Shown: positions 1 to 64,000 of the stretch, piece by piece
How positions within the stretch are numbered: the stretch's first letter is position 1
How the letters are laid out: each line of letters opens with the position of its first letter
From: a virus
Lineage: Duplodnaviria > Caudoviricetes
DNA length: 64,000 bases
IMG/VR virus record: IMGVR_UViG_3300037455_000173
Location: 102,593 to 166,592 of that record
Direction: 5' to 3' (one strand)
Notes under the pieces: model-generated
Told to the model about the DNA's origin: nothing
Databases searched by the model: none
Seen by the model: the letters and a program-made list of their open reading frames with translations, nothing else
Made by a program: the position numbers and the translations under genes

Positions 1-23
1 ATATATCTAACAGACCTTCTGGA

Positions 24-992
24 TTAATACGGAACAATAATATCAAATCCCTTATCGTACAGAGCCTGCGGGTCGGTCATTTCAGTCGGTGTTGCAGGTA
101 TAGAATATGAATTATGGGTAAAATTCGTATAAACAATAGTTGGGTCATCTCGGTCAGTTACCAGGTCTTTGAAAACACCTTTAGGTGCATTAATCGTAAA
201 TGTACTGCCAGCATCATTAATACGAGTTAGCTTTGCATCAACGACGTTCTGCATAGTAGCGTCATATTGATTTTCTGTTGTTATCGTACAAGCATATCCT
301 TTAGCAGACACAAACTCACCATCGATATAGCAACCAGAGCATGCGAGCGTAGTAGTACCATACGTAGGTGCAGCCGAAGGTATATCGGTAGCATACCAAT
401 TTTCACGTATCCAAGAATAATAGGCGTAAGCACGCTGGTTCGTAAGTTTACGTCGGTCGTTGTTCGTGGCTAAGTCAGATTTAGTATTTTGCACATTGAT
501 AAAGCAAGATTGGAATGTTGTGGTATAGTCTTTCCAGTCGTTACCGTAGGTTAGTTGAGCTTCACGTCTTCCGACAAATCTACATCTGTAGAAATAGACT
601 TGCTGATGGTCACTATGCATACTACCGGTCGGATGGTTCTGGAATACGAAATAATGATTACCTAATATTAATAGATTTCTCCAGTCAATATCGTAGAAAT
701 TATAACAAATTCTACTATTGCCTGTTAGCGACAGATTAAATATATTACCGGGATTGATTATACTATTCCTTAGATTGCGGATTTCATAACCATGACCGTA
801 GATATTAACATATCGCACTGTAGTCTCGCTTAATCCCTCCATCAAGGCAACACCAGTAGTACCTTCAGGTATAGCCTCATTGCAATCTATATTGTTCATT
901 AGGTGAATATCTATCTGATATTCACCAGCTATATTGGTAGAAATAGCAGTTTCAAATTCAGTCCATGTGCTCACATTAATTGTCGTTGCCAT
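24..992 (-). CDS. Putative tail/receptor-binding (adhesin-like) protein
   Basis: 322 aa, RBS GGAGG. The N-terminal 'IHLMNNIDC...IYGHGYEIRNL' pattern resembles beta-helix adhesin starts. Lies directly downstream of the tail-fibre genes. Confidence 0.45.
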   Translation of the reverse strand: MATTINVSTWTEFETAISTNIAGEYQIDIHLMNNIDCNEAIPEGTTGVALMEGLSETTVRYVNIYGHGYEIRNLRNSIINPGNIFNLSLTGNSRICYNFYDIDWRNLLILGNHYFVFQNHPTGSMHSDHQQVYFYRCRFVGRREAQLTYGNDWKDYTTTFQSCFINVQNTKSDLATNNDRRKLTNQRAYAYYSWIRENWYATDIPSAAPTYGTTTLACSGCYIDGEFVSAKGYACTITTENQYDATMQNVVDAKLTRINDAGSTFTINAPKGVFKDLVTDRDDPTIVYTNFTHNSYSIPATPTEMTDPQALYDKGFDIIVPY

Positions 993-1005
993 CTCACATA
1001 CCTCC

Positions 1006-3009
1006 TCATTCTATGTATTCTATTCCCTCAGGAATACCTACTTCTGTTATGTTCAGATTACCGTCCATTAGAACATTAGCTACATGAGTTATCGGAGTAC
1101 CATCAACCTCAGCTAACAGCATTGGCTTAGTAATCGAACCTTTATAGTAGATTGGCTCATTGTTCGACGCAATCAGATAATCATCTGTAGTAGTGGCATC
1201 GAAATATTCTACTTCCTTGAAACCAGCACCTACTAAAAATGCATGAACATTAGACAGTGTAGCTGGTCCCTGAGCTGTTATTACAATTCTAGAACGAGCA
1301 CCTGATAATTGAATAGTATCGGTTATCGTTACCATCTTATCGGTTAGGGAAGTAACCGGAATTGTATGAGCACTTGCAGTTTCAGCACTACCGGTAGTCT
1401 GGTCAATAATTATGCGTAAATTACCTAAATCTGCACCTTGAACTCTAAATGTTAGCGTAAACTCTACATCTACAGCTGAAGACATACCTTGTACTGCTAT
1501 CCTACCAATAGACTTTACAAGGTTACTAACCTGATTAATCGGATTAGTATCGAACACTATTAAGGTAGGACCTAGCATCAATATATTACATGAGAACAGA
1601 TTTTCATCTTCTACCGACGTAGCAGTTACCTTTAGACACTCAGCAGACTCATCACTACCTATGGTTAACAAACCAGTGTTCGATAGAGTTGTCTGTTCGC
1701 TAAGGGCACCGTCTAGACTCCAGGTTACATCTGTAGAATACGTACCGCTACCGGTAACTGTTGCTATATTCTGAACTGTACCGTCCTGTAATAACTCAGA
1801 AGTTACAACTACAGACGTAACCATATTATTAAGGGCACCTCTAAAAAGAACAGCAGTAGTGCTAACCTCAGCATCTTCTGCTGATGTAGCTGTGACATAT
1901 AACCAGTCTGAGTGGTCATTTTGAGCTACGGTCAGCAAACCATCATCAGAAATAGATGTATCTGAGCCAGGAGTTTGATTTGAGACAGACCAGTCTACGT
2001 CTTGACTTACACCGTCATCACCACGTACGATACCTCGGAACTGTAATGTACTCTCGTCTATAGATTTACCACTTACTGCTATTCCCTGTGGTATAGGCTT
2101 AAGGAATTCTTTTACTTCTTCATTTGGCATTATAGCGCGAACAGATATTCTCCATTCTAGAATCATAGATTGATTATGACTTAGATACATTACATCTTCT
2201 TCTGTAGGTACTCTAAATCCAGCAAGCATAGTATGTAGTCCGTCTGGTTCAAAGTTGCTACGCTCATATAGACCAAACTCTGAAATAGCAACTCGTTCTA
2301 GTTGAGGACCTACAGGAGTTACCGTGTCTGTCATTGTTATAGGGTCAAATGTGTGTTTCTGAGGTGTTAATAGTTTATTAACCCACTTTGGTGATGCATA
2401 TGAATAGAATATTACTGCTGATGAATAACCGTCTATACCGAAGTCTCTATCAGACGCATTGTCCGACACAACATCAGCTCTCAGAATAGGAAGTCTTGAT
2501 AGTGGCTCCCAGCCTTGTTCAAGCCATTCTTGTTCTGTACCTGGTTCAATAGCCGAACATAATTCACCTTCAAACCTAGGTTCATCAGGAGTATCAGGTG
2601 TTCCCCAGCCATATTCTGGATTCCAGAAATAGGGATTTCTACCTTCATCGTCTATTATCTTAGTTCCACATACGTCAGTCAAAGCTAATGAAGTAGATTC
2701 AAACCAAGGGCGAGTTCTATCTTTTGATTCGGGCCTAAGCTCTGAGAATTGTGGTTCGAACTCGCATGCGCCTGTATTTCCTTGTCTGGTTATTCCCATA
2801 GTACCCAAACTCATGTAATTAGGTCTACCGACGCCTCGTATATATGAACTGTCAGCTCCGGTAAGATAATTACATATACCCTGAGTTAACAGACGAGTAG
2901 CTGTATTCTTAAATAACTTTTGCTGAACTACACACTTACCTTCGACGATTGTTACCTTAACATTAGACTCGATTTTTGCATGAACATGGGGATTCATCTT
3001 ATCTATCAT
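1006..3009 (-). CDS. Tail fibre protein (tail-collar-type N-domain plus Ig-like repeats)
   Basis: 'ISEFGLYE...TMLAGF' tail-collar-like motif and two Ig-like repeats (DVxWS...GLLTV/I). Paralogous to 3052..4818. Confidence 0.65.
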   Translation of the reverse strand: MIDKMNPHVHAKIESNVKVTIVEGKCVVQQKLFKNTATRLLTQGICNYLTGADSSYIRGVGRPNYMSLGTMGITRQGNTGACEFEPQFSELRPESKDRTRPWFESTSLALTDVCGTKIIDDEGRNPYFWNPEYGWGTPDTPDEPRFEGELCSAIEPGTEQEWLEQGWEPLSRLPILRADVVSDNASDRDFGIDGYSSAVIFYSYASPKWVNKLLTPQKHTFDPITMTDTVTPVGPQLERVAISEFGLYERSNFEPDGLHTMLAGFRVPTEEDVMYLSHNQSMILEWRISVRAIMPNEEVKEFLKPIPQGIAVSGKSIDESTLQFRGIVRGDDGVSQDVDWSVSNQTPGSDTSISDDGLLTVAQNDHSDWLYVTATSAEDAEVSTTAVLFRGALNNMVTSVVVTSELLQDGTVQNIATVTGSGTYSTDVTWSLDGALSEQTTLSNTGLLTIGSDESAECLKVTATSVEDENLFSCNILMLGPTLIVFDTNPINQVSNLVKSIGRIAVQGMSSAVDVEFTLTFRVQGADLGNLRIIIDQTTGSAETASAHTIPVTSLTDKMVTITDTIQLSGARSRIVITAQGPATLSNVHAFLVGAGFKEVEYFDATTTDDYLIASNNEPIYYKGSITKPMLLAEVDGTPITHVANVLMDGNLNITEVGIPEGIEYIE

Positions 3010-3051
3010 GATACTCCTCCTTTCTTAATAAATTATATGAAAATCTGTCGA

Positions 3052-4818
3052 TTATAGTTGAACTCTCTCAATAAATGCACCGTAGACATACGAATTTACA
3101 GCTGGTACTGATACGTCACCCTCGACAGTAATGCTAAGATTATGAACGGTACTCTCAGCTACGAAAGGCATTCTTATATTAATATCATAGGACATATCCG
3201 CTACTAATTCTCTTTCGAAACTACCTAAGATACTACTACCATCTCTAAGCTGAATAGTTATAGTCTGAACACTATATGAATTCACGGTCATTACCAATCC
3301 TGCGATGCAGGTAGTATCTCGCAGTGCATTAATAGATACATCACCAACCGTTACTGGTGATACACTAGGTTGACTTGTAGGGTGCGGTGTAAAAGGAATA
3401 GTCTTAGCTAATAATGTTATCGTATTTTTACCAAATACAGTCTCATCCATGACAGACGTACCGAAAACATAGAATACATCTGCATCCTCGTCTAATCCTA
3501 TATGTAAATGACCAGATTCATCAATCTCTGTGCTTGCACTATTATTACCCTGAACTGACCAAATTACGTCCTGAGAATACTCACCTTTTCCGTAGACGTC
3601 AGCAGTAAAGGTTGCTTCTTGATAATTTAAAGGTGTACCGTCGACTGCTATAGCATACGCAAAGTTATTCTTTAACATCGGGAATACAGTAGTTCTTGCC
3701 AATATCGATGGTGTAGCTTTTGCTATAGCAGCTATTTCAAGATTAGAGGCTTCTGCATTAGCTACGGTTAGAACACCATCGATTAGTGTAGTTTCAGGCG
3801 AGGTGTGACCAGATAGTGTCCAGATAACTTCTTGACTAGGTTCAAAGTCACCTATAATAGTTTGTGTGAAATCAACCACATTAATAGAAGGTGCGACCGC
3901 TTCAAGCCTAATCTTATCACGAACAGGGTGTATGTCTAAAACCTTAGTAGCTACCTCATAAGGCATTAGTGCTCTAACAGATACTGTCCATTCTATCAGA
4001 ATAGTCTCACCGTCTGTAATATAGACAATGTCTTCTTTAGACGGTACTCTGAAGCCAGCCAACATCGTTTCCAAACCGTGAGGGTCTAGATTACTCTTCT
4101 CATATAAACCGAATTCTGAAATAGCAATTCTATTAAGTTGGGGACCGTACTCAGGGTGGAATAGCTGATGTACCCAATCTGCAGAGGCATGACCATAGAA
4201 TACAGCTTGAGAAAAATAACCGTCTGTACCGTAATCCCAGTCCGACGGGCAATCTGAAAATATATCAACACGTTGAATAGGTATACGTTCTATCGGTATC
4301 CAAGTTTCTTTGGGTTTACCGTGTTCATCCAGACTGGTATCAGGCTTTCTACTAGAACATAATTCACCTTGGAATATAGGTTCAAAAGACGACTCATCAT
4401 CCCAGGTATCATCACCCCAACCGCGATTAGGTTTCCAGAAATGAGTTACAAATCCGTCGTCATCGTACACAGCAGGTTTATCTGTTCTAGTTAAACCTAA
4501 CGATGTAGAGTCATACCAAGGGCGAGTAGTAACATTTTCTACATAATCTTTAGATGCGAAATCAGGAGTTAATATAGCATCTTGGAACTCATTCTGCATA
4601 GCTATACCCATGGTTCCTATACCCATGTAATTAGGTCTACCCTTACCTCGTCTATATGAGTTTTCTGCACCAGCAATGTAGCTACAGATAGATTCGGTCA
4701 TAAGTCGTGTAGCTGTATTCTTAAAATGATGTTCTGATACGACATTACCGTCTCTTAATACCTGAACCTTAACATTCATATCCACTCTAGCTTTATCAAT
4801 TTCTGGCACAAACGTCAC
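3052..4818 (-). CDS. Tail fibre protein, paralogue of 1006..3009
   Basis: Shares FKNTATRL, GRPNYM, GELCS, AISEFGLYE and TMLAGFRVP motifs with 1006..3009. Has Ig-like repeats. Confidence 0.65.
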   Translation of the reverse strand: MTFVPEIDKARVDMNVKVQVLRDGNVVSEHHFKNTATRLMTESICSYIAGAENSYRRGKGRPNYMGIGTMGIAMQNEFQDAILTPDFASKDYVENVTTRPWYDSTSLGLTRTDKPAVYDDDGFVTHFWKPNRGWGDDTWDDESSFEPIFQGELCSSRKPDTSLDEHGKPKETWIPIERIPIQRVDIFSDCPSDWDYGTDGYFSQAVFYGHASADWVHQLFHPEYGPQLNRIAISEFGLYEKSNLDPHGLETMLAGFRVPSKEDIVYITDGETILIEWTVSVRALMPYEVATKVLDIHPVRDKIRLEAVAPSINVVDFTQTIIGDFEPSQEVIWTLSGHTSPETTLIDGVLTVANAEASNLEIAAIAKATPSILARTTVFPMLKNNFAYAIAVDGTPLNYQEATFTADVYGKGEYSQDVIWSVQGNNSASTEIDESGHLHIGLDEDADVFYVFGTSVMDETVFGKNTITLLAKTIPFTPHPTSQPSVSPVTVGDVSINALRDTTCIAGLVMTVNSYSVQTITIQLRDGSSILGSFERELVADMSYDINIRMPFVAESTVHNLSITVEGDVSVPAVNSYVYGAFIERVQL

Positions 4819-4840
4819 CTCCTTTCTGTTAGACTTAACA

Positions 4841-6163
4841 TCATCTATTCAATTTTTTATTTATAGCCTGCACTTCTTTAAGTATCTTTTCAAATACATC
4901 AAGTGCTTCCTCAGGTGTAGGTTCTTCCTTATTCACAGGTTGAACAGCTGCTTCCTTAGCATCATCCTTAGTAGTATCATAGTCAGAAGACTTAAAGCCA
5001 TTAAATCCGTTCTCTTTGATAACAGCAAAATCTGTATATGCATAGTCCTTATCAACCATACCTGAAATGCCAGGAACAGTTCCACGACTACTATACTGCC
5101 AAAGAACTTTTTCACCGGTGTAGCCACAAGTACCAGAATCCCAATCAGCTACCCACTGAACGTATCTTTGTTTATTGTTATCATTGATATAATTCTTATA
5201 TCCATTTGTATTACAATAAACACCAACGAAGTAGCCAGCCTGTTCTAGAATCCCGCAGAATGCAGGTATAATCTGATTGATAAGTGTAGACACATTACCT
5301 TTCTTAGCAAGAATCGGAATGTGGTCATCTTCTAGAACATCATAGAATATAGGCAGTTCGAACTGTTTACCCTTTAGATGCTCTAGACAAGCATACGCTT
5401 CTTCTCTAGCTTCTTCTACAGAGTCAGCATAGCAATACCAATAAGCACCCATAGGCTTCTTCTGCTTCTTAAAGCCTTTATAATTAGCTTCAAAAGTCTT
5501 ATCTACCTGTGATGCGAGTTTGCCATAACCAGCTCTTACAACTACAAAGTCAACTGCTTTTGCTGTCTTGGCAAAATCGATATCACCCTGCCACTGAGAA
5601 ACGTCAATACCGCATAGCTTAACGATTTCGGGGTTTGCTTTGTTGGTTTTGCGGGTAATACCATAATACGACCAGAAGTCGTCTGTAATGGTATTCGTAC
5701 CATATACCTCGTTTCCAAACCACTTATAAGACCTACCCGCAGCATTCTTACGGTCTTTCGTATCACAATGTGTATAGATATAAGCTGAAGTAATATTAGA
5801 TATGCCACGGAATCCTATCTCCTGAGCTGCACAACATACCAGCTTACTGCTTATAGGTTTACCGTCCTCATCGTAGCAGCATATGTCTGCTGCTAAACCG
5901 TCTACGTGAGGTCCTGAACCATATCCTCCTACAGACTTATCATGCTTAGAACAACGATAGCCCGATGTTACAATGATTTTAGATACCTTAATATCGAACA
6001 ATTCAGGAATCTTAGTAAACAGTGCTTCTAGTCCACGAACTAATTCATCGTCGACTAGATACTCATGATTACCAGAATCTTTACATCTGAATTCCGAAGA
6101 ATTAAAATGTTCAGTCAACTGAATTGCATCTTTATAAGCATATTTTCTAATCATAGAGACCAC
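4841..6163 (-). CDS. Endolysin: peptidase M15 domain plus GH25 muramidase
   Basis: M15 motifs 'HFNSSEFRCK', 'TSGYRC..H', 'H..GLAADI' and 'HCD'. GH25 motifs 'GIDVSQWQG', 'GAYWY' and 'WQYSS.G.VPGI...VD.D'. Confidence 0.85.
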   Translation of the reverse strand: MVSMIRKYAYKDAIQLTEHFNSSEFRCKDSGNHEYLVDDELVRGLEALFTKIPELFDIKVSKIIVTSGYRCSKHDKSVGGYGSGPHVDGLAADICCYDEDGKPISSKLVCCAAQEIGFRGISNITSAYIYTHCDTKDRKNAAGRSYKWFGNEVYGTNTITDDFWSYYGITRKTNKANPEIVKLCGIDVSQWQGDIDFAKTAKAVDFVVVRAGYGKLASQVDKTFEANYKGFKKQKKPMGAYWYCYADSVEEAREEAYACLEHLKGKQFELPIFYDVLEDDHIPILAKKGNVSTLINQIIPAFCGILEQAGYFVGVYCNTNGYKNYINDNNKQRYVQWVADWDSGTCGYTGEKVLWQYSSRGTVPGISGMVDKDYAYTDFAVIKENGFNGFKSSDYDTTKDDAKEAAVQPVNKEEPTPEEALDVFEKILKEVQAINKKLNR

Positions 6164-6233
6164 CCTTTCCGTATCTTTAGGTTTATAACCTGTTAGTCTA
6201 TTATACGAATTACCATCATAACTTTAATAAAAA

Positions 6234-6293
6234 TGCGTAAATGCGCGCATGATATTATGTACATAGTACACCATCACGCGTAGCATTTACGCA
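6234..6293. terminator. Long imperfect hairpin (terminator or RNA-processing site)
   Basis: TGCGTAAATGC (6234-6244) pairs with GCATTTACGCA (6283-6293), with further inner pairing. Confidence 0.55.
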
Positions 6294-6329
6294 CAACAGA
6301 AAGGGTATTACAAATGATTTGTAAGCATA

Positions 6330-7883
6330 TTAAGGAACATAATCTTCTGGATGCTCTTCTTCGTCATTGGTCTTCTTAATCCAATAAGCATCATCACCTG
6401 TAGGTGAATCATTAGTTTCTGGGTCATAAGGAACGGGATTCCTATCGACTGCTTTCTTACCAGAAATAAGAACATCTTGAGCACCTGTAATTTCTGAGTT
6501 ATCCTCGTCATCTACAGTGAATAGGTTAATCATTAGGTTCTTATTAGTACCGTCGTCACCGTCACCAGGTGTATCGATAGTAGGTGTATTCAGTCCCTTC
6601 CAAGGAGTCTCAAGATAATTATCTCTTTGCTGAGTATAGCGTTGTGGGTCTTGATAAATCGGATAGCCAGCATCTGAACTTGTTTCTGGCGGTAATGTAA
6701 TGTCATCTATATCTTCATATACTCTTCCAGCTACCGGGAACTGACCTGTATGGTCTGGATAAGGAAGTGGCATAGAACTTGTCGTATATTTTGCATTACC
6801 TAACTCTTGAATAGATTTAGGTTCATCAGCTTCGTCGGGACCGTAGCTGAAGTCCTGAGTTCCTCTAATAATATTCGGATTATACAAAGAATCACCTATC
6901 TTCATACCTAACATACCAGGTACATTCTGCTGTATGTCTTGATAGATATTAAGTAGTTCGTCGTGGTCATAATACAGAAATTTACCTTCGATGTGATATA
7001 CCGGTTTGGTAAAGTACTCATGTGTGAGCTTTCCAGCAAGTTGAGAGTGGTATAATGTACGTATCCACGGCTCTACAGCTAAATCATCACTGCCATCTTC
7101 TAACCTAGCAAACAATAATCGGTCATATTCATGTAACATAGTAGCGTTAGGAACACCCACTACACCGTTTCTACTGTTTCTTTCCATTCTAGGTATAACT
7201 ACCGATTTAACCGTCATATCGGTGTATGGATTAGCTTTCTGTGCTACCATTGGCAGTAGATACATACCAACAGGTCTTACATACTCTTGGAGATAAGCTA
7301 AGTCTAGCAAACGACGCATTCTTTCCTCATAGTTCTTTTGCTTAGCTTCTTCGTCCATATCTGAAGTAATCTTAGGAAAGTAATCACTTGCAATTACGAA
7401 CAGATATATAATATGAGCGTCATGGTCTACGTCAATCCACGTCTTGGATATATCTATAGATTCATGATAGTTCATCGGAATTTGCTTACCAGCGTCTGGG
7501 TCATGTTCTACCTTACGAATACCAGTTGGGACAGTGTCGTCGTAGACATAATAGAAATCAGGATACGTCTGTCTATAACGTATGTCGATAGCTGCTGCGT
7601 TAGCTATACCTGTAGCACTACCTCTATATCTAATCAGATTACGAATAAAGTTCTTTAGAACTACTCGGTTATACATAACCGACTTTAATTCCTGGTAATC
7701 AAAACCGATATGCTCTGCCAGCTCAGGTAATAGGTTTCTAGGACAATGTTCAGGAGAATAACAATCTAGAATATGATTAGTGTAATATTCCAATAATTCA
7801 TGTTCTATATCAAAGAACCTACACATAGCACGCATATCCGCACTTTGTTCGTATATGTTCGGAATCATGCGTTCACATTTCAT
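6330..7883 (-). CDS. Baseplate wedge protein (P2 gpI-like N-terminus)
   Basis: 'PEHCPRNLLPELAEHIG...RYRGSATGI' motif. Follows the J-like gene. Confidence 0.7.
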   Translation of the reverse strand: MKCERMIPNIYEQSADMRAMCRFFDIEHELLEYYTNHILDCYSPEHCPRNLLPELAEHIGFDYQELKSVMYNRVVLKNFIRNLIRYRGSATGIANAAAIDIRYRQTYPDFYYVYDDTVPTGIRKVEHDPDAGKQIPMNYHESIDISKTWIDVDHDAHIIYLFVIASDYFPKITSDMDEEAKQKNYEERMRRLLDLAYLQEYVRPVGMYLLPMVAQKANPYTDMTVKSVVIPRMERNSRNGVVGVPNATMLHEYDRLLFARLEDGSDDLAVEPWIRTLYHSQLAGKLTHEYFTKPVYHIEGKFLYYDHDELLNIYQDIQQNVPGMLGMKIGDSLYNPNIIRGTQDFSYGPDEADEPKSIQELGNAKYTTSSMPLPYPDHTGQFPVAGRVYEDIDDITLPPETSSDAGYPIYQDPQRYTQQRDNYLETPWKGLNTPTIDTPGDGDDGTNKNLMINLFTVDDEDNSEITGAQDVLISGKKAVDRNPVPYDPETNDSPTGDDAYWIKKTNDEEEHPEDYVP

Positions 7884-7896
7884 AGCTCACACCTCC

Positions 7897-9885
7897 TTAT
7901 TCCTTAATAATGCATTCTTTAGCAACGCTAATCTGAGACACAGGTGAATTAAGATAATGTGCAGTATCTCCATCGATAAATCTAGCAAAACTAATAGCAT
8001 TGAAGTATGCTATGTCATAGGTTATAGACGAATCGGTAACTTTACCGTCTCCGTCACGTACCGGTCCCCAATTTATCATTGGCTTATTCAGTAAACCAGC
8101 ATCAAAGTACCTAATACGTGAATCACATTGCTGAACACAATCTACAACATCCATCATTCTGGGAAGTACACCTATCTCCATATTAGAAGCGTGGAAACGA
8201 ATACGCAGTGCTTTGAGTACTACCTGTACGATATTGTCTGCTTCAGACTGTGATACTGGTTCATTTGTCCAGATAATGCCGTTTACAGACCATTCGAATA
8301 CACGAAGCCAACCGAATGATATATCAGCTGTTAGGTTATATGTTCCTAGATACTTCTGTACAATCATTGACCTAATCGTCTCAGACGGTCTATATCTACG
8401 ATAAGGCCTACCCTTATCAATCATCTCATTACTCCACTCAGAAGCGTCGCCTTCCCACTCACCTGTACCGCTAATCATGCATTGCTTTCCATCAGCATTT
8501 TTATAGCCCGTACTCCAGGTATCTAGGAAGTTATTAAAGATGCAATAGTACAGCAAAGAAGCTGTCTGGAATTTATGTGGGAATTCATATACCTGATTAC
8601 CTAGTGTGAACATAGTACCGGTTAATGGGTCATACTCGTCGTCTTCTACCCAACCAGGGAAATCATATCCACCATTAATATCTTTACCGGGATATAGATA
8701 TTTCTTAGGTTTAAGTGACTCGTCCATATCCTCATCGAACTTATAAGCCCAGTTAATTTCAAGAGCCTTCTGGCAATCTATAGCTACACCCGCATCGATA
8801 CCAGGTTGTCTGTTTATCCAAGCAGTAAAGTTAGGCAGTGTGATTATAGAGTCATGCGTATTAGCATAAAGTTTTGCTTCCTTTGCAGCTTCTGATGCGG
8901 TTAATGGTGTTTTACCGGTTAAGGCAGAGCCGTCTGCCATATCCAATGTATTAGCCGGGTGCGTTACGCCTAATACTTGTGCCACAGCACTGTCTACCGT
9001 AGACAATGATATTACATTCTCAGAAACTTCACCAGCTGCACCGTATGTTTCTATATAATAAACTCTGATAAGTCTGTTATATTGGATAACATCATTAATA
9101 AACCTGTTAAATACCAGAATTAGATTGTTATAGTCATCTACCGATACCTGATAACGTCTTTGGGTAGAGTCAATAAAATCATTCTTAGTATCTCTTAGCC
9201 ACGGTTTTTCCTTTGCTGTAAACTTTACAGGGTCCAGTGTAGATGTCAACTCTTGTACCCAGATTAACGTACCATCAACGTTCTGAGCAGGAAGGCGGTA
9301 TGTAAGTGTATTGACACCTTTCGTTCCGTCTACCATCATTCTAGGATTTATAATAACAGATTTAAGTGTGCCTTGAACAGCCATACGGGTTACAATATCG
9401 GTACGCTGTTTTGTACCGGATTTGCTACCCTTAGGTTGTATAGTTACAACGTCATCGTCTGTTATTACTTCTGATTTAGGAATTATAAAGTATGGAATAG
9501 AAGTCAAATCCTCTAATGCATTAGTAGAAGCATAGCATACATTATTAGGCGCGTCCGGTAGCCTAAAATCTAACGCTACCGTAGCGTCTGTGGATTGATT
9601 TTCTATCGTTATAGTTGTCCTAGGAGCTCTGTACCAACCTGGTACATAACCGTTTGCAACACAGATACGCCGTATACTCTTTATCTGCGTTGCAGACTGT
9701 AGATACATTTCATCAACCTGTGTATCTAGATTGAATGAAAGTAGGTCTACATTAGCAGAAAGAGCTTTTAGTAGTATCATACCTGGGTCGGACTCTGAAC
9801 CAGGATTCCAGATGTGGGTATCAGCCTTAACATCTTCAATTAAATTCTGGATATTAGACTGAGCATCTCTACTGGTGTATTTCAT
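7897..9885 (-). CDS. Baseplate wedge protein (gpJ/T4 gp6-like)
   Basis: 'YTSRD...SESDPGMILL...LSFNLD...EMYLQSA' and 'YYIETYGAAG' motifs. Confidence 0.8.
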   Translation of the reverse strand: MKYTSRDAQSNIQNLIEDVKADTHIWNPGSESDPGMILLKALSANVDLLSFNLDTQVDEMYLQSATQIKSIRRICVANGYVPGWYRAPRTTITIENQSTDATVALDFRLPDAPNNVCYASTNALEDLTSIPYFIIPKSEVITDDDVVTIQPKGSKSGTKQRTDIVTRMAVQGTLKSVIINPRMMVDGTKGVNTLTYRLPAQNVDGTLIWVQELTSTLDPVKFTAKEKPWLRDTKNDFIDSTQRRYQVSVDDYNNLILVFNRFINDVIQYNRLIRVYYIETYGAAGEVSENVISLSTVDSAVAQVLGVTHPANTLDMADGSALTGKTPLTASEAAKEAKLYANTHDSIITLPNFTAWINRQPGIDAGVAIDCQKALEINWAYKFDEDMDESLKPKKYLYPGKDINGGYDFPGWVEDDEYDPLTGTMFTLGNQVYEFPHKFQTASLLYYCIFNNFLDTWSTGYKNADGKQCMISGTGEWEGDASEWSNEMIDKGRPYRRYRPSETIRSMIVQKYLGTYNLTADISFGWLRVFEWSVNGIIWTNEPVSQSEADNIVQVVLKALRIRFHASNMEIGVLPRMMDVVDCVQQCDSRIRYFDAGLLNKPMINWGPVRDGDGKVTDSSITYDIAYFNAISFARFIDGDTAHYLNSPVSQISVAKECIIKE

Positions 9886-10280
9886 TTAACCTGACCTCCT
9901 TGCGTTTCATCCCACGACCACTCTATTGTTCCAGCAATCTCTTCATAATTCTTGTCCAGTACAAGAACTACCTGAAGTTTAACATGGTTACCTTCTGACT
10001 GGTCAGTGATTTTAATCTGTCGAGAATCTACATAAGGTTCGAACTCTGAAATGGCATTTATTATGTTCTCCTTAGCTTTCTCGATTATAGTAGCTGTATT
10101 ATAGCTTAGTAATATATCAGGAAAATATGAACCATAATTTGGAAACATAAATTCTTCCTGTTTATATGATTGTATCAATAAACCAACACGATTTACGATA
10201 CTAGCATAATCCTCTTTCAAGTCACAATTACCAGTAGCTGCATTAAATAAATTAGGATAGGCAAATGAATTTGTGAACAT
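9882..10280 (-). CDS. Baseplate gp25/gpW-like protein
   Basis: 'FMFPNYGS...AISEFEPYV' motif, size and synteny. Confidence 0.8.
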   Translation of the reverse strand: MFTNSFAYPNLFNAATGNCDLKEDYASIVNRVGLLIQSYKQEEFMFPNYGSYFPDILLSYNTATIIEKAKENIINAISEFEPYVDSRQIKITDQSEGNHVKLQVVLVLDKNYEEIAGTIEWSWDETQGGQVK

Positions 10281-10282
10281 AC

Positions 10283-10567
10283 TTATCCCTCCTCATAGAC
10301 ACCACCATAAAATCCTACAATGGTAAATTTATCGTTCGGGTCTTCAGAATCTAGCACATAGACGACATCGTTTACCCTAAGTCCTTGTAGATGATAAGGA
10401 ATGTCTGCATCTTCTAATGCATCTGTAGGTGGTCGATTTGGTAACAGATTTCTCATAAAATCTGTTTTATACGCTGATATACCTAAACCATCAAGATTAG
10501 GTATACGCACCTTACACGTATTTTCTTCCCAGTCGATACTCTCGACATAACCAATATACCTAATCAT
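10283..10567 (-). CDS. Short baseplate spike (gpV/gp5 OB-fold only)
   Basis: 'GYVESID....CKVRIP' and 'LRVNDVVYV...IVGF' OB-fold motifs. Lies between the hub and gp25 genes. Confidence 0.6.
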   Translation of the reverse strand: MIRYIGYVESIDWEENTCKVRIPNLDGLGISAYKTDFMRNLLPNRPPTDALEDADIPYHLQGLRVNDVVYVLDSEDPNDKFTIVGFYGGVYEEG

Positions 10568-11991
10568 AACTTACCTCGTTTCAGAATGTTAATAATGTGC
10601 TGGAATGGTTGTCCTAAATGCAGAGTTTGCTGCTTAGAACTTGCTGCTTGTGTGTTATTTATCCTAGACGTGGTTGTATATCCTGCTATAGAAGTAGCTG
10701 TATTATTGGCAGTAATCAAGTCTAATCTTTGTACTGTTAATGTGGTAGTGTATGATGTGCCATTAATATTGTGTGCTACTTTAATTATACGATACACACC
10801 GGTTATCGGGTTCAAGGTACCGCCTGTATACACCACTACTCGTACAGCATCCGCAACTCTAAATATCTTAGCACTACCTACGATGGTAATCTGAACATTA
10901 GTATTAAACTGCGTAGAGATAGCATTTAGATTATTGATGGCATTTCCTGCTGAATACATACTTGGTAACGTAGCATTATAAGAATTCTGTCTATTGGATT
11001 GTGTAGTAAGAGTTTCACCTTTTAATGTAATACCCATACCGGTCTGTACGGTTGCACCTGAACCTAATAGTGTCTGAGTTACACCTTGATATGTCGCAGA
11101 AATAGAAAGAATATTTGTATATAAACCACCCCACATTAGTACGTCTTGCGATACATAATTAGCGAGGTTTACATTGTTTTTATACCGTATTACGCCACGG
11201 GTATGAAATGTCGGCTCTGTTATACTAAAGGTATAGCTCGAAGCGGAACGCTGTGTTTGTGCAACAGGAGTACCCATGATTTTACGTATCTCAGCTTTCT
11301 TATAGCCCGCTTTTAGATACATATCGGTAGTTCTATTATAAGGTAAACCATAAGCGCAGCTTTTAGAACCTTCACAATAAGACTGCTGAATAAGTCCTTG
11401 CTGTGTACTACTACCGTTAATATATTCACCTAAGCTGGTTACACAAGAAGCTTTCGATATAGGTACTACCTCGTCATCGTGGTCTATGTCATAATCGAAC
11501 ACATCACCGGCATGAACATAATCTAGAACTGCTTCAGCAACATCAGATGGTCTATAATTACCTCGAATAGCTGGTATAGCTATACCTCGAATTGTTGCTG
11601 TATTAGTAAAGTTACCTATGCCTTCTAGGACATACTCTGTATATCCTGTATGGACAGTTGATGTGAACTGTATGAATATACCTTGAATTGATAATGACTC
11701 TAAAATACCTGTTTCGTCTGCCCAACCCATTTCTAGATAACAAGGTGTAGTTGAATCACCCCTCATCTGTGCAAACTCATATAGCATCATTTCGAATGAA
11801 CCTACATGAGCCTGCTTACGCTGGTCACCTAGAACGTGTATAGTAACCTTAAAATTGGTTTGAATACCGGACTCGGAATTAACCAGGCTTATGCCCACCA
11901 ATGGTGAAGGAGTTTTGTAACCCAAACTGCGTAACGCAATGTTCTGAATTACGAACTGCATATATGGCTGTTTGTGTGGCATATATGTCAC
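10564..11991 (-). CDS. Baseplate hub (gp27/gpD-like)
   Basis: 'LEMGW' near the N-terminus and C-terminal 'TGVYRIIKVAHNI...YTTTLTVQR'. Synteny. Confidence 0.7.
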   Translation of the reverse strand: MTYMPHKQPYMQFVIQNIALRSLGYKTPSPLVGISLVNSESGIQTNFKVTIHVLGDQRKQAHVGSFEMMLYEFAQMRGDSTTPCYLEMGWADETGILESLSIQGIFIQFTSTVHTGYTEYVLEGIGNFTNTATIRGIAIPAIRGNYRPSDVAEAVLDYVHAGDVFDYDIDHDDEVVPISKASCVTSLGEYINGSSTQQGLIQQSYCEGSKSCAYGLPYNRTTDMYLKAGYKKAEIRKIMGTPVAQTQRSASSYTFSITEPTFHTRGVIRYKNNVNLANYVSQDVLMWGGLYTNILSISATYQGVTQTLLGSGATVQTGMGITLKGETLTTQSNRQNSYNATLPSMYSAGNAINNLNAISTQFNTNVQITIVGSAKIFRVADAVRVVVYTGGTLNPITGVYRIIKVAHNINGTSYTTTLTVQRLDLITANNTATSIAGYTTTSRINNTQAASSKQQTLHLGQPFQHIINILKRGKL

Positions 11992-12356
11992 TCCTCTCCT
12001 AAATTCAGATATACATAAGACAATGGTTCTAGAACACGACCGTCTGTCATTAAAGAATCATACGGAGGTATCTGGATTACTGATTCAGCCGGTACTACTT
12101 CGAAATTAGTAATATCATTCTGTTTTGCAATATACCACCAGAGTGATGCGTCACCGTAGAACTTATAAGCAATAAGGTCAAGTCTATTAATATATAAACC
12201 AGTAACCTTGAATAATTGACAACTAGATACGTCAACCTTTGGTGTAGCATTCGATACCTCATGGTAGGATTTTTCTACACCATCACGCTTGATAGTTCTA
12301 AGTTTAGCATATCGAGAAGTCTTGGTATAGTTATAGGGATTTAGATAACGTATCAT
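11988..12356 (-). CDS. Baseplate gp53/LysM-like protein
   Basis: 'RLDLIAYKFYGDASLWWYIAKQNDI' motif. Confidence 0.8.
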   Translation of the reverse strand: MIRYLNPYNYTKTSRYAKLRTIKRDGVEKSYHEVSNATPKVDVSSCQLFKVTGLYINRLDLIAYKFYGDASLWWYIAKQNDITNFEVVPAESVIQIPPYDSLMTDGRVLEPLSYVYLNLGEE

Positions 12357-12360
12357 AACA

Positions 12361-13347
12361 TCACCTCCAACCTGCTAAGCCGCTTCTAACAGCTTCAGTG
12401 CTAAGAACATTGTCTGACTCTTCTGTAATAGATATATTAATGTCAACACAATCGTACTTATTATCCGGACCTATCGGGCCGCTATAAGTAGTTTCCATAT
12501 TCGTAAGTATGCCAACAATGCGTATCGATTTTCCTATAATTAGTGTTACTCTAGGCGGTTCACTTGCTTGAGTATCATAATTCGGATAACAAGCAGATTG
12601 CATATAGGCGACTAACTCTTCTGACTTACCAGAATCCTGATTACCGTCCCACATAGCACGATGAATTTTAAATGTACAGGTTACTACTCTAGGACCTGAT
12701 TTATTATATGTATTCTGTGGTTCATAATGCTGATATGTTGTCATCTCCTGTGACCATGTAGCTGAAGTGCTATCATTAACCGACTCAGGAAAACATGGTA
12801 TTTCTAACGGAGCTTGACCTTCAATCTGAATAGTAACATCACCGGTAGGCTTCCAATACCAATTATCCTGACTGCTACCAGTTTCGGTATCCATTCTTGG
12901 ATATTCTAACTCAGGAGCGTCTTTCCTCAAATCTTCCTTAACTTCACGTAGAAGTAGGTCATGCAGTATAGCTTGCTGAGTATGTCCTGAAACGGCAACG
13001 ACCTCATCTACATATGCATCTGGTACAATCAGACAGCCAGGAACACTTCCTAAGGTTGCATAGCGAATAAACTCTGCTGGTGTAAATTCAGCTATAACAC
13101 TCGCTTTAAGCTTGTCATTTAGTTGAGATTGAACACCCTTGACATGCTGTCTTTCAGAATATTCAATCTCTACTCCAATCTTGCTCATAGCTTGATAATC
13201 GTTATTGTATAACTGATTAAGAATACTGCTATAAGGGCAAGTGCGATTAGGAAGATGATTAAACCGTAGAATCTCTTCTGCATGAACGACCTGTCTTCTG
13301 AATGATGCTACGGTTACGGTCTCGTCTATTACAACCAAAGATTTCAT
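12361..13347 (-). CDS. Tail tube initiator-like baseplate protein
   Basis: C-terminal 'FPESVNDS.SATW...Y..SGPR.V' tube-like domain. Position after the tape measure. Confidence 0.55.
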   Translation of the reverse strand: MKSLVVIDETVTVASFRRQVVHAEEILRFNHLPNRTCPYSSILNQLYNNDYQAMSKIGVEIEYSERQHVKGVQSQLNDKLKASVIAEFTPAEFIRYATLGSVPGCLIVPDAYVDEVVAVSGHTQQAILHDLLLREVKEDLRKDAPELEYPRMDTETGSSQDNWYWKPTGDVTIQIEGQAPLEIPCFPESVNDSTSATWSQEMTTYQHYEPQNTYNKSGPRVVTCTFKIHRAMWDGNQDSGKSEELVAYMQSACYPNYDTQASEPPRVTLIIGKSIRIVGILTNMETTYSGPIGPDNKYDCVDINISITEESDNVLSTEAVRSGLAGWR

Positions 13348-13868
13348 TGTACATCACTCCTTTCTAGGAGTCTTAATCGCTTAAATGTTTCAGGGCAAGC
13401 ATATCCGGTAACATTCTCGATATAGGGACTATTGGCTTGGAATTTTATCAATGTTGCTTCTAATTCCTCAGACCATTCTTCGTTAGTAGGTAAGTTCAGC
13501 AATTCATTAGCATACGCAATGTCTCGAGTACAGCTATTAGGTCCTATAACGAAACAAAGCCACCACGAATAGTTATATATAACCTTTAATTCTTTTTCAA
13601 TATCTGAATCTTCATTCTGAAGAGTTAATGTGTTGTATAGAGTTCGATTATTGATTGGAAGATTAGGATATTGATAATCTATGGTTGTTCGGATATATCC
13701 TATAAGCTCATCTGTAGTTAGGGTAGTCAGACTTTCATGCCAGAAATTGGCTGCCCTGACTTTTAATATTAAGTCAAGGCAACCATATCCAGTATCAGTC
13801 CGTGCTGCTTCTTTAAGCTCTTCAGGAAGTGTCTTTTCCATTTTAGCATAGGTATCGTAACAACTCAT
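13344..13868 (-). CDS. Hypothetical protein with possible C-terminal peptidoglycan-binding motif
   Basis: 'EATLIKFQAN...VTGYACPETFKRL' resembles PG_binding_1. Confidence 0.4.
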   Translation of the reverse strand: MSCYDTYAKMEKTLPEELKEAARTDTGYGCLDLILKVRAANFWHESLTTLTTDELIGYIRTTIDYQYPNLPINNRTLYNTLTLQNEDSDIEKELKVIYNYSWWLCFVIGPNSCTRDIAYANELLNLPTNEEWSEELEATLIKFQANSPYIENVTGYACPETFKRLRLLERSDVQ

Positions 13869-13881
13869 TTAAGCCACCTCC

Positions 13882-16800
13882 TTAAAAATGACCAGATAGA
13901 TAATTAGAGACATAACCATTGTCGATAATTCTTGAACGTTCGTCATACGACAAACTCGACTCAAATTCAGGATTAGTAACCATGCTATATTCTAACACCG
14001 TACTAATAAGCTTAACAATTTCACCTGTCTGCTTCTGTAAATCCTTAATCTGCTCTGTATGTGTTCTATGCTCCTCTAGAATTGGCTCTAGATACTCACT
14101 CATGTCTAAGTCTGCAATATAGGAACTAATATAAGCTATATTCTCATAATTACCCTTTTCGCGCTCTAGACTTTCGTCTTCTATTCGTCGCTGTTCTTCT
14201 CTAGCCGCTGCTTTTTCTTCCTCATACTTCGCATCTTGTTCTTGAGCTGCCTGCTGTTGCTGTCTATACTCGGAAGAATTTCTAGCTTGCTGTTCCATAG
14301 CAGCATAACTAATAGCATTAGATTCAGCTTGGTTTTCAGCTGCAACAGCCTGTGCATTACGAGTAGCAAGACTGTAGTCAATCATCATCTCTTCAAAAGA
14401 TTCTGATACACCACTATTTGCTATAGCTAATGCCATCATATCAGTGCTCTTTGTCTCAGCGGCTTGTATAGCTGCTGTCGCACCGCCTACGGTGTTAGCA
14501 AATGTATTCCTTAAACCGGCAGTACTATCTGCAACAGTTGAACCTATATTAGAAGCAGTTGATGTTATTACATATCGCTCTGCATCTATCATTGCTGATG
14601 TTTGAGCATTAATAGATGTAGATATCATGTCAAATAGACCAAGTGGGTCTAGAATTGACATAATCAAATCAGAAATCTTTGTAAAGAATCCTAATGTATT
14701 TTCTGCCAACTCAACCGATTGAGTAGCTTGTGCTGAATACACAAGCTTTTCAAGATTAAGCTCATTAGCTTCGAGCTTTCTCATTAGCTTATTGTCGATT
14801 GTTGACGACAATGCGTTAGTAGCTAACAATTGATTTGCGGTATTAGCTACCAACTGTTCCTCTAGAGTAGTGGTTTCACCTGAACGTACTAGATTTTCAG
14901 CATCGGTAAGTGCTGCCATATTAACAGACGTACTTACCTGTGCTATCAAGTCGGATACATTACCGAAGTCGATTTGTGCTAACTTAGAACCTTGAACACC
15001 GAATATAGATTCCATTGCTTTCAGGAATTCTTGTCTCGATGCTTCGTTCTCATTCTGGTCAATAAATCTCTGAATAGCAGCAAATGCAGTGCTTAATGTA
15101 TCTTGAGTATCCTCCATGAAGGACTGCATAAAGCTGGTAGCACTAACTCCAATATTAGGGTTAATATCATTCATTATAGCTCTTAATGCTACTGCTGTAG
15201 CATCATTACTATTCATTAAGATATTAACCAGCTCATTAGTAAATCCACTAAGCTGAGGTGCTACAGATGTAATAGCAGCTTCTGATGCCATCATCTGGGT
15301 GGTTAGTTTAGATATCTGGTCAGCATTTCCACCTGCTATGTTTACAACCTCGGTAGCTCTGGTCATTAAGGTACTGGTTTCTTTCAGGAATTGGTTATTG
15401 CCTTCTGTAACGGATTCAAGTGCTTTAGCTGCACCTGCAATCTCGTTCATTGCAGCAATCATTTCTTCCTCACCGGTACCGCTTTCCTTGTTAGCTTGCG
15501 CATAGATAGCAGCAAATTCAGCTGCGCTCTGCGACAAATCTACTTCAGGAACTGCTTTCTGGAGGATTAGGTTTTGAGCAGCAAATGCTTCTGCTAGCTG
15601 TCCACCTAATTTAGCATTTAATGTATTAGCTAACTGGTCTAGATACTGAGAAGCATCTATAGTAGTACCATAACCTTCTTCTTGTAGTCGCTGTGCAACA
15701 GCATCCTGTAAAGAGTTAAGAGCTTCTTTAGTATAACCTTGGGTTGCAGTTATCTGACTTAGATTCTTATCCCAAGCAGCATAGATATTCTTAGAAGCTG
15801 TTTCATACATCTCGATAGAGTAGGTTGCCATGTCTTTAACATCGGACCTAATCTTATCGAAACCAGCTTTGAGTATCTCATCACGCGTTTTCTTAGAATG
15901 ATTAGCAAGATAATCTAGATGGTCACCTACAATTGTAGCGAGTGCGTCAATCTTAGAACCTATAAATTTACCTATAGCTTCACCGACAATACCACCTATA
16001 GGACCACCTATAGCTTCACCGATAGCTTGTCCCGCAGCTGTACCAAGTAAATCGCCACCGATACTTCCAATGCCACCTACTACTGCTGATGCTGTGTGAT
16101 TTTGACCTGTCTTAGCATCAAAGGTTTTACCCTCTGCTATCGTATTGACTAAACCTTCTACCTTCTTAACTGACTTTATCAGATTATCATAGAAGGCTAA
16201 CTCTGCATTACGACTTTCAATTAGATTACCCATCTGTTCTAGATAATCGTCTTCGGTCATAATAGAGCCATCAGCACCGGGTACCTGTCTGTTGAACATT
16301 TCGGTAAGCTCGTTACGCTCTGCATCATACCTATTAGAAGCTTCTTCACGCATTGCGCGTAAGCTACCGATAGGAGAACCGTCACTATTCCAAGCGCGTT
16401 CAACTTCCTGTAGCGTGTCGTTATATCTATCGAATGAACTTCTTGCATCAGCTAATCCTTGATTTAACTCATTAAGACTTATCTGATTATCAGTATATGC
16501 TTGAATTAATTCATCAATCTGACGTTCATACAAATCACTTCTAGTTTCGTAATCATCATATATACCCAGAACATCTCTCAATGAATTACGAACATCTTCA
16601 AGTCTAGAAGTGAGCTCGTCAACTTCTTGCTGTTGGTCATCGACATCGTCTTGTGAAGCTAATCCATTAGCTGCATCATCGCGTAGCTGTTCAAGCCGTG
16701 CTTCTGCTGTGCGTATTCTCTGTTCTAAATCACGCACCGCGGTATTACCAGCTGCACCGTTAACACCTGAACCACTGTTAGAGGAACCACCACCTAGGGC

Positions 16801-17142
16801 ACTACCATTACTGCTAATCTGACCTAAAACCTGATAAATCTGCTTTAAGCTGGTATCGACAGACGATACAGTTGACCTTATACTGCCTACATCTTTGCTG
16901 ACAGCAGTTAGAGTGGTTGTTACCGTGTCAAGATTTTTCTTGGCTTGGGTGAACAACTTATACTCTTTGGTCATCGTCTTGTTCATATTGGTAACAGTCT
17001 TGAACATTTTCATTTCAAGCTTATACAGATTAGCAGTCGATGCGGAATCTGCTTTAAGTTGCTCTAGAATGTCACCAGCTGTTGACTCATCAGTGCTATT
17101 AGAGTTAGTAGTATTGGTATTATTGTCTTTAGGGTCTGGCAT
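13882..17142 (-). CDS. Tail tape measure protein
   Basis: 1086 aa, Ala/Gln/Glu-rich coiled coil with a Gly-rich hydrophobic segment. Upstream of the baseplate genes. Confidence 0.75.
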   Translation of the reverse strand: MPDPKDNNTNTTNSNSTDESTAGDILEQLKADSASTANLYKLEMKMFKTVTNMNKTMTKEYKLFTQAKKNLDTVTTTLTAVSKDVGSIRSTVSSVDTSLKQIYQVLGQISSNGSALGGGSSNSGSGVNGAAGNTAVRDLEQRIRTAEARLEQLRDDAANGLASQDDVDDQQQEVDELTSRLEDVRNSLRDVLGIYDDYETRSDLYERQIDELIQAYTDNQISLNELNQGLADARSSFDRYNDTLQEVERAWNSDGSPIGSLRAMREEASNRYDAERNELTEMFNRQVPGADGSIMTEDDYLEQMGNLIESRNAELAFYDNLIKSVKKVEGLVNTIAEGKTFDAKTGQNHTASAVVGGIGSIGGDLLGTAAGQAIGEAIGGPIGGIVGEAIGKFIGSKIDALATIVGDHLDYLANHSKKTRDEILKAGFDKIRSDVKDMATYSIEMYETASKNIYAAWDKNLSQITATQGYTKEALNSLQDAVAQRLQEEGYGTTIDASQYLDQLANTLNAKLGGQLAEAFAAQNLILQKAVPEVDLSQSAAEFAAIYAQANKESGTGEEEMIAAMNEIAGAAKALESVTEGNNQFLKETSTLMTRATEVVNIAGGNADQISKLTTQMMASEAAITSVAPQLSGFTNELVNILMNSNDATAVALRAIMNDINPNIGVSATSFMQSFMEDTQDTLSTAFAAIQRFIDQNENEASRQEFLKAMESIFGVQGSKLAQIDFGNVSDLIAQVSTSVNMAALTDAENLVRSGETTTLEEQLVANTANQLLATNALSSTIDNKLMRKLEANELNLEKLVYSAQATQSVELAENTLGFFTKISDLIMSILDPLGLFDMISTSINAQTSAMIDAERYVITSTASNIGSTVADSTAGLRNTFANTVGGATAAIQAAETKSTDMMALAIANSGVSESFEEMMIDYSLATRNAQAVAAENQAESNAISYAAMEQQARNSSEYRQQQQAAQEQDAKYEEEKAAAREEQRRIEDESLEREKGNYENIAYISSYIADLDMSEYLEPILEEHRTHTEQIKDLQKQTGEIVKLISTVLEYSMVTNPEFESSLSYDERSRIIDNGYVSNYLSGHF

Positions 17143-17247
17143 AGATAATCCCTCCTTTCAGTTTATTATATATGTTATTATCAGAGATTATACCGTAATA
17201 ACCACGTATGCTGCTACAGCATGCGTAAGGTTTATAAACTATGTATA

Positions 17248-17278
17248 ATGTTATACCACACGTATTAGACACACGAAA
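17248..17278 (-). promoter_or_regulatory. Phage promoter motif TTCG-N20-TAACAT (upstream of tape measure)
   Basis: Copy of the 12-site motif, with a weaker -10. Confidence 0.5.
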
Positions 17279-17280
17279 AC

Positions 17281-17316
17281 TAAACGCACAACAGTAGCAA
17301 AACCGTTGTGCGTTTA
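17281..17316 (-). terminator. Probable intrinsic terminator after nrdG
   Basis: Perfect 12-bp stem TAAACGCACAAC/GTTGTGCGTTTA, followed by GTTTT on the minus strand. Confidence 0.65.
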
Positions 17317-17339
17317 TAAGGAGTATATATGAAAGAGAA

Positions 17340-17873
17340 TTACACCAATCTATTATATTTATCTTCCCAGAAAATCGTTTCACCTTTCATTAAAGTTCTT
17401 TGAACATCGATAAGTCTTTGATTTTCTGAACCACGATATTTTAATAGTAGGTTCTTCTTTTCAATCTGAAACGGACCGTCCACGAGTACATCTATACAAT
17501 CTAGAATATCCTTTACATATGGAGTAGACACACCAGAGCATAATAGTTGCTCTATTGTATACCCAGTAAAGCACCAGATATCTTTGCCAGGTAGTAGTCT
17601 AACCACGGTGGATAATAGATAATAGACTTCTTTCTGATTTTTAGGTTCAAATGGTTCACCACCTAATAGTGACAAACCCCGAACATGCGGATTAGACAAC
17701 ATATGGATTATTCTGAGTAGAACTCCTTCATCATAAGGTTCACCATAGTCGAAATCCCAAGCTACCTCATTGAAACAACCGGGACATTTTCTAGTACAAC
17801 CAGAAACATACACGCTAACTCTTACACCGGGTCCGTTTGCTATATCCAAATTCTTGATATTAGCAATGTTCAT
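17340..17873 (-). CDS. nrdG: Anaerobic RNR activase (radical SAM)
   Basis: 'DIANGPGVRVS.YVSGC...CPGCFN', 'LGGEPF' and 'GSENQR' motifs. Confidence 0.95.
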   Translation of the reverse strand: MNIANIKNLDIANGPGVRVSVYVSGCTRKCPGCFNEVAWDFDYGEPYDEGVLLRIIHMLSNPHVRGLSLLGGEPFEPKNQKEVYYLLSTVVRLLPGKDIWCFTGYTIEQLLCSGVSTPYVKDILDCIDVLVDGPFQIEKKNLLLKYRGSENQRLIDVQRTLMKGETIFWEDKYNRLV

Positions 17874-20044
17874 AGATGTTCAACCCTATCCTTTATCTCT
17901 TGAGTACGTCCCTGGTTCCAGAATTGAGTACCAATATATCCACAGGTACGGCGAGCAACAGACATCTTTGTCTGGTCTCTATTACCACAATTCGGACACT
18001 CCCATAGAAGCTTTCCATCTTCCTCGATTATTTCAATCTCACCGTCATATCCACATTCGTGGCAGTAATCACTCTTGGTATTAAGCTCAGCATACTGAAT
18101 TTCATTATAGATGAACTTAACTACTTCCAGAACTGCTGGGATATTATCGGTCATATCAGGTACTTCTATATATGAGATAGCGCCACCAGGTGATAACTTC
18201 TGGAACTCAGATTCAAAAGCAAGTTTGGTAAATGCATCAATCTTTTCAGTTACATGGACATGATATGAATTAGTAATATAATTCTTATCTGTTATGCCTT
18301 CGATTACACCGAAACGCTTCTGAAGTGCCTTAGCAAACTTATAGGTTGTACTTTCTAATGGAGTTCCATATACAGCATAGCCTATGTTCTCAGCTTTCTT
18401 CCATTCGATACATTTATCATTAAGTCTTTGCATAATAGCCAAAGCAAAGTCCTTAGCTTCTGGGTCTGTATGTGAATGACCGGTCATCGCTTTGACACAT
18501 TCATATAAACCAGCATATCCAAGTGATATTGTCGAATAGCCACCATAAAGTAGCTTATCTATCTTCTCACCTTTCTCCAATCTAGCTATCGCACCATGCT
18601 GCCAAAGAATAGGAGCTACATCAGAAGTTGTACCTAGAAGTCTTTCATGTCGGATACGTAACGCTCTATGACATAGTTCAAGCTTGTCATCAAGAATACG
18701 CCAGAACTTATCAAAGTCACCTCTAGCTGTTAAACCAACAGCTGGGAGATTTAAGGTTACTACTCCTTGATTAAAACGACCGAAGTATTTTGCTTTTCCA
18801 TTCTCGTCTACATAGGGAGATAAAAAAGAACGGCATCCCATAGGTGGAAAACATTGACCATCACCGTTCGCATCTATCTTCGTCGCTTTCATTATCTTTT
18901 CTGAAACATAGTCTGGTACCATTCTCTTAGCAGTACATTTTGCTGCCAATTCGGTTAGATACCAATATTCGGTAGTTTCATCGCAGTTATTCGTATCAAG
19001 TACATAGATAAGTTTAGGAAATGCAGGTGTTATCCATACACCCTTTTCATTCTTAACACCTTGAATACGCTGCTTCAAAATCTCCTCGATAACTAATGCT
19101 AAGTCCTTCTTCTCTTGTTCAGTTCTAGCTTCATTCAGGTATAAAGAAAGGCTCAAGAAAGGAGCCTGACCGTTGGTAGTCATTAGTGTGATTACCTGGT
19201 ATTGAATTGTCTGAACACCTTTTGATATTTCCTTAGCGAGTCTTTTATTGAGAATAGTTTCTGCTTGACGCTCTGATAACTGTAAATCAGCAGCAGCACA
19301 TTCCTCTAAGATTTGCTTCTTAATGCTTTGTCTACTAACATCAACGAATGGAGCTAGATGAGCTATAGATATTGTCTGACCACCATACTGATTAGAAGCA
19401 ACCTGTGCAATAATCTGTGTTGCTATATTACAAGCGGTTGAGAATGAATGTGGTCTATCGATACCTGTACCGGAAATTACAGTACCATTCTCGAGCATAT
19501 CTTGTAGATTGATTAAGCAGCAATTATACATAGGCTGAGCGAAGTAATCTGCATCATGGAAATGAATATCCCCTATTCTATTCGCTTCCTGTATATCTTC
19601 AGGCAATAGGTGTGTAAATGTTATGTTCTTAGACACTTCACCTGCCATATAATCACGCTGAACAGAATTAATCAGAGTATTCTTATTGGAATTTTCTTCC
19701 TTTAATACAGCGTTCTTGTTCTGAATTAATGACATTATGTTGTCTGTCATGTTGTCTGATTTACGTGCTAAAGCACGCTTATAGCGGTATGTAATATACT
19801 CTTCAGACAGCTTTGAGAGGTTCTGATTTATTAGCTCTTGAACTACAAAATCCTGAACGTCTTCGACGGAAACAATGCTAGTCTGCTGCTCACACCTAAA
19901 AATTACAGCATCAGCAATCACAGTAATCTGTTCATCTGTTAGCTTATTTTCTTCGCTCATCTTAGCATTAGCTTTAGATATAGCGCTGACAATCTTACTC
20001 CCATCGAACCCGACTTCTTTTCCGTCTCTTTTGATAATTTGCAT
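17870..20044 (-). CDS. nrdD: Class III anaerobic ribonucleoside-triphosphate reductase
   Basis: ATP cone 'IIKRDG', 'MGCRS', 'YITNSYH', Zn-site cysteines and glycyl-radical 'RRTCGYIG'. Start moved to the RBS-supported ATG at 20044. Confidence 0.97.
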   Translation of the reverse strand: MQIIKRDGKEVGFDGSKIVSAISKANAKMSEENKLTDEQITVIADAVIFRCEQQTSIVSVEDVQDFVVQELINQNLSKLSEEYITYRYKRALARKSDNMTDNIMSLIQNKNAVLKEENSNKNTLINSVQRDYMAGEVSKNITFTHLLPEDIQEANRIGDIHFHDADYFAQPMYNCCLINLQDMLENGTVISGTGIDRPHSFSTACNIATQIIAQVASNQYGGQTISIAHLAPFVDVSRQSIKKQILEECAAADLQLSERQAETILNKRLAKEISKGVQTIQYQVITLMTTNGQAPFLSLSLYLNEARTEQEKKDLALVIEEILKQRIQGVKNEKGVWITPAFPKLIYVLDTNNCDETTEYWYLTELAAKCTAKRMVPDYVSEKIMKATKIDANGDGQCFPPMGCRSFLSPYVDENGKAKYFGRFNQGVVTLNLPAVGLTARGDFDKFWRILDDKLELCHRALRIRHERLLGTTSDVAPILWQHGAIARLEKGEKIDKLLYGGYSTISLGYAGLYECVKAMTGHSHTDPEAKDFALAIMQRLNDKCIEWKKAENIGYAVYGTPLESTTYKFAKALQKRFGVIEGITDKNYITNSYHVHVTEKIDAFTKLAFESEFQKLSPGGAISYIEVPDMTDNIPAVLEVVKFIYNEIQYAELNTKSDYCHECGYDGEIEIIEEDGKLLWECPNCGNRDQTKMSVARRTCGYIGTQFWNQGRTQEIKDRVEHL

Positions 20045-20107
20045 AGTAGTCACTCCTTCCTGATTAAGAGGCACACGGTACCTCTTTACTTATTGTATGC
20101 TACGCAC

Positions 20108-21052
20108 TCACGATTCTGAGGTAAAGAAATGGATTAAATCTTTAACATCCTCTTCTGTCTCCCAGTCCCAATGCTTGGTGGCTGCGTAGATATCAGGAAG
20201 AGCTCTAGACTCTTCATCAGTTAAATCAAAACCACGACCATATGTCCAATATGCGTTAGACCACGGTATGTATGATTGGATAAGAATATTATCAGATTTT
20301 GGAAGTTCAATCTCACGACTAGATATTGTTCTGTACAAAGCAAAGTAATAGATTTTTTCTGCACCTAGCTCTGATAAACGACGAATTACTGCCTGAGCAG
20401 TTCTACCACTTGAAATTAAATCATCTATAACGATAACATTTCTACCGGTTACTTCTGTACACTTCGTTTCTGTAACCTGAATTAATCCATCGTCCTGTGT
20501 ATTTGTTGCTGTATCATAATGCTGAACATCAAATACAATATCTGATTTAATGCCCATTCTATCAGCTAACATAGTACCTGCACATGCTATAGAAGCATAT
20601 AGACAGTTACCGTCGTCTGGTGATTCTACCATAAGCTTAAAATTATTTTCTAAGAGCGTAGCAGCTACACCGCTAATATATGGTTCTGTAGCCTTTGCTC
20701 TAGGAAATGACCAAGAATCATTATCTATTAAATCTAGAACAGCGTCTAAGATTTTATTACAATTAGCAGGTCGTTGACATATACCAAGTACCCTGTCAAA
20801 AGTCTTGATATGAATAGCCACGTTACCTACAGCACGTACTTCAGCTTCATCTGGTGAACCTATATTCGTACATAAAATCTGAGTATCGGGTGCCGCCTGT
20901 ACAAAGTACAAAGCCACCGGTTTATCTTTATTCTCCCTAATTGAATCTGGTACTACAATACAGCAATTCTTAGCTTCATTCTGCCAATAGTATTTAGAAT
21001 CTGCTATGGCTTGTGTACCTAAATCTGATGCATAAAAGTCTAACATCAACAT
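20108..21052 (-). CDS. Type I phosphoribosyltransferase, HPRT-like C-domain with an unknown N-domain
   Basis: PRPP loop 'VIVIDDLISSGRT'. The C-terminal 'WTYGRGFD....RALPDIY' parallels HPRT 'VVGYGLD....RNLPYI'. Confidence 0.75.
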   Translation of the reverse strand: MLMLDFYASDLGTQAIADSKYYWQNEAKNCCIVVPDSIRENKDKPVALYFVQAAPDTQILCTNIGSPDEAEVRAVGNVAIHIKTFDRVLGICQRPANCNKILDAVLDLIDNDSWSFPRAKATEPYISGVAATLLENNFKLMVESPDDGNCLYASIACAGTMLADRMGIKSDIVFDVQHYDTATNTQDDGLIQVTETKCTEVTGRNVIVIDDLISSGRTAQAVIRRLSELGAEKIYYFALYRTISSREIELPKSDNILIQSYIPWSNAYWTYGRGFDLTDEESRALPDIYAATKHWDWETEEDVKDLIHFFTSES

Positions 21053-21075
21053 ACCTCCTTAATTAATATATCACT

Positions 21076-21106
21076 ATTATAACACGACTAGCTTTTTGAA
21101 ACGAAG
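21076..21106 (-). promoter_or_regulatory. Phage promoter motif CTTCG-N20-TATAAT (PRTase-nrdD-nrdG)
   Basis: CTTCGTTTCAAAAAGCTAGTCGTGTTATAAT on the minus strand. Confidence 0.7.
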
Positions 21107-21116
21107 TTTCACAGCA

Positions 21117-21192
21117 AACGGTATTGCTGTATTGCTGCGGTGTTTTGTGTATAGTTACACAACCACGAACCGTGCACATAAGCAATACCGTT
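21117..21192. terminator. Long hairpin after folE
   Basis: Perfect 12-bp base AACGGTATTGCT/AGCAATACCGTT with imperfect inner pairing. Confidence 0.55.
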
Positions 21193-21199
21193 ACTAGAA

Positions 21200-21781
21200 T
21201 TAATCGTTTCTTACTAAGCTGTAGAACTCGTTACGTAGGTCAGAATCTGTCTTGAATACACCACGAAGAGTTGCTGTTCTTGTTTTTGTACCAGGCTTCT
21301 TAATACCACGAGCGGTCATACAAGAGTGTTCTCCCTCGATGACAACGATAATATCATTAGTACCTAAAACCTTTTCTAATACATCTGCAATATCAGCACC
21401 TATACGTTCCTGAAGCTGTAGACGTTTACCTACCATATCAGCAATACGAGCTACCTTGCTTAAACCGATTACCTTACCGTTCGGCAAGTAACCAACATGA
21501 ACCTTCATATTGTACATCAGAGCCATATGATGTTCACAGTAGCTGAAGATTGGAATGTCAGCAATGGTAACTAGGTCACCAGTTGCACCGTCCTCGAAGC
21601 ATTTATTGAACTTATCAGCTATTTCATCATTTGTGTAGCACATACCCTCGAATACTTCTGCATACATCTTTGCTACACGCTTTGGTGTGTCTTTAAGACC
21701 TTCACGTTCTGGGTTGTCACCAAGAGCAACCAGAATGTCTTTAACTGCTTTCTCGATAGCTGCTGTGTCGATTTTCTTCAT
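21200..21781 (-). CDS. folE: GTP cyclohydrolase I
   Basis: '[12 protein letters not shown]', 'CEHH', 'GLSK.AR', 'LQLQER' and 'HSCM..RG' motifs. Confidence 0.97.
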
Positions 21782-21853
21782 GTCTATTTTCCTCCTTTAC
21801 CTGTCGTTTATGAAATTCTCGTCTGATAGCCGCTTGACGCATCTTTCCACATA

Positions 21854-22558
21854 TTAGACACCACGAGCACCAGGGTCGTAGATTATTTTATGAAGCTGAA
21901 CTTGAATCTTTACATAAACCAGTCTCTTTTCGAGTAGGTACTGAACTATCTCAGCAGGCTCTATCTTACCCCATACCGGGCTTACATAGATTTGAGCATC
22001 TATTTCAGGATTAGCTTCAAGCACATCCTTCATCTGGTCTAAGTCTTCCTGACTACCTACAACAAACTTCAGAACGTCGTTCGTGTCAAGTAGCTCCAGA
22101 TTGGAAGATAACATCTTAGATGACTCACCAGAACTAATAGATTTCCAGTCCATGGTGAAGAAGTAATCCATAGAGCTCTTCTTATCAGCCTGACCGACAA
22201 TTATAGGTTCTAGGTCAATAGAGCCATTCGTCTCTATGTTTACCCAATATCCACGAACTCTAAGCTCTGATATAAGGTCACCGACGTGTTCATGTATAAG
22301 TGGTTCTCCACCTGTTAATGTTATACACTTACAGGGTTCGAACGTCTCTACTGCCAAGATTATCTCGTCTATGGACATCTTTCTGAAACCAAAACCGAGG
22401 TCGTCTAACTCAGACTTACAAGCATAAGTAGAGTCACAATAAGAACAGTCCAGGTTGCAGCCAAACAAACGAATGAATATAGCAGGAGAACCTGTTCTAG
22501 AACCTTCTCCATCTATGCTATAGAAGATTTCTGATACTGGAAATGTTATCTCATTCAT
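21854..22558 (-). CDS. queE: 7-carboxy-7-deazaguanine synthase (radical SAM)
   Basis: 'EIFYSIDGEG', 'CNLDCSYCDS', 'TGGEP', 'IETNG' and 'QLHK' motifs. Start overlaps the queD stop (TAATG). Confidence 0.95.
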   Translation of the reverse strand: MNEITFPVSEIFYSIDGEGSRTGSPAIFIRLFGCNLDCSYCDSTYACKSELDDLGFGFRKMSIDEIILAVETFEPCKCITLTGGEPLIHEHVGDLISELRVRGYWVNIETNGSIDLEPIIVGQADKKSSMDYFFTMDWKSISSGESSKMLSSNLELLDTNDVLKFVVGSQEDLDQMKDVLEANPEIDAQIYVSPVWGKIEPAEIVQYLLEKRLVYVKIQVQLHKIIYDPGARGV

Positions 22559-22953
22559 TATAGCATACCTCCTAATGTGCAACAAGCAATGTTGCCTTCA
22601 GATTCCTGAACGGTAACCTTATAGCACTTACCGTCTGCACCATCTAGGGGATTAAGTTCATCAAATTTCTTGTTCATTTCACAAAGTATCCAGGCTGCCA
22701 TATTCTCAGCTGTTGGGTTCATATCTGTGATAACATCATTGATATGATGATGGTCAAGTCTGTCTGAAATTAGATTTTTGATGTGCTTAAAATCGATAAT
22801 CATACCATTATGATTGAGGTGATTCGCTCCGCAGTAAACGGTAACAATCCAGTTATGACCATGAATGTTTCTGCACTTAGATTCATAGTCAAGAGAAAGC
22901 TGGTGAGAACCAGCTATCTCCATTCTTTTAGATATTGAATATCTGAAGTCCAT
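22558..22953 (-). CDS. queD: 6-carboxytetrahydropterin synthase
   Basis: 'C.NIHGHNW', 'GMIIDF', 'LDH..IN', 'PTAEN.A' and 'V.ES' motifs. Confidence 0.95.
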   Translation of the reverse strand: MDFRYSISKRMEIAGSHQLSLDYESKCRNIHGHNWIVTVYCGANHLNHNGMIIDFKHIKNLISDRLDHHHINDVITDMNPTAENMAAWILCEMNKKFDELNPLDGADGKCYKVTVQESEGNIACCTLGGML

Positions 22954-22956
22954 AAC

Positions 22957-23661
22957 TCATACCTCCACCTTAATAGCAGGGTCTATTGCGTTATTAGCAG
23001 AAAATGCCTTTGCTCTGTCAATGCAGGTACCACATTTACCACAAGGTCCAGCTTCACCACCATTATAGCAGCTCCAGGTATACTCATAAGGAACCTTAAG
23101 CTCAAGACCTTTCTTTACTACTTCAGCTTTACTCGAACCAGCAAATGGTGCTTTAAGGGTTACCTTACCGTAGGTACCTATACCTATAGCATCATTCATA
23201 GAATCAATGAATTCCGGCGAGCAGTCAGCGTATGCATTACCTGCCGCGTCATCTGCATGAGCTCCGATATAGATATATACTTCTTCATCAGGATACACAG
23301 AAGCTGCTACAGAAGCTGCTGTAGAAAGGAACAAGCCGTTCCGAAAGGGGACATAGGTAGCCACCATACCATTTTCACTTCTGCCAATCTGGTCAGCATA
23401 GTCACCTTCAGGAACTGCTTCTGTAGAATTCTGAAGTAAAGGACAATTACTATACTGGAAAATTGCTGACAAATCCAACTCGATGTGCTTTACATTGTAA
23501 TGGTTAGCAACCGTAGTTGCTGCTTCCAGCTCACGCTTATGTCTCTGTCCATAGAACATAGATACTGATGTAACATTGGCAGCACCAAGCTCGTGTACTG
23601 CTAAACCAAGACAAGTGGTACTATCTATACCACCTGAACTAAGAACGATTGCCTTAGGCAT
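22957..23661 (-). CDS. queC: 7-cyano-7-deazaguanine (preQ0) synthase
   Basis: 'SGGIDS', 'YGQRH..E', 'TYVPFRN' and 'TWSCY.G...CGKCGTC' motifs. Confidence 0.97.
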
Positions 23662-24160
23662 CGTAAGTCACCTTCCTTTCCGCTGCTGACTGAAGAACTG
23701 CCAGACGTCTCTGAGTTTCAAGGTCCTTGAACTCAGGGTGGTCAGGGTGAACATATGTAGAGAACGGAAAGATTGCGATACCTCCTCTAGGTGCAAAAAT
23801 ACCACGAACTTCAAGGTACTTAGGCTCCATCAGCTTAACCAGGTCTTTACAAATCTGATTTACGCAGTCTTCATGGAATGAACCATGATTACGGTAACTG
23901 AAGAGATAAAGTTTAAGTGATTTAGACTCTACCATTCTTTCACTCGGTATATAGCTGATTATAATCTTTGCCATATCAGGCTGTCCAGTCTTAGGACACA
24001 ATGCTGTAAACTCATAGGCGTCAAATGTAACCACATAATCCTGGTCTGGGTGTTTATTTATAAACGTCTCTAGAACACCTGGATTATATTCGGTTTCATA
24101 TTTAGTATTCTGATTACCTAATAAGGTAACACCTTCTAATTCTTTTTCTGTACGAGCCAT
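23654..24160 (-). CDS. queF: NADPH-dependent preQ0 reductase (type I QueF)
   Basis: Catalytic 'CPKTGQPD', QueF motif 'ESKSLKLY', 'FHE' and 'PRGG'. Confidence 0.95.
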
Positions 24161-24162
24161 AA

Positions 24163-25398
24163 TTAAGCCTCCTCACCTTTAAACTCGCCGTCTTTGAGAT
24201 ATTCTTTCCAGCTGTGTCTCTTGATAAGCATACCATCACCGAAGCTCATGAAACGATATCTCTTATCTACTGCGTGCTTATATGCTGTCATGATTTCGTC
24301 ATAACCAGCAACAACAGATACGAGCATCATAAGAGTTGTCTCAGGTGCGTGGAAGTTAGTGATAAGACCGTCTATGCAGTTTACACGTTCAGCTGTTTCA
24401 GAACCAGGATAAATAAAGATGCTGGTGTCTGTAGAGAATTCTGCAGGATTCTCCCAAACCTCAGGAGGAATAGAAGCAAGTGTACGAAGTGAAGTTGTAC
24501 CCACTGCTACTACATTATGTCCTTCCTTATGTGCCTGCTTAATGTCCTTTATAACATTTACAGGACAGAAGCAATGCTCTGTATGCATAGCGTGATTTCT
24601 GAGGTCCTTAACAACAACAGGCTTAAATGTACCAAGACCAACATCAAGTGTTACCTCTCTAACCTTTACACCCTTATCCTTGAGAGCCTGAAGTATCTCA
24701 GGAGTAAAGTGAAGACCTGCTGTCGGAGCTGCACAAGAAGTTCTTTCCTTAGCATAAACCGTGTTGTACATCTCAGAGATATACTCCTCAGAATGACCTC
24801 TACCCTGAATATACGGAGGAAGCGGTGTTTCACCTATCTTGTCAAGAACATCCCAACCAGATGAGTTAGCAAAGTCAAGAAATACTTCACCCTCATCATC
24901 ACAACTCTTAATTGTAACTTCAGCATCATCAGAACCATTAAGAACAAGAATTGTACCCTCTTCCTGAGGTTTGCTAATCATTGCCTTCCAGGTTGAACCA
25001 CCCTGATACTGAACGAACAGTATCTCTACTGTATTATCTTCATCTGCCTGTGTGCCTTTCTTGTAAGCAAAAGCACGTGCAGGAATTACCTTTGTGTTAT
25101 TAAGAACGAGCACGTCACCCTCGTTGAAGTAATCACAGATATCTGTGAAGTGTTTGTCTGTAAGTGCTACTGCAGGACCTTCACCTGTAGCTTCAACCGT
25201 TGTGTCTACAATAAGACACCTTGCACTTGCTCTGTCAGGAAGAGGCTCCTGAGCGATAAGCTCCTGAGGAAGGTCATAACGATAATGAGCAGCAGAGAAC
25301 TGCTCTTCTGCTGGGGCTGTATCAAGTCCCTTAGCGGTTACTGTGCTAGAATTACTGAATATATCAGGTATTCCAGTTTCCATTTTGTTTGTGTTCAT
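24163..25398 (-). CDS. queA: QueA-family SAM-dependent ribosyltransferase-isomerase (divergent)
   Basis: '[12 protein letters not shown]', 'N.TKVIPAR', 'PLPPYI', 'AAPTAGLHF', 'VGLGTF.P', 'VGTT', 'TNFH.P' and 'YRF.SFGD' motifs. Confidence 0.93.
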
Positions 25399-25646
25399 GA
25401 TAGTTTAGTCCTTTCATATAGTATCGATTTTAACTTTAGCAAGGGGATACCTTACTTACTGCTCCCGTTTTTACCGAGGGGGAACTCTACTCGTGAATTA
25501 TACACTCATATTCCCATCACCTCACACGTAGCACGCTAACGCATGCTATACGGTTGTATAATGTGTATAACATTACAACCTCATATATAAATACACGCAG
25601 AACCTACGCATATCATACGCAATTAATGTATAGTTACATAATATTA

Positions 25647-25678
25647 AGTATACAATAACTATACGACGACACACGAAG
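25647..25678 (-). promoter_or_regulatory. Phage promoter motif CTTCG-N21-TATACT (que operon)
   Basis: CTTCGTGTGTCGTCGTATAGTTATTGTATACT on the minus strand. Confidence 0.65.
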
Positions 25679-25679
25679 T

Positions 25680-25910
25680 TTATGTTCTTTTTGCTGCACC
25701 CGAACCGTCTTTACCATCTTGGTCTTGCTTAATAAACTTCTGTATCAGTTTTGTTCTAAATAGAACTGGTTGGTCTTCTACATAGTCTGCAGTATAACCC
25801 TGACAACGTGCTAATATACAACGTATTTCAGAATCAACTCTGTCATAACTATTTCTTAGGATTTGCCAATAGAGATTTCCATTCTTTGATGTCTTCTTTG
25901 GTCGGTCGAA
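25680..25910 (-). CDS. C-terminal extension of the tail chaperone (+1 frame, probable frameshift product)
   Basis: Open +1 frame beginning TTC GAC at the TTT CGA site, with no own RBS or start. 'YTADYVEDQPVLFRTKLI' resembles gpGT-type C-termini. Confidence 0.55.
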   Translation of the reverse strand, partial: FDRPKKTSKNGNLYWQILRNSYDRVDSEIRCILARCQGYTADYVEDQPVLFRTKLIQKFIKQDQDGKDGSGAAKRT

Positions 25911-26637
25911 AGTAGTAGTCATTGACTGGTACGTATGCCCACGCACGACCTCCACATTTCGGACACTTGAACTCTACCTTATTGCTTAAACCTACATTAA
26001 AGGCTTCTTTATATCTAGATTCAATCAAGTCTGCATCTATTGCCGACAGGTTACCTAACCAATCGCAGGCTTCTGAAATATCTATAAAGTCCATATCGGA
26101 AACAGAAGAAAGTGAAGCTGCTAGTGGTCTGAAATCTTCTACTTCTTTGTTAACCTTAGCTGTATAGAATAGCATATCCTGACAACGGTTTAAATGCAGT
26201 TTAACGTCTGCTTCTAGGAACATAAATTCCTCAGACTTTATCGTGACTGTTCTTTTAAGCTCCTCACCCTTATCAGGACGAAGTACACCAACATTAGATA
26301 GATTAACCTGCTTAGGTTCATTATAGAACTTACCCGGTAAATCAGCTTCATTCTTACAGTCTGTACACACCCACGATTGAGCTGTCCAGAAAGGTCCCCA
26401 AGTAAGTATACGCAGATGTCTTAATAATAAGAAATAATCTGGTTCGAATAGTTTAGTTACATCTATCTTAGGTTCAATAACCTGAGGTAAGATGTGCTTA
26501 ATCATAGCCTGATGCAGGTTGTCTGATGACAGCCTTAATTTTTCCATTCGACTTGTGTACGCACTTAGAGTAACAGTAGAAGGAATTCCTACGTCAGAGT
26601 AATCGTACAAAAATTCATGGTCTTCATTCATTAGCAT
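25849..26637 (-). CDS. Tail/baseplate-hub assembly chaperone (T4 gp26-like)
   Basis: 'DVTKLFEPDYFLLL..LR..TWG', two CxxC pairs and a 'YFRP' motif near the end. Confidence 0.7.
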   Translation of the reverse strand: MLMNEDHEFLYDYSDVGIPSTVTLSAYTSRMEKLRLSSDNLHQAMIKHILPQVIEPKIDVTKLFEPDYFLLLRHLRILTWGPFWTAQSWVCTDCKNEADLPGKFYNEPKQVNLSNVGVLRPDKGEELKRTVTIKSEEFMFLEADVKLHLNRCQDMLFYTAKVNKEVEDFRPLAASLSSVSDMDFIDISEACDWLGNLSAIDADLIESRYKEAFNVGLSNKVEFKCPKCGGRAWAYVPVNDYYFRPTKEDIKEWKSLLANPKK

Positions 26638-26703
26638 TAAATCAACACCTTTCTAAGTTTGATAGAAAATGCGTGTACCGTAATTATTATTACTCACATA
26701 ACG

Positions 26704-26735
26704 AGTATAACATATACAGCACACGCACTTCGAAG
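26704..26735 (-). promoter_or_regulatory. Phage promoter motif CTTCG-N21-TATACT (chaperone)
   Basis: CTTCGAAGTGCGTGTGCTGTATATGTTATACT on the minus strand. Confidence 0.65.
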
Positions 26736-29700
26736 TTAGTTTAAGGTTTCTTCCGGGTCAGGATATAGCTGAGTGTATGGTATAGTATTAGACATCGAGT
26801 TATCATCAAGCCTAATAACCTGTACCGGTGCTCTAAATCTAAGATTTGTAAAGTTCTGCTTATATACATCTGGAGAAGAATTCTTCATGTATAAATTCAG
26901 ATAAACCTTACCTCCTCTTGTCTTAGCACTTGAAGGATTGCCATTGTATTCCCAGTTCAGGTTAACGAGTAGATTACCATTAGGTACGAATGTTGTATTA
27001 TTAGCATCATAGGATTGATGTACACCTGAGGTGCCTGTAACCTTTAGATTCAGGTTATCTGGTATATCCAATCTAGTTTTCTGATTAACAACAATCGTAT
27101 TAGAGTTTTCAGTAGTTTCAGGTTCTACCTCACTTGTCTGGTCTGCTGCTACCTGTGTCTCACTGGTAGTATACTCAAAGAATAATGGTGGGAAGTTCAG
27201 ATATTTTAATGAAGCCCACATTCTATCGATATTTCCATTATAATCTGACCAACCTTCATGCTTAACCCAAACATCAAGCATAGCAGAACTAATACCCTTT
27301 TCACCCATAGTTACGCTAGCAAATCTACAAGACAAGCTGTTAGCTTTTACAGTGGTAAATAGGTCATTATATATCATCCATGGTAAGTCAAGTTCAAGTG
27401 TATTACCGCCGGTTAAGAACTCAGAATATTTCCACTCGCCGATGTTAATGAAGAACGGTGAGTTTACCTTACAATGGTTTACACCGAACAGTAATGAGCT
27501 TGTAGGCTTTGTGCTATCACCCTTAAGAGTTAGATAATCGATATCTTCTAGGTGTAATAGTAAGCCGTCACTATACGTACCGTCGACAGTTACATCTGTG
27601 AAGTCTAGAGTAATATCACCCCTTAGATGAGCTAATGTTCCGGAAGCTGCTCTCCACTCAGAAGCCCTACCAGTCATCTTAAACACTACACCTGCCGGAT
27701 ATCTGGTATACTGATAGTAGGTCAAATCCTCATTAGGACTTATAGATATTTCAGCAGGAGGATTAGCACCAGGTAACTTATAGCCACCATTCTTAACAAA
27801 GTCAAGAAGGGCATCGGTTACTCTTAATCTTTGTGTATTCGGGTCATTAATTATATCTTCCAATTCCGAACCGGTACCTGTACGGACAACGCCGTAAGCA
27901 TCAGCTGTAGCTGGTACAGCAAAACCACGCTCAACAGCTTCAACAACAAACAGAACGGACTGTTTACTATCAGAAGTATCTTGAAATGATTTAGATTGAC
28001 CTTCAGGGTCTAGCACTAGATAAGAATCTGGATTACTTCTAAGGAACTTTACCGGAACTAAAGAATTAGGTACTAGGTTAGTTATTAAACCGGTATCATA
28101 GTCGATATCACCTAGATACTGAGGTGTGTCTAGAACGGTAGTCATTAGCGAACCTTCACCGTCGTCATAGATAGTAGTAGTGTAGTCAAGACCTGATAAT
28201 GAGTTATGAACCGGGTGTGCTGACGTAGCGAATATACGAACTGTACCTGGTATTACAGAACCAATTCTAGATGATGTAAAATAGGTATTGATAGTTTCTT
28301 CACCAGGCATTACCGCATGAGCAAATCTCCACACTCCTGTAGCATCAGCACTACTGTCATAATAGCGACATACATATCTACTCGATACATTCTGTATGAA
28401 AGAATTTAATGAACCGGTTACTGTACCGCTTACAGTAGCGTTAATAGTACCCGTACCTGTACCAGCTACTTCACCTTCTACAGCTGTTTCTTCTGCATCA
28501 TCCATATGACCTGTTACGGTACCGGTTACTGGTACCGTGAGCTTTGCTTGCTTTGCTGTACCTGAAACTGTACCTGAAACCGTACCATAATCTGCTATTA
28601 TATTCTGTAATGTATAACCGCCTGAGTTGGTTGTTACTTCAGTTCCACCAGCTTCAGCAGTATCATTAATAACCCAGAAATAATCACCTAAACCGACTAC
28701 TGGTGTATATCGTTCAAACCACTCCTTAGCATCTTCTAATGTTAAAAATGGACCGAACTGTCTGCCTCTAGCAAAGCCATTAGATTTACGATTAGCATAA
28801 TCGTCGAATACTAATTCTAGCATAGCAAGCTGCTGGGTGGTCATTAAACCGTCCATGCCATTTAAACCACCTAAGCTAGGATATGTATTGATGTCATATA
28901 CCGGCTTAGTTACAGTGCTATCAGGGCCTGGTGACTCCCAAACCTTGTTCAATGAGGACAACGGTGAACCAGAAGGGTTCAATGCTGCGTATGGTAGATA
29001 CAATGCACGAGCATCTATAATTCCTGAAGGTGTCTTTGCAGGAACCTGTGCTTGATGCCAGGTTACTCTAGCAAAGTCAGCAGTAGTCCTTGCATTCACC
29101 TTCTGTAAGCAGTTAAACCTGTCTACAACTGGATTATCACCTACAATAGGTGTTGCATCAGAAACGATAACACCACGAGTAGGTTTCTCGTCTAACTGAG
29201 CGTTACCAGCTGTATCTGGCTCTGTAGACATATTCCTTAATAATTGACCAAGATATGAACCGAAATGTATCCACAGCCATTGGTCAATCTTTATTAAATT
29301 GGTTACAGAACTTTCAGAAGAACCACCTGTACCATCTTTCTGTATGCCATATATAGAATCATCGTCCGGTGTGTTAATTAAATCGGAATAATTCTCAGCA
29401 CCTTCTACTCCGGTTAATGGAACAAGGCGTGACTTAGAAGGATTCTGTGTTACCATTAGACTACCATAAGCGTCTCTGGAAACAGTACCTAACAGTAATT
29501 CATTACCATACGGTAGTTCATCGTTGATAACGATGACTACGCACGGATACATACTACCTGCAGGTGGTATTAATCTTTCATCATGTCTAGCACTTTCACT
29601 CGCCGTATACTGAATAGCAAGTTTTACGAACTTTGTCCTTACTGTATCTGTATTCTGACCGGGATTATCCTTAACTTCAGCTACTTCATCAGGACTGATA

Positions 29701-30179
29701 ACTTCAATTGCAGGAATAGTTATCTCAGAATCTACGTCTATAAAATAGCCATAGACTAACGCCGAACCTGCTGAAATAGTTAGCTTATTATAAGTTAATG
29801 ATAATTTAAAATCGTCTTCTGAAGGAGCTCCGGTTGCATACGCAGTATACTGCCAATTATCCTTATTCTGGACAAGAGCATTTTTAAATGAGTATAAGCC
29901 GGGTCCTTCTTTTACAATAACACCTGTAGTGCTATCTTGCTCCACTTCAGCACCGTAGGTTTCATTTACTGCTTTAGCAACAGCGTCTGCATATTCTGCA
30001 GCATTAACCTCACGGCGTAGCAATGTATTTATTGCAGCACGCTGGTTGTACTCGGTTAGAAGTTCACCACCATGCGTGTCTGAAGAATAAGGTGCGATGT
30101 AAGCATTTACAGATGAGTAGACAGGAAAACGATGGTCATCTGACTCTTGTAGGTCATATAGTCTATCATCTATTGCCAT
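26736..30179 (-). CDS. Large virion structural protein (tail/baseplate-associated)
   Basis: 1147 aa. 'LTISAGSALVYGY' and 'ATADAYGVV' fibre-like motifs, with GTVSG repeats. Confidence 0.5.
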   Translation of the reverse strand: MAIDDRLYDLQESDDHRFPVYSSVNAYIAPYSSDTHGGELLTEYNQRAAINTLLRREVNAAEYADAVAKAVNETYGAEVEQDSTTGVIVKEGPGLYSFKNALVQNKDNWQYTAYATGAPSEDDFKLSLTYNKLTISAGSALVYGYFIDVDSEITIPAIEVISPDEVAEVKDNPGQNTDTVRTKFVKLAIQYTASESARHDERLIPPAGSMYPCVVIVINDELPYGNELLLGTVSRDAYGSLMVTQNPSKSRLVPLTGVEGAENYSDLINTPDDDSIYGIQKDGTGGSSESSVTNLIKIDQWLWIHFGSYLGQLLRNMSTEPDTAGNAQLDEKPTRGVIVSDATPIVGDNPVVDRFNCLQKVNARTTADFARVTWHQAQVPAKTPSGIIDARALYLPYAALNPSGSPLSSLNKVWESPGPDSTVTKPVYDINTYPSLGGLNGMDGLMTTQQLAMLELVFDDYANRKSNGFARGRQFGPFLTLEDAKEWFERYTPVVGLGDYFWVINDTAEAGGTEVTTNSGGYTLQNIIADYGTVSGTVSGTAKQAKLTVPVTGTVTGHMDDAEETAVEGEVAGTGTGTINATVSGTVTGSLNSFIQNVSSRYVCRYYDSSADATGVWRFAHAVMPGEETINTYFTSSRIGSVIPGTVRIFATSAHPVHNSLSGLDYTTTIYDDGEGSLMTTVLDTPQYLGDIDYDTGLITNLVPNSLVPVKFLRSNPDSYLVLDPEGQSKSFQDTSDSKQSVLFVVEAVERGFAVPATADAYGVVRTGTGSELEDIINDPNTQRLRVTDALLDFVKNGGYKLPGANPPAEISISPNEDLTYYQYTRYPAGVVFKMTGRASEWRAASGTLAHLRGDITLDFTDVTVDGTYSDGLLLHLEDIDYLTLKGDSTKPTSSLLFGVNHCKVNSPFFINIGEWKYSEFLTGGNTLELDLPWMIYNDLFTTVKANSLSCRFASVTMGEKGISSAMLDVWVKHEGWSDYNGNIDRMWASLKYLNFPPLFFEYTTSETQVAADQTSEVEPETTENSNTIVVNQKTRLDIPDNLNLKVTGTSGVHQSYDANNTTFVPNGNLLVNLNWEYNGNPSSAKTRGGKVYLNLYMKNSSPDVYKQNFTNLRFRAPVQVIRLDDNSMSNTIPYTQLYPDPEETLN

Positions 30180-30193
30180 GGGAAATCCCTCCC

Positions 30194-31243
30194 TTATTCA
30201 AAATCTGTAATAGGCTTGAGTTCCTTATCAAACTCCTTGCTAAGATTACGAGCATTCTTAGATACAGACATCTTAGTCTTTACCAGTACACAGTCTGCCT
30301 GGTCAATCTCGTCAACGACAACAATCTTACCTGCTTCTACAAGCTTGTCTACAGCCTCAGCATCAACCTTAGCTGTATCCACGAAGCACTTGAGAACAGT
30401 TTCTGTAGTTTCTTCCTCGAAAGCTTCTGCCTTAACTTCCTCAGGAATCTCGTCTTCAACTTCTTGTTCTACAGGAGCTTCTATCTCGTCGTTAGCAACG
30501 CTTTCATGAACTTCCTTAGGAAAGGATTCAGGTTCAGCTACAACCTCAGGTTCATCCTGAACATTTCCTACAGGCTCTTCATCAAGAACCATCTGGTCAC
30601 ATATGCTATTAGTACACTTGTAGAACATAGGTAGGTCAGGATAAATCTGAATACGCTTGAGTGGATTGCTACACTTAGGACAAATAGGAGGAATAGGTTC
30701 AACAACCGGTGCTGTATTCATTGGCTGTAGTTCACCATTCCATACCTTAGCAGTACAACCTGGCTGATAGTACGCAATCATACGCATATCAACGACATCG
30801 TATATACCCTTATCAGTTGTACACTCTAATGTCAAAGCCTTATCTGCACCGATTTTCCACTTTACGCTATTGATGTGTGCAAGCTCAGGAATCTTATATT
30901 CTGTACCGGTAGGAAGACTAATCCAGATAGCGTCGTACATAGAATACTGATTCTTCAGAGTAATAAGCTGATTACCTTGTCCCTCCTCGTTCTCAAAATA
31001 AGGTACTGTCTTAAATCCAAGCTGAGTTAGCAGTGAAATCTGCTCAGATATAGAGAACTTTCTAGCAGATGAGAATAGTGAATAGGCAAGAAAATCATTC
31101 TTTGATACATAACCAGAAATTTCAAAAGGTAGGCTGAAATTCTTTATCTGGTTTGGTGTGTGGTCGACAGGACAGCCTAACAGAGCACCTGTCTCATTGT
31201 AACTTACAGTTGCTTCAGGAAGATTAAGTTTTAATCTAATCAT
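30194..31243 (-). CDS. Degenerate NAD-dependent DNA ligase-like protein (OB, Zn finger, BRCT)
   Basis: 'LTQLGFKTVP', 'SVKWKIG', 'PPICPKC...CTN..C' and a C-terminal BRCT-like domain. KxDG appears as KLNL. Confidence 0.55.
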   Translation of the reverse strand: MIRLKLNLPEATVSYNETGALLGCPVDHTPNQIKNFSLPFEISGYVSKNDFLAYSLFSSARKFSISEQISLLTQLGFKTVPYFENEEGQGNQLITLKNQYSMYDAIWISLPTGTEYKIPELAHINSVKWKIGADKALTLECTTDKGIYDVVDMRMIAYYQPGCTAKVWNGELQPMNTAPVVEPIPPICPKCSNPLKRIQIYPDLPMFYKCTNSICDQMVLDEEPVGNVQDEPEVVAEPESFPKEVHESVANDEIEAPVEQEVEDEIPEEVKAEAFEEETTETVLKCFVDTAKVDAEAVDKLVEAGKIVVVDEIDQADCVLVKTKMSVSKNARNLSKEFDKELKPITDFE

Positions 31244-31847
31244 CTGATAACACTCCTTTACATTTTCTTAGGTACCATTGTACACAAGGTACCGATAATT
31301 TGGTCAATCCAGATTTATATAAATCAGTAACTTCTTTTGCAGGCATGTGGAGTTCTTTTGCAATTTCGTTTACACTCCACGGTGGCTCATCAGAAGTTCT
31401 GTTTATAACATGAAGAACACTTACTTCTTCAGGTGTTAATAGTGCTTCCATAACATCAGATATATCTGATTGCTTCTGGTCAAATGAATATGTATCCTCG
31501 ATTTGTTCTTCCATCGGTATATCAGCATCCTCACATTCAAATTCTGTAAAGGCCACTTCAGGATTAACCAGCTTATTCATTTGATTTCGGATATAGGGAA
31601 ATGCATAAGTGCTTAGAACTGCATATGTATCCGCATCAAATCTGTCGATTGCAATTATTAAGCCCATAGTGCCAGCTGACACGAGCTCCTCACAATCAGT
31701 CTCACCGGGATATCGACTTGCGAAATACATCTGGTAACATCGATGTACTAACCCTAGATTGTTAACCACAATCTTGTTTCTAATCTTTGGGTTGCGTGTT
31801 CTTGCGTATTCTTTAAGCAACTCTTGATTTTCCTGATTTCTGCTCAT
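31236..31847 (-). CDS. Phage sigma-70-family sigma factor
   Basis: Region 2 'RNKIVVNNLGLV...ELVSAGTMGLIIAIDRFD...STYAFPYIR' and region-4 HTH 'SVNEIAKELHM'. Start moved to the RBS-supported ATG. Confidence 0.85.
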   Translation of the reverse strand: MSRNQENQELLKEYARTRNPKIRNKIVVNNLGLVHRCYQMYFASRYPGETDCEELVSAGTMGLIIAIDRFDADTYAVLSTYAFPYIRNQMNKLVNPEVAFTEFECEDADIPMEEQIEDTYSFDQKQSDISDVMEALLTPEEVSVLHVINRTSDEPPWSVNEIAKELHMPAKEVTDLYKSGLTKLSVPCVQWYLRKCKGVLSDD

Positions 31848-31872
31848 ATCAACCTCACCGTCCCTCAATAAT

Positions 31873-31904
31873 ATAATAATAGATTATGTCATGATAATTC
31901 GAAG
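31873..31904 (-). promoter_or_regulatory. Phage promoter motif CTTCG-N21-TATTAT (sigma gene)
   Basis: CTTCGAATTATCATGACATAATCTATTATTAT on the minus strand. Confidence 0.55.
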
Positions 31905-32006
31905 ATAGGCGCAACCAAATAAATGATTGCGCCCACCTTAAAATTTATCAAATTGGTTTTTCAGAATATGTCGGATTGAACCTTTCTGATTTAGAATTTT
32001 TATTTA

Positions 32007-33614
32007 TTAACCCTGTAAGGACGGGGTTAATGCTGGGGATAGATAGGTTGTAGGAGTTTTGGCTAAGATATATTGATCAGTGGTAGTTGAATAATAGATA
32101 TTTTCTCCGTCTGTCCATATACGGTTACCACCAAAACTCGTTAATCCACTCCATGTCTTTGTACTCCAAGTTGATGTAGATTTATCGAGAACATATTGAG
32201 TTGAACCACTTGAATAATAGATATGTTCTCCGTCTGTCCAGACACTGAAACCATAGAAACTCGTTAATCCACTCCAAGTCTTTGTAGTCCAGGTTGATGT
32301 TAATTTATCAAGAACATATTGATTAGAACCATTTGAATAATAGATATTTTCTCCGTCTGTCCATATATATTGACCATCAAAACTCGTTAATCCACTCCAT
32401 GTCTTTGTACTCCAAGTTGATGTGGATTTGTCGAGAACATATTGGGCTGTATCATACGAATAATAAATATTATCACCGTCTGTCCAGATATAGCCACCAT
32501 AGAAATTCGTTAATCCACTCCATGTTTTTGCTATCCATGTTGAAGTAGATTTATCAAGAACATATTGATTAGAACCATTTGAATAATAGATATTTTCTCC
32601 GTCTGTCCAGATATATGAACCAGGAAAACTTGTCGAGGTATTCCAGATTTTTGTTATCCATCTTGAAGCTGCTTTATCGAGAACATATTGGGCTGTATCA
32701 TACGAATAATAAATATTATCACCGTCTGTCCAGATATATGAACCAGAAACATTCGTAGACCCACTCCATGTCTTTATACTCCAAGTTGAAGTGGACTTAT
32801 CAAGAACATAAGTAAGTGAACCAGGTGAACAATAAATGTTTTCTCCGTCTGTCCAGATAGAGCTACCAGGAAAATTCGTCAATCCAGTCCAGGTTTTTGT
32901 ACTCCAAGTTGATGTAGATTTATTGAGAACATATTGGCTGGGACCATTTGAAGAATATATATTTTCTCCGTCTGTCCATACATATTGACCATAAAGACTT
33001 GAATATTCACTCCAAGTTTTTGGAGTCCATGTCGAAGTAGATTTGTCAAGAACATATTGAGTTGAACTACTCGAATAATATACATTTTCTCCGTCTGTCC
33101 ATATATTGTTACCATAGAAATTCGTTAATCCACTCCATGTTTTTGCTATCCATGTTGAAGTAGATTTATCTAGAACATATTGGTTAGAACCATATGAATA
33201 ATAGATATTAGTTCCGTCTGCCCATATACGGCTACCATTAAAATTCGTCAATCCATTCCATGTTTTCTGTGTCCAGGTTGATGTAGATTTATTGAGAACA
33301 TATTGAATTGTACCGCTCGAATAATAGATGTTTGCTTCGTCTGTCCAGATATAGTTACCAAGAAGATATGCAGGTATACCCGACCAATCATCTTTAGGTT
33401 CCCAAGCATTGTCTCTAATATGCATAGTCAGAGGTTTAGCATTAGGAGATACAATTAACTGAGTTCCGCCTGAGATAGTATCGATATCAGCAGGAAAATC
33501 CTCGAAGCCATCACCGCTACCGACAGTACCGCCTTTTGCTATGATAGCATCACTGATAGCGGTTTTAGCATTCTGAAGTCGTGTTAAATTTTCAGCTAAT
33601 GTATGTTCTGGCAT
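32007..33614 (-). CDS. Repeat (beta-propeller-like) receptor-binding/adhesin protein
   Basis: N-terminal virion-anchor-like 'AKTAISDAIIAKGGTV', followed by 11 copies of a 41-aa Trp/Tyr-rich repeat. Confidence 0.65.
   Translation of the reverse strand: MPEHTLAENLTRLQNAKTAISDAIIAKGGTVGSGDGFEDFPADIDTISGGTQLIVSPNAKPLTMHIRDNAWEPKDDWSGIPAYLLGNYIWTDEANIYYSSGTIQYVLNKSTSTWTQKTWNGLTNFNGSRIWADGTNIYYSYGSNQYVLDKSTSTWIAKTWSGLTNFYGNNIWTDGENVYYSSSSTQYVLDKSTSTWTPKTWSEYSSLYGQYVWTDGENIYSSNGPSQYVLNKSTSTWSTKTWTGLTNFPGSSIWTDGENIYCSPGSLTYVLDKSTSTWSIKTWSGSTNVSGSYIWTDGDNIYYSYDTAQYVLDKAASRWITKIWNTSTSFPGSYIWTDGENIYYSNGSNQYVLDKSTSTWIAKTWSGLTNFYGGYIWTDGDNIYYSYDTAQYVLDKSTSTWSTKTWSGLTSFDGQYIWTDGENIYYSNGSNQYVLDKLTSTWTTKTWSGLTSFYGFSVWTDGEHIYYSSGSTQYVLDKSTSTWSTKTWSGLTSFGGNRIWTDGENIYYSTTTDQYILAKTPTTYLSPALTPSLQG
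32065..33365 (-). repeat. Tandem 123-bp coding repeats (about 11 copies)
   Basis: Recurrent CCGTCTGTCCA and AGAACATATTG at 123-nt spacing. Unit: IWTDGENIYYSxGxxQYVLDKSTSTWxxKTWSGLTxFxGxx. Confidence 0.9.
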
Positions 33615-33617
33615 AAT

Positions 33618-34703
33618 TTATAACACTCCTTCCAGAACTGTATTGATGTTATCAATAGTTACGTATAATACTGCGTTTGATGGAGCATACGGAACAAATG
33701 ACTGATTAGCCATTTCAGTTATCATAACTTGAACAATACTAACATATTCATTACTATCATTTCTAAGCTCAATTGTCTCACAATCATCAGTTAATGTCAC
33801 TGAAACCTCAGTTCTTGTTCTAGAATGCGTAATTGTAGCTTGACCAACGCTTGTATCATTATAATCATAAAATGTCATTGTTGCTGTGCCTGAGTTTGCT
33901 GCTCCTGCATTTTTCCATGATACGTAATATGTACCTGCTGACAGAAAACATTCTTTTCTGTCAATAATGCCAGCACTGTCTGAGTGTCCGCCAATAATAG
34001 GTGAAAGGTTATAATTCTTCAAATATCCCAGACGCTCATTCGTTGAAATATTGTTTTCATTTGCTTGTTCTTTTGCTGTAAGCTCTGTACATGATAGTGT
34101 ATCACACTCTATTGTACAAGGAACACCTGCTGTTACTTTATAAACAGCACCATATTTTATAAACTGATTACCAAATTGCAAATCAGTCATTACGATATAT
34201 GGTCTAATGTACCATATGTCTCCGACGTTTACGTTAGACTTGTTCCATGTATAACCGCCCGTATTCTCACTCTGAGAGTCTGGAACAGTGGATTTTTTCA
34301 CATACGTTTCATTAGCTGTTTCTGGTATATTTATTTCCAACCATGTTATCTTCTCCGCATTATTAGTCGCTATCAGACCAAAATATTCATATCTATATTT
34401 GTAAGTCCACACCTCATCTTCTGTGTCCCAGTACCTAGATTGGTTTTTACTCCAACGCATACGGAAATGCATTTTGTTTTCAGATGTATTATAGTATGTG
34501 CTTTCATTAATAGCACCATTATCCTGACAAAGAAACACAGAAACATTACAATCCGCAGAGTTATAAGTTTGTGATAAGATAGTTGTATTTGTATTAATCT
34601 GCTCGAGCTGTGCAGCTATTTCAGCACGAGCCTCAGCATCTTTTATAGTGAGAACAGTTCCATCCTCGCGCTCTATTTCAGATAAATAATTAGAATCTGG
34701 CAT
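33618..34703 (-). CDS. Putative fibre/receptor-module protein
   Basis: N-terminal 'IKDAEAR' fibre motif, a central beta-sandwich-like domain and a C-terminal 'FVPYAPSNAVL'. Lies within the receptor cluster. Confidence 0.45.
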   Translation of the reverse strand: MPDSNYLSEIEREDGTVLTIKDAEARAEIAAQLEQINTNTTILSQTYNSADCNVSVFLCQDNGAINESTYYNTSENKMHFRMRWSKNQSRYWDTEDEVWTYKYRYEYFGLIATNNAEKITWLEINIPETANETYVKKSTVPDSQSENTGGYTWNKSNVNVGDIWYIRPYIVMTDLQFGNQFIKYGAVYKVTAGVPCTIECDTLSCTELTAKEQANENNISTNERLGYLKNYNLSPIIGGHSDSAGIIDRKECFLSAGTYYVSWKNAGAANSGTATMTFYDYNDTSVGQATITHSRTRTEVSVTLTDDCETIELRNDSNEYVSIVQVMITEMANQSFVPYAPSNAVLYVTIDNINTVLEGVL

Positions 34704-34736
34704 ATTTAATCACTTTCCTTTCTATTATATAAAATA

Positions 34737-34764
34737 TTCATGTGGGCGAATATGCCCACATGAA
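34737..34764. promoter_or_regulatory. Hairpin downstream of the DGR-type variable region (DGR cis element or terminator)
   Basis: TTCATGTGGGC-GAATAT-GCCCACATGAA, a perfect 11-bp stem 10 nt after the stop codon. Confidence 0.6.
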
Positions 34765-34774
34765 CATATGTGGT

Positions 34775-36679
34775 TTATACAGCTGAAGGTATGTACATAA
34801 GGCGCGCGCCGATAATCGAATTCGCATTGGAGGAATTATAAGCACAATACCAATAGAACGCGCCCGCACTAGAATCATTACCCCAATTGCCACCCAATAG
34901 AGCAACGCGCCACCCCGAATTAGAGCTGACACGGTCACCTATTGGACCGTCGACGTTAGCAGTGGATGACGACTCCGATGGAAGAAGTATCCAACTATTG
35001 TTTGCGTCATATCCAAATGCTGTAATGTAGTTTGTTGCTGGAAGGTTAAATGCGATTTGTGTATAACCTGTAGAAGTATCGTCAACGAATGTAAATGTAT
35101 TGCATACATATGGGGTTGTATTATTGCAGTTAAGACCATCAATCCAATTCCAAATATTTCCCCACAGGTTTTCAATTCCTCTCCAGTTAACCGGAGTAGT
35201 TTTATTATTCTGGGTACCGGAAGTGACATTACCGGTTGTTTGTCCTGCATATGTTGCTGCTGATGCGGAAACAACGCCCTGACCGATACCAACCTGGGAA
35301 TTGAAACCATATTCAACAGCCATTAACATCTGAACGGCCATAGTCTGTTTTGCACCAGCCGAATACCAACCAGATCCACGATTAGTTGCCATTGTGCGTG
35401 CAGTAGCTCGTGTAAGTGAGTTTGTTGGTAACATAGAAGAACCCGCAACAGATGATAGTTTGTCAGAAGCAGTATTGTATGATGTTCCATACATACCAGA
35501 TGAATTCTGGCCCACAGCATCAAATGCGCCATATAAGAAATAATCAATCTCATTACCAGAAGCATCGTAGAATGCAGGATGCAATGCGAAACCCTCGACT
35601 GGCAAATCGGATATCTCCCATGTACACTTTCTGATATTTACTACATCAAGGCCACCATCAGAATCAGGTGTAACCTTGTAATAGAATTTCGGTATCTTAA
35701 CCATTACTTGACCATTCGAGCCATCTTCTGTATATCCAGCATCACCATAATATGCATTTATAATACCATTATCAGATACATTGCATCTGTTGATAGCCAT
35801 ATAAACGGGATGTGTGTCAGGATTGCCTGTACGTGTTGTCTCGTTAGCTGTAAAGTTTACATATCGTGATATTACTCTTGCAGGTTCCTTAGTTGATACA
35901 AATCTATTGTCGGTTGTGAAACCAATCTTATGAAGTGTCAATCTCTCATTAGCATATGAATAATATGTAATCTTATTCGTAGGGTCAGGGTCTGTCGGAG
36001 CAGCAGTAACCAAACCTGTTACAGCAGTATCGGTTAGAGCATCTTCGCTTTCTGTGATATGACCTAGCGCATCGTATTTAACCTTAACAATACCAAGGTC
36101 AGTCTTCGGTGTTACTGGAGTATTAGAGTGACCGAATTCATTATGAAATTCGCCGGTAAGCTGTAGACCACCGTTTGCTGCTACTGTATACTCTGGCTCG
36201 TCACCTGAAGGAACAACATTCCAGTCGGTATCTTCTACCCATGTCGCATCTACCTTCGGTGCATTCTTAGCGGCTATTATAGTATCACCTATCTTAATAG
36301 TACCTGTATATGCAGGACTAGCAGCAATAAATGATACCTTATAGGTAAAACCTTTCTTTATGCTAGCTACCGATGAAGGTTCAGACACTGCTATCGAACA
36401 CCTGGTAGTATCCGCAGAATCAGCTGTAAGTGACATAACGCCAGTATATACCATAGGCTTCGGAAGGTGTTCTATCTGACTGTCAACATAATCTTTCGTA
36501 GACAATGGGTTATAGCTAGGCGACGTATTATCACTATTATAATTACCGGTAGTGGCTATACCTGCAGTACCGGTAGTGCCATCAACGATAGATGCATTGT
36601 CTATCTTGACTTCTTTTACCGGAATGTCGACGTCACTATCGTCAACCCACTGACCATTTATTTTCTTTTTCAGTCCCAT
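34775..36679 (-). CDS. Tail fibre/adhesin with C-terminal CLec (FGE-type) domain; DGR target-like
   Basis: 'VMVKIPKFY', 'RGIENLWGN.W.WIDG' and 'GG.W.....AG.F.W.......S....IGAR' motifs. Confidence 0.8.
   Translation of the reverse strand: MGLKKKINGQWVDDSDVDIPVKEVKIDNASIVDGTTGTAGIATTGNYNSDNTSPSYNPLSTKDYVDSQIEHLPKPMVYTGVMSLTADSADTTRCSIAVSEPSSVASIKKGFTYKVSFIAASPAYTGTIKIGDTIIAAKNAPKVDATWVEDTDWNVVPSGDEPEYTVAANGGLQLTGEFHNEFGHSNTPVTPKTDLGIVKVKYDALGHITESEDALTDTAVTGLVTAAPTDPDPTNKITYYSYANERLTLHKIGFTTDNRFVSTKEPARVISRYVNFTANETTRTGNPDTHPVYMAINRCNVSDNGIINAYYGDAGYTEDGSNGQVMVKIPKFYYKVTPDSDGGLDVVNIRKCTWEISDLPVEGFALHPAFYDASGNEIDYFLYGAFDAVGQNSSGMYGTSYNTASDKLSSVAGSSMLPTNSLTRATARTMATNRGSGWYSAGAKQTMAVQMLMAVEYGFNSQVGIGQGVVSASAATYAGQTTGNVTSGTQNNKTTPVNWRGIENLWGNIWNWIDGLNCNNTTPYVCNTFTFVDDTSTGYTQIAFNLPATNYITAFGYDANNSWILLPSESSSTANVDGPIGDRVSSNSGWRVALLGGNWGNDSSAGAFYWYCAYNSSNANSIIGARLMYIPSAV
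34798..34935 (-). other. DGR-type variable region (VR) with a GC-only tract near its 3' end
   Basis: A-free framework codons (TCG GGG TGG CGC GCG GGC GCG, GGC GCG CGC) interleaved with NNT codons. GGCGCGCGCC at 34801-34810. Confidence 0.7.
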
Positions 36680-37245
36680 TAGAAGCTCACTCCTATCGCA
36701 TTATCAGGAATATCTCCTGAAGGTGTAGTAGTCGAGATTACAAGTGTATCGTCGTTCTGCATTGTAATCGATTCGTCGGTTGTACTCTTAATACCAGCCA
36801 GTCTGTCGTCCATATCATCATAATTTCCAACCTTCTCAGCTGTAATACCAGAATTCATTGCATCTAGCTGAGCCTGTGTTGGGTCGAAGCTACTACCAGG
36901 CTGTATACCGTTCTCCTCAACCTGAGAAATAACCATAGCCTTTTCAGCAGCTGTCTCATTCAGAGCTACCTGGAATCCGATGTAGGTATCACCACAACCG
37001 TCGCGGTATTCAGAGTCAATGGTGTTCTCGGTTATTATATAACCTTCTGCTGTTAATTTTGCTTTCTCATCGTCAGAAATAGTATTCGGAAATGTGGTAT
37101 ACTGCTGACCAGAACCACAGCGAGTTTCCATTTCAGACATTACTTCTGAGGCTAATATCTTAGGTAGATTAGTAGGAAATTGAGCTTGAATTCTTGCATT
37201 GAAATTAGCTGCAGGTTCGATAGTATTATAAAGTATATTGCTCAT
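36679..37245 (-). CDS. Virion protein with duplicated N-domain
   Basis: N-terminal ~115 aa are paralogous to 37405..38655. Has a 'TQAQLDAMNSGITAEKV' fibre motif. Confidence 0.5.
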   Translation of the reverse strand: MSNILYNTIEPAANFNARIQAQFPTNLPKILASEVMSEMETRCGSGQQYTTFPNTISDDEKAKLTAEGYIITENTIDSEYRDGCGDTYIGFQVALNETAAEKAMVISQVEENGIQPGSSFDPTQAQLDAMNSGITAEKVGNYDDMDDRLAGIKSTTDESITMQNDDTLVISTTTPSGDIPDNAIGVSF

Positions 37246-37404
37246 AACAATACCTCCTTTACTTAATTATATTGCTAGAGTATCACATGCCAGATATAAC
37301 ACCTCTGCTTATTACTTCTGCAATCTTGTCAAGAAGTTGTTCCTCTTGTTACTGGTGTTAATTTTGACATAGTGTCTAGCTCTTTAAAATCAACTCCTAA
37401 GATT

Positions 37405-38655
37405 TTATATTTCAGTACGTACCTGTAATTCAAGTAACGTCTTACCCTGCAGTCTTGCCTCATTTAGAGATTGGGTTGTAGATATTAATGATAATGCACC
37501 AGTCTCTGCGTTTTGTTCAATTTCAACTAAATTCGCCTTGCTTCGATTTATTATAATATCGGTATAAACATCGATTGATTTAATAGTATTATCGTCATAT
37601 AGTGTAAAACCTTTGCTACTCACTATGGCAACATCGTCATCACTATCAATTCTTGTATCTACACTAATAGTTATCGCATTATCACCAACATATATACCAG
37701 GGTACTGTACCTTATTACCATCTAAATAAACAGATATAATACTGCCATAATTGGTAGCACGTCTCACTTCCGCAAAAGTCTTATCAGCTGTATATGTAGG
37801 TGGATATAATCCATTACTTGAAATTCTAAGTTCAAGTGTAGGAGGATTACCTACAGGCTGAAACATATAAAGTTCTAAGTCCGGAGCATACAGCCATTCT
37901 AATACTAAGGCATCAGACATGGTATTATTATAGCCAACATAGCAAGCTAACTTTTGTATCTGCATGTCCTCTTCTTCTTCTTCAGACTCAATACAAATAG
38001 GTATATTTTCAAAATATAATATATCTGAAGCCGCAACCTCAGACAAGTATTCTTTAGCGGTAGCAGATAATACTATATTTACAACGCCACCAGATGCATA
38101 AATTGCTTCAGCTTCACTAAAAGACTTATCTGCCACTAAATAACCTAACTGATACTCTGAGTCATAATCTACATTAACCACAAAAGTCTCTCCGCCACTA
38201 CCAGCAACATCAACAGTAACCTTGCTATATCCGTCAGCATTATCGTCAGAAGCGTTATACACTCCGTTCTCTGTGATTGACTTTTCGATAAGTGTAGCAG
38301 AGTCGCCACCGCCACCGATACCATTTTCACCTTTCTGACCAATAACCATACTCTTAGCCGCTGCGGTATCATTCAGCGCTACCTGGAAACCTATGTATGT
38401 AGGTTCAACTCCGTCGATATTCTCAGAATCAATTGTATTCGCTGTTACAACATAACCTGCAGCTTCTAGCTTAGCCTTTTCACCATCACTGATTGTATTA
38501 GGAAAAGTCGTATACTGCTGACCACTACCGCATCTCTTTTCGAACTCAGCCATTACTTCAGAAGCTGTAATATCCTGAAATGGTGGCATAAGATACTTCT
38601 GCGTTCTGTCATTATAATCAGGAGCAGGTTCTATCGGAATTAAAACATCACTCAT
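37405..38655 (-). CDS. Virion protein with duplicated N-domain
   Basis: Shares 'RCGSGQQYTTFPNTISD.EKAKL' with 36679..37245. 'SITENGVYNASDDNADGYSKVTVDV' fibre motif and two 'ADK.F.E' repeats. Confidence 0.5.
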   Translation of the reverse strand: MSDVLIPIEPAPDYNDRTQKYLMPPFQDITASEVMAEFEKRCGSGQQYTTFPNTISDGEKAKLEAAGYVVTANTIDSENIDGVEPTYIGFQVALNDTAAAKSMVIGQKGENGIGGGGDSATLIEKSITENGVYNASDDNADGYSKVTVDVAGSGGETFVVNVDYDSEYQLGYLVADKSFSEAEAIYASGGVVNIVLSATAKEYLSEVAASDILYFENIPICIESEEEEEDMQIQKLACYVGYNNTMSDALVLEWLYAPDLELYMFQPVGNPPTLELRISSNGLYPPTYTADKTFAEVRRATNYGSIISVYLDGNKVQYPGIYVGDNAITISVDTRIDSDDDVAIVSSKGFTLYDDNTIKSIDVYTDIIINRSKANLVEIEQNAETGALSLISTTQSLNEARLQGKTLLELQVRTEI

Positions 38656-38746
38656 GAATTTTCCTCCTATTCTATAGATAAATAAAGAGTGAGAGTACCT
38701 TTATTACCCTCACTCTATTTTATATTATTATATCAGAACTCAAATG

Positions 38747-41647
38747 TTAGATGATTGATACCCAACTTCCATTTGATTTCAACCAAATCGGATTAGTTCC
38801 TCCCTCTGAAAGCCAACCTATACCTATAGCGCCGTCGTCTATATTACCAGTTGGTTCTTCTGTAGCAAGTACCAATACTACACCTTCAGATGTAATAATC
38901 TGTGTATTGTTGTCACCTTTTCTAAATCTAACACCCTTTAGTAAATCCAGATGTTGACCTGTTCCTAAAGCAGTAAGTAGATGGAACCAATCGATTGTAT
39001 CTACATCTATCGAACCAGAGTTACCTGAGAAGTCAAGACGGTTACGTTTATCGTCAATTGCTGATATGCTAAGTGTTTCCTCACCGAACTTAGATTTACC
39101 AGCTGTAGCCCAGATAGGATAATCTTTATTTCTTATCGAGATATCTGACCAAGTATCACCTGTTCTTGATTGTGCTGTATAGTAAGCAGTATCAAAGAAG
39201 TTAGTTGCATTTGTCTCTGCATGAATCTTCATCGAAGCCCTAATCGGTGATGAAGGAGTTGGTGTTGGGAATGGGTCATTACCTCCGTCCCAGTTAAGGT
39301 CGGTTATCGAGTAGAAGTAATAAGTTGAGTCTACACCAACATCTCTTAACGTATCACCTGTTCTAGCTTGGTATAGATTTTTACGTATTGCACATTCCTG
39401 TAAGAACTCTTCTAGGTTAAGATTTTGATAATCCTCATGTACATAATCAGATATATCCAAACCGTAGTCAGCGAACATTTCAGCTGCTGTTAGATTAGAC
39501 ATCGTTCTTTTCATATTGTAATAATATGAACCAGACGCATTTGGTAACTGCTCTTTATAACAGGGAACTATACCATTATAAAGTCCAGGATAACCTACTA
39601 CCTCAGTTAATAGTGGGTTGTCCAACCAGCACATTTCTGAAGCAATTGTAACATAAGTAGAATTAATATTTAAGACAGTATACGTGTAACTATTACCTGC
39701 ACCGTATGTGCCAGCAGAAGCATCTATCTGTATAATAAATCTAGCACCTCGAGTTACCTCACCGCCCGTTATCGATACCGAAGTATAAGCACTATCGTCT
39801 GTATACACATCAACTGTTCTAGTAAACATAGCATCCCAATCAGCTCGAGTCAAGATTAGAATGTCTGAATACTGATTTGACGACGTATCGTCGATAACTG
39901 CACTCGAGTCTAGAGTTAATGCCGGTATACCAGTATTGCCAGCTGAAGCCACTATCAGACGAGGGTTACCAGAATCGACAGTACCCCAAACATAGAATAG
40001 TCTTTCACGCTTAGCGGCAGTTGTATCTGTGGTAATTATACATAGTATCTCACCAGGGAATATGTAGGTATTATCTATCACCAGAACACCATTAGAAACA
40101 GCAGCATTGGGGAACATTGCTGTGATGTCAGCATATCCCTTGGAATGGCAATACTCAGGAAAATCAGTTGAGATTTGTAGATAACTACCTCTTCTGTTTA
40201 ATAATGAATATCCTAATCCTTCATGTCCGTCGTCCTTGGTACACATATAAATACCGTTGGTATGCGAGGTTGTCTGGTTTCCTAATATCCAATAGTATCC
40301 TTTCAGGAACCTTTCATCTTCCACATGATAGCACGCATTGCGGTCAGGCATTATCGGCTCAACACCGGTTGAATCTGTAATCTCATCTGTAATTACCATA
40401 TGCGAACCGAATGAACCTGAACCACCATATGATATGCTACATGGTAACTTATCTGTAGGTGAAACACGAGTAGCAGGCCAGAAACTACCAAAATAATTAC
40501 CTGTTATCTTATTCTTTACATGAAGAACAGTAGAATCATCTGCATCATTAATTACATGAGTTAAGCACCAATCGAACGGTTTCTTTCCTTGAACCTCAAA
40601 GCCGTCATACTGACCTACATTCAGATAACCATCTGACTTTCGAACTGGAATAATTTCCATAGGGTGAGATATCGGTGGGTCTTCCTCAAAAGAAGCTATA
40701 CCAGCAATTAGATACAAATAGTCGTTCTTATTAGTTAGAATGTCGACGTTCTCGTGATTATGATTCTTACCAGCTAATGCATGCTGATATTCCTCATAGG
40801 TTAATCCGTATCTACCTAAATTCTGATATATACCAGTACCGTTTAAGAAATTCTGATTAACATAACCAAATGAGGATACTAATGTATCACCAATCAATGC
40901 TCTATTACTTAACCATCTATGGTCAGTTACGGTGGAGCCTGCAGAGTAACCACTTGTATTCAACCAGATGTTACCTGAAGCATTCAGACAAAGATTATTA
41001 ATATCTATTGTTCTATGGTAACCATCTTCAGCCATACCGTTACCTGCAAACATAAGTCCTTGAGGTCCATAATATAAACCATTCACGTCTAAGTCTTCCA
41101 TAGACAAACCACGTACGATTAGACTCATCTTTGCACCGGGTAAGTCTGCAATTTTATCGTTGAATTTTAATACATCTGGAAATGCTACAAAAGTCAAATA
41201 ACCGTGGGCTGATGTAGGTTGTGTTGCTTTATTACCGAATTCATCGGAGATGTAGACCGTAAATATATTACCTACAGCCTCCTCAAGAGCTTGCTTTTCT
41301 TCACTATCGACTAACTCAGTAGCTGTTGTAGTAGAACCTGGACGAATAAATACCTCCAAGAATGTAGCATAATCTACACCTATAATAGGTACTGCGCCCC
41401 AAGCTGCACCGGGTACTCTAACAGTCTGAGTATAGAACTGACCACCGTGTGTAGGAGTCCAGCCTTCTTCATTAGGCTGGGAAGCTATACCAGGTGATAG
41501 TAATACCTTACGAGTTACACCATAGGTAACCAGTGTCTGGTATACCTGATTAGTTATCTTAGATGGGTCTGCACCAGTTTCCATTATAAATTCTTCATAA
41601 GCAGACCAACCAACAACTCGACCGGTATTGAAGGATTTTTCAGCCAT
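38747..41647 (-). CDS. Large putative virion structural protein
   Basis: About 966 aa. N-terminal 'GRVVGWSAYE'; the C-terminal 'PTGNIDDGAIG' resembles the end of 36679..37245. Start moved to the RBS-supported ATG. Confidence 0.5.
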   Translation of the reverse strand: MAEKSFNTGRVVGWSAYEEFIMETGADPSKITNQVYQTLVTYGVTRKVLLSPGIASQPNEEGWTPTHGGQFYTQTVRVPGAAWGAVPIIGVDYATFLEVFIRPGSTTTATELVDSEEKQALEEAVGNIFTVYISDEFGNKATQPTSAHGYLTFVAFPDVLKFNDKIADLPGAKMSLIVRGLSMEDLDVNGLYYGPQGLMFAGNGMAEDGYHRTIDINNLCLNASGNIWLNTSGYSAGSTVTDHRWLSNRALIGDTLVSSFGYVNQNFLNGTGIYQNLGRYGLTYEEYQHALAGKNHNHENVDILTNKNDYLYLIAGIASFEEDPPISHPMEIIPVRKSDGYLNVGQYDGFEVQGKKPFDWCLTHVINDADDSTVLHVKNKITGNYFGSFWPATRVSPTDKLPCSISYGGSGSFGSHMVITDEITDSTGVEPIMPDRNACYHVEDERFLKGYYWILGNQTTSHTNGIYMCTKDDGHEGLGYSLLNRRGSYLQISTDFPEYCHSKGYADITAMFPNAAVSNGVLVIDNTYIFPGEILCIITTDTTAAKRERLFYVWGTVDSGNPRLIVASAGNTGIPALTLDSSAVIDDTSSNQYSDILILTRADWDAMFTRTVDVYTDDSAYTSVSITGGEVTRGARFIIQIDASAGTYGAGNSYTYTVLNINSTYVTIASEMCWLDNPLLTEVVGYPGLYNGIVPCYKEQLPNASGSYYYNMKRTMSNLTAAEMFADYGLDISDYVHEDYQNLNLEEFLQECAIRKNLYQARTGDTLRDVGVDSTYYFYSITDLNWDGGNDPFPTPTPSSPIRASMKIHAETNATNFFDTAYYTAQSRTGDTWSDISIRNKDYPIWATAGKSKFGEETLSISAIDDKRNRLDFSGNSGSIDVDTIDWFHLLTALGTGQHLDLLKGVRFRKGDNNTQIITSEGVVLVLATEEPTGNIDDGAIGIGWLSEGGTNPIWLKSNGSWVSII

Positions 41648-41652
41648 TATTA

Positions 41653-42540
41653 TCACTCCCTCTTTATAATCTGAACTACCGAGCATCTACTTTTCTTAGG
41701 TAACTCCCATACAGTATCACCATAGAATATATGCTCACCTTGTTCGTTATACGTGTCAAGATACCAATTGGTATCATCTTCCTTTAAAACACCACCAACT
41801 AATGTACCGCCGGTTAAATGCCTAGCAATAAGTACAGTCTCGAATTCCTTAAGCATTTTATTAGCTTGAGCTAATAATGCTTCTTTTCGAACCCTAACTG
41901 CTTCTTTTATTTTCTCATTAAACATATCTGGCGTAAGGTGTTCCTTAAACTCATAAATTATTCTGTTATCATACTTGGGAAAACGATATTGTGGATTAAG
42001 AACTTTACCGGCTTGATATTCTATCATTTCCCAATACTCACCGCGTTCGAATGTTAATCTGCACATTCTGTACTCAGACTTAACTCTAATTACCCACCAG
42101 ACTTCTTCAGTAATAGCTCTAAGTCTTCCTGTGGGTTTAATTGATATATTGTAATGTTGAGTTTCTGGTTCAGGTTGTTCCTCCACTACTGGCTTAGCTA
42201 CTACATTACTTTCTACGATAGGTAAGCATAGATTACGCTCGACTACTCTGAAGAACTGATTACAGTATGCTTTTAAGAAATCCAATATAGTTGCTGGTAC
42301 CTCAAGTAATGGATTATTCTGTTCTATATCCTTTACGGCATAATTCAAGTCATTAGCTGTATAAGGACATACAGCTTTAACCTTTTCTATTAGCTCTAGA
42401 ACTGTCGTCTTAGAGTTTGGCGTCCAAGGTTTTAACGCAGTAGAAATTCTGTATGAAAGAGAACATAATTCTTTCTTCTGGTCTACGCTCAATGCATTAT
42501 ATGCAGGCTTTACAAATGGATACATAATGATACCTCCCAT
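41653..42540 (-). CDS. Hypothetical protein
   Basis: Long ORF with an RBS and its own promoter motif. Confidence 0.6.
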   Translation of the reverse strand: MGGIIMYPFVKPAYNALSVDQKKELCSLSYRISTALKPWTPNSKTTVLELIEKVKAVCPYTANDLNYAVKDIEQNNPLLEVPATILDFLKAYCNQFFRVVERNLCLPIVESNVVAKPVVEEQPEPETQHYNISIKPTGRLRAITEEVWWVIRVKSEYRMCRLTFERGEYWEMIEYQAGKVLNPQYRFPKYDNRIIYEFKEHLTPDMFNEKIKEAVRVRKEALLAQANKMLKEFETVLIARHLTGGTLVGGVLKEDDTNWYLDTYNEQGEHIFYGDTVWELPKKSRCSVVQIIKRE

Positions 42541-42557
42541 GTATATTCACTATATAC

Positions 42558-42589
42558 ATTATACACGATATCACCCTTAGTCATCGAAC
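42558..42589 (-). promoter_or_regulatory. Phage promoter motif TTCG-N21-TATAAT
   Basis: GTTCGATGACTAAGGGTGATATCGTGTATAAT on the minus strand. Confidence 0.65.
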
Positions 42590-42667
42590 TTTGTATAAAT
42601 TGCTTACTTGCTTTATTAAATATGTTATAACTATACACTTGTAACTACTGCATTTAAGCAATACATA

Positions 42668-43222
42668 TTAAGCAAGGTTTGCTTCAGCATGTGCTATAAT
42701 CGCATTAACGTCTTCAGAAGTAAATTCTGTCATCTCATCACTTTCGAAATATCCAAGAACGAATCTGGCAGAATCTTCTCCCTGTACCCAGTTCGTAACA
42801 AAAGCTACACCAATTGGTACATTATTCTCATCGATGATAACTGCACAGCTATATCTACCAACATCTGAACTTGTCGGTACTTCACCATCTGAAGTTATCA
42901 GATTAGAATATAGAACATCTACCGATGCTCCTTGTGCCCAACCTTCTTGCTGCCTTACACTCAGGATACAGCCTGTCTGTGGCATAGCTGCTCCATTAGG
43001 ATTAATAAGAATAGGTCTACCATTAACATCACCGATGTAGAACTCACCTGTGTCCAGTATTACTGCTGGTTCGCCAGGATAGAGTTTCATCAGATTTCGA
43101 TGTTCTGATAGACCTCGCTTAAATTGTATTAAATCATAACCTTCTTCATTTCTTGCTAATGATAGTAGCCATGTACAGCCTTTACAGCACTTTCTACCTG
43201 CAGTTGATAGAATGTATTTCAT
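42668..43222 (-). CDS. Protein with Mtd_N/hyaluronidase-like fibre domain
   Basis: 'IQFKRG......L.PGEP....DTGEFYIGD' motif. Confidence 0.6.
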   Translation of the reverse strand: MKYILSTAGRKCCKGCTWLLSLARNEEGYDLIQFKRGLSEHRNLMKLYPGEPAVILDTGEFYIGDVNGRPILINPNGAAMPQTGCILSVRQQEGWAQGASVDVLYSNLITSDGEVPTSSDVGRYSCAVIIDENNVPIGVAFVTNWVQGEDSARFVLGYFESDEMTEFTSEDVNAIIAHAEANLA

Positions 43223-43267
43223 GTTATCACCTCCTACTTAATCTAATATAGAAGGTTAACTCAACTA

Positions 43268-44227
43268 CTACCTCTTTAGCGTATAAAGAATTCTCATAGA
43301 ATATTCATCTAGGTCATTTACGTCCTTACCAGGAATCATCGGTATAACAGACGACCTAGCCTTTAGTCCATTCTGTAATTTTGCTGCACCCTTCATACCT
43401 GCTTTATCGCCATCTAGACATATCATAAACTCACGTATATCTGTGGTATTCAAAAAGTCAAGTTGTACACCTGAACCTGTACCTAGAAGTGCCCAGGCGG
43501 GTATGCCATAGCCCCATAAAGTTTGTGCATTTATAATAGACTCAACTAGAACTACCTTCCTAGCAAATAATGACGTTCTAGGTACAATCTTAGAAAACTC
43601 ATATACACCGTATACAGGTTTATCTACACCTAATGGATAGTTATACCACTTTTTATCAATATTACGTCTGACTACAAACGCTACCGAACCGTCAGGTCTT
43701 TTAACAGGAAAGGTTACCGAGTTAGTTACCGGGTCAAACCCTGTATCGAAAACTCTTTGAATTATGGGCTTGATACGACGTTTCTCTGTTAGATAAGGTA
43801 CTGATGTCGTTCTATAAGACATTAACTCTACTTCAGTTACTTCTGGTGGCTTAATTACCTCTCTAGGTGCTAATGATATATTACCAGCTCTATCTACAAA
43901 CTCTATATCGGATACCGTTCTTATAAATTCCAAACCGTATCTATCGTTAGCTTCCTTATCAGAAAGATAATTAACTAAAGATATAATTGTACCTTTAGCA
44001 TCACACGCAAAACAATGATATTTACCATAATGCGGGTTAGCTTTATTATGACATATACCGAATGACGGATGCTGTTCATTACCCATTCCGTGAAATGGAC
44101 ATTGAGTTAATATGTCATCACCTGATTCATTCCAAATCCTAAAGAACGATGTCGATGCTCTTAGAGCGTCGAACACCGCATCTACATCAATCGAGCGTAG
44201 CTCAACCTGCGACTGAGTTGCTGCCAT
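43268..44227 (-). CDS. DNA primase (CHC2 Zn finger plus TOPRIM)
   Basis: 'CPFH....E..PSF', 'HCFAC', 'VLVES' and 'LDGDKAG' motifs. Start moved to ATG 44227. Confidence 0.9.
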   Translation of the reverse strand: MAATQSQVELRSIDVDAVFDALRASTSFFRIWNESGDDILTQCPFHGMGNEQHPSFGICHNKANPHYGKYHCFACDAKGTIISLVNYLSDKEANDRYGLEFIRTVSDIEFVDRAGNISLAPREVIKPPEVTEVELMSYRTTSVPYLTEKRRIKPIIQRVFDTGFDPVTNSVTFPVKRPDGSVAFVVRRNIDKKWYNYPLGVDKPVYGVYEFSKIVPRTSLFARKVVLVESIINAQTLWGYGIPAWALLGTGSGVQLDFLNTTDIREFMICLDGDKAGMKGAAKLQNGLKARSSVIPMIPGKDVNDLDEYSMRILYTLKR

Positions 44228-45482
44228 AGAAAGCACCACCTTGACTGGTTTCATTTCTAGATTGGATATATCCACGGTCAGGGTCCCAAGCATATGTGAA
44301 CCTATCACCAAATCTACCAAATCTACTTTTCTTTACTTCTAACGCAATAATCTGATGAGAATCATCAGGATACGCAATAGACATAGCAAATGATGCGTTA
44401 ATGTTTACACCGTCACCACCTCTAGCAGACTCTAGATTAGGGTTCTGAGTCAAATCTGAACCACTTCTGTTAGCCTGTTGAGTTACACCTATCGGACAGT
44501 GTGTATCACCGCTTATAGACATTAAGTCTTCTGAAACGTCTGTTGCTGTACTGGCATCGCTCTTATATGCCGCGTTTATACGTTCATTTTCTATATAACT
44601 AATACCGTCCAATAACAACAAATCCAGATGAGATGACTCTATCCATGTTCTTAACTTAGATGGTGTAATATGACCATTAAAGTCTCTTTTAGAACGTATC
44701 AGTATACCTTCTTTTCCCTCTAATGAAGCAACATAGCTATTATACGCCTGCATGTCTAGCGCATCACCTCTACGTAAAGCTGAATTAGATAATCCGGATA
44801 ATAATGTGTCTATACGAAATCCTATATCCTCTTTACCCATCTCGACAGACACTATTCCAACTCTAAATCCTGCCTTCCAAGCCGCTACTGCTATATACAT
44901 AAGTATCCAAGTCTTACCCATACCCATACGAGCGAGAATAGAAAATAGTTCACCGTTCTTAGACCAACCGCCTATTAGCTGGTCAATTTCAGCAAACCCT
45001 GTTGGTATAAACGCATTAGGGTCATTTGCTGTGTGTATATACTTCTCCTGTCTATCTTTTACGCTCTTGATAACATCGTAGTCGACATGAGTAGGTATAA
45101 TTGCTCTAAGTTCATTTACCTTATTCTCTATCAACCCCATTAATTGAATACCGTCATTTGAATACTTCTGCATACCTTCATCAATCATTCGTGCTAATTC
45201 ATTGTATACATAAGCTTCTTTTATCTGATATGTTAAAAAGCTACAGTCTTTAGATACATCAGACAAATCATAACAAGGAAAGTCAGGGAACTTTGACATA
45301 AGCTCACCTAAGGTTACTGAACCATTCTGAAGATATCTAGTTCTAACAAACTCGAGGTATCTGTAACTTAATCCAAAGAACTTAAAATTACATATGTCTT
45401 GATAATCAAAGTATTGAATACATTGATTATTCATTACCATATTGATTATTATCTGGTCTGCTACATTTATATTTTGTGCCAC
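44202..45482 (-). CDS. Replicative DnaB-like helicase
   Basis: 'PTGF.EID..IGG', Walker A 'ARMGMGKT', 'SVEM', 'QANR' and 'KSRFG' motifs. Confidence 0.9.
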   Translation of the reverse strand: MAQNINVADQIIINMVMNNQCIQYFDYQDICNFKFFGLSYRYLEFVRTRYLQNGSVTLGELMSKFPDFPCYDLSDVSKDCSFLTYQIKEAYVYNELARMIDEGMQKYSNDGIQLMGLIENKVNELRAIIPTHVDYDVIKSVKDRQEKYIHTANDPNAFIPTGFAEIDQLIGGWSKNGELFSILARMGMGKTWILMYIAVAAWKAGFRVGIVSVEMGKEDIGFRIDTLLSGLSNSALRRGDALDMQAYNSYVASLEGKEGILIRSKRDFNGHITPSKLRTWIESSHLDLLLLDGISYIENERINAAYKSDASTATDVSEDLMSISGDTHCPIGVTQQANRSGSDLTQNPNLESARGGDGVNINASFAMSIAYPDDSHQIIALEVKKSRFGRFGDRFTYAWDPDRGYIQSRNETSQGGAFYGSNSVAG

Positions 45483-45500
45483 GTAATCGCCCCCTAATTA

Positions 45501-46670
45501 TTAACTTAATGCAATCAATACAGACTCCCTTGCTCTGGTTATTGCTGTGTATATAGCAGATTTTCTCATGGCTGAACACTGCTGATATATTACATTAGGC
45601 CACTCTGAACCTTGACTTAGATGTACTGTTAAAGCATAACCGTACTCTATTTTAGGCGGTCTTACCTCCTTAGGGAACAATTCGGGACGAGTTGTTCCTA
45701 TAAAACTAAACTGACCAATGTCAGGAGTTTCCATAACCAAATCTACCAAAGTATAATTCTGATTACTATGCTTAATCTTATGGATTACACCTTGAGCACC
45801 GTTCGTTAATACGAAACCAGAAGATGAAGAAATAGTAGTATTAGTACGACAGATTATCTTATCCCCTACACTTAATGGTTTAGACTGCTGTCTAAAATCT
45901 AATGCGAGTTTTCTCATACGACTATTTAATTCTGTTCTAGATACATTTGTATCAGTTAGGACAATGTCGGCATAACATAACTCTGCATCAGACACAGGTC
46001 CAGAACGAACCATAGATGTACCATAAACGCCACATTTTAATCTACCATTAAGAATTTCTTGTGAAAGATATATTACCGGACTACCCTGTGCTTGACGTAC
46101 AATTTCAGTTAGATAATAATCACAAGTCTTAAATACTGACGTATCGTTTACAGGAGGCAACTGATTAGGGTCTCCTACTAATATTGTAGGTATACCGAAC
46201 GACAGAACATCTGCTAGCAGCCTTCCGCCTACCATACTTCCTTCGTCTATGATAATACATTTCACTTCTGTATCTAATTCTTCTTTTAGCACAAAATGAG
46301 ATTCACCAGATTCAAAATTTAAACCTCGATTTACACTTTGCTCAACCAATAACTCTAAGTTCTTAAAGTCGCCGTCAGCTGAAGTTTCAAAGCTAATAGC
46401 TTCATCATCTGCATTATCCATCTGTACTCTATAAATCTGAGAATGGATTGTTCTTGCCGGTAGTGAAGCCTTTATCAGATTATTTGCAGCTTTACCTGTA
46501 GGTGTTATAAGCAAACAATTCTCTATACCAATATCCTGAGCTACCTGTGATATAAGGTAACTCTTACCACTACCTGCAGGTCCACCAAGCTTAAACACTA
46601 CTGACTCTCTATTTCTATACCAAGACATTATACGTTTATACGCAATTTCTTGGCTATTTGTCAGTGCCAT
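45501..46670 (-). CDS. RecD/Dda-like SF1B helicase
   Basis: 'GPAGSGKS', 'DEGSMV', 'GDPNQLPPV', 'YALTVHLSQGSEW' and 'YTAITRA' motifs. Confidence 0.9.
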   Translation of the reverse strand: MALTNSQEIAYKRIMSWYRNRESVVFKLGGPAGSGKSYLISQVAQDIGIENCLLITPTGKAANNLIKASLPARTIHSQIYRVQMDNADDEAISFETSADGDFKNLELLVEQSVNRGLNFESGESHFVLKEELDTEVKCIIIDEGSMVGGRLLADVLSFGIPTILVGDPNQLPPVNDTSVFKTCDYYLTEIVRQAQGSPVIYLSQEILNGRLKCGVYGTSMVRSGPVSDAELCYADIVLTDTNVSRTELNSRMRKLALDFRQQSKPLSVGDKIICRTNTTISSSSGFVLTNGAQGVIHKIKHSNQNYTLVDLVMETPDIGQFSFIGTTRPELFPKEVRPPKIEYGYALTVHLSQGSEWPNVIYQQCSAMRKSAIYTAITRARESVLIALS

Positions 46671-47215
46671 TAGAATACCTCCTTTACCTTTGCATCTCTA
46701 GCTATTCTGTACATAACACTACCCGCACAATTTAATGGGTCTGTCATTGATGTAGTCACCACTGTTATACATGATTTATTCTGACGTGCATCATATATTG
46801 CCTGTAGCATTAAATCATCGAGTTGAGTAAGATAAGAAAAAAGTCCGTCGAGTATTAGGCACCTTGCATTAACGGCACGTCTAACCATCATCTGGACTTC
46901 ATTATCTCTATTAAATCTATCTTGTGTTCTATTTTGATAACACAGCTGATTAACCGACACGTACAAACCTATATCCTGGGTATCAGTGAAACCTCTACAC
47001 GCATTAAGATAAGATAACAATATTACAGCTGCATTTGAGGTCTTACCTCTTTTTAAACCACTCAACAATACAACACCATTAAAGGTAGTTATATTGTTAC
47101 AAAGCTGGACAATATTAGGTCTAACATACTCCTTCGGTATGTTCTGTAACTTCTCTGGTAACTCTGATTTACGAAGCAGAGTATCATAGACATCATAGGT
47201 AAGCTCATTGTTCAT
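46670..47215 (-). CDS. DnaC/IstB-like helicase loader (divergent)
   Basis: 'LLSG...GKT', 'LILDGL' and 'YDAR....TVVTT' motifs. Position upstream of the helicases. Confidence 0.6.
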   Translation of the reverse strand: MNNELTYDVYDTLLRKSELPEKLQNIPKEYVRPNIVQLCNNITTFNGVVLLSGLKRGKTSNAAVILLSYLNACRGFTDTQDIGLYVSVNQLCYQNRTQDRFNRDNEVQMMVRRAVNARCLILDGLFSYLTQLDDLMLQAIYDARQNKSCITVVTTSMTDPLNCAGSVMYRIARDAKVKEVF

Positions 47216-47624
47216 TGCTACCGAGCTCCTCTCTTAGTATAGCTAAAGTCTCAGGATTGTTCTTGATATCATTCCAATATGGGTCTTGATAATATGACAT
47301 ATTTGCATACATCTTATCCTGTTCTGATGTAAACACAATATGATTCCATTTTCTAGCCGTAGCTGTAAGGAATAGATAAGTAAGTTCAGGAATTGTAATA
47401 GTACTCTTTTTCGAGATTTTTCTAACTCTTGATTGTGTTGAGTCTGCTATCTCATACACATTCAGAACGTCATCTAAGCAAGAATCCCAATCATTAATAC
47501 TTAATTCCGGATTCTTACCTATTCTCATTTCAAGATACCCTGCTGCTGCTTCTAACAACCTTTGGTCTTTTGGGAACCTACTCAAGACATGTGACCAATA
47601 AGGCTGTGGTAAGTTGTTTCTCAT
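47205..47624 (-). CDS. Hypothetical protein (first gene of the helicase/primase operon)
   Basis: ORF with an RBS, overlapping the loader gene. Confidence 0.55.
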   Translation of the reverse strand: MRNNLPQPYWSHVLSRFPKDQRLLEAAAGYLEMRIGKNPELSINDWDSCLDDVLNVYEIADSTQSRVRKISKKSTITIPELTYLFLTATARKWNHIVFTSEQDKMYANMSYYQDPYWNDIKNNPETLAILREELGSNEQ

Positions 47625-47789
47625 AACTACAAAAATCCTTCGTGTATTTCTTTAAAATGCTTGTGTTATGCGTTTGTTTGCGTACAGAGTCTGTGTTAAT
47701 GTGTATACAGTTATTAAACAATAAACAATGTAGCAAAACAGTAGCGTGCTGTGTGATAATCTTACGCACACTACTATAACCACATTAAT

Positions 47790-47821
47790 ATTATAAGGTA
47801 TACGATTAACAGTTTACGAAG
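47790..47821 (-). promoter_or_regulatory. Phage promoter motif CTTCG-N21-TATAAT (helicase/primase operon)
   Basis: CTTCGTAAACTGTTAATCGTATACCTTATAAT on the minus strand. Confidence 0.65.
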
Positions 47822-48793
47822 TTACGTATACCGGGGCTTAGGATACCAATACGCATTAGCTACCGGACTAATATCTGATTTACCTATACGCCTAAATTTA
47901 CCTGATTTTGTATATACAATAGGTACACCATCTGCATATAATGGTACGCCAAGAGCTATTAGATACTCTACCGGTACAGTTACATAACCAGGTACTTTAA
48001 TACTTTGCTGCTGAGCGAACACAGAATTTTGTGGATTCTGAGCTAATTGTCTGGCAACTGATAACGGCATCATTAATCTTGTAGATTTCATTAGCATAAG
48101 GTCTGGAGTACCTGTACCAGACATTTCTAAATCAGTTTCCACAGATTCCACAAGGTTTTCAACACCTACCGAAGGCGATTCAACACTGGTTTCAACATTC
48201 TCAACACTAACCGGTTGAGGTTCCTCATGGTTACCTGTTTTCAGGTTAGCTGGTATACTCTTCATACGCTCAGTAACCTGATTAATAGATTCCTGAATTC
48301 TGGGTATGACATTATAACTCAAATCAGCATACTCAGCAGAACCTTCATCTGAGTTTGGATTAATACAATGCTGTTTCCATAACTCTTCTCGTCTAGCATT
48401 TGCCCTGTCTAACTCAGCTTTAAGTTGACTTTGTTCTCTGATAGCTTTACCTGTTTCTATCAAACTGTCGACAGTTTGATATCCTTCTGCATTATATTGA
48501 CTATGTGCCCAAGCTATAATTTCTTCATCTGTAGCATTTTGGAACATATAAGATGTTATTACCTTATTGCTGTAAGAACCCTGCATAGCATTCTCGATAT
48601 AATTTTCTAATAGGTTAGCTAAATCAGGTAAAGAGTCCTCAACTGGATTTATAATAACAATAGGTCTTCCTTCAATTCCTTGCTGCTGGAATACATACAA
48701 TAACTGCTCTAATGTATCAGCGTGTGTTACAGGACTACCTAATGTAAATATCTTATTCTGTATCTGTATCTGGCTTTGATTGGTCAGCTCCAA
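47822..48793 (-). CDS. Hypothetical protein
   Basis: 323-aa ORF in the operon, with a coiled-coil centre. Confidence 0.6.
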   Translation of the reverse strand: MELTNQSQIQIQNKIFTLGSPVTHADTLEQLLYVFQQQGIEGRPIVIINPVEDSLPDLANLLENYIENAMQGSYSNKVITSYMFQNATDEEIIAWAHSQYNAEGYQTVDSLIETGKAIREQSQLKAELDRANARREELWKQHCINPNSDEGSAEYADLSYNVIPRIQESINQVTERMKSIPANLKTGNHEEPQPVSVENVETSVESPSVGVENLVESVETDLEMSGTGTPDLMLMKSTRLMMPLSVARQLAQNPQNSVFAQQQSIKVPGYVTVPVEYLIALGVPLYADGVPIVYTKSGKFRRIGKSDISPVANAYWYPKPRYT

Positions 48794-48968
48794 CTACCTC
48801 ACCTCGTTTCTCACCAACTCTACGTACACGGCTACGTCTGTGTCTAGCCATGCATACATCACCAGCTTCCTGATTTATAGAGCCGTGGTTTTTTAATGGA
48901 CGCCCACAGTACCTGCAGTATCCGGTATTATTATTCTGTTGTCCAGAAGGGTTCGTAAAATGGTACAT
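48753..48968 (-). CDS. Small Zn-finger protein (DUF6011-like)
   Basis: 'CRYCGRPL....SI...G.VC' motif and GGAGG RBS. Confidence 0.65.
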   Translation of the reverse strand: MYHFTNPSGQQNNNTGYCRYCGRPLKNHGSINQEAGDVCMARHRRSRVRRVGEKRGEVVGADQSKPDTDTE

Positions 48969-49837
48969 ACATAAACCTCCAATCCAGTCAACGCATCACG
49001 TTCACTTACCTTGATTTGTTTTCTGAACTTTAATCCTAATTTGTAAAGATATACCCACTCTACCCAAGGTATGTTGTGCAAACCTCTACCCTGAAAGTTT
49101 GTGTATACAGCTTTAACTAAACCACCCTTATCCCAATAATCTTTACCACATGAGACAAAACGCATTATTTGTTCTAACCATCTAAATATAGAAGCATAGA
49201 CAAAGAATTCATTACCTCTCTGAGCTTCTAGATATGTGAATATAAATGTAAAATCACCATCAAGAATAGCATCACAGAACGGACCTGGTTCCTCACTTAT
49301 CTCTGATTGCATCCAGGGCTTAAAATATTGATTAAACGCGTCTAAGTCAGACACACCTAATGACTCAGCTAAGTCTAATACTTGCAAACCGAACAATCTC
49401 ATATTAGCTGGCGTGTCTAGATTATTCTTCATATGCTCTATTATGCTAGGACTTAGCTTCTTCTTGGTTAGAATATTAGAAGCTTGTGCCCAGGTCAAAT
49501 CTTCTATAACCAGTACATTGCCTTCAAAAAACTCAACAGTCTTCTCTGGTATATTCTTTATAGAAGTATACAGATAAACCACTGTTCTATTTGTAGGCTT
49601 ATACTCAGGTTTTGGATTAGACAAGATTTCAGAGTCATCTGTCAGGACTAAAATCTGATTAGCATTTATAAATCGTGCTTTTGATTTAAAGTCGATTGAC
49701 TCTACAAATGTCGGTGTAGCATTATGAGCTTTACAGAACTGTTTTAGATAGAGTGTCCTAAGGTCATAATCATTTGCCATCAGAACAAACACATTCGGTG
49801 GATTTTTCATAACATCCTTAAACTCAGCTAATGTCAT
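48893..49837 (-). CDS. Clamp-loader delta (HolA)-like subunit
   Basis: Size and position after the dnaX- and holB-like genes. Weak sequence resemblance only. Confidence 0.5.
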   Translation of the reverse strand: MTLAEFKDVMKNPPNVFVLMANDYDLRTLYLKQFCKAHNATPTFVESIDFKSKARFINANQILVLTDDSEILSNPKPEYKPTNRTVVYLYTSIKNIPEKTVEFFEGNVLVIEDLTWAQASNILTKKKLSPSIIEHMKNNLDTPANMRLFGLQVLDLAESLGVSDLDAFNQYFKPWMQSEISEEPGPFCDAILDGDFTFIFTYLEAQRGNEFFVYASIFRWLEQIMRFVSCGKDYWDKGGLVKAVYTNFQGRGLHNIPWVEWVYLYKLGLKFRKQIKVSERDALTGLEVYVCTILRTLLDNRIIIPDTAGTVGVH

Positions 49838-50604
49838 TTACAAGCCACCTCTTTCCACAATTCTGCATAGAAGTATGCGATAATATACCTATCCAACTCA
49901 GACAAATTCTGTGATAGAATAGAAAAGCTTTCTGTATTCGAATAAAATCCCTTAGCCAATAGAAAGAAGTAATATACATCTACATCTTGTTCTTTCATAT
50001 ACTTACCTAGCATGTTAACTCGATTAAGAGTTAGCGCTAATGAGGACTTGATAGCAGCACCTATTTCAGTCATCTGCTGTATCATATCAGGTAACGCTTG
50101 ATACCCTTGCCAACCAATCAGATGTTCTAATTGACCAGGTGTCTCAACAGCTTTACTAATAATATTGATATACTGCTGAACTTGTGCTCTTTCTGAATCT
50201 ACACAGATACTCATAATCTGTTCTGGTGTATATCTATCCAATGTATAAGTAACACACCTTGACTTGATTGTAGGAAGAATTGTATTACTCGCTGTTAGAC
50301 AAAACCTTGCTTTCATTGGTGGTTCTTCAAGTACCTTCAATAATAAATTCTGAATAGCAGGACGTAACTGGTCTATATCAGGTATAAGATACATTATCGG
50401 ATTTGTCTGTGTACGAATAAAATCAAGTGTCTCTCTGAAATCATTTACCGTTCCTGAAACTTCATACACATATAAACCCATCTCACTATATATCTTTCTA
50501 ATAATAGTTTTCTTACCAGCATGAGGTGGTCCTTCCACTAGAATAGCTCTAGCGTTTGATTCTCTAAGACTTTTAACTAACTTCTCCTGACCAATAATAT
50601 CCAT
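49834..50604 (-). CDS. Clamp-loader delta' (HolB)-like subunit
   Basis: 'IIGQE', 'GP...GKK', 'NLLLKVLEEPP' and 'ILPTIKSRC' motifs. Confidence 0.8.
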   Translation of the reverse strand: MDIIGQEKLVKSLRESNARAILVEGPPHAGKKTIIRKIYSEMGLYVYEVSGTVNDFRETLDFIRTQTNPIMYLIPDIDQLRPAIQNLLLKVLEEPPMKARFCLTASNTILPTIKSRCVTYTLDRYTPEQIMSICVDSERAQVQQYINIISKAVETPGQLEHLIGWQGYQALPDMIQQMTEIGAAIKSSLALTLNRVNMLGKYMKEQDVDVYYFFLLAKGFYSNTESFSILSQNLSELDRYIIAYFYAELWKEVACK

Positions 50605-51605
50605 TAGAAGTCACCTGCCATTTTTAGAAAGTTTACCTTTACCATGGTGTATGTGTCTGACTCCATAATTATTCTTTGTACCAAATCATCTAATGAACAT
50701 AGTGTCTGGAACAACCTACCATCTTTCGGGAGTGTTAATAACTCTTGACATACTTCTGTAGGCAAAGCAACATTATCAGGTGCTACACCTAATTGTAACT
50801 CAACCGTTTGCAGAACGAAACGTCTAAAGTCTTGTACCCACGCTTTAAAGTCAACACCAGACTTATTACTGTTGTCTAATATCTCTATTAGCTTTGTAAA
50901 GTCATGTGCATAGAACGCCTTCAGTACACCAATAGATACATCAAAACCGACAAGTCCTAAAGCTGTATTAATAATCTCGAAATTAATATCAACACCATAA
51001 CCTAGCACTTTATCCATCATTGTAATAGCATCACGCATACCACCATTGGCAAGCTGAGCTATATAACGTAACGGTTCTCTAGGAACACCTGTTATCTGTT
51101 CTTGTTCTAGTATCCAAAGGAGTCTATCAGTAACTCCGTCTACATCTATTCGAGTGAAGTCCAATCTCAAACATCTTGAAGTAATCGTGTTTGGAATTTT
51201 TCTAGGGTCTGTTGTACAGAACAATAATATAACTGACTCTGGTGGCTCTTCTACTAATTTAAGCAGAGCATTCCAAGCCTGTACCGTTAGCATATGACAC
51301 TCATCTAATATGAATATCTTATACTTTGTACCTATTGGCTTATGTCTTGCATCTGATATTATCTTACGTACACCATCAACACCTGTATTATCAGCAGCAT
51401 TGATTTCATAGATATTTGATTGACCATTTAATTCATGTGCAAATATACGAGCACAGGTTGTCTTACCGGTTCCTGCCCCGCCTGAAAATATATATGAAGC
51501 TTTTGGCTTATTTGCTAGATGTGTTCTAAGAACTTTCTTAGCGCCTTCTTGACCGACGACATCATCTAATTTAGTCGGTCTATATATAGCAGCTAGATTA
51601 CGCAT
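50604..51605 (-). CDS. dnaX: Clamp-loader gamma/tau ATPase subunit
   Basis: 'YRP...DDVVGQ', 'GTGKTT.AR', 'DECHML', 'NALLK..EEPP', 'SRC' and 'GGMRDA' motifs. Lacks the usual 4-Cys Zn module. Confidence 0.9.
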   Translation of the reverse strand: MRNLAAIYRPTKLDDVVGQEGAKKVLRTHLANKPKASYIFSGGAGTGKTTCARIFAHELNGQSNIYEINAADNTGVDGVRKIISDARHKPIGTKYKIFILDECHMLTVQAWNALLKLVEEPPESVILLFCTTDPRKIPNTITSRCLRLDFTRIDVDGVTDRLLWILEQEQITGVPREPLRYIAQLANGGMRDAITMMDKVLGYGVDINFEIINTALGLVGFDVSIGVLKAFYAHDFTKLIEILDNSNKSGVDFKAWVQDFRRFVLQTVELQLGVAPDNVALPTEVCQELLTLPKDGRLFQTLCSLDDLVQRIIMESDTYTMVKVNFLKMAGDF

Positions 51606-51650
51606 AATCTACCTCCTCTGTTTTATAAATTAAAAGCACAGGCGAACATA

Positions 51651-52127
51651 TCAGTCCACCTGTGCTAACTTTTCCTCGACAACGTCAAGTAATGTTTCTA
51701 GATACCAGTTCGTACGCTTTTGATACAGATTAAGTTCTATACCTACTCTCTCTAGGTCGGCTACCGTAACAGATTTCTTACCCGCGGCGTAGTACAAATC
51801 TAATTGTAACGGAGATACCCAGAATGCTCTGTTCTCGCATAGCATCCAGATAACATATCCAGCCCTTACTCCTGGAAATTTATCTTTCTTTAACATCTCG
51901 AACCATTGGTACTCATCTATATTCTGAAGCATATTAAATGTGCTAGACGCACACTCTTTACATTCTATGTAATAGATATGTGGATAGATGTATGCGTCGT
52001 AATCACAAACATTCTTAGAACCTTTTAGATGTGAAACTTGGTCATGAATACGGTCATAACAGATGTGATTACTTTCTAACCACTCTTCGACGATTCCTTC
52101 CCATTCCTTACCACGGTTCTCAGCCAT
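51651..52127 (-). CDS. RecU-like Holliday junction resolvase
   Basis: 'NRGKEWE', 'CDY' and 'IECKE' motifs. Start overlaps the clamp stop. Confidence 0.75.
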   Translation of the reverse strand: MAENRGKEWEGIVEEWLESNHICYDRIHDQVSHLKGSKNVCDYDAYIYPHIYYIECKECASSTFNMLQNIDEYQWFEMLKKDKFPGVRAGYVIWMLCENRAFWVSPLQLDLYYAAGKKSVTVADLERVGIELNLYQKRTNWYLETLLDVVEEKLAQVD

Positions 52128-53176
52128 TATACAATAAGACCAATTGAAGTAGTAACAGGACCTACACAAGCAAGCTGACTCTCATAAACGTCCAGCTGAA
52201 CCATACCGTCATATGCTGCAAAACGAGCATTAGCACTCATACAGTCTACCTCAACAGACCAAGGTCCATTACCTGCGATAGACTTACAAGGTACCTTCTG
52301 AATACTATCAGCACACTTAAGAATAAGTTCTTCAGGTGCCTCCTGGCATACAGTAACGCTGTAATCATTTGCTGCATCAGCTACGATAGCAAGGAACTGC
52401 ATTGAATTCAAGAACGAACTCATGTCAACCTGTACCGAATGTAGCACCTCATTTGCGAACTCAGCTTTGAGTCCCTCAAGTGGGAACTGAGGAATGAAGT
52501 CCTGGAACACCTTTGAGAATCTTGCTGATGAACCAGACTCTTCTGATACAAACCAGAAATACTCTGGACCTGCATCATAAATCTGAACATCAGAATGCTT
52601 AGAGCAGTAGCTTACCATTCTTGCTGAGAGAAGAATTGGTGTATTGACAAGTGAATCACCCTTGCTGATGTTTACTTCATCTGTAGCATAAGAGCACTCT
52701 CCGTCTGTATATACACAACGCTCTGCAATTGAATCCATTGTCTTAGATAATGTACCAGTGAGCATTTTAAGCTGATTAAGATGGTCAACCTTAAGTTGCT
52801 CACCAGACTTTGTACAAAACTCATGTGCAGCTCTATTTCCAGCATCGTCTACGAGAATAGGAAGTTTCAGAGTACCTTTTGCATTCTTAACAAGAAGAGT
52901 ATCTTCTGTAGCTGTAAGCTCGACGTCAGACTCACAGAATGAGACTGCCTTAGTGAACTTTGCTCCATCTACTGAAACTGTTGGAAATGCTTCTGTTGTA
53001 GAGCCTACCTTAGCTCCGTACCATACCTCACCGTCATCTGGCTCTGTAATAAGATACAGGTTACCATCTGCAACGTGAAGTGTAATTGTGGTTGCTAAGA
53101 TAACGTATGAATTGGGTGTTAAACCTTCTGCTACAGCCGCGAGTGCTGTATTCAGGTTTTCTTTCTTACAAATCAT
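52127..53176 (-). CDS. Sliding clamp (DnaN/beta-like)
   Basis: 349-aa acidic three-domain size, 'YATDE' motif, and position between SSB and the clamp-loader genes. Confidence 0.6.
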   Translation of the reverse strand: MICKKENLNTALAAVAEGLTPNSYVILATTITLHVADGNLYLITEPDDGEVWYGAKVGSTTEAFPTVSVDGAKFTKAVSFCESDVELTATEDTLLVKNAKGTLKLPILVDDAGNRAAHEFCTKSGEQLKVDHLNQLKMLTGTLSKTMDSIAERCVYTDGECSYATDEVNISKGDSLVNTPILLSARMVSYCSKHSDVQIYDAGPEYFWFVSEESGSSARFSKVFQDFIPQFPLEGLKAEFANEVLHSVQVDMSSFLNSMQFLAIVADAANDYSVTVCQEAPEELILKCADSIQKVPCKSIAGNGPWSVEVDCMSANARFAAYDGMVQLDVYESQLACVGPVTTSIGLIV

Positions 53177-53197
53177 TATTTTTACCTCTCAATCGTT

Positions 53198-54046
53198 TTA
53201 GTTCTGAGGATTCTGAGACCAAGCTCCCTGTGGAGCTGAGCCCCAACCCTGCTGCTGAGGCTGTGCCTGAGCTGTCTGTCCCCAACCCTGCTGTGGTGCA
53301 GCATTCTGCTGAGGCTGTGGAGCTGGAGCATTCTGCTGTGGAGCTGAACCCCAACCCTGCTGTGGTGCAGGCGGTGCGCCCCAACCCTGCTGAGGAGCCT
53401 GTCCCCAACCCTGCTGAGGAGCCTGGTTCTGTGCCCAAGCATTCTGCTGAGGAGCCTGTCCCTGCTGTGCTTCAACCTGAACCTGCTCTTCCTGAGCTGC
53501 TACAGAACGTGCCTTAATCTCTGCATACTTGTCTGCAGGACGAACATAGTTAGTACAAACCTCATCACACTGAGCTACAAGCTCCTTATACTGCTCTTCG
53601 GTTATTCCACTATCGCCTATAGGCATTACTGAATACTTTGTATTAAGACCAGTTCCGTTACGAGTAATTTCAACCTTCTGCTTGTAGAGAGGATTATGAT
53701 AATGAATAAGACCAGCTAAATCCTTACGGTATGATGCTGGCTTGTCCCAAATCATAACTTTACCTGTAGCTACGTCGAGCATACGAACAAATACTCTTGT
53801 TGACAGTGCTTCACCTGCCTGACACGCAGGACACATATCAACAGGGTCCTTTGGGCCTCTAGGGCAATCTACTGTATAGGTGTAGTAGTTTGCACCAGGA
53901 AGTCTGTGTACTGCCCAACCATCAACGCTTGCTTCATCAGTGTAAAGAAAGACTACTTGCTTTCTTCCGCCGTCTTGTTCGATACGAAAAGTTTCGGCGC
54001 CTTGATATTCCATTGATTTTGATTCTTCCGCTGTATAGCGTGCCAT
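53198..54046 (-). CDS. Single-stranded DNA-binding protein (gp32-like) with Q/P/G/W repeat tail
   Basis: H...C...CPAC Zn motif, 'ITRNG.GL.T.Y', and C-terminal APQQGWG repeats. Confidence 0.75.
   Translation of the reverse strand: MARYTAEESKSMEYQGAETFRIEQDGGRKQVVFLYTDEASVDGWAVHRLPGANYYTYTVDCPRGPKDPVDMCPACQAGEALSTRVFVRMLDVATGKVMIWDKPASYRKDLAGLIHYHNPLYKQKVEITRNGTGLNTKYSVMPIGDSGITEEQYKELVAQCDEVCTNYVRPADKYAEIKARSVAAQEEQVQVEAQQGQAPQQNAWAQNQAPQQGWGQAPQQGWGAPPAPQQGWGSAPQQNAPAPQPQQNAAPQQGWGQTAQAQPQQQGWGSAPQGAWSQNPQN
53213..53470 (-). repeat. Coding repeats CAGCAGGGTTGGGG (QQGWG) and CAGCAGAATGC (QQNA)
   Basis: Five QQGWG units and three QQNA units. Confidence 0.9.
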
Positions 54047-54178
54047 AAAAATTCCTTCTTTCTGTTTTTTAATTTTTGGTACTTGGTGTTTTGTTTTCTT
54101 TTATTTTTCATTCAATCAAGCAAGACTAATGTAAGCATCATCCAAGCCGCGGTTGTCTGATGTAAACATTACATTCTT

Positions 54179-54209
54179 ATTGTAACACAAAACTTCGTTT
54201 AATACGAAG
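54179..54209 (-). promoter_or_regulatory. Phage promoter motif CTTCG-N20-TACAAT (SSB/clamp operon)
   Basis: CTTCGTATTAAACGAAGTTTTGTGTTACAAT on the minus strand. Confidence 0.65.
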
Positions 54210-54227
54210 ATGTGTGTTTACCTAACC

Positions 54228-55235
54228 TTATAGACCTATACGACGTGCTGCTTTTGGCAGTCCGACAAAATCAGTGGTCTCTAGATAACGAATCATACTA
54301 GATGCATTAAACATCTGACGCATTGCAATACTGTTGGTTATATCCTCAGTACCGTCATCTAGAATTTCATCTGTGTCTCTTGTTGGGTCTATCTTTTTGA
54401 GTTTTTCTGTCGAGAAGCCTGCGTCTTCAATTAATCTGCATACTTCCTTCTTTGCTTCTTCACCTAACCAACAGAAATGGTCAGCTGCACCTGTAGTTCT
54501 CTCACCTACGTTCATTGCTGCTAACTTATTATGTCTATGTACAAGAATTGTACCATAGATTGCTCCCTTTAGCCATGTAGTAGAGTCAACAGAGGTAAAA
54601 TCAATATACTGAAGAATATTCAGAGCTGTCATACCAAATCCGTGTGTCTTAACATTAGGATTAGATGATTTCTTAATACGCCTGAATACTTCTTTACAGA
54701 ATATAAGACGCTTATCAGTGGTTGTTTCTGTATGTGGTGAAATTCCAATATATTGTAATGAATTTCCATCTGCATCTCTGTACTCCAGCATATTCTCAAG
54801 CCACTTGAAATCTTCTCCTTCATGGAAAACAGGAATAAACCTATCCCATAAGCTCTTATCAATTCGGTCTCTCATATGCAAGAAGTTCTCCCAGGATATT
54901 CTAGGAGCATCAAGATAAACCTGTTTATCCTGAACAACATTTGATTTACCTGGAATGTAATCCACCTGTACCATTACATCGAAATACTTACCGTTTTCAT
55001 TCAGATAAGCAATATAATCGTCCAGGTCGATTTCCTTCCCCTTTGTGTACGCTGAGAACGCACCTGAGTCAACGAACAGTTTCATACCAGGATGCTCATC
55101 TTTATAACTCATCCAACGCTTTAAACGTGAACGGTCATTCAACTGCGAGAACAGTCTGTTGTATCCTTCTTTAACCAAATACTCATCAACTGCCTGCGGT
55201 GCACTACCTGCAAAATATAACTGCGTGTTTAGCAA
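54228..55235 (-). CDS. dpdA: DNA 7-deazaguanine transglycosylase (TGT-fold, DpdA-like)
   Basis: 'LYFAG', 'LFVDSGAFS', 'IPVFHEGE', 'HGFG' and 'SVDSTTW' motifs of phage DpdA-type proteins. Lacks the tRNA-TGT Zn site. que genes are in the same genome. Confidence 0.85.
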   Translation of the reverse strand: MLNTQLYFAGSAPQAVDEYLVKEGYNRLFSQLNDRSRLKRWMSYKDEHPGMKLFVDSGAFSAYTKGKEIDLDDYIAYLNENGKYFDVMVQVDYIPGKSNVVQDKQVYLDAPRISWENFLHMRDRIDKSLWDRFIPVFHEGEDFKWLENMLEYRDADGNSLQYIGISPHTETTTDKRLIFCKEVFRRIKKSSNPNVKTHGFGMTALNILQYIDFTSVDSTTWLKGAIYGTILVHRHNKLAAMNVGERTTGAADHFCWLGEEAKKEVCRLIEDAGFSTEKLKKIDPTRDTDEILDDGTEDITNSIAMRQMFNASSMIRYLETTDFVGLPKAARRIGL

Positions 55236-56803
55236 GTGACAACCCCTCTTTCCATAGAATTTATATATCCTTCAGCTTTCTTCTGCATTCTCTCAAAGAA
55301 TCCTGAAGACAAGCGTAGATATTTTGTACGAGCTTTCTTTCGTGCTTCTAGATAAGCAGTAGCTCTATCCCAGCACTTGTATATAACATTAAACAGATAC
55401 GAGAATAGTCTGTTGTAACGCTTAATTGATTTTTCTTGATATTCCCATTCTTGGTCATCTTTTAGCCGCTTACGACGTTCTTCTGGTGTTAAATCTAACC
55501 AACTATCAGGTATATACTTACCTCTAAGAGGACCTACATACTTTACCTCACCGGTATAGATATGTAATGCAAATCTACAATTATCATAATTAAATGAGGT
55601 AATGCATTTATCAGCAGGTCTAAAACCAAGCCTAACCATGTCTTGATACCTAGCCTTAATGTAATTAACTGCATCTACAAATGAAATCTTGCTTGGTGTT
55701 ATGTCTTTGCTCATATTCGCAAGGAAAGGTACATGCTGCAATATGGTGCGCTTGTACCTATCTTCTTCTTCGAATAGTTGCTCTGGTGTACCAGAACTAA
55801 AGCTAAGAGCCGCATAATGACCGCTAATCTTTCCGATAAGAACATCATGAACTAGGTTAAAGAACTCAAATTTTCTTTTATCATTCATAGCCTTAGGTGC
55901 GAACACAGGTTCCAACCAATTCATTAATGAATTCCATCTGAAACTATTGAGCTCTCTTTCTATACCAGATAACTCAGTTATAACCTCATTCTCTACTTTT
56001 TCAGTTCTTTTCTTCATATCGTCAAATGCAGGTATGTTACAATCTTTAGTAAACATCATTACATGATTTTCTACCGAAGCTGTGAAATGATGTAATAAGC
56101 ATGAATTAACTTCTCTGCGATATATCTCCTCGATGTCAGCTGTCTCGTCCCAAGGTGTATGCTCATTTTTCTTATTTCTGTCAAGTCTTTTTTGTTTATC
56201 ATACTTAGCATCATATGTCCAAGCTTTCTTATTAAGCTTTAACTTTGGCATTAGATAACTATTAACACCACGTTGATGCATATCTCCAAGACATTCAAGA
56301 ACTGCAGCCCAGCTATATCTAGCAACATCGGTTAATGTGCATTGACCCTGGGCATACGCTACACGAGCTTCCCATGTGGATATGAAACGCTTTTTCTTAT
56401 TAATACAATTGCCTGCTTCATCATACCAATCATGATTTTTATTGACATACAGTCTACCATCATACTCAGCTATCTTAGGTACCTGATTTGCAGAATAGAT
56501 ACTAAAGTTCTTTTTAGCATACTCTATTGTAACTAAACCCTTCTTGAGTAATCTATCCTGAGCTTCTTTAGATAATTCATGCGCATCTAACTGCTTGTCT
56601 TGAAACAACATCATTTCTACAAGCACTGGTGGATGCGCAATGATATCGCGAACTGTTCGCTCTATATTAAAATCATCAAAGATGCTCTTAACTTTACAAT
56701 TTTTATAATGTAAGACTCTACGATTTTTATATAATCTACCAAGATACCAACCTTCTGGTAGTTCAGTTTCGAAAGTATATTTCGGTGATACATAGTCAGA
56801 CAT
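55229..56803 (-). CDS. Hypothetical basic protein overlapping the dpdA start
   Basis: 524-aa ORF with an RBS and promoter motif. No recognised domain. Confidence 0.6.
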   Translation of the reverse strand: MSDYVSPKYTFETELPEGWYLGRLYKNRRVLHYKNCKVKSIFDDFNIERTVRDIIAHPPVLVEMMLFQDKQLDAHELSKEAQDRLLKKGLVTIEYAKKNFSIYSANQVPKIAEYDGRLYVNKNHDWYDEAGNCINKKKRFISTWEARVAYAQGQCTLTDVARYSWAAVLECLGDMHQRGVNSYLMPKLKLNKKAWTYDAKYDKQKRLDRNKKNEHTPWDETADIEEIYRREVNSCLLHHFTASVENHVMMFTKDCNIPAFDDMKKRTEKVENEVITELSGIERELNSFRWNSLMNWLEPVFAPKAMNDKRKFEFFNLVHDVLIGKISGHYAALSFSSGTPEQLFEEEDRYKRTILQHVPFLANMSKDITPSKISFVDAVNYIKARYQDMVRLGFRPADKCITSFNYDNCRFALHIYTGEVKYVGPLRGKYIPDSWLDLTPEERRKRLKDDQEWEYQEKSIKRYNRLFSYLFNVIYKCWDRATAYLEARKKARTKYLRLSSGFFERMQKKAEGYINSMERGVVTC

Positions 56804-56856
56804 GTGCTTAACTCCTTTCCACGATTAATTTCTGAACCTGTAAGACTCACATTAAT

Positions 56857-56887
56857 ATTATAACACACGGTAAGATTTTACACGAAG
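56857..56887 (-). promoter_or_regulatory. Phage promoter motif CTTCG-N20-TATAAT (dpdA operon)
   Basis: CTTCGTGTAAAATCTTACCGTGTGTTATAAT on the minus strand. Confidence 0.7.
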
Positions 56888-57033
56888 ATATAATCACATA
56901 TACAAGTACATTCTCATGATAACATTTTATGGTTGTTAATGTCGAATTTTACAACAGAAATCAAATGCTCATTATTAGTGATTTTCTTGGTACTCTAAAA
57001 CCTAGATTTTTAAACTAAGATAAGTTCTATAAA

Positions 57034-57348
57034 ACTTTAGCAGACTAAAGTCGCCCCTCTTTGGTGAATATTCACAGGCGCTGACGCGCCTGACTTTAAA
57101 ACTTCCTATTTTAGATTTTAAATTCTTTTTAATGCTTTTTAATTTCTGATTTTGGTTTCAGCGGTTTACCGCGATTTACCTTGTTTTGTTTGGTTTTGCT
57201 AGGTTTGGCGGCTGCCAAGTTTCTTTGCTGATAAGCAAAGAGACTTTATAGCGAGTGCTTGATTTATCAAGCATTTAGCGATGTTCATCCAGCTTGCTGG
57301 TGTTGTGGAGAGAATTAGATGGGAGCGTATGCGAACATATAATTATAT
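57034..57348. repeat. Cluster of about 9 short inverted repeats at the strand switch (origin candidate)
   Basis: Examples: ACTTTAG-CAGA-CTAAAGT, CAGGCGC-TGAC-GCGCCTG, TCTTTGCT-GATA-AGCAAAGA, TGCTTGAT-TT-ATCAAGCA. Confidence 0.75.
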
Positions 57349-57441
57349 TGTGAGGTAACAGTAGTTTTAGATTACAAAATAATAAACAAAAATCAACAGA
57401 AAATCTTAGTAGAAATGTATAGGTCGTAAAAATTTGTTAAT

Positions 57442-57472
57442 ATTCGAAAACAATGTGTGCGTGTGTTATAAT
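57442..57472 (+). promoter_or_regulatory. Phage promoter motif TTCG-N20-TATAAT (SNF2 gene)
   Basis: ATTCGAAAACAATGTGTGCGTGTGTTATAAT. Confidence 0.7.
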
Positions 57473-57515
57473 GTAAATGTACAATAAACAACATATCCAA
57501 TTAAGGAGGTTATCA

Positions 57516-59144
57516 ATGTATTACACCTACGAAGGAGAACCGGTTGAGGTAATTTCTCAGACAACTATGGAATATGAGTTATATCGATACAAAGGAAGAC
57601 CGAAACACGCCTATGTTCCTCGTTTCAAAGAAGGTCAGGAAATACCATTAATACCTGTAATGGAAGATAAAATAGAACCAGACGCAGACAAATTAGATTT
57701 TACATTTTGGAAAACAAATCCGTACGAGCACCAGAAGGAATTTTTAAAGTATTCTCAATCGCACGCTCAAATGCTGTTACTAGATGAGCCTGGTCTTGGA
57801 AAAACCAAACAGTCGTTGGATTTGATTGCCAATAGAATAAAGGCTGGACAAATTCAAAAAGCTCTAATTATTGTTGGTGTATCGAGTTTACAATACAACT
57901 GGCTAAATGAGGTTAAGAAACATACAAATTTGTCTGGGTACATTCTTGGTACACGAGCTGTTGGTAAATCTGGGCTACAGACTAAAATAGGTTCTGGTCG
58001 AGATAAAGTTGATGATGTTAATCGTCTAAAGAAGATGAACGCTCAAGTCGTTATAACCAACATAGAATCACTACGCAACGATGCGATAATCACAGGTTTA
58101 ATGTCACAAATAAATGATAAGGTATTAGGCATGGTCGTGGTAGATGAGGTGCACAAATGTAAAAATCCAAAGGCAAAACAAACCAAAGGGTTATTATCAT
58201 TGAACACACATTATAAGCTAGGTTTAACTGGTACACCGATTGTCAATTCACCTGTGGATTTGTTCGCAATGATGCTTTGGTTAGGCCGTACTGTACCACC
58301 TAAAACATATTTTGAAGCTAAATATTGTATCAAGGGTGGTTTCCAGAATAAACAGATTACTGGTTTCAAGAATACAGATGACCTAAGTAGAGATTTGAAT
58401 TGTTGGTCATTACGTAGAACTAAAGACGAATGTCTGGATTTGCCTGAGAAAACAGTGCAAACAATCCATTTTGATATGTTACCAGAGCAGGCTAGACTGT
58501 ATAAAGAGATACAGAAAGACCTACGTGAGCGTTCTGCTGAAATTATGGCTTCAGCAAGTCCAATGGGACAACTCGTTGGTCTAAAGAAAGCAACCGGCTG
58601 CCCACCAAGGGTTATGGAAACATTTCCACCAGAGGCTTGTGCAAAATTAGAAGCCTTGTTAGATATTGTAGAAGAAGTGATTGCAGCTGGTCAGAAAATA
58701 GTAATATTCTGTTATCATGTATTCACACTTGAATACTTGAACTGGGTGTTGAGAAAGCATAAATATAATCCAGCCTTAGTATACGGTGCGATTGATACAC
58801 AGGTTAGAGAAGCGAACGTACAAGCTTTTCAAAATATACCAGAGTGCAACATTATCTTAGGTAACTACCAGACACTAGGTACTGGTTTCAATCTAACTGC
58901 AAGTTCTACTATCGTAGAGTATGAACTACCGTGGACTTCTGCTGATGAGATACAAGCTCAAGATAGATGTCATCGTATAGGTCAGCACCACCCGGTTAAT
59001 ATAATAAGATTAGTTACAAATCATTCTTATGATATAATCAATGAGGAGATTGTAGATAATAAGGAGATGCTTGCTGATAGTATTATTAATGCTGATTTGA
59101 ATTATCAGCAACAGCTTGCAAATAGAATCCTTAACATGATTTAA
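57516..59144 (+). CDS. SNF2-family helicase
   Basis: 'DEPGLGKT', 'DEVH', 'LTGTPI.N', 'G.G.NL' and 'QAQDRCHRIGQ' motifs. Start moved to the RBS-supported ATG. Confidence 0.92.
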   Translation: MYYTYEGEPVEVISQTTMEYELYRYKGRPKHAYVPRFKEGQEIPLIPVMEDKIEPDADKLDFTFWKTNPYEHQKEFLKYSQSHAQMLLLDEPGLGKTKQSLDLIANRIKAGQIQKALIIVGVSSLQYNWLNEVKKHTNLSGYILGTRAVGKSGLQTKIGSGRDKVDDVNRLKKMNAQVVITNIESLRNDAIITGLMSQINDKVLGMVVVDEVHKCKNPKAKQTKGLLSLNTHYKLGLTGTPIVNSPVDLFAMMLWLGRTVPPKTYFEAKYCIKGGFQNKQITGFKNTDDLSRDLNCWSLRRTKDECLDLPEKTVQTIHFDMLPEQARLYKEIQKDLRERSAEIMASASPMGQLVGLKKATGCPPRVMETFPPEACAKLEALLDIVEEVIAAGQKIVIFCYHVFTLEYLNWVLRKHKYNPALVYGAIDTQVREANVQAFQNIPECNIILGNYQTLGTGFNLTASSTIVEYELPWTSADEIQAQDRCHRIGQHHPVNIIRLVTNHSYDIINEEIVDNKEMLADSIINADLNYQQQLANRILNMI

Positions 59145-59196
59145 CTGAAAACAGTTACCCGCTGTTCAGAAATAAATAGTAAAGGAGTAGAAAATC

Positions 59197-59709
59197 ATGG
59201 TTAATCAGATTAATATCCTAACTAACCCTAATGAGTTTACCACAGATGGTTACCTCAGAATTAAGGAATGGGGTCATGATATTGACCTGAGATTCCTAAT
59301 GCCAAAGGACTTCAGAGGCAAACTCAACAAGATTACTTGGAACACTGAAGATAATGAGAAGCACGTCATTACCAGTGCCGATGAATCTTGGAATTTATTC
59401 CAACAGGTTGGTGAACGACCTGAAGTAATTGTACCAAGTACCTGGCTAGATTCTTTAGAACTAGGTGGTACAGTACGTCTACGAATTATGTTCAGTTTCG
59501 ACACCTTCCGACAAAATCCAGATTGGTATGCTTATCTATACCTTAAAACAGTAAATGGAGACCCGAATGCAGCTTACCTAGCAGGTTCAACCGTTCGCCC
59601 CGGTGGTAACCCTAAAGGTGGTAGTGACTCAGGTTGTTGCGATTGTGAACACTGTCCTTGTAACAATCCTGATGTTGATGAGACAGACGACAGTTTACTT
59701 CAAGGTTAA
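59197..59709 (+). CDS. Hypothetical protein with Cys-rich C-terminus
   Basis: ORF with an AAGGAG RBS. Confidence 0.6.
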   Translation: MVNQINILTNPNEFTTDGYLRIKEWGHDIDLRFLMPKDFRGKLNKITWNTEDNEKHVITSADESWNLFQQVGERPEVIVPSTWLDSLELGGTVRLRIMFSFDTFRQNPDWYAYLYLKTVNGDPNAAYLAGSTVRPGGNPKGGSDSGCCDCEHCPCNNPDVDETDDSLLQG

Positions 59710-59719
59710 TAAGTGACGT

Positions 59720-59778
59720 TGCTTAAATGCAGTATTAATTACTATACAATATATGTACGGTAACACTGCATTTAAGCA
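59720..59778. terminator. Long hairpin with a 14-bp perfect stem
   Basis: TGCTTAAATGCAGT/ACTGCATTTAAGCA. The same 14-mer occurs at 42647-42660. Confidence 0.6.
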
Positions 59779-59793
59779 TTTTATTTAGAGAGG

Positions 59794-60147
59794 ATGAATA
59801 TTATGTATAAACAGACATGCGTAGTTAAGGTTGAAGATGTACCTAAAAATGAACCGGTTGACCTTTATATAATGAAGCGAGGTGCTGACCTGGTAGCGGC
59901 AGTAGTTACATCTAACACATATCAGACATCAAGAATTGCTGTAGAAAGTGGTATCAGAGATGTAGCTGACTTTACCAATATGTGCTCAGAACATAAATTC
60001 AATCTGGTTAAGGATTCTGAGTCACCTAGGCAGTATAATCTAGAATTTATGTTCGACATGCGAGACACACTTTGCACTGTAGATGAGTATCCTTGTCGAC
60101 CTGCTACCTTACCTGACCAGTTACTCAATTGTCTAGCAGGTAACTAA
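59794..60147 (+). CDS. Hypothetical protein
   Basis: ORF preceded by GAGAGG. Confidence 0.55.
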   Translation: MNIMYKQTCVVKVEDVPKNEPVDLYIMKRGADLVAAVVTSNTYQTSRIAVESGIRDVADFTNMCSEHKFNLVKDSESPRQYNLEFMFDMRDTLCTVDEYPCRPATLPDQLLNCLAGN

Positions 60148-60148
60148 A

Positions 60149-60179
60149 CTTCGAATTGCTAAAAAATTCATGTTAAAAT
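60149..60179 (+). promoter_or_regulatory. Phage promoter motif CTTCG-N20-TAAAAT (exonuclease)
   Basis: CTTCGAATTGCTAAAAAATTCATGTTAAAAT. Confidence 0.65.
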
Positions 60180-60230
60180 AAGCATACATAAACTTAAATA
60201 ATTTATGGGAATCTTACAAGGAGGAATTAA

Positions 60231-61109
60231 ATGAAATATCTGGTAATCGATACTTACGCTTTAAGTTTTAGAGCGTTATATGGCTACCCAGACCTTACCA
60301 ATAACAAGGGTGAACCCACTTCGGTTATTATTGGATTTTTCAAGCAGTTTTTAAGTAGAGTACATGCTGTAGAAGAATATTATCCAATATTTGTAACCGA
60401 TATGCCAGGTTCAGCAGATGTCCGTAAGGAACTGTATCCCGATTACAAAGCCAACAGGACAGCAGCAGATGCATCGTTCTATGAGCAAGTTGACTTTATA
60501 TTATCATTGGGTGCGCTTATCGGTACTGTATACAAACACCCAGGTCGTGAAGCTGATGACCTAGCAGGTGCGTTTGTTGAGAGATATGCAGATAAGAATG
60601 AGATAACTCTACTTACTGTTGACGCAGACTGGTTACAGCTTCTAAGAAAGAATGTAACGGTTATTCAACTTAAAACGAACGGAATCCATGTACGATGGGA
60701 CGATGCGCTATTCTTTGCGGAAAAGAAGATAGCACCTAAGCAATTAATTGACCTAAAGGCAATCGTAGGTGACGGTTCAGATAATATCCCAGGAGTTAAG
60801 GGGCTGGGTGAAGCAACCGGTATAGAATTGCTGCGTGAATTCGATAGTATCGACGATATTTATAACAATATCATCAAGGTAACGACTAAGCGTAAAGTTC
60901 AGCAAAAACTTATTGAGAACGAAGAGATGGTACGTCGGAACAGACAACTTGTGTCGCTTAATACTAGCGTTGATACATGGACTGAACCACAGACAGTGAT
61001 TACAGACAAAACCATCGACAAGTTTATTGATATGTTCTCTGAAAGGACAAATTCAATCGAATTGACCAATCTACTTGGTGTCTATTTACAACGTCGTAAG
61101 TCAAGATAA
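60231..61109 (+). CDS. 5'-3' exonuclease/flap endonuclease (PolA N-domain-like)
   Basis: 'YPDYKANR', 'EADD', 'DAD..QL' and 'GDGSDNIPGVKGLG' motifs. Confidence 0.92.
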   Translation: MKYLVIDTYALSFRALYGYPDLTNNKGEPTSVIIGFFKQFLSRVHAVEEYYPIFVTDMPGSADVRKELYPDYKANRTAADASFYEQVDFILSLGALIGTVYKHPGREADDLAGAFVERYADKNEITLLTVDADWLQLLRKNVTVIQLKTNGIHVRWDDALFFAEKKIAPKQLIDLKAIVGDGSDNIPGVKGLGEATGIELLREFDSIDDIYNNIIKVTTKRKVQQKLIENEEMVRRNRQLVSLNTSVDTWTEPQTVITDKTIDKFIDMFSERTNSIELTNLLGVYLQRRKSR

Positions 61110-61124
61110 AGGGGGTGGCATACC

Positions 61125-61646
61125 ATGTCGCCTATCGAGTATCAAGCAGCAAAAGTGCTAGGAGTTATTCATGCCAAACCGCATGACTATCAAGATGCAT
61201 TAGAATTGCCAAGAAATAAGACAGCTCGATATGCCGATTTGATGACGTATGTCGGTATGTATGTTCAAGGTATACTTCTTATAAACGAGTCCTTCTATCA
61301 TATAGATATAGGAACCATGCCTGCGTATGAAGCGTGCTGTAATATAATTCGTAAGAATAACCTTGCATACGCACGACCGATACCCCAGCAAGTAAGAATA
61401 AAGTTCCAATTATATTTAAGGTCTAATCTTCCGGTAGATTGGCTTACAGGTTTTCTGCGTGAATATCGATTACACCTGTTCGGCAATGTAATGTGGGTTG
61501 ACCAGAAGAAGCGTGAATACGTCACTGATTTTAATGACCCACGTTTTCTAGAAAAGACTAAGGGGATATGGTCATTAGATTATGAACCGCTTACCTCATA
61601 CGAGAGGTATTCTGAAATTAAAAACATCTTAGACAACACCACATAA
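61125..61646 (+). CDS. Hypothetical protein
   Basis: ORF with a GGGGG/GGTGG RBS. Confidence 0.55.
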   Translation: MSPIEYQAAKVLGVIHAKPHDYQDALELPRNKTARYADLMTYVGMYVQGILLINESFYHIDIGTMPAYEACCNIIRKNNLAYARPIPQQVRIKFQLYLRSNLPVDWLTGFLREYRLHLFGNVMWVDQKKREYVTDFNDPRFLEKTKGIWSLDYEPLTSYERYSEIKNILDNTT

Positions 61647-61678
61647 GTTCGTATTAAACTTGTGTGGTGTTGTATAAT
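61647..61678 (+). promoter_or_regulatory. Phage promoter motif TTCG-N21-TATAAT (glycosyltransferase operon)
   Basis: GTTCGTATTAAACTTGTGTGGTGTTGTATAAT. Confidence 0.7.
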
Positions 61679-61718
61679 ATAATAGTAAGTTAAAAACCAG
61701 CATTAAGGAGGATTATGT

Positions 61719-62627
61719 ATGGGACGAGTTATGTACGGAACTATTTCGTATATCCCACCAGACGCTGATAGAAAAGCAATGCGTATAGCTAACCACAGAA
61801 AACAGCTGGATTGGCTATCTACATTCCTAACACCAGATGATTTGTATTATAGAGTAGAGAGTGCTTGGGGTGATGATTCTGACTATGATTGTCTAAATGA
61901 TGTTCCATTTAATATCAAGCATATTAAGAATGGAGCTGCATACCCTGGTGCTAATAGAAATATTCTACTTGAAGAACTGTATACTTCAAATTACGATTGG
62001 TTAGTAATTATGGACGATGACCGTGCATTGTACCCTTATTTTAACGGTGAGGAGTTCTTTACCAAAGAGCTTAAAGGACCTGACGGTGACCGTTTAGCTA
62101 AGGAAGCTACTATAATCAAAGGCTTGCACCCAATGGTTGAACCATTTAAAAAGCAATGTATTGAATTCCCTAAGAAGAAGGAAGCTTGGTTCATGGCAAA
62201 AAGTTCTCCATTAGGTTTCCTTCAGATTGCTTGTATTCCTAATCTGGTGCGTTATGGTTACGAACCGATTTATATGAATGGTGAGACAAGTTGTCAGTTA
62301 GGTACACCGCCAGAAGATGTACAATTCGAGTTAGATTGGATTCTAGCAAAGCATGGTTTAGCTTGTAACAAAAACCTAATTATAAAAGAGTTCGGCGGTG
62401 AAAATCAAAGTTCACTATACCAGAATAAAGAACACCGTAGACAAGTTGAAGCATATCATAGAGAATGGCTTACAGAATATCTCAAAGAAAAGAATCCTAG
62501 AAACAAGGCACTATGGACTAAGAAAGAGCTTAACGCAAGGAGAAACACATTCGATGCAACCAAGCTGTTTCAACGTAGGGAGGTGCCTTGGCAAGATGAA
62601 TGGGACAATATTATCGAGCAGAAATGA
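61719..62627 (+). CDS. GT-A fold glycosyltransferase-like protein
   Basis: 'PGANRNILL', 'DWLVIMDDD' (DxD) and 'EDVQF' motifs. Confidence 0.7.
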   Translation: MGRVMYGTISYIPPDADRKAMRIANHRKQLDWLSTFLTPDDLYYRVESAWGDDSDYDCLNDVPFNIKHIKNGAAYPGANRNILLEELYTSNYDWLVIMDDDRALYPYFNGEEFFTKELKGPDGDRLAKEATIIKGLHPMVEPFKKQCIEFPKKKEAWFMAKSSPLGFLQIACIPNLVRYGYEPIYMNGETSCQLGTPPEDVQFELDWILAKHGLACNKNLIIKEFGGENQSSLYQNKEHRRQVEAYHREWLTEYLKEKNPRNKALWTKKELNARRNTFDATKLFQRREVPWQDEWDNIIEQK

Positions 62628-62979
62628 ATCGTATAAAGCAGAGCATATTAAAGCTGCTTTCGAAAAATTTATGTGTATAGCTAATCCAACTGTTAAACCT
62701 AAGACATTAAAAACCTATTGTTCAGATGCCATGTTTATCTGGGAACAATTACCTGATAAGTGGGTTTGGAAGATAGTTGACGGTGTAGAGCGTTGCGATG
62801 CAGAATGGAAGGTTCTTATACAGACGTATATCCGTAGGGACATCACTGCTACTAGAACTTGCCCAGACAAGGACGCTCGTAGCTATACGAAACACTTCTG
62901 GCAATTAATATTATTCCTAAGAATTTTTAATCTTATAGAGGAAGGAAGAATTGCAACACCAAGACGTATCGGAGAGTGA
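62596..62979 (+). CDS. Hypothetical protein
   Basis: 3' part of ORF 62398..62979. Start inferred at the ATG after GGAGG. Confidence 0.45.
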   Translation: MNGTILSSRNESYKAEHIKAAFEKFMCIANPTVKPKTLKTYCSDAMFIWEQLPDKWVWKIVDGVERCDAEWKVLIQTYIRRDITATRTCPDKDARSYTKHFWQLILFLRIFNLIEEGRIATPRRIGE

Positions 62980-63647
62980 TAATAATGGAAATACCAAGCT
63001 TCTTCTATATGCAAGATATTATCGAGCGTCGTAAAAGACTATTTGAGATAGGTAACAAAATCCCTGAATATTGTGAACTTAAAGAGATGGGTTGTAAGTT
63101 CTATGATGGTTTTCTTCTGCGAGACGAAGAGTCTGGAACCCAATTAGAACTTAACCATCTCTTTCTTCCTGATGATGTGAAAGATTGGGATAGAGGTACT
63201 CGGATACTAAATAGATACCTAAAGGTTATTCAATCTTTATATCTATTAGAGAATACCGAGCATTGTATAGATTCAGCGAGACGACTGATGTTAGAACGTG
63301 AGGAGTTATATAAACAGATAATTCGAGAAAGAGTGTTTAGCGGGCTTAGGTTGTATTATCGAAATCAAGATGGTAACTGGGGTATATATTTTATTGATGT
63401 TCAAGGCGCTCAGGTAAATCGCGCTATATTAACGAAAACTACTGATAAGAATGTTCGTAAGAGAAATTGGAAAGGCAATCTAAACAAGATGCAACTTTTC
63501 TTATTGCGGGAAGATGTTGAAAATAGAACTAGAAGCATAATGCGAGTTGAAGAGATATTTGACCGACATAGAGAAGAAATGATTATGGGAGGATTTGCTG
63601 GCTATTTTACTGTAGATAAGGGGTGGTATAATGGCGACTTGGGATGA
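62976..63647 (+). CDS. Hypothetical protein
   Basis: ORF coupled to its neighbours. Confidence 0.55.
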   Translation: MIIMEIPSFFYMQDIIERRKRLFEIGNKIPEYCELKEMGCKFYDGFLLRDEESGTQLELNHLFLPDDVKDWDRGTRILNRYLKVIQSLYLLENTEHCIDSARRLMLEREELYKQIIRERVFSGLRLYYRNQDGNWGIYFIDVQGAQVNRAILTKTTDKNVRKRNWKGNLNKMQLFLLREDVENRTRSIMRVEEIFDRHREEMIMGGFAGYFTVDKGWYNGDLG

Positions 63648-64000
63648 AGCAGAATCTACCTTTCTATTAGCTGCTGCTAAGACATATGCGGCAATGGCTA
63701 TTGCCAATCCATCTGGTTCATATAGTTCTTCTTTGTTCGTAACATTAAATATAGATGGTCTAGAATATCAGTGCCGATGTGATTGTACTGGTGTAATTCA
63801 AACAATAATCCGGGTTATGGGGTATGACCCGAACTGGGGACAATCGTCAGTTCCTGGTCATGAAGGTGATGCTTGGTATCTAGCTGATGCTACCGGTCCC
63901 TTTGTTAAAGATAAACAAGGTAATATCAGTTCTGATTGGGAAGTTCTTGATTTTGATGCTAATGATTGTCGACCGGGTGATATCCGTGCTGCTAGTAGTC
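63631..64000 (+). CDS. NlpC/P60-like peptidoglycan hydrolase, 5' part (runs off the window)
   Basis: Translated by hand: MATWDEAE...CRCDCTGVIQ...DCRPGDI. Open to the window end and absent from the ORF track. Confidence 0.6.
   Translation, partial: MATWDEAESTFLLAAAKTYAAMAIANPSGSYSSSLFVTLNIDGLEYQCRCDCTGVIQTIIRVMGYDPNWGQSSVPGHEGDAWYLADATGPFVKDKQGNISSDWEVLDFDANDCRPGDIRAASS

Follow-up and report, generated by a model that had tools for sequence, protein, structure and literature searches.

The 64,000-nucleotide window that we analysed comes from an uncultured cattle-gut phage with a complete genome of 166,592 bp, and it carries a minus-strand gene set for preQ1 synthesis together with a DpdA-type DNA guanine transglycosylase (Table 1). 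The first-pass annotation of this DNA had described a single operon, queA-queF-queC-queD-queE-folE, running from 25398 to 21200, and profile matches placed all six genes there on the minus strand. The best NCBIfam match of queE was TIGR03963 (QueE, Clostridial type) at 229 bits, under its cut-off of 260, and queD scored 84 bits against TIGR03367, slightly below the cut-off of 89. The earlier description of QueF as an enzyme with a true NADPH motif was borne out by its TIGR03139 score and by its translation, which contains both the catalytic CPKTGQPD and the ESKSLKLY motifs; we take a catalytic Cys motif together with the NADPH motif E(S/L)K(S/A)hK(L/Y)(Y/F/W) to distinguish QueF from the QueF-L amidinotransferase.

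Table 1. Features of the deazaguanine gene set and its surroundings (positions in the window)
Feature	Position	Strand	Evidence or remark
nrdD, anaerobic ribonucleotide reductase, 3' of the PRT gene on the same strand	17870..20074	-	PF13597 635 bits
PRT-fold (phosphoribosyltransferase) protein, 314 aa, directly 3' of folE	20108..21052	-	PF00156 at 1.3e-8
folE, GTP cyclohydrolase I	21200..21781	-	PF01227 224 bits; NF006826 245 bits
queE, radical-SAM 7-carboxy-7-deazaguanine synthase	21854..22585	-	PF04055 match
queD, 6-carboxytetrahydropterin synthase (PTPS)	22558..22953	-	PF01242 100 bits
queC, 7-cyano-7-deazaguanine synthase	22957..23661	-	PF06508 188 bits; TIGR00364 162 bits, above cut-off
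queF, unimodular preQ0 reductase making preQ1	23654..24160	-	TIGR03139 161 bits (cut-off 87)
queA, SAM ribosyltransferase-isomerase, 411 aa	24163..25398	-	NF001140, TIGR00113, PF02547
Extended -10-like GTGTATAAT, upstream of queA	25497..25505	-	read from sequence; candidate promoter
dpdA, DNA guanine transglycosylase, TGT superfamily, Dp-1 type	54228..55235	-	phrog_887 at 2.5e-49
524-aa protein, overlapping the dpdA start, conserved upstream neighbour of dpdA	55229..56803	-	no Pfam/PHROG match
Extended -10-like GTGTTATAAT, upstream of the 524-aa/dpdA operon	56857..56866	-	pattern match only
Candidate GT-A glycosyltransferase, 302 aa	61719..62627	+	weak phrog_2456 match over NRN...DDD region

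The PRT-fold protein also matches HGPRT and PRPP synthetase weakly, and homologues of it lie near queA or dpdA in two related contigs (L009 and L023). Beyond nrdD, a terminator-like hairpin (17281-17316) is located 3' of the next ORF (17340-17873). At the other end of the operon, a search for a preQ1 riboswitch in the queA leader found none: no Rfam family reached its gathering score anywhere in the window, and the only hit from an Rfam scan of 25350-25900 was a chance miRNA match (E 6.9). The idea that the operon and dpdA share a phage promoter motif held only loosely: GTGTTATAAT does precede the dpdA operon and is found upstream of the PRT gene too, but the site before queA differs and reads GTGTATAAT, with a GA/TC-poor island (25509-25678) immediately upstream of it. 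Exact copies of the pattern number 3 where 0.9 would be expected, and 9 of 100 shuffles reach that count.

The assignment of a DpdA-type transglycosylase to 54228..55235 stands on its PHROG match, its sequence and its predicted fold. The protein is 38% identical to the Streptococcus phage Dp-1 enzyme across 98% of its length, the best match among phage records, and yielded no Pfam or NCBIfam match, PF01702 (tRNA-type TGT) included. Its AlphaFold2 model (pLDDT 90.3), a TGT-type TIM barrel, has as its best Foldseek match 7ui4 (E 2.4e-6, TM 0.55), the solved structure of the DNA preQ0 insertase DpdA, although TGTs and Cap10 score similarly after it and the margin is small. Of the characterised DpdAs, the Dp-1 enzyme is the closest, from a phage with dPreQ1 in its DNA, so the enzyme of this phage probably uses preQ1. 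Copies of dpdA are 90-91% identical in 5/5 relatives tested, and homologues of the 524-aa protein stand before dpdA in three related contigs (L023, L025 and L026). The DpdAs associated with QueA (at least 50% identity) have insertions in common that are missing from Dp-1-like DpdAs.

The phage QueA matched NF001140 over its full length at 368.9 bits (cut-off 324), TIGR00113 at 340 bits (cut-off 267) and PF02547 at 353 bits. Its AlphaFold2 model (pLDDT 91.9) adopts the two-domain QueA fold, an alpha/beta domain with an inserted beta-barrel, and its sole Foldseek matches at E <= 0.001 were the QueA structures 1yy3, 1vky and 1wdi, the first two of which lead the sequence matches too. In a phylogenetic tree, phage QueAs form a single phage-only clade (SH-aLRT 100) on a long stem. 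The gene is under strong purifying selection (dN/dS about 0.05), with proteins 85-93% identical across 8 syntenic relatives, compared with 58-73% for QueE and around 60% for the PRT protein. Members of the clade conserve an N-terminal extension of ~35 aa, predicted to be disordered in the structural model, with a DDIFS motif that reads PDIFS in this phage; we found no DDIFS-type motif at the terminus of any other protein of this phage. The phage encodes a beta-clamp-like protein (52127-53176), and the motif was considered, speculatively, as a peptide that might bind the sliding clamp. Of 73 positions that are near-invariant in cellular QueAs, 69 are kept in the phage proteins and four are replaced (Q212N, G220T, H252D and L351A, seen in 10-11 of 11 phage sequences). 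The clade-specific extension and these replacements suggest an altered partner or substrate. The catalytic core is otherwise almost unchanged from that of tRNA-acting QueA, so the enzyme may be active on tRNA.

We also searched for QueA beyond the close relatives of this phage. Among cultured phages, 22 tblastn matches (27-64% identity) were rejected as phage QueAs for lack of the clade extension, since they align only from about residue 17-48 onwards; one annotated match (H9) sits among bacterial queA-tgt-yajC-secDF genes, indicating a mislabelled bacterial contig, and another (H2) is an UNVERIFIED_ORG record. Outside the close clade, IMG/VR contained five matches (39-42%) near contig ends, most of them without the extension. 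In more diverged relatives, which share replication genes with this phage at 33-70% identity, the placement of queA varies yet remains inside the deazaguanine module: contigs L023 and L024 carry dpdA, then directly queA, then a Vut_1/YhhQ-type precursor transporter, while a 41.5-kb contig of another lineage carries dpdA-queF-queC-queD-queE-folE-Vut_1 plus queA. All 5 complete relatives carry DpdA. Because all QueA-bearing contigs fall within one broad phage group, the co-occurrence of queA and dpdA is one acquisition kept for a long time, as opposed to repeated independent association.

The reported lack of tRNA-type tgt, queG/queH and tRNA genes in the window was confirmed, and for tgt, queG and queH it extends to the whole genome: TGT (PF01702), QueH (PF02677) and QueG (TIGR00276) had no match anywhere in the 166.6 kb, and TGT is absent from the 5 complete relatives as well. 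The complete bacterial tRNA-queuosine pathway, in which TGT and QueG or QueH accompany QueA, is thus not encoded in this genome. Nor did a whole-genome search find the GUN-anticodon tRNAs that, like tgt, had been named as a possible explanation for QueA, the only tRNAs being Glu-UUC, Gln-UUG and Leu-UAG. Phage-encoded RNA minihelices were considered as a QueA/TGT substrate and rejected, their loops being without U-G-U at anticodon-like positions 33-35. Pfam models for SAM synthetase, Vut_1, TAGT and GT2 likewise gave no match in the genome, and no match was found for a 979-aa phage protein. The host is presumably a ruminant-gut anaerobe; the closest cultured-phage matches of the DnaB-like helicase, at ~27% identity, are from Clostridium phages. 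A TGT is presumably encoded by the host itself, and preQ1 made by the phage would enter host tRNA as well.

The complete preQ1 gene set and the distinctive QueA together suggest that the DNA of this phage may carry a queuosine-type base unreported in DNA. In the route that we propose, phage FolE, QueD, QueE, QueC and QueF would convert GTP to preQ1, and DpdA would put this base into phage DNA in place of guanine, like the enzyme of Streptococcus phage Dp-1. Phage QueA would then move the ribosyl moiety of SAM, with isomerisation, to the nitrogen of the 7-aminomethyl group of this preQ1, yielding a bulky 2'-deoxy-epoxyqueuosine-type base that would shield the DNA against host nucleases and so may serve in anti-restriction. 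As the phage has no epoxyqueuosine reductase, the route would stop at the epoxide form or a derivative of it if no host QueG/QueH acts. We consider this sequence of DpdA insertion followed by QueA conversion moderately probable, and take preQ1 in DNA (or free preQ1), not tRNA, as the likely substrate of QueA. Part of what the first-pass annotation put forward, the action of QueA on dPreQ1 within DNA, is strengthened by the dpdA-queA adjacency in a sister lineage, the phage-only clade with features of its own and the purifying selection, and weakened by a catalytic core nearly the same as that of tRNA-acting QueA. To our knowledge, eight 7-deazaguanine derivatives occur in phage DNA, all at or near preQ0 or preQ1, and we know of no QueA-family enzyme acting on DNA or a free base. 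The earlier statement that no QueA product had been described among these bases is consistent with two papers: in the founding survey of the field, Hutinet 2019, no virus then analysed had QueA, QueG or QueH, and dQ was undetected (PMC6884629), and Cui 2023 does not mention QueA (PMC10516641).

The main competing explanation is that QueA works on host tRNA, with host TGT loading phage-made preQ1 on GUN tRNAs, QueA pushing these towards queuosine, host QueG/QueH completing it, and the decoding of NAU-rich phage genes being tuned, while phage DNA receives preQ1 only. A QueA that scores above the tRNA-enzyme equivalog cut-offs with 69 of 73 near-invariant positions kept fits this explanation, and tRNA is the only QueA substrate known to us. 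Phage genes do favour NAU over NAC codons (59-74%), but this preference is not stronger than that of other U/C codon pairs (51-68%). The explanation further sits poorly with a phage that lacks the preceding step (TGT), the following step (QueG/QueH) and any GUN tRNA, with a queA placed between dpdA and a precursor transporter in L023, and with an extension and four replacements that suggest a changed partner or substrate; on balance we regard it as rather unlikely. A third possibility reverses the order of steps, with QueA converting free preQ1 (or a nucleotide form) to an epoxyqueuine-like base that this subclade of DpdA then inserts, much as eukaryotic TGT inserts queuine. The insertions shared by QueA-associated DpdAs and the PRT-fold protein that travels with the module would accord with such a scheme, but we know of no QueA that uses a free base, and we give it a slim chance. 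Since the DNA end product would be the same, it differs from DpdA insertion followed by QueA conversion in step order only.

QueA might also have a role apart from base modification, either consuming SAM and so blunting SAM-dependent host defences or persisting as a neutral passenger. QueA does break SAM into adenine and methionine, and the genome is without a SAM synthetase; however, the enzyme needs one preQ1 acceptor per SAM and would therefore be a poor SAM-depleting enzyme. The passenger version is ruled out by the dN/dS value and by retention over deep divergence, and the persistence of queA within the deazaguanine module despite its varying placement also speaks against any role outside modification, which we rate as very improbable.

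Beyond QueA, the candidate GT-A protein (Table 1) might belong to the deazaguanine system and further decorate the modified base. Atlas leads link this protein to TAGT and GT2 clusters (0.94), and a paralogue of it lies at genome positions 7929-8852, with a tandem pair in L023. We raise, as a speculative and on the whole unlikely extension, a sugar-decorated queuosine-type DNA base, in which DpdA would supply preQ1, QueA would add the epoxy-cyclopentanediol ring, and the two GT-A-like paralogues would glycosylate the ring hydroxyls. Animal tRNA has mannosyl- and galactosyl-queuosine, and a sugar-decorated base of this kind would be their DNA counterpart.

Retention of its own QueA inside the DNA-modification module by a phage group widespread in gut and rumen suggests that a ninth and much bulkier base exists. 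If true, this would be the first use of queuosine ring chemistry on DNA; confirmation would bring a DNA hypermodification not seen before and extend a textbook tRNA enzyme to a new class of substrate, and it could also supply a chemically reactive handle (epoxide or diol) in DNA, relevant to biotechnology and to the biology of anti-restriction. These genes are well enough defined for heterologous-expression testing without phage culture.

Among known systems, the closest is Streptococcus phage Dp-1, which has DpdA with FolE, QueD, QueE, QueC and QueF and carries dPreQ1 at ~1.7% of G (PMC6884629). The same six gene families are present here and QueF is likewise of the true preQ1-forming type; however, this phage has a genome three times larger, a que operon 29 kb from dpdA, extra insertions in the DpdAs of its group, and a QueA, for which Dp-1 and other cultured DpdA phages gave no match. 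Phage QueA itself resembles bacterial QueA in its full-length match, its two-domain fold and 69 common near-invariant positions, but differs in having a disordered N-terminal extension, four replaced residues and a long-stem clade, and in being encoded together with a DNA transglycosylase in a genome where tgt, queG and queH are all absent. DpdA-dependent, motif-specific guanine replacement, as proposed here, is known from Escherichia phage CAjan and Pseudomonas phage iggy, with dPreQ0 at motifs that read GA and GGC, or GA (PMC7544227, PMC10484667), but these systems end at preQ0 without QueF or QueA, both of which this phage has. The nearest parallel in logic is offered by DpdM (methyl) and DpdN (formyl), which modify dPreQ1 in phage DNA after insertion (PMC10516641): there, as proposed here, another enzyme decorates the 7-aminomethyl group in DNA once DpdA has inserted the base, but DpdM and DpdN add a one-carbon unit, whereas QueA would add a C5 epoxy-cyclopentanediol. 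We place the system among the known 7-deazaguanine DNA-modification systems, as a variant of them.

The genes queA, queF, queC, queD, queE and folE form a closely packed run of six on the minus strand, and profile searches matched all six to their own families. QueA scored above curated equivalog cut-offs (369 bits against 324 for NF001140, 340 against 267 for TIGR00113), and QueF has both its catalytic motif (CPKTGQPD) and an ESKSLKLY motif of the NADPH type, so that it should form preQ1 and not an amidine. Further downstream, the minus strand also encodes a phosphoribosyltransferase (PRT)-fold protein and then the anaerobic ribonucleotide reductase NrdD, with a strong terminator-like hairpin beyond them. 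PRT homologues occur near queA or dpdA in three related phage contigs (L009, L023 and a 41.5-kb contig), and one idea for the role of this putative enzyme is salvage of the guanine that DpdA releases. Separately, insertions of about 1.2 kb break the que operon between queC and queE in two close relatives (L002, at 11197-12397, and L004), and the more distant 41.5-kb contig has an HNH domain fused to FolE; these insertions and this fusion suggest homing-endonuclease traffic through the operon.

Features of the candidate DNA-modification system (window coordinates unless marked genome)
Feature	Position	Strand	Remarks
GA/TC-poor islands	25509-25678, 17159-17348, 42549-42698, 47639-47868		some 19 others in the rest of the genome
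Terminator-like hairpin	17281-17316		beyond the PRT and NrdD genes
Divergent PRT-fold protein	20108-21052	-	directly after folE; weak resemblance to both HGPRT and PRPP synthetase
que operon	queA 24163-25398; folE end at 21200	-	queA-queF-queC-queD-queE-folE
dpdA	54228-55235	-	Dp-1-type DNA guanine transglycosylase
524-aa protein	55229-56803	-	overlapping the start codon of dpdA; unmatched in Pfam and PHROG
GT-A-like protein	61719-62627	+	NRN...DDD motifs; phage-group-specific
GT-A-like paralogue	genome 7929-8852		39% identical to 61719-62627

The dpdA product matched phrog_887 (2.5e-49) and returned no match in Pfam and NCBIfam profile searches. Of 50,697 phage records searched, Streptococcus phage Dp-1 gave the best match, with an enzyme that is 38% identical over 98% of the length; in the DNA of Dp-1, dPreQ1 replaces about 1.7% of G (PMC6884629). 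The structure nearest to an AlphaFold2 model of the protein (pLDDT 90) is the solved DNA preQ0 insertase DpdA (7ui4), with tRNA TGTs and Cap10 ranking after it at similar scores. Within the replication block, dpdA is preceded by the gene for a conserved 524-aa protein and followed by those for SSB, clamp and clamp loader; homologues of the 524-aa protein precede dpdA in three relatives (L023, L025 and L026), and this protein may be a DpdA partner.

The 166,592-bp IMG/VR record is rated complete by CheckV and its ends repeat each other, the window covering bases 102593-166592. A bovine gut metagenome, which may be the source sample, is the best match among public sequencing runs, and other bovine and goat gut metagenomes contain small shares of this phage's sequence words. 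Across the whole genome we found no PF01702 TGT, QueG or QueH, and its tRNA set is limited to Glu-UUC, Gln-UUG and Leu-UAG. The first-pass annotation had named a tgt gene or GUN-anticodon tRNAs elsewhere in the genome as what would overturn a DNA role for QueA; a genome-wide check found neither, only these three non-GUN tRNAs. TGT is missing from five complete relatives too, and all five encode DpdA at 90-91% identity. We also observed CCA-ending hairpins at genome 87365-94153, outside the window, with loops unlike the anticodon-loop substrates of TGT and QueA.

Our analysis further revealed that, on these sequence comparisons, the phage QueA is a lineage of its own. Contigs of up to about 160 kb supply more than 100 QueA protein clusters with 82-94% identity. 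Other phage contigs supply a second tier, some 20 clusters with roughly 50% identity, and these contigs share replisome and other genes with this phage (33-70% identical). When 1.84 billion cluster representatives were searched, the two phage-type QueA clusters scored 842 and 350 bits, followed at 338 bits by a cellular-type QueA with an internal duplication (P0241) and by the remaining cellular QueAs at no more than 269 bits. The phage QueAs grouped as one clade (SH-aLRT 100), with a stem length of 0.57 substitutions per site, in a tree built from 11 phage and 67 cellular sequences. An N-terminal extension of about 35 residues is conserved in this clade and absent from cellular QueAs; it contains a DDIFS motif, which reads PDIFS in this phage, and is modelled as disordered (pLDDT about 50, with the core >90). 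Of the positions near-invariant in cellular QueA, the clade keeps 69 and changes four (Q212N, G220T, H252D and L351A). QueA matches in a cultured-phage collection lack the extension, and the record there with an annotated queA that we checked (H9) is a mislabelled bacterial contig in which tgt, yajC and secDF flank the gene.

The operon order is kept in eight IMG/VR relatives, followed by PRT and nrdD in seven of them, and across the eight QueA is 85-93% identical vs. 58-73% for QueE and about 60% for PRT. Pairwise comparisons of queA gave dN/dS values of 0.04-0.07, synonymous sites being close to saturation. Linkage to dpdA takes several forms: in L023 (110.6 kb) and L024 (65.7 kb), queA directly follows a 55%-identical dpdA and is itself followed by a gene of the Vut_1/YhhQ family of preQ0/preQ1 transporters, with a PRT homologue four genes further on, while the 41.5-kb contig has a dpdA-queF-queC-queD-queE-folE-Vut_1 array, with queA elsewhere on the contig, and L025 has the same kind of dpdA-que-Vut_1 array. 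The position following dpdA is thus taken by que genes in some of these phages and by queA in another; here the complete que set, queA included, is grouped together away from dpdA. Since these contigs all come from a single broad phage group, the co-occurrence of queA and dpdA reflects one acquisition followed by long retention and repeated re-linkage, rather than independent gains. QueA is kept inside the DNA module under strong selection, with lineage-specific changes. In four second-tier contigs (L009, L011, L022 and the 41.5-kb contig) we also observed an HD-domain protein after queA, directly or past one to five ORFs, and in two of these a DUF3310 protein precedes queA, downstream of SbcCD; this genome has an HD-domain homologue at 83430-83990, outside the window.

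Two further sets of features could belong to the system. The GT-A-like protein and its paralogue, together with a tandem pair in L023 (1235-2125 and 2143-3048), could glycosylate the hydroxyls that QueA would introduce. These proteins had no relative among 50,697 cultured-phage records, and the glycosyltransferase signals of the window copy are weak (phrog_2456, and Atlas leads to TAGT and GT2 clusters). We additionally identified intergenic islands of about 150-250 bp strongly depleted of GA/TC, with z < -3 in fifteen 150-nt windows compared with 0-8 windows for each other dinucleotide pair; the island just upstream of queA is kept in seven of eight relatives. Because GA and GGC are published DpdA target motifs (PMC7544227, PMC10484667), the islands could be modification-free regulatory zones. 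They also have 15-37-nt boxes in common, so an equally good explanation is that the depletion is simply inherited from a repeated regulatory element.

QueA is known to decorate preQ1 carried on nucleic acid, and DNA is the sole preQ1-bearing nucleic acid that this phage can make alone. The main rival reading, that the phage QueA works on host tRNA, draws on a nearly unchanged catalytic core and on the host TGT, which would carry phage-made preQ1 into host tRNA too; we consider it rather unlikely. Codon usage does not separate the two, since the bias towards NAU codons (59-74%) does not exceed that in other U/C codon pairs. A variant of the DNA reading, with the same end product but with QueA working before insertion, seems to us improbable.

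Among known systems, QueA, QueG and QueH homologues were absent from the viruses analysed by Hutinet 2019 and dQ was not detected (PMC6884629), and our full-text literature searches turned up no account of natural DNA carrying a deoxyqueuosine-type base. Cui 2023, where QueA is unmentioned, brought the known derivatives to eight, and with DpdM and DpdN there is precedent for tailoring dPreQ1 in DNA after insertion (PMC10516641). Together, this precedent, DNA as the only preQ1 carrier that the phage can make by itself, and a QueA that is retained, selected and altered lead us to lean towards a deoxy-epoxyqueuosine-type base in the phage DNA, which QueA would make after insertion much as DpdM and DpdN tailor dPreQ1.
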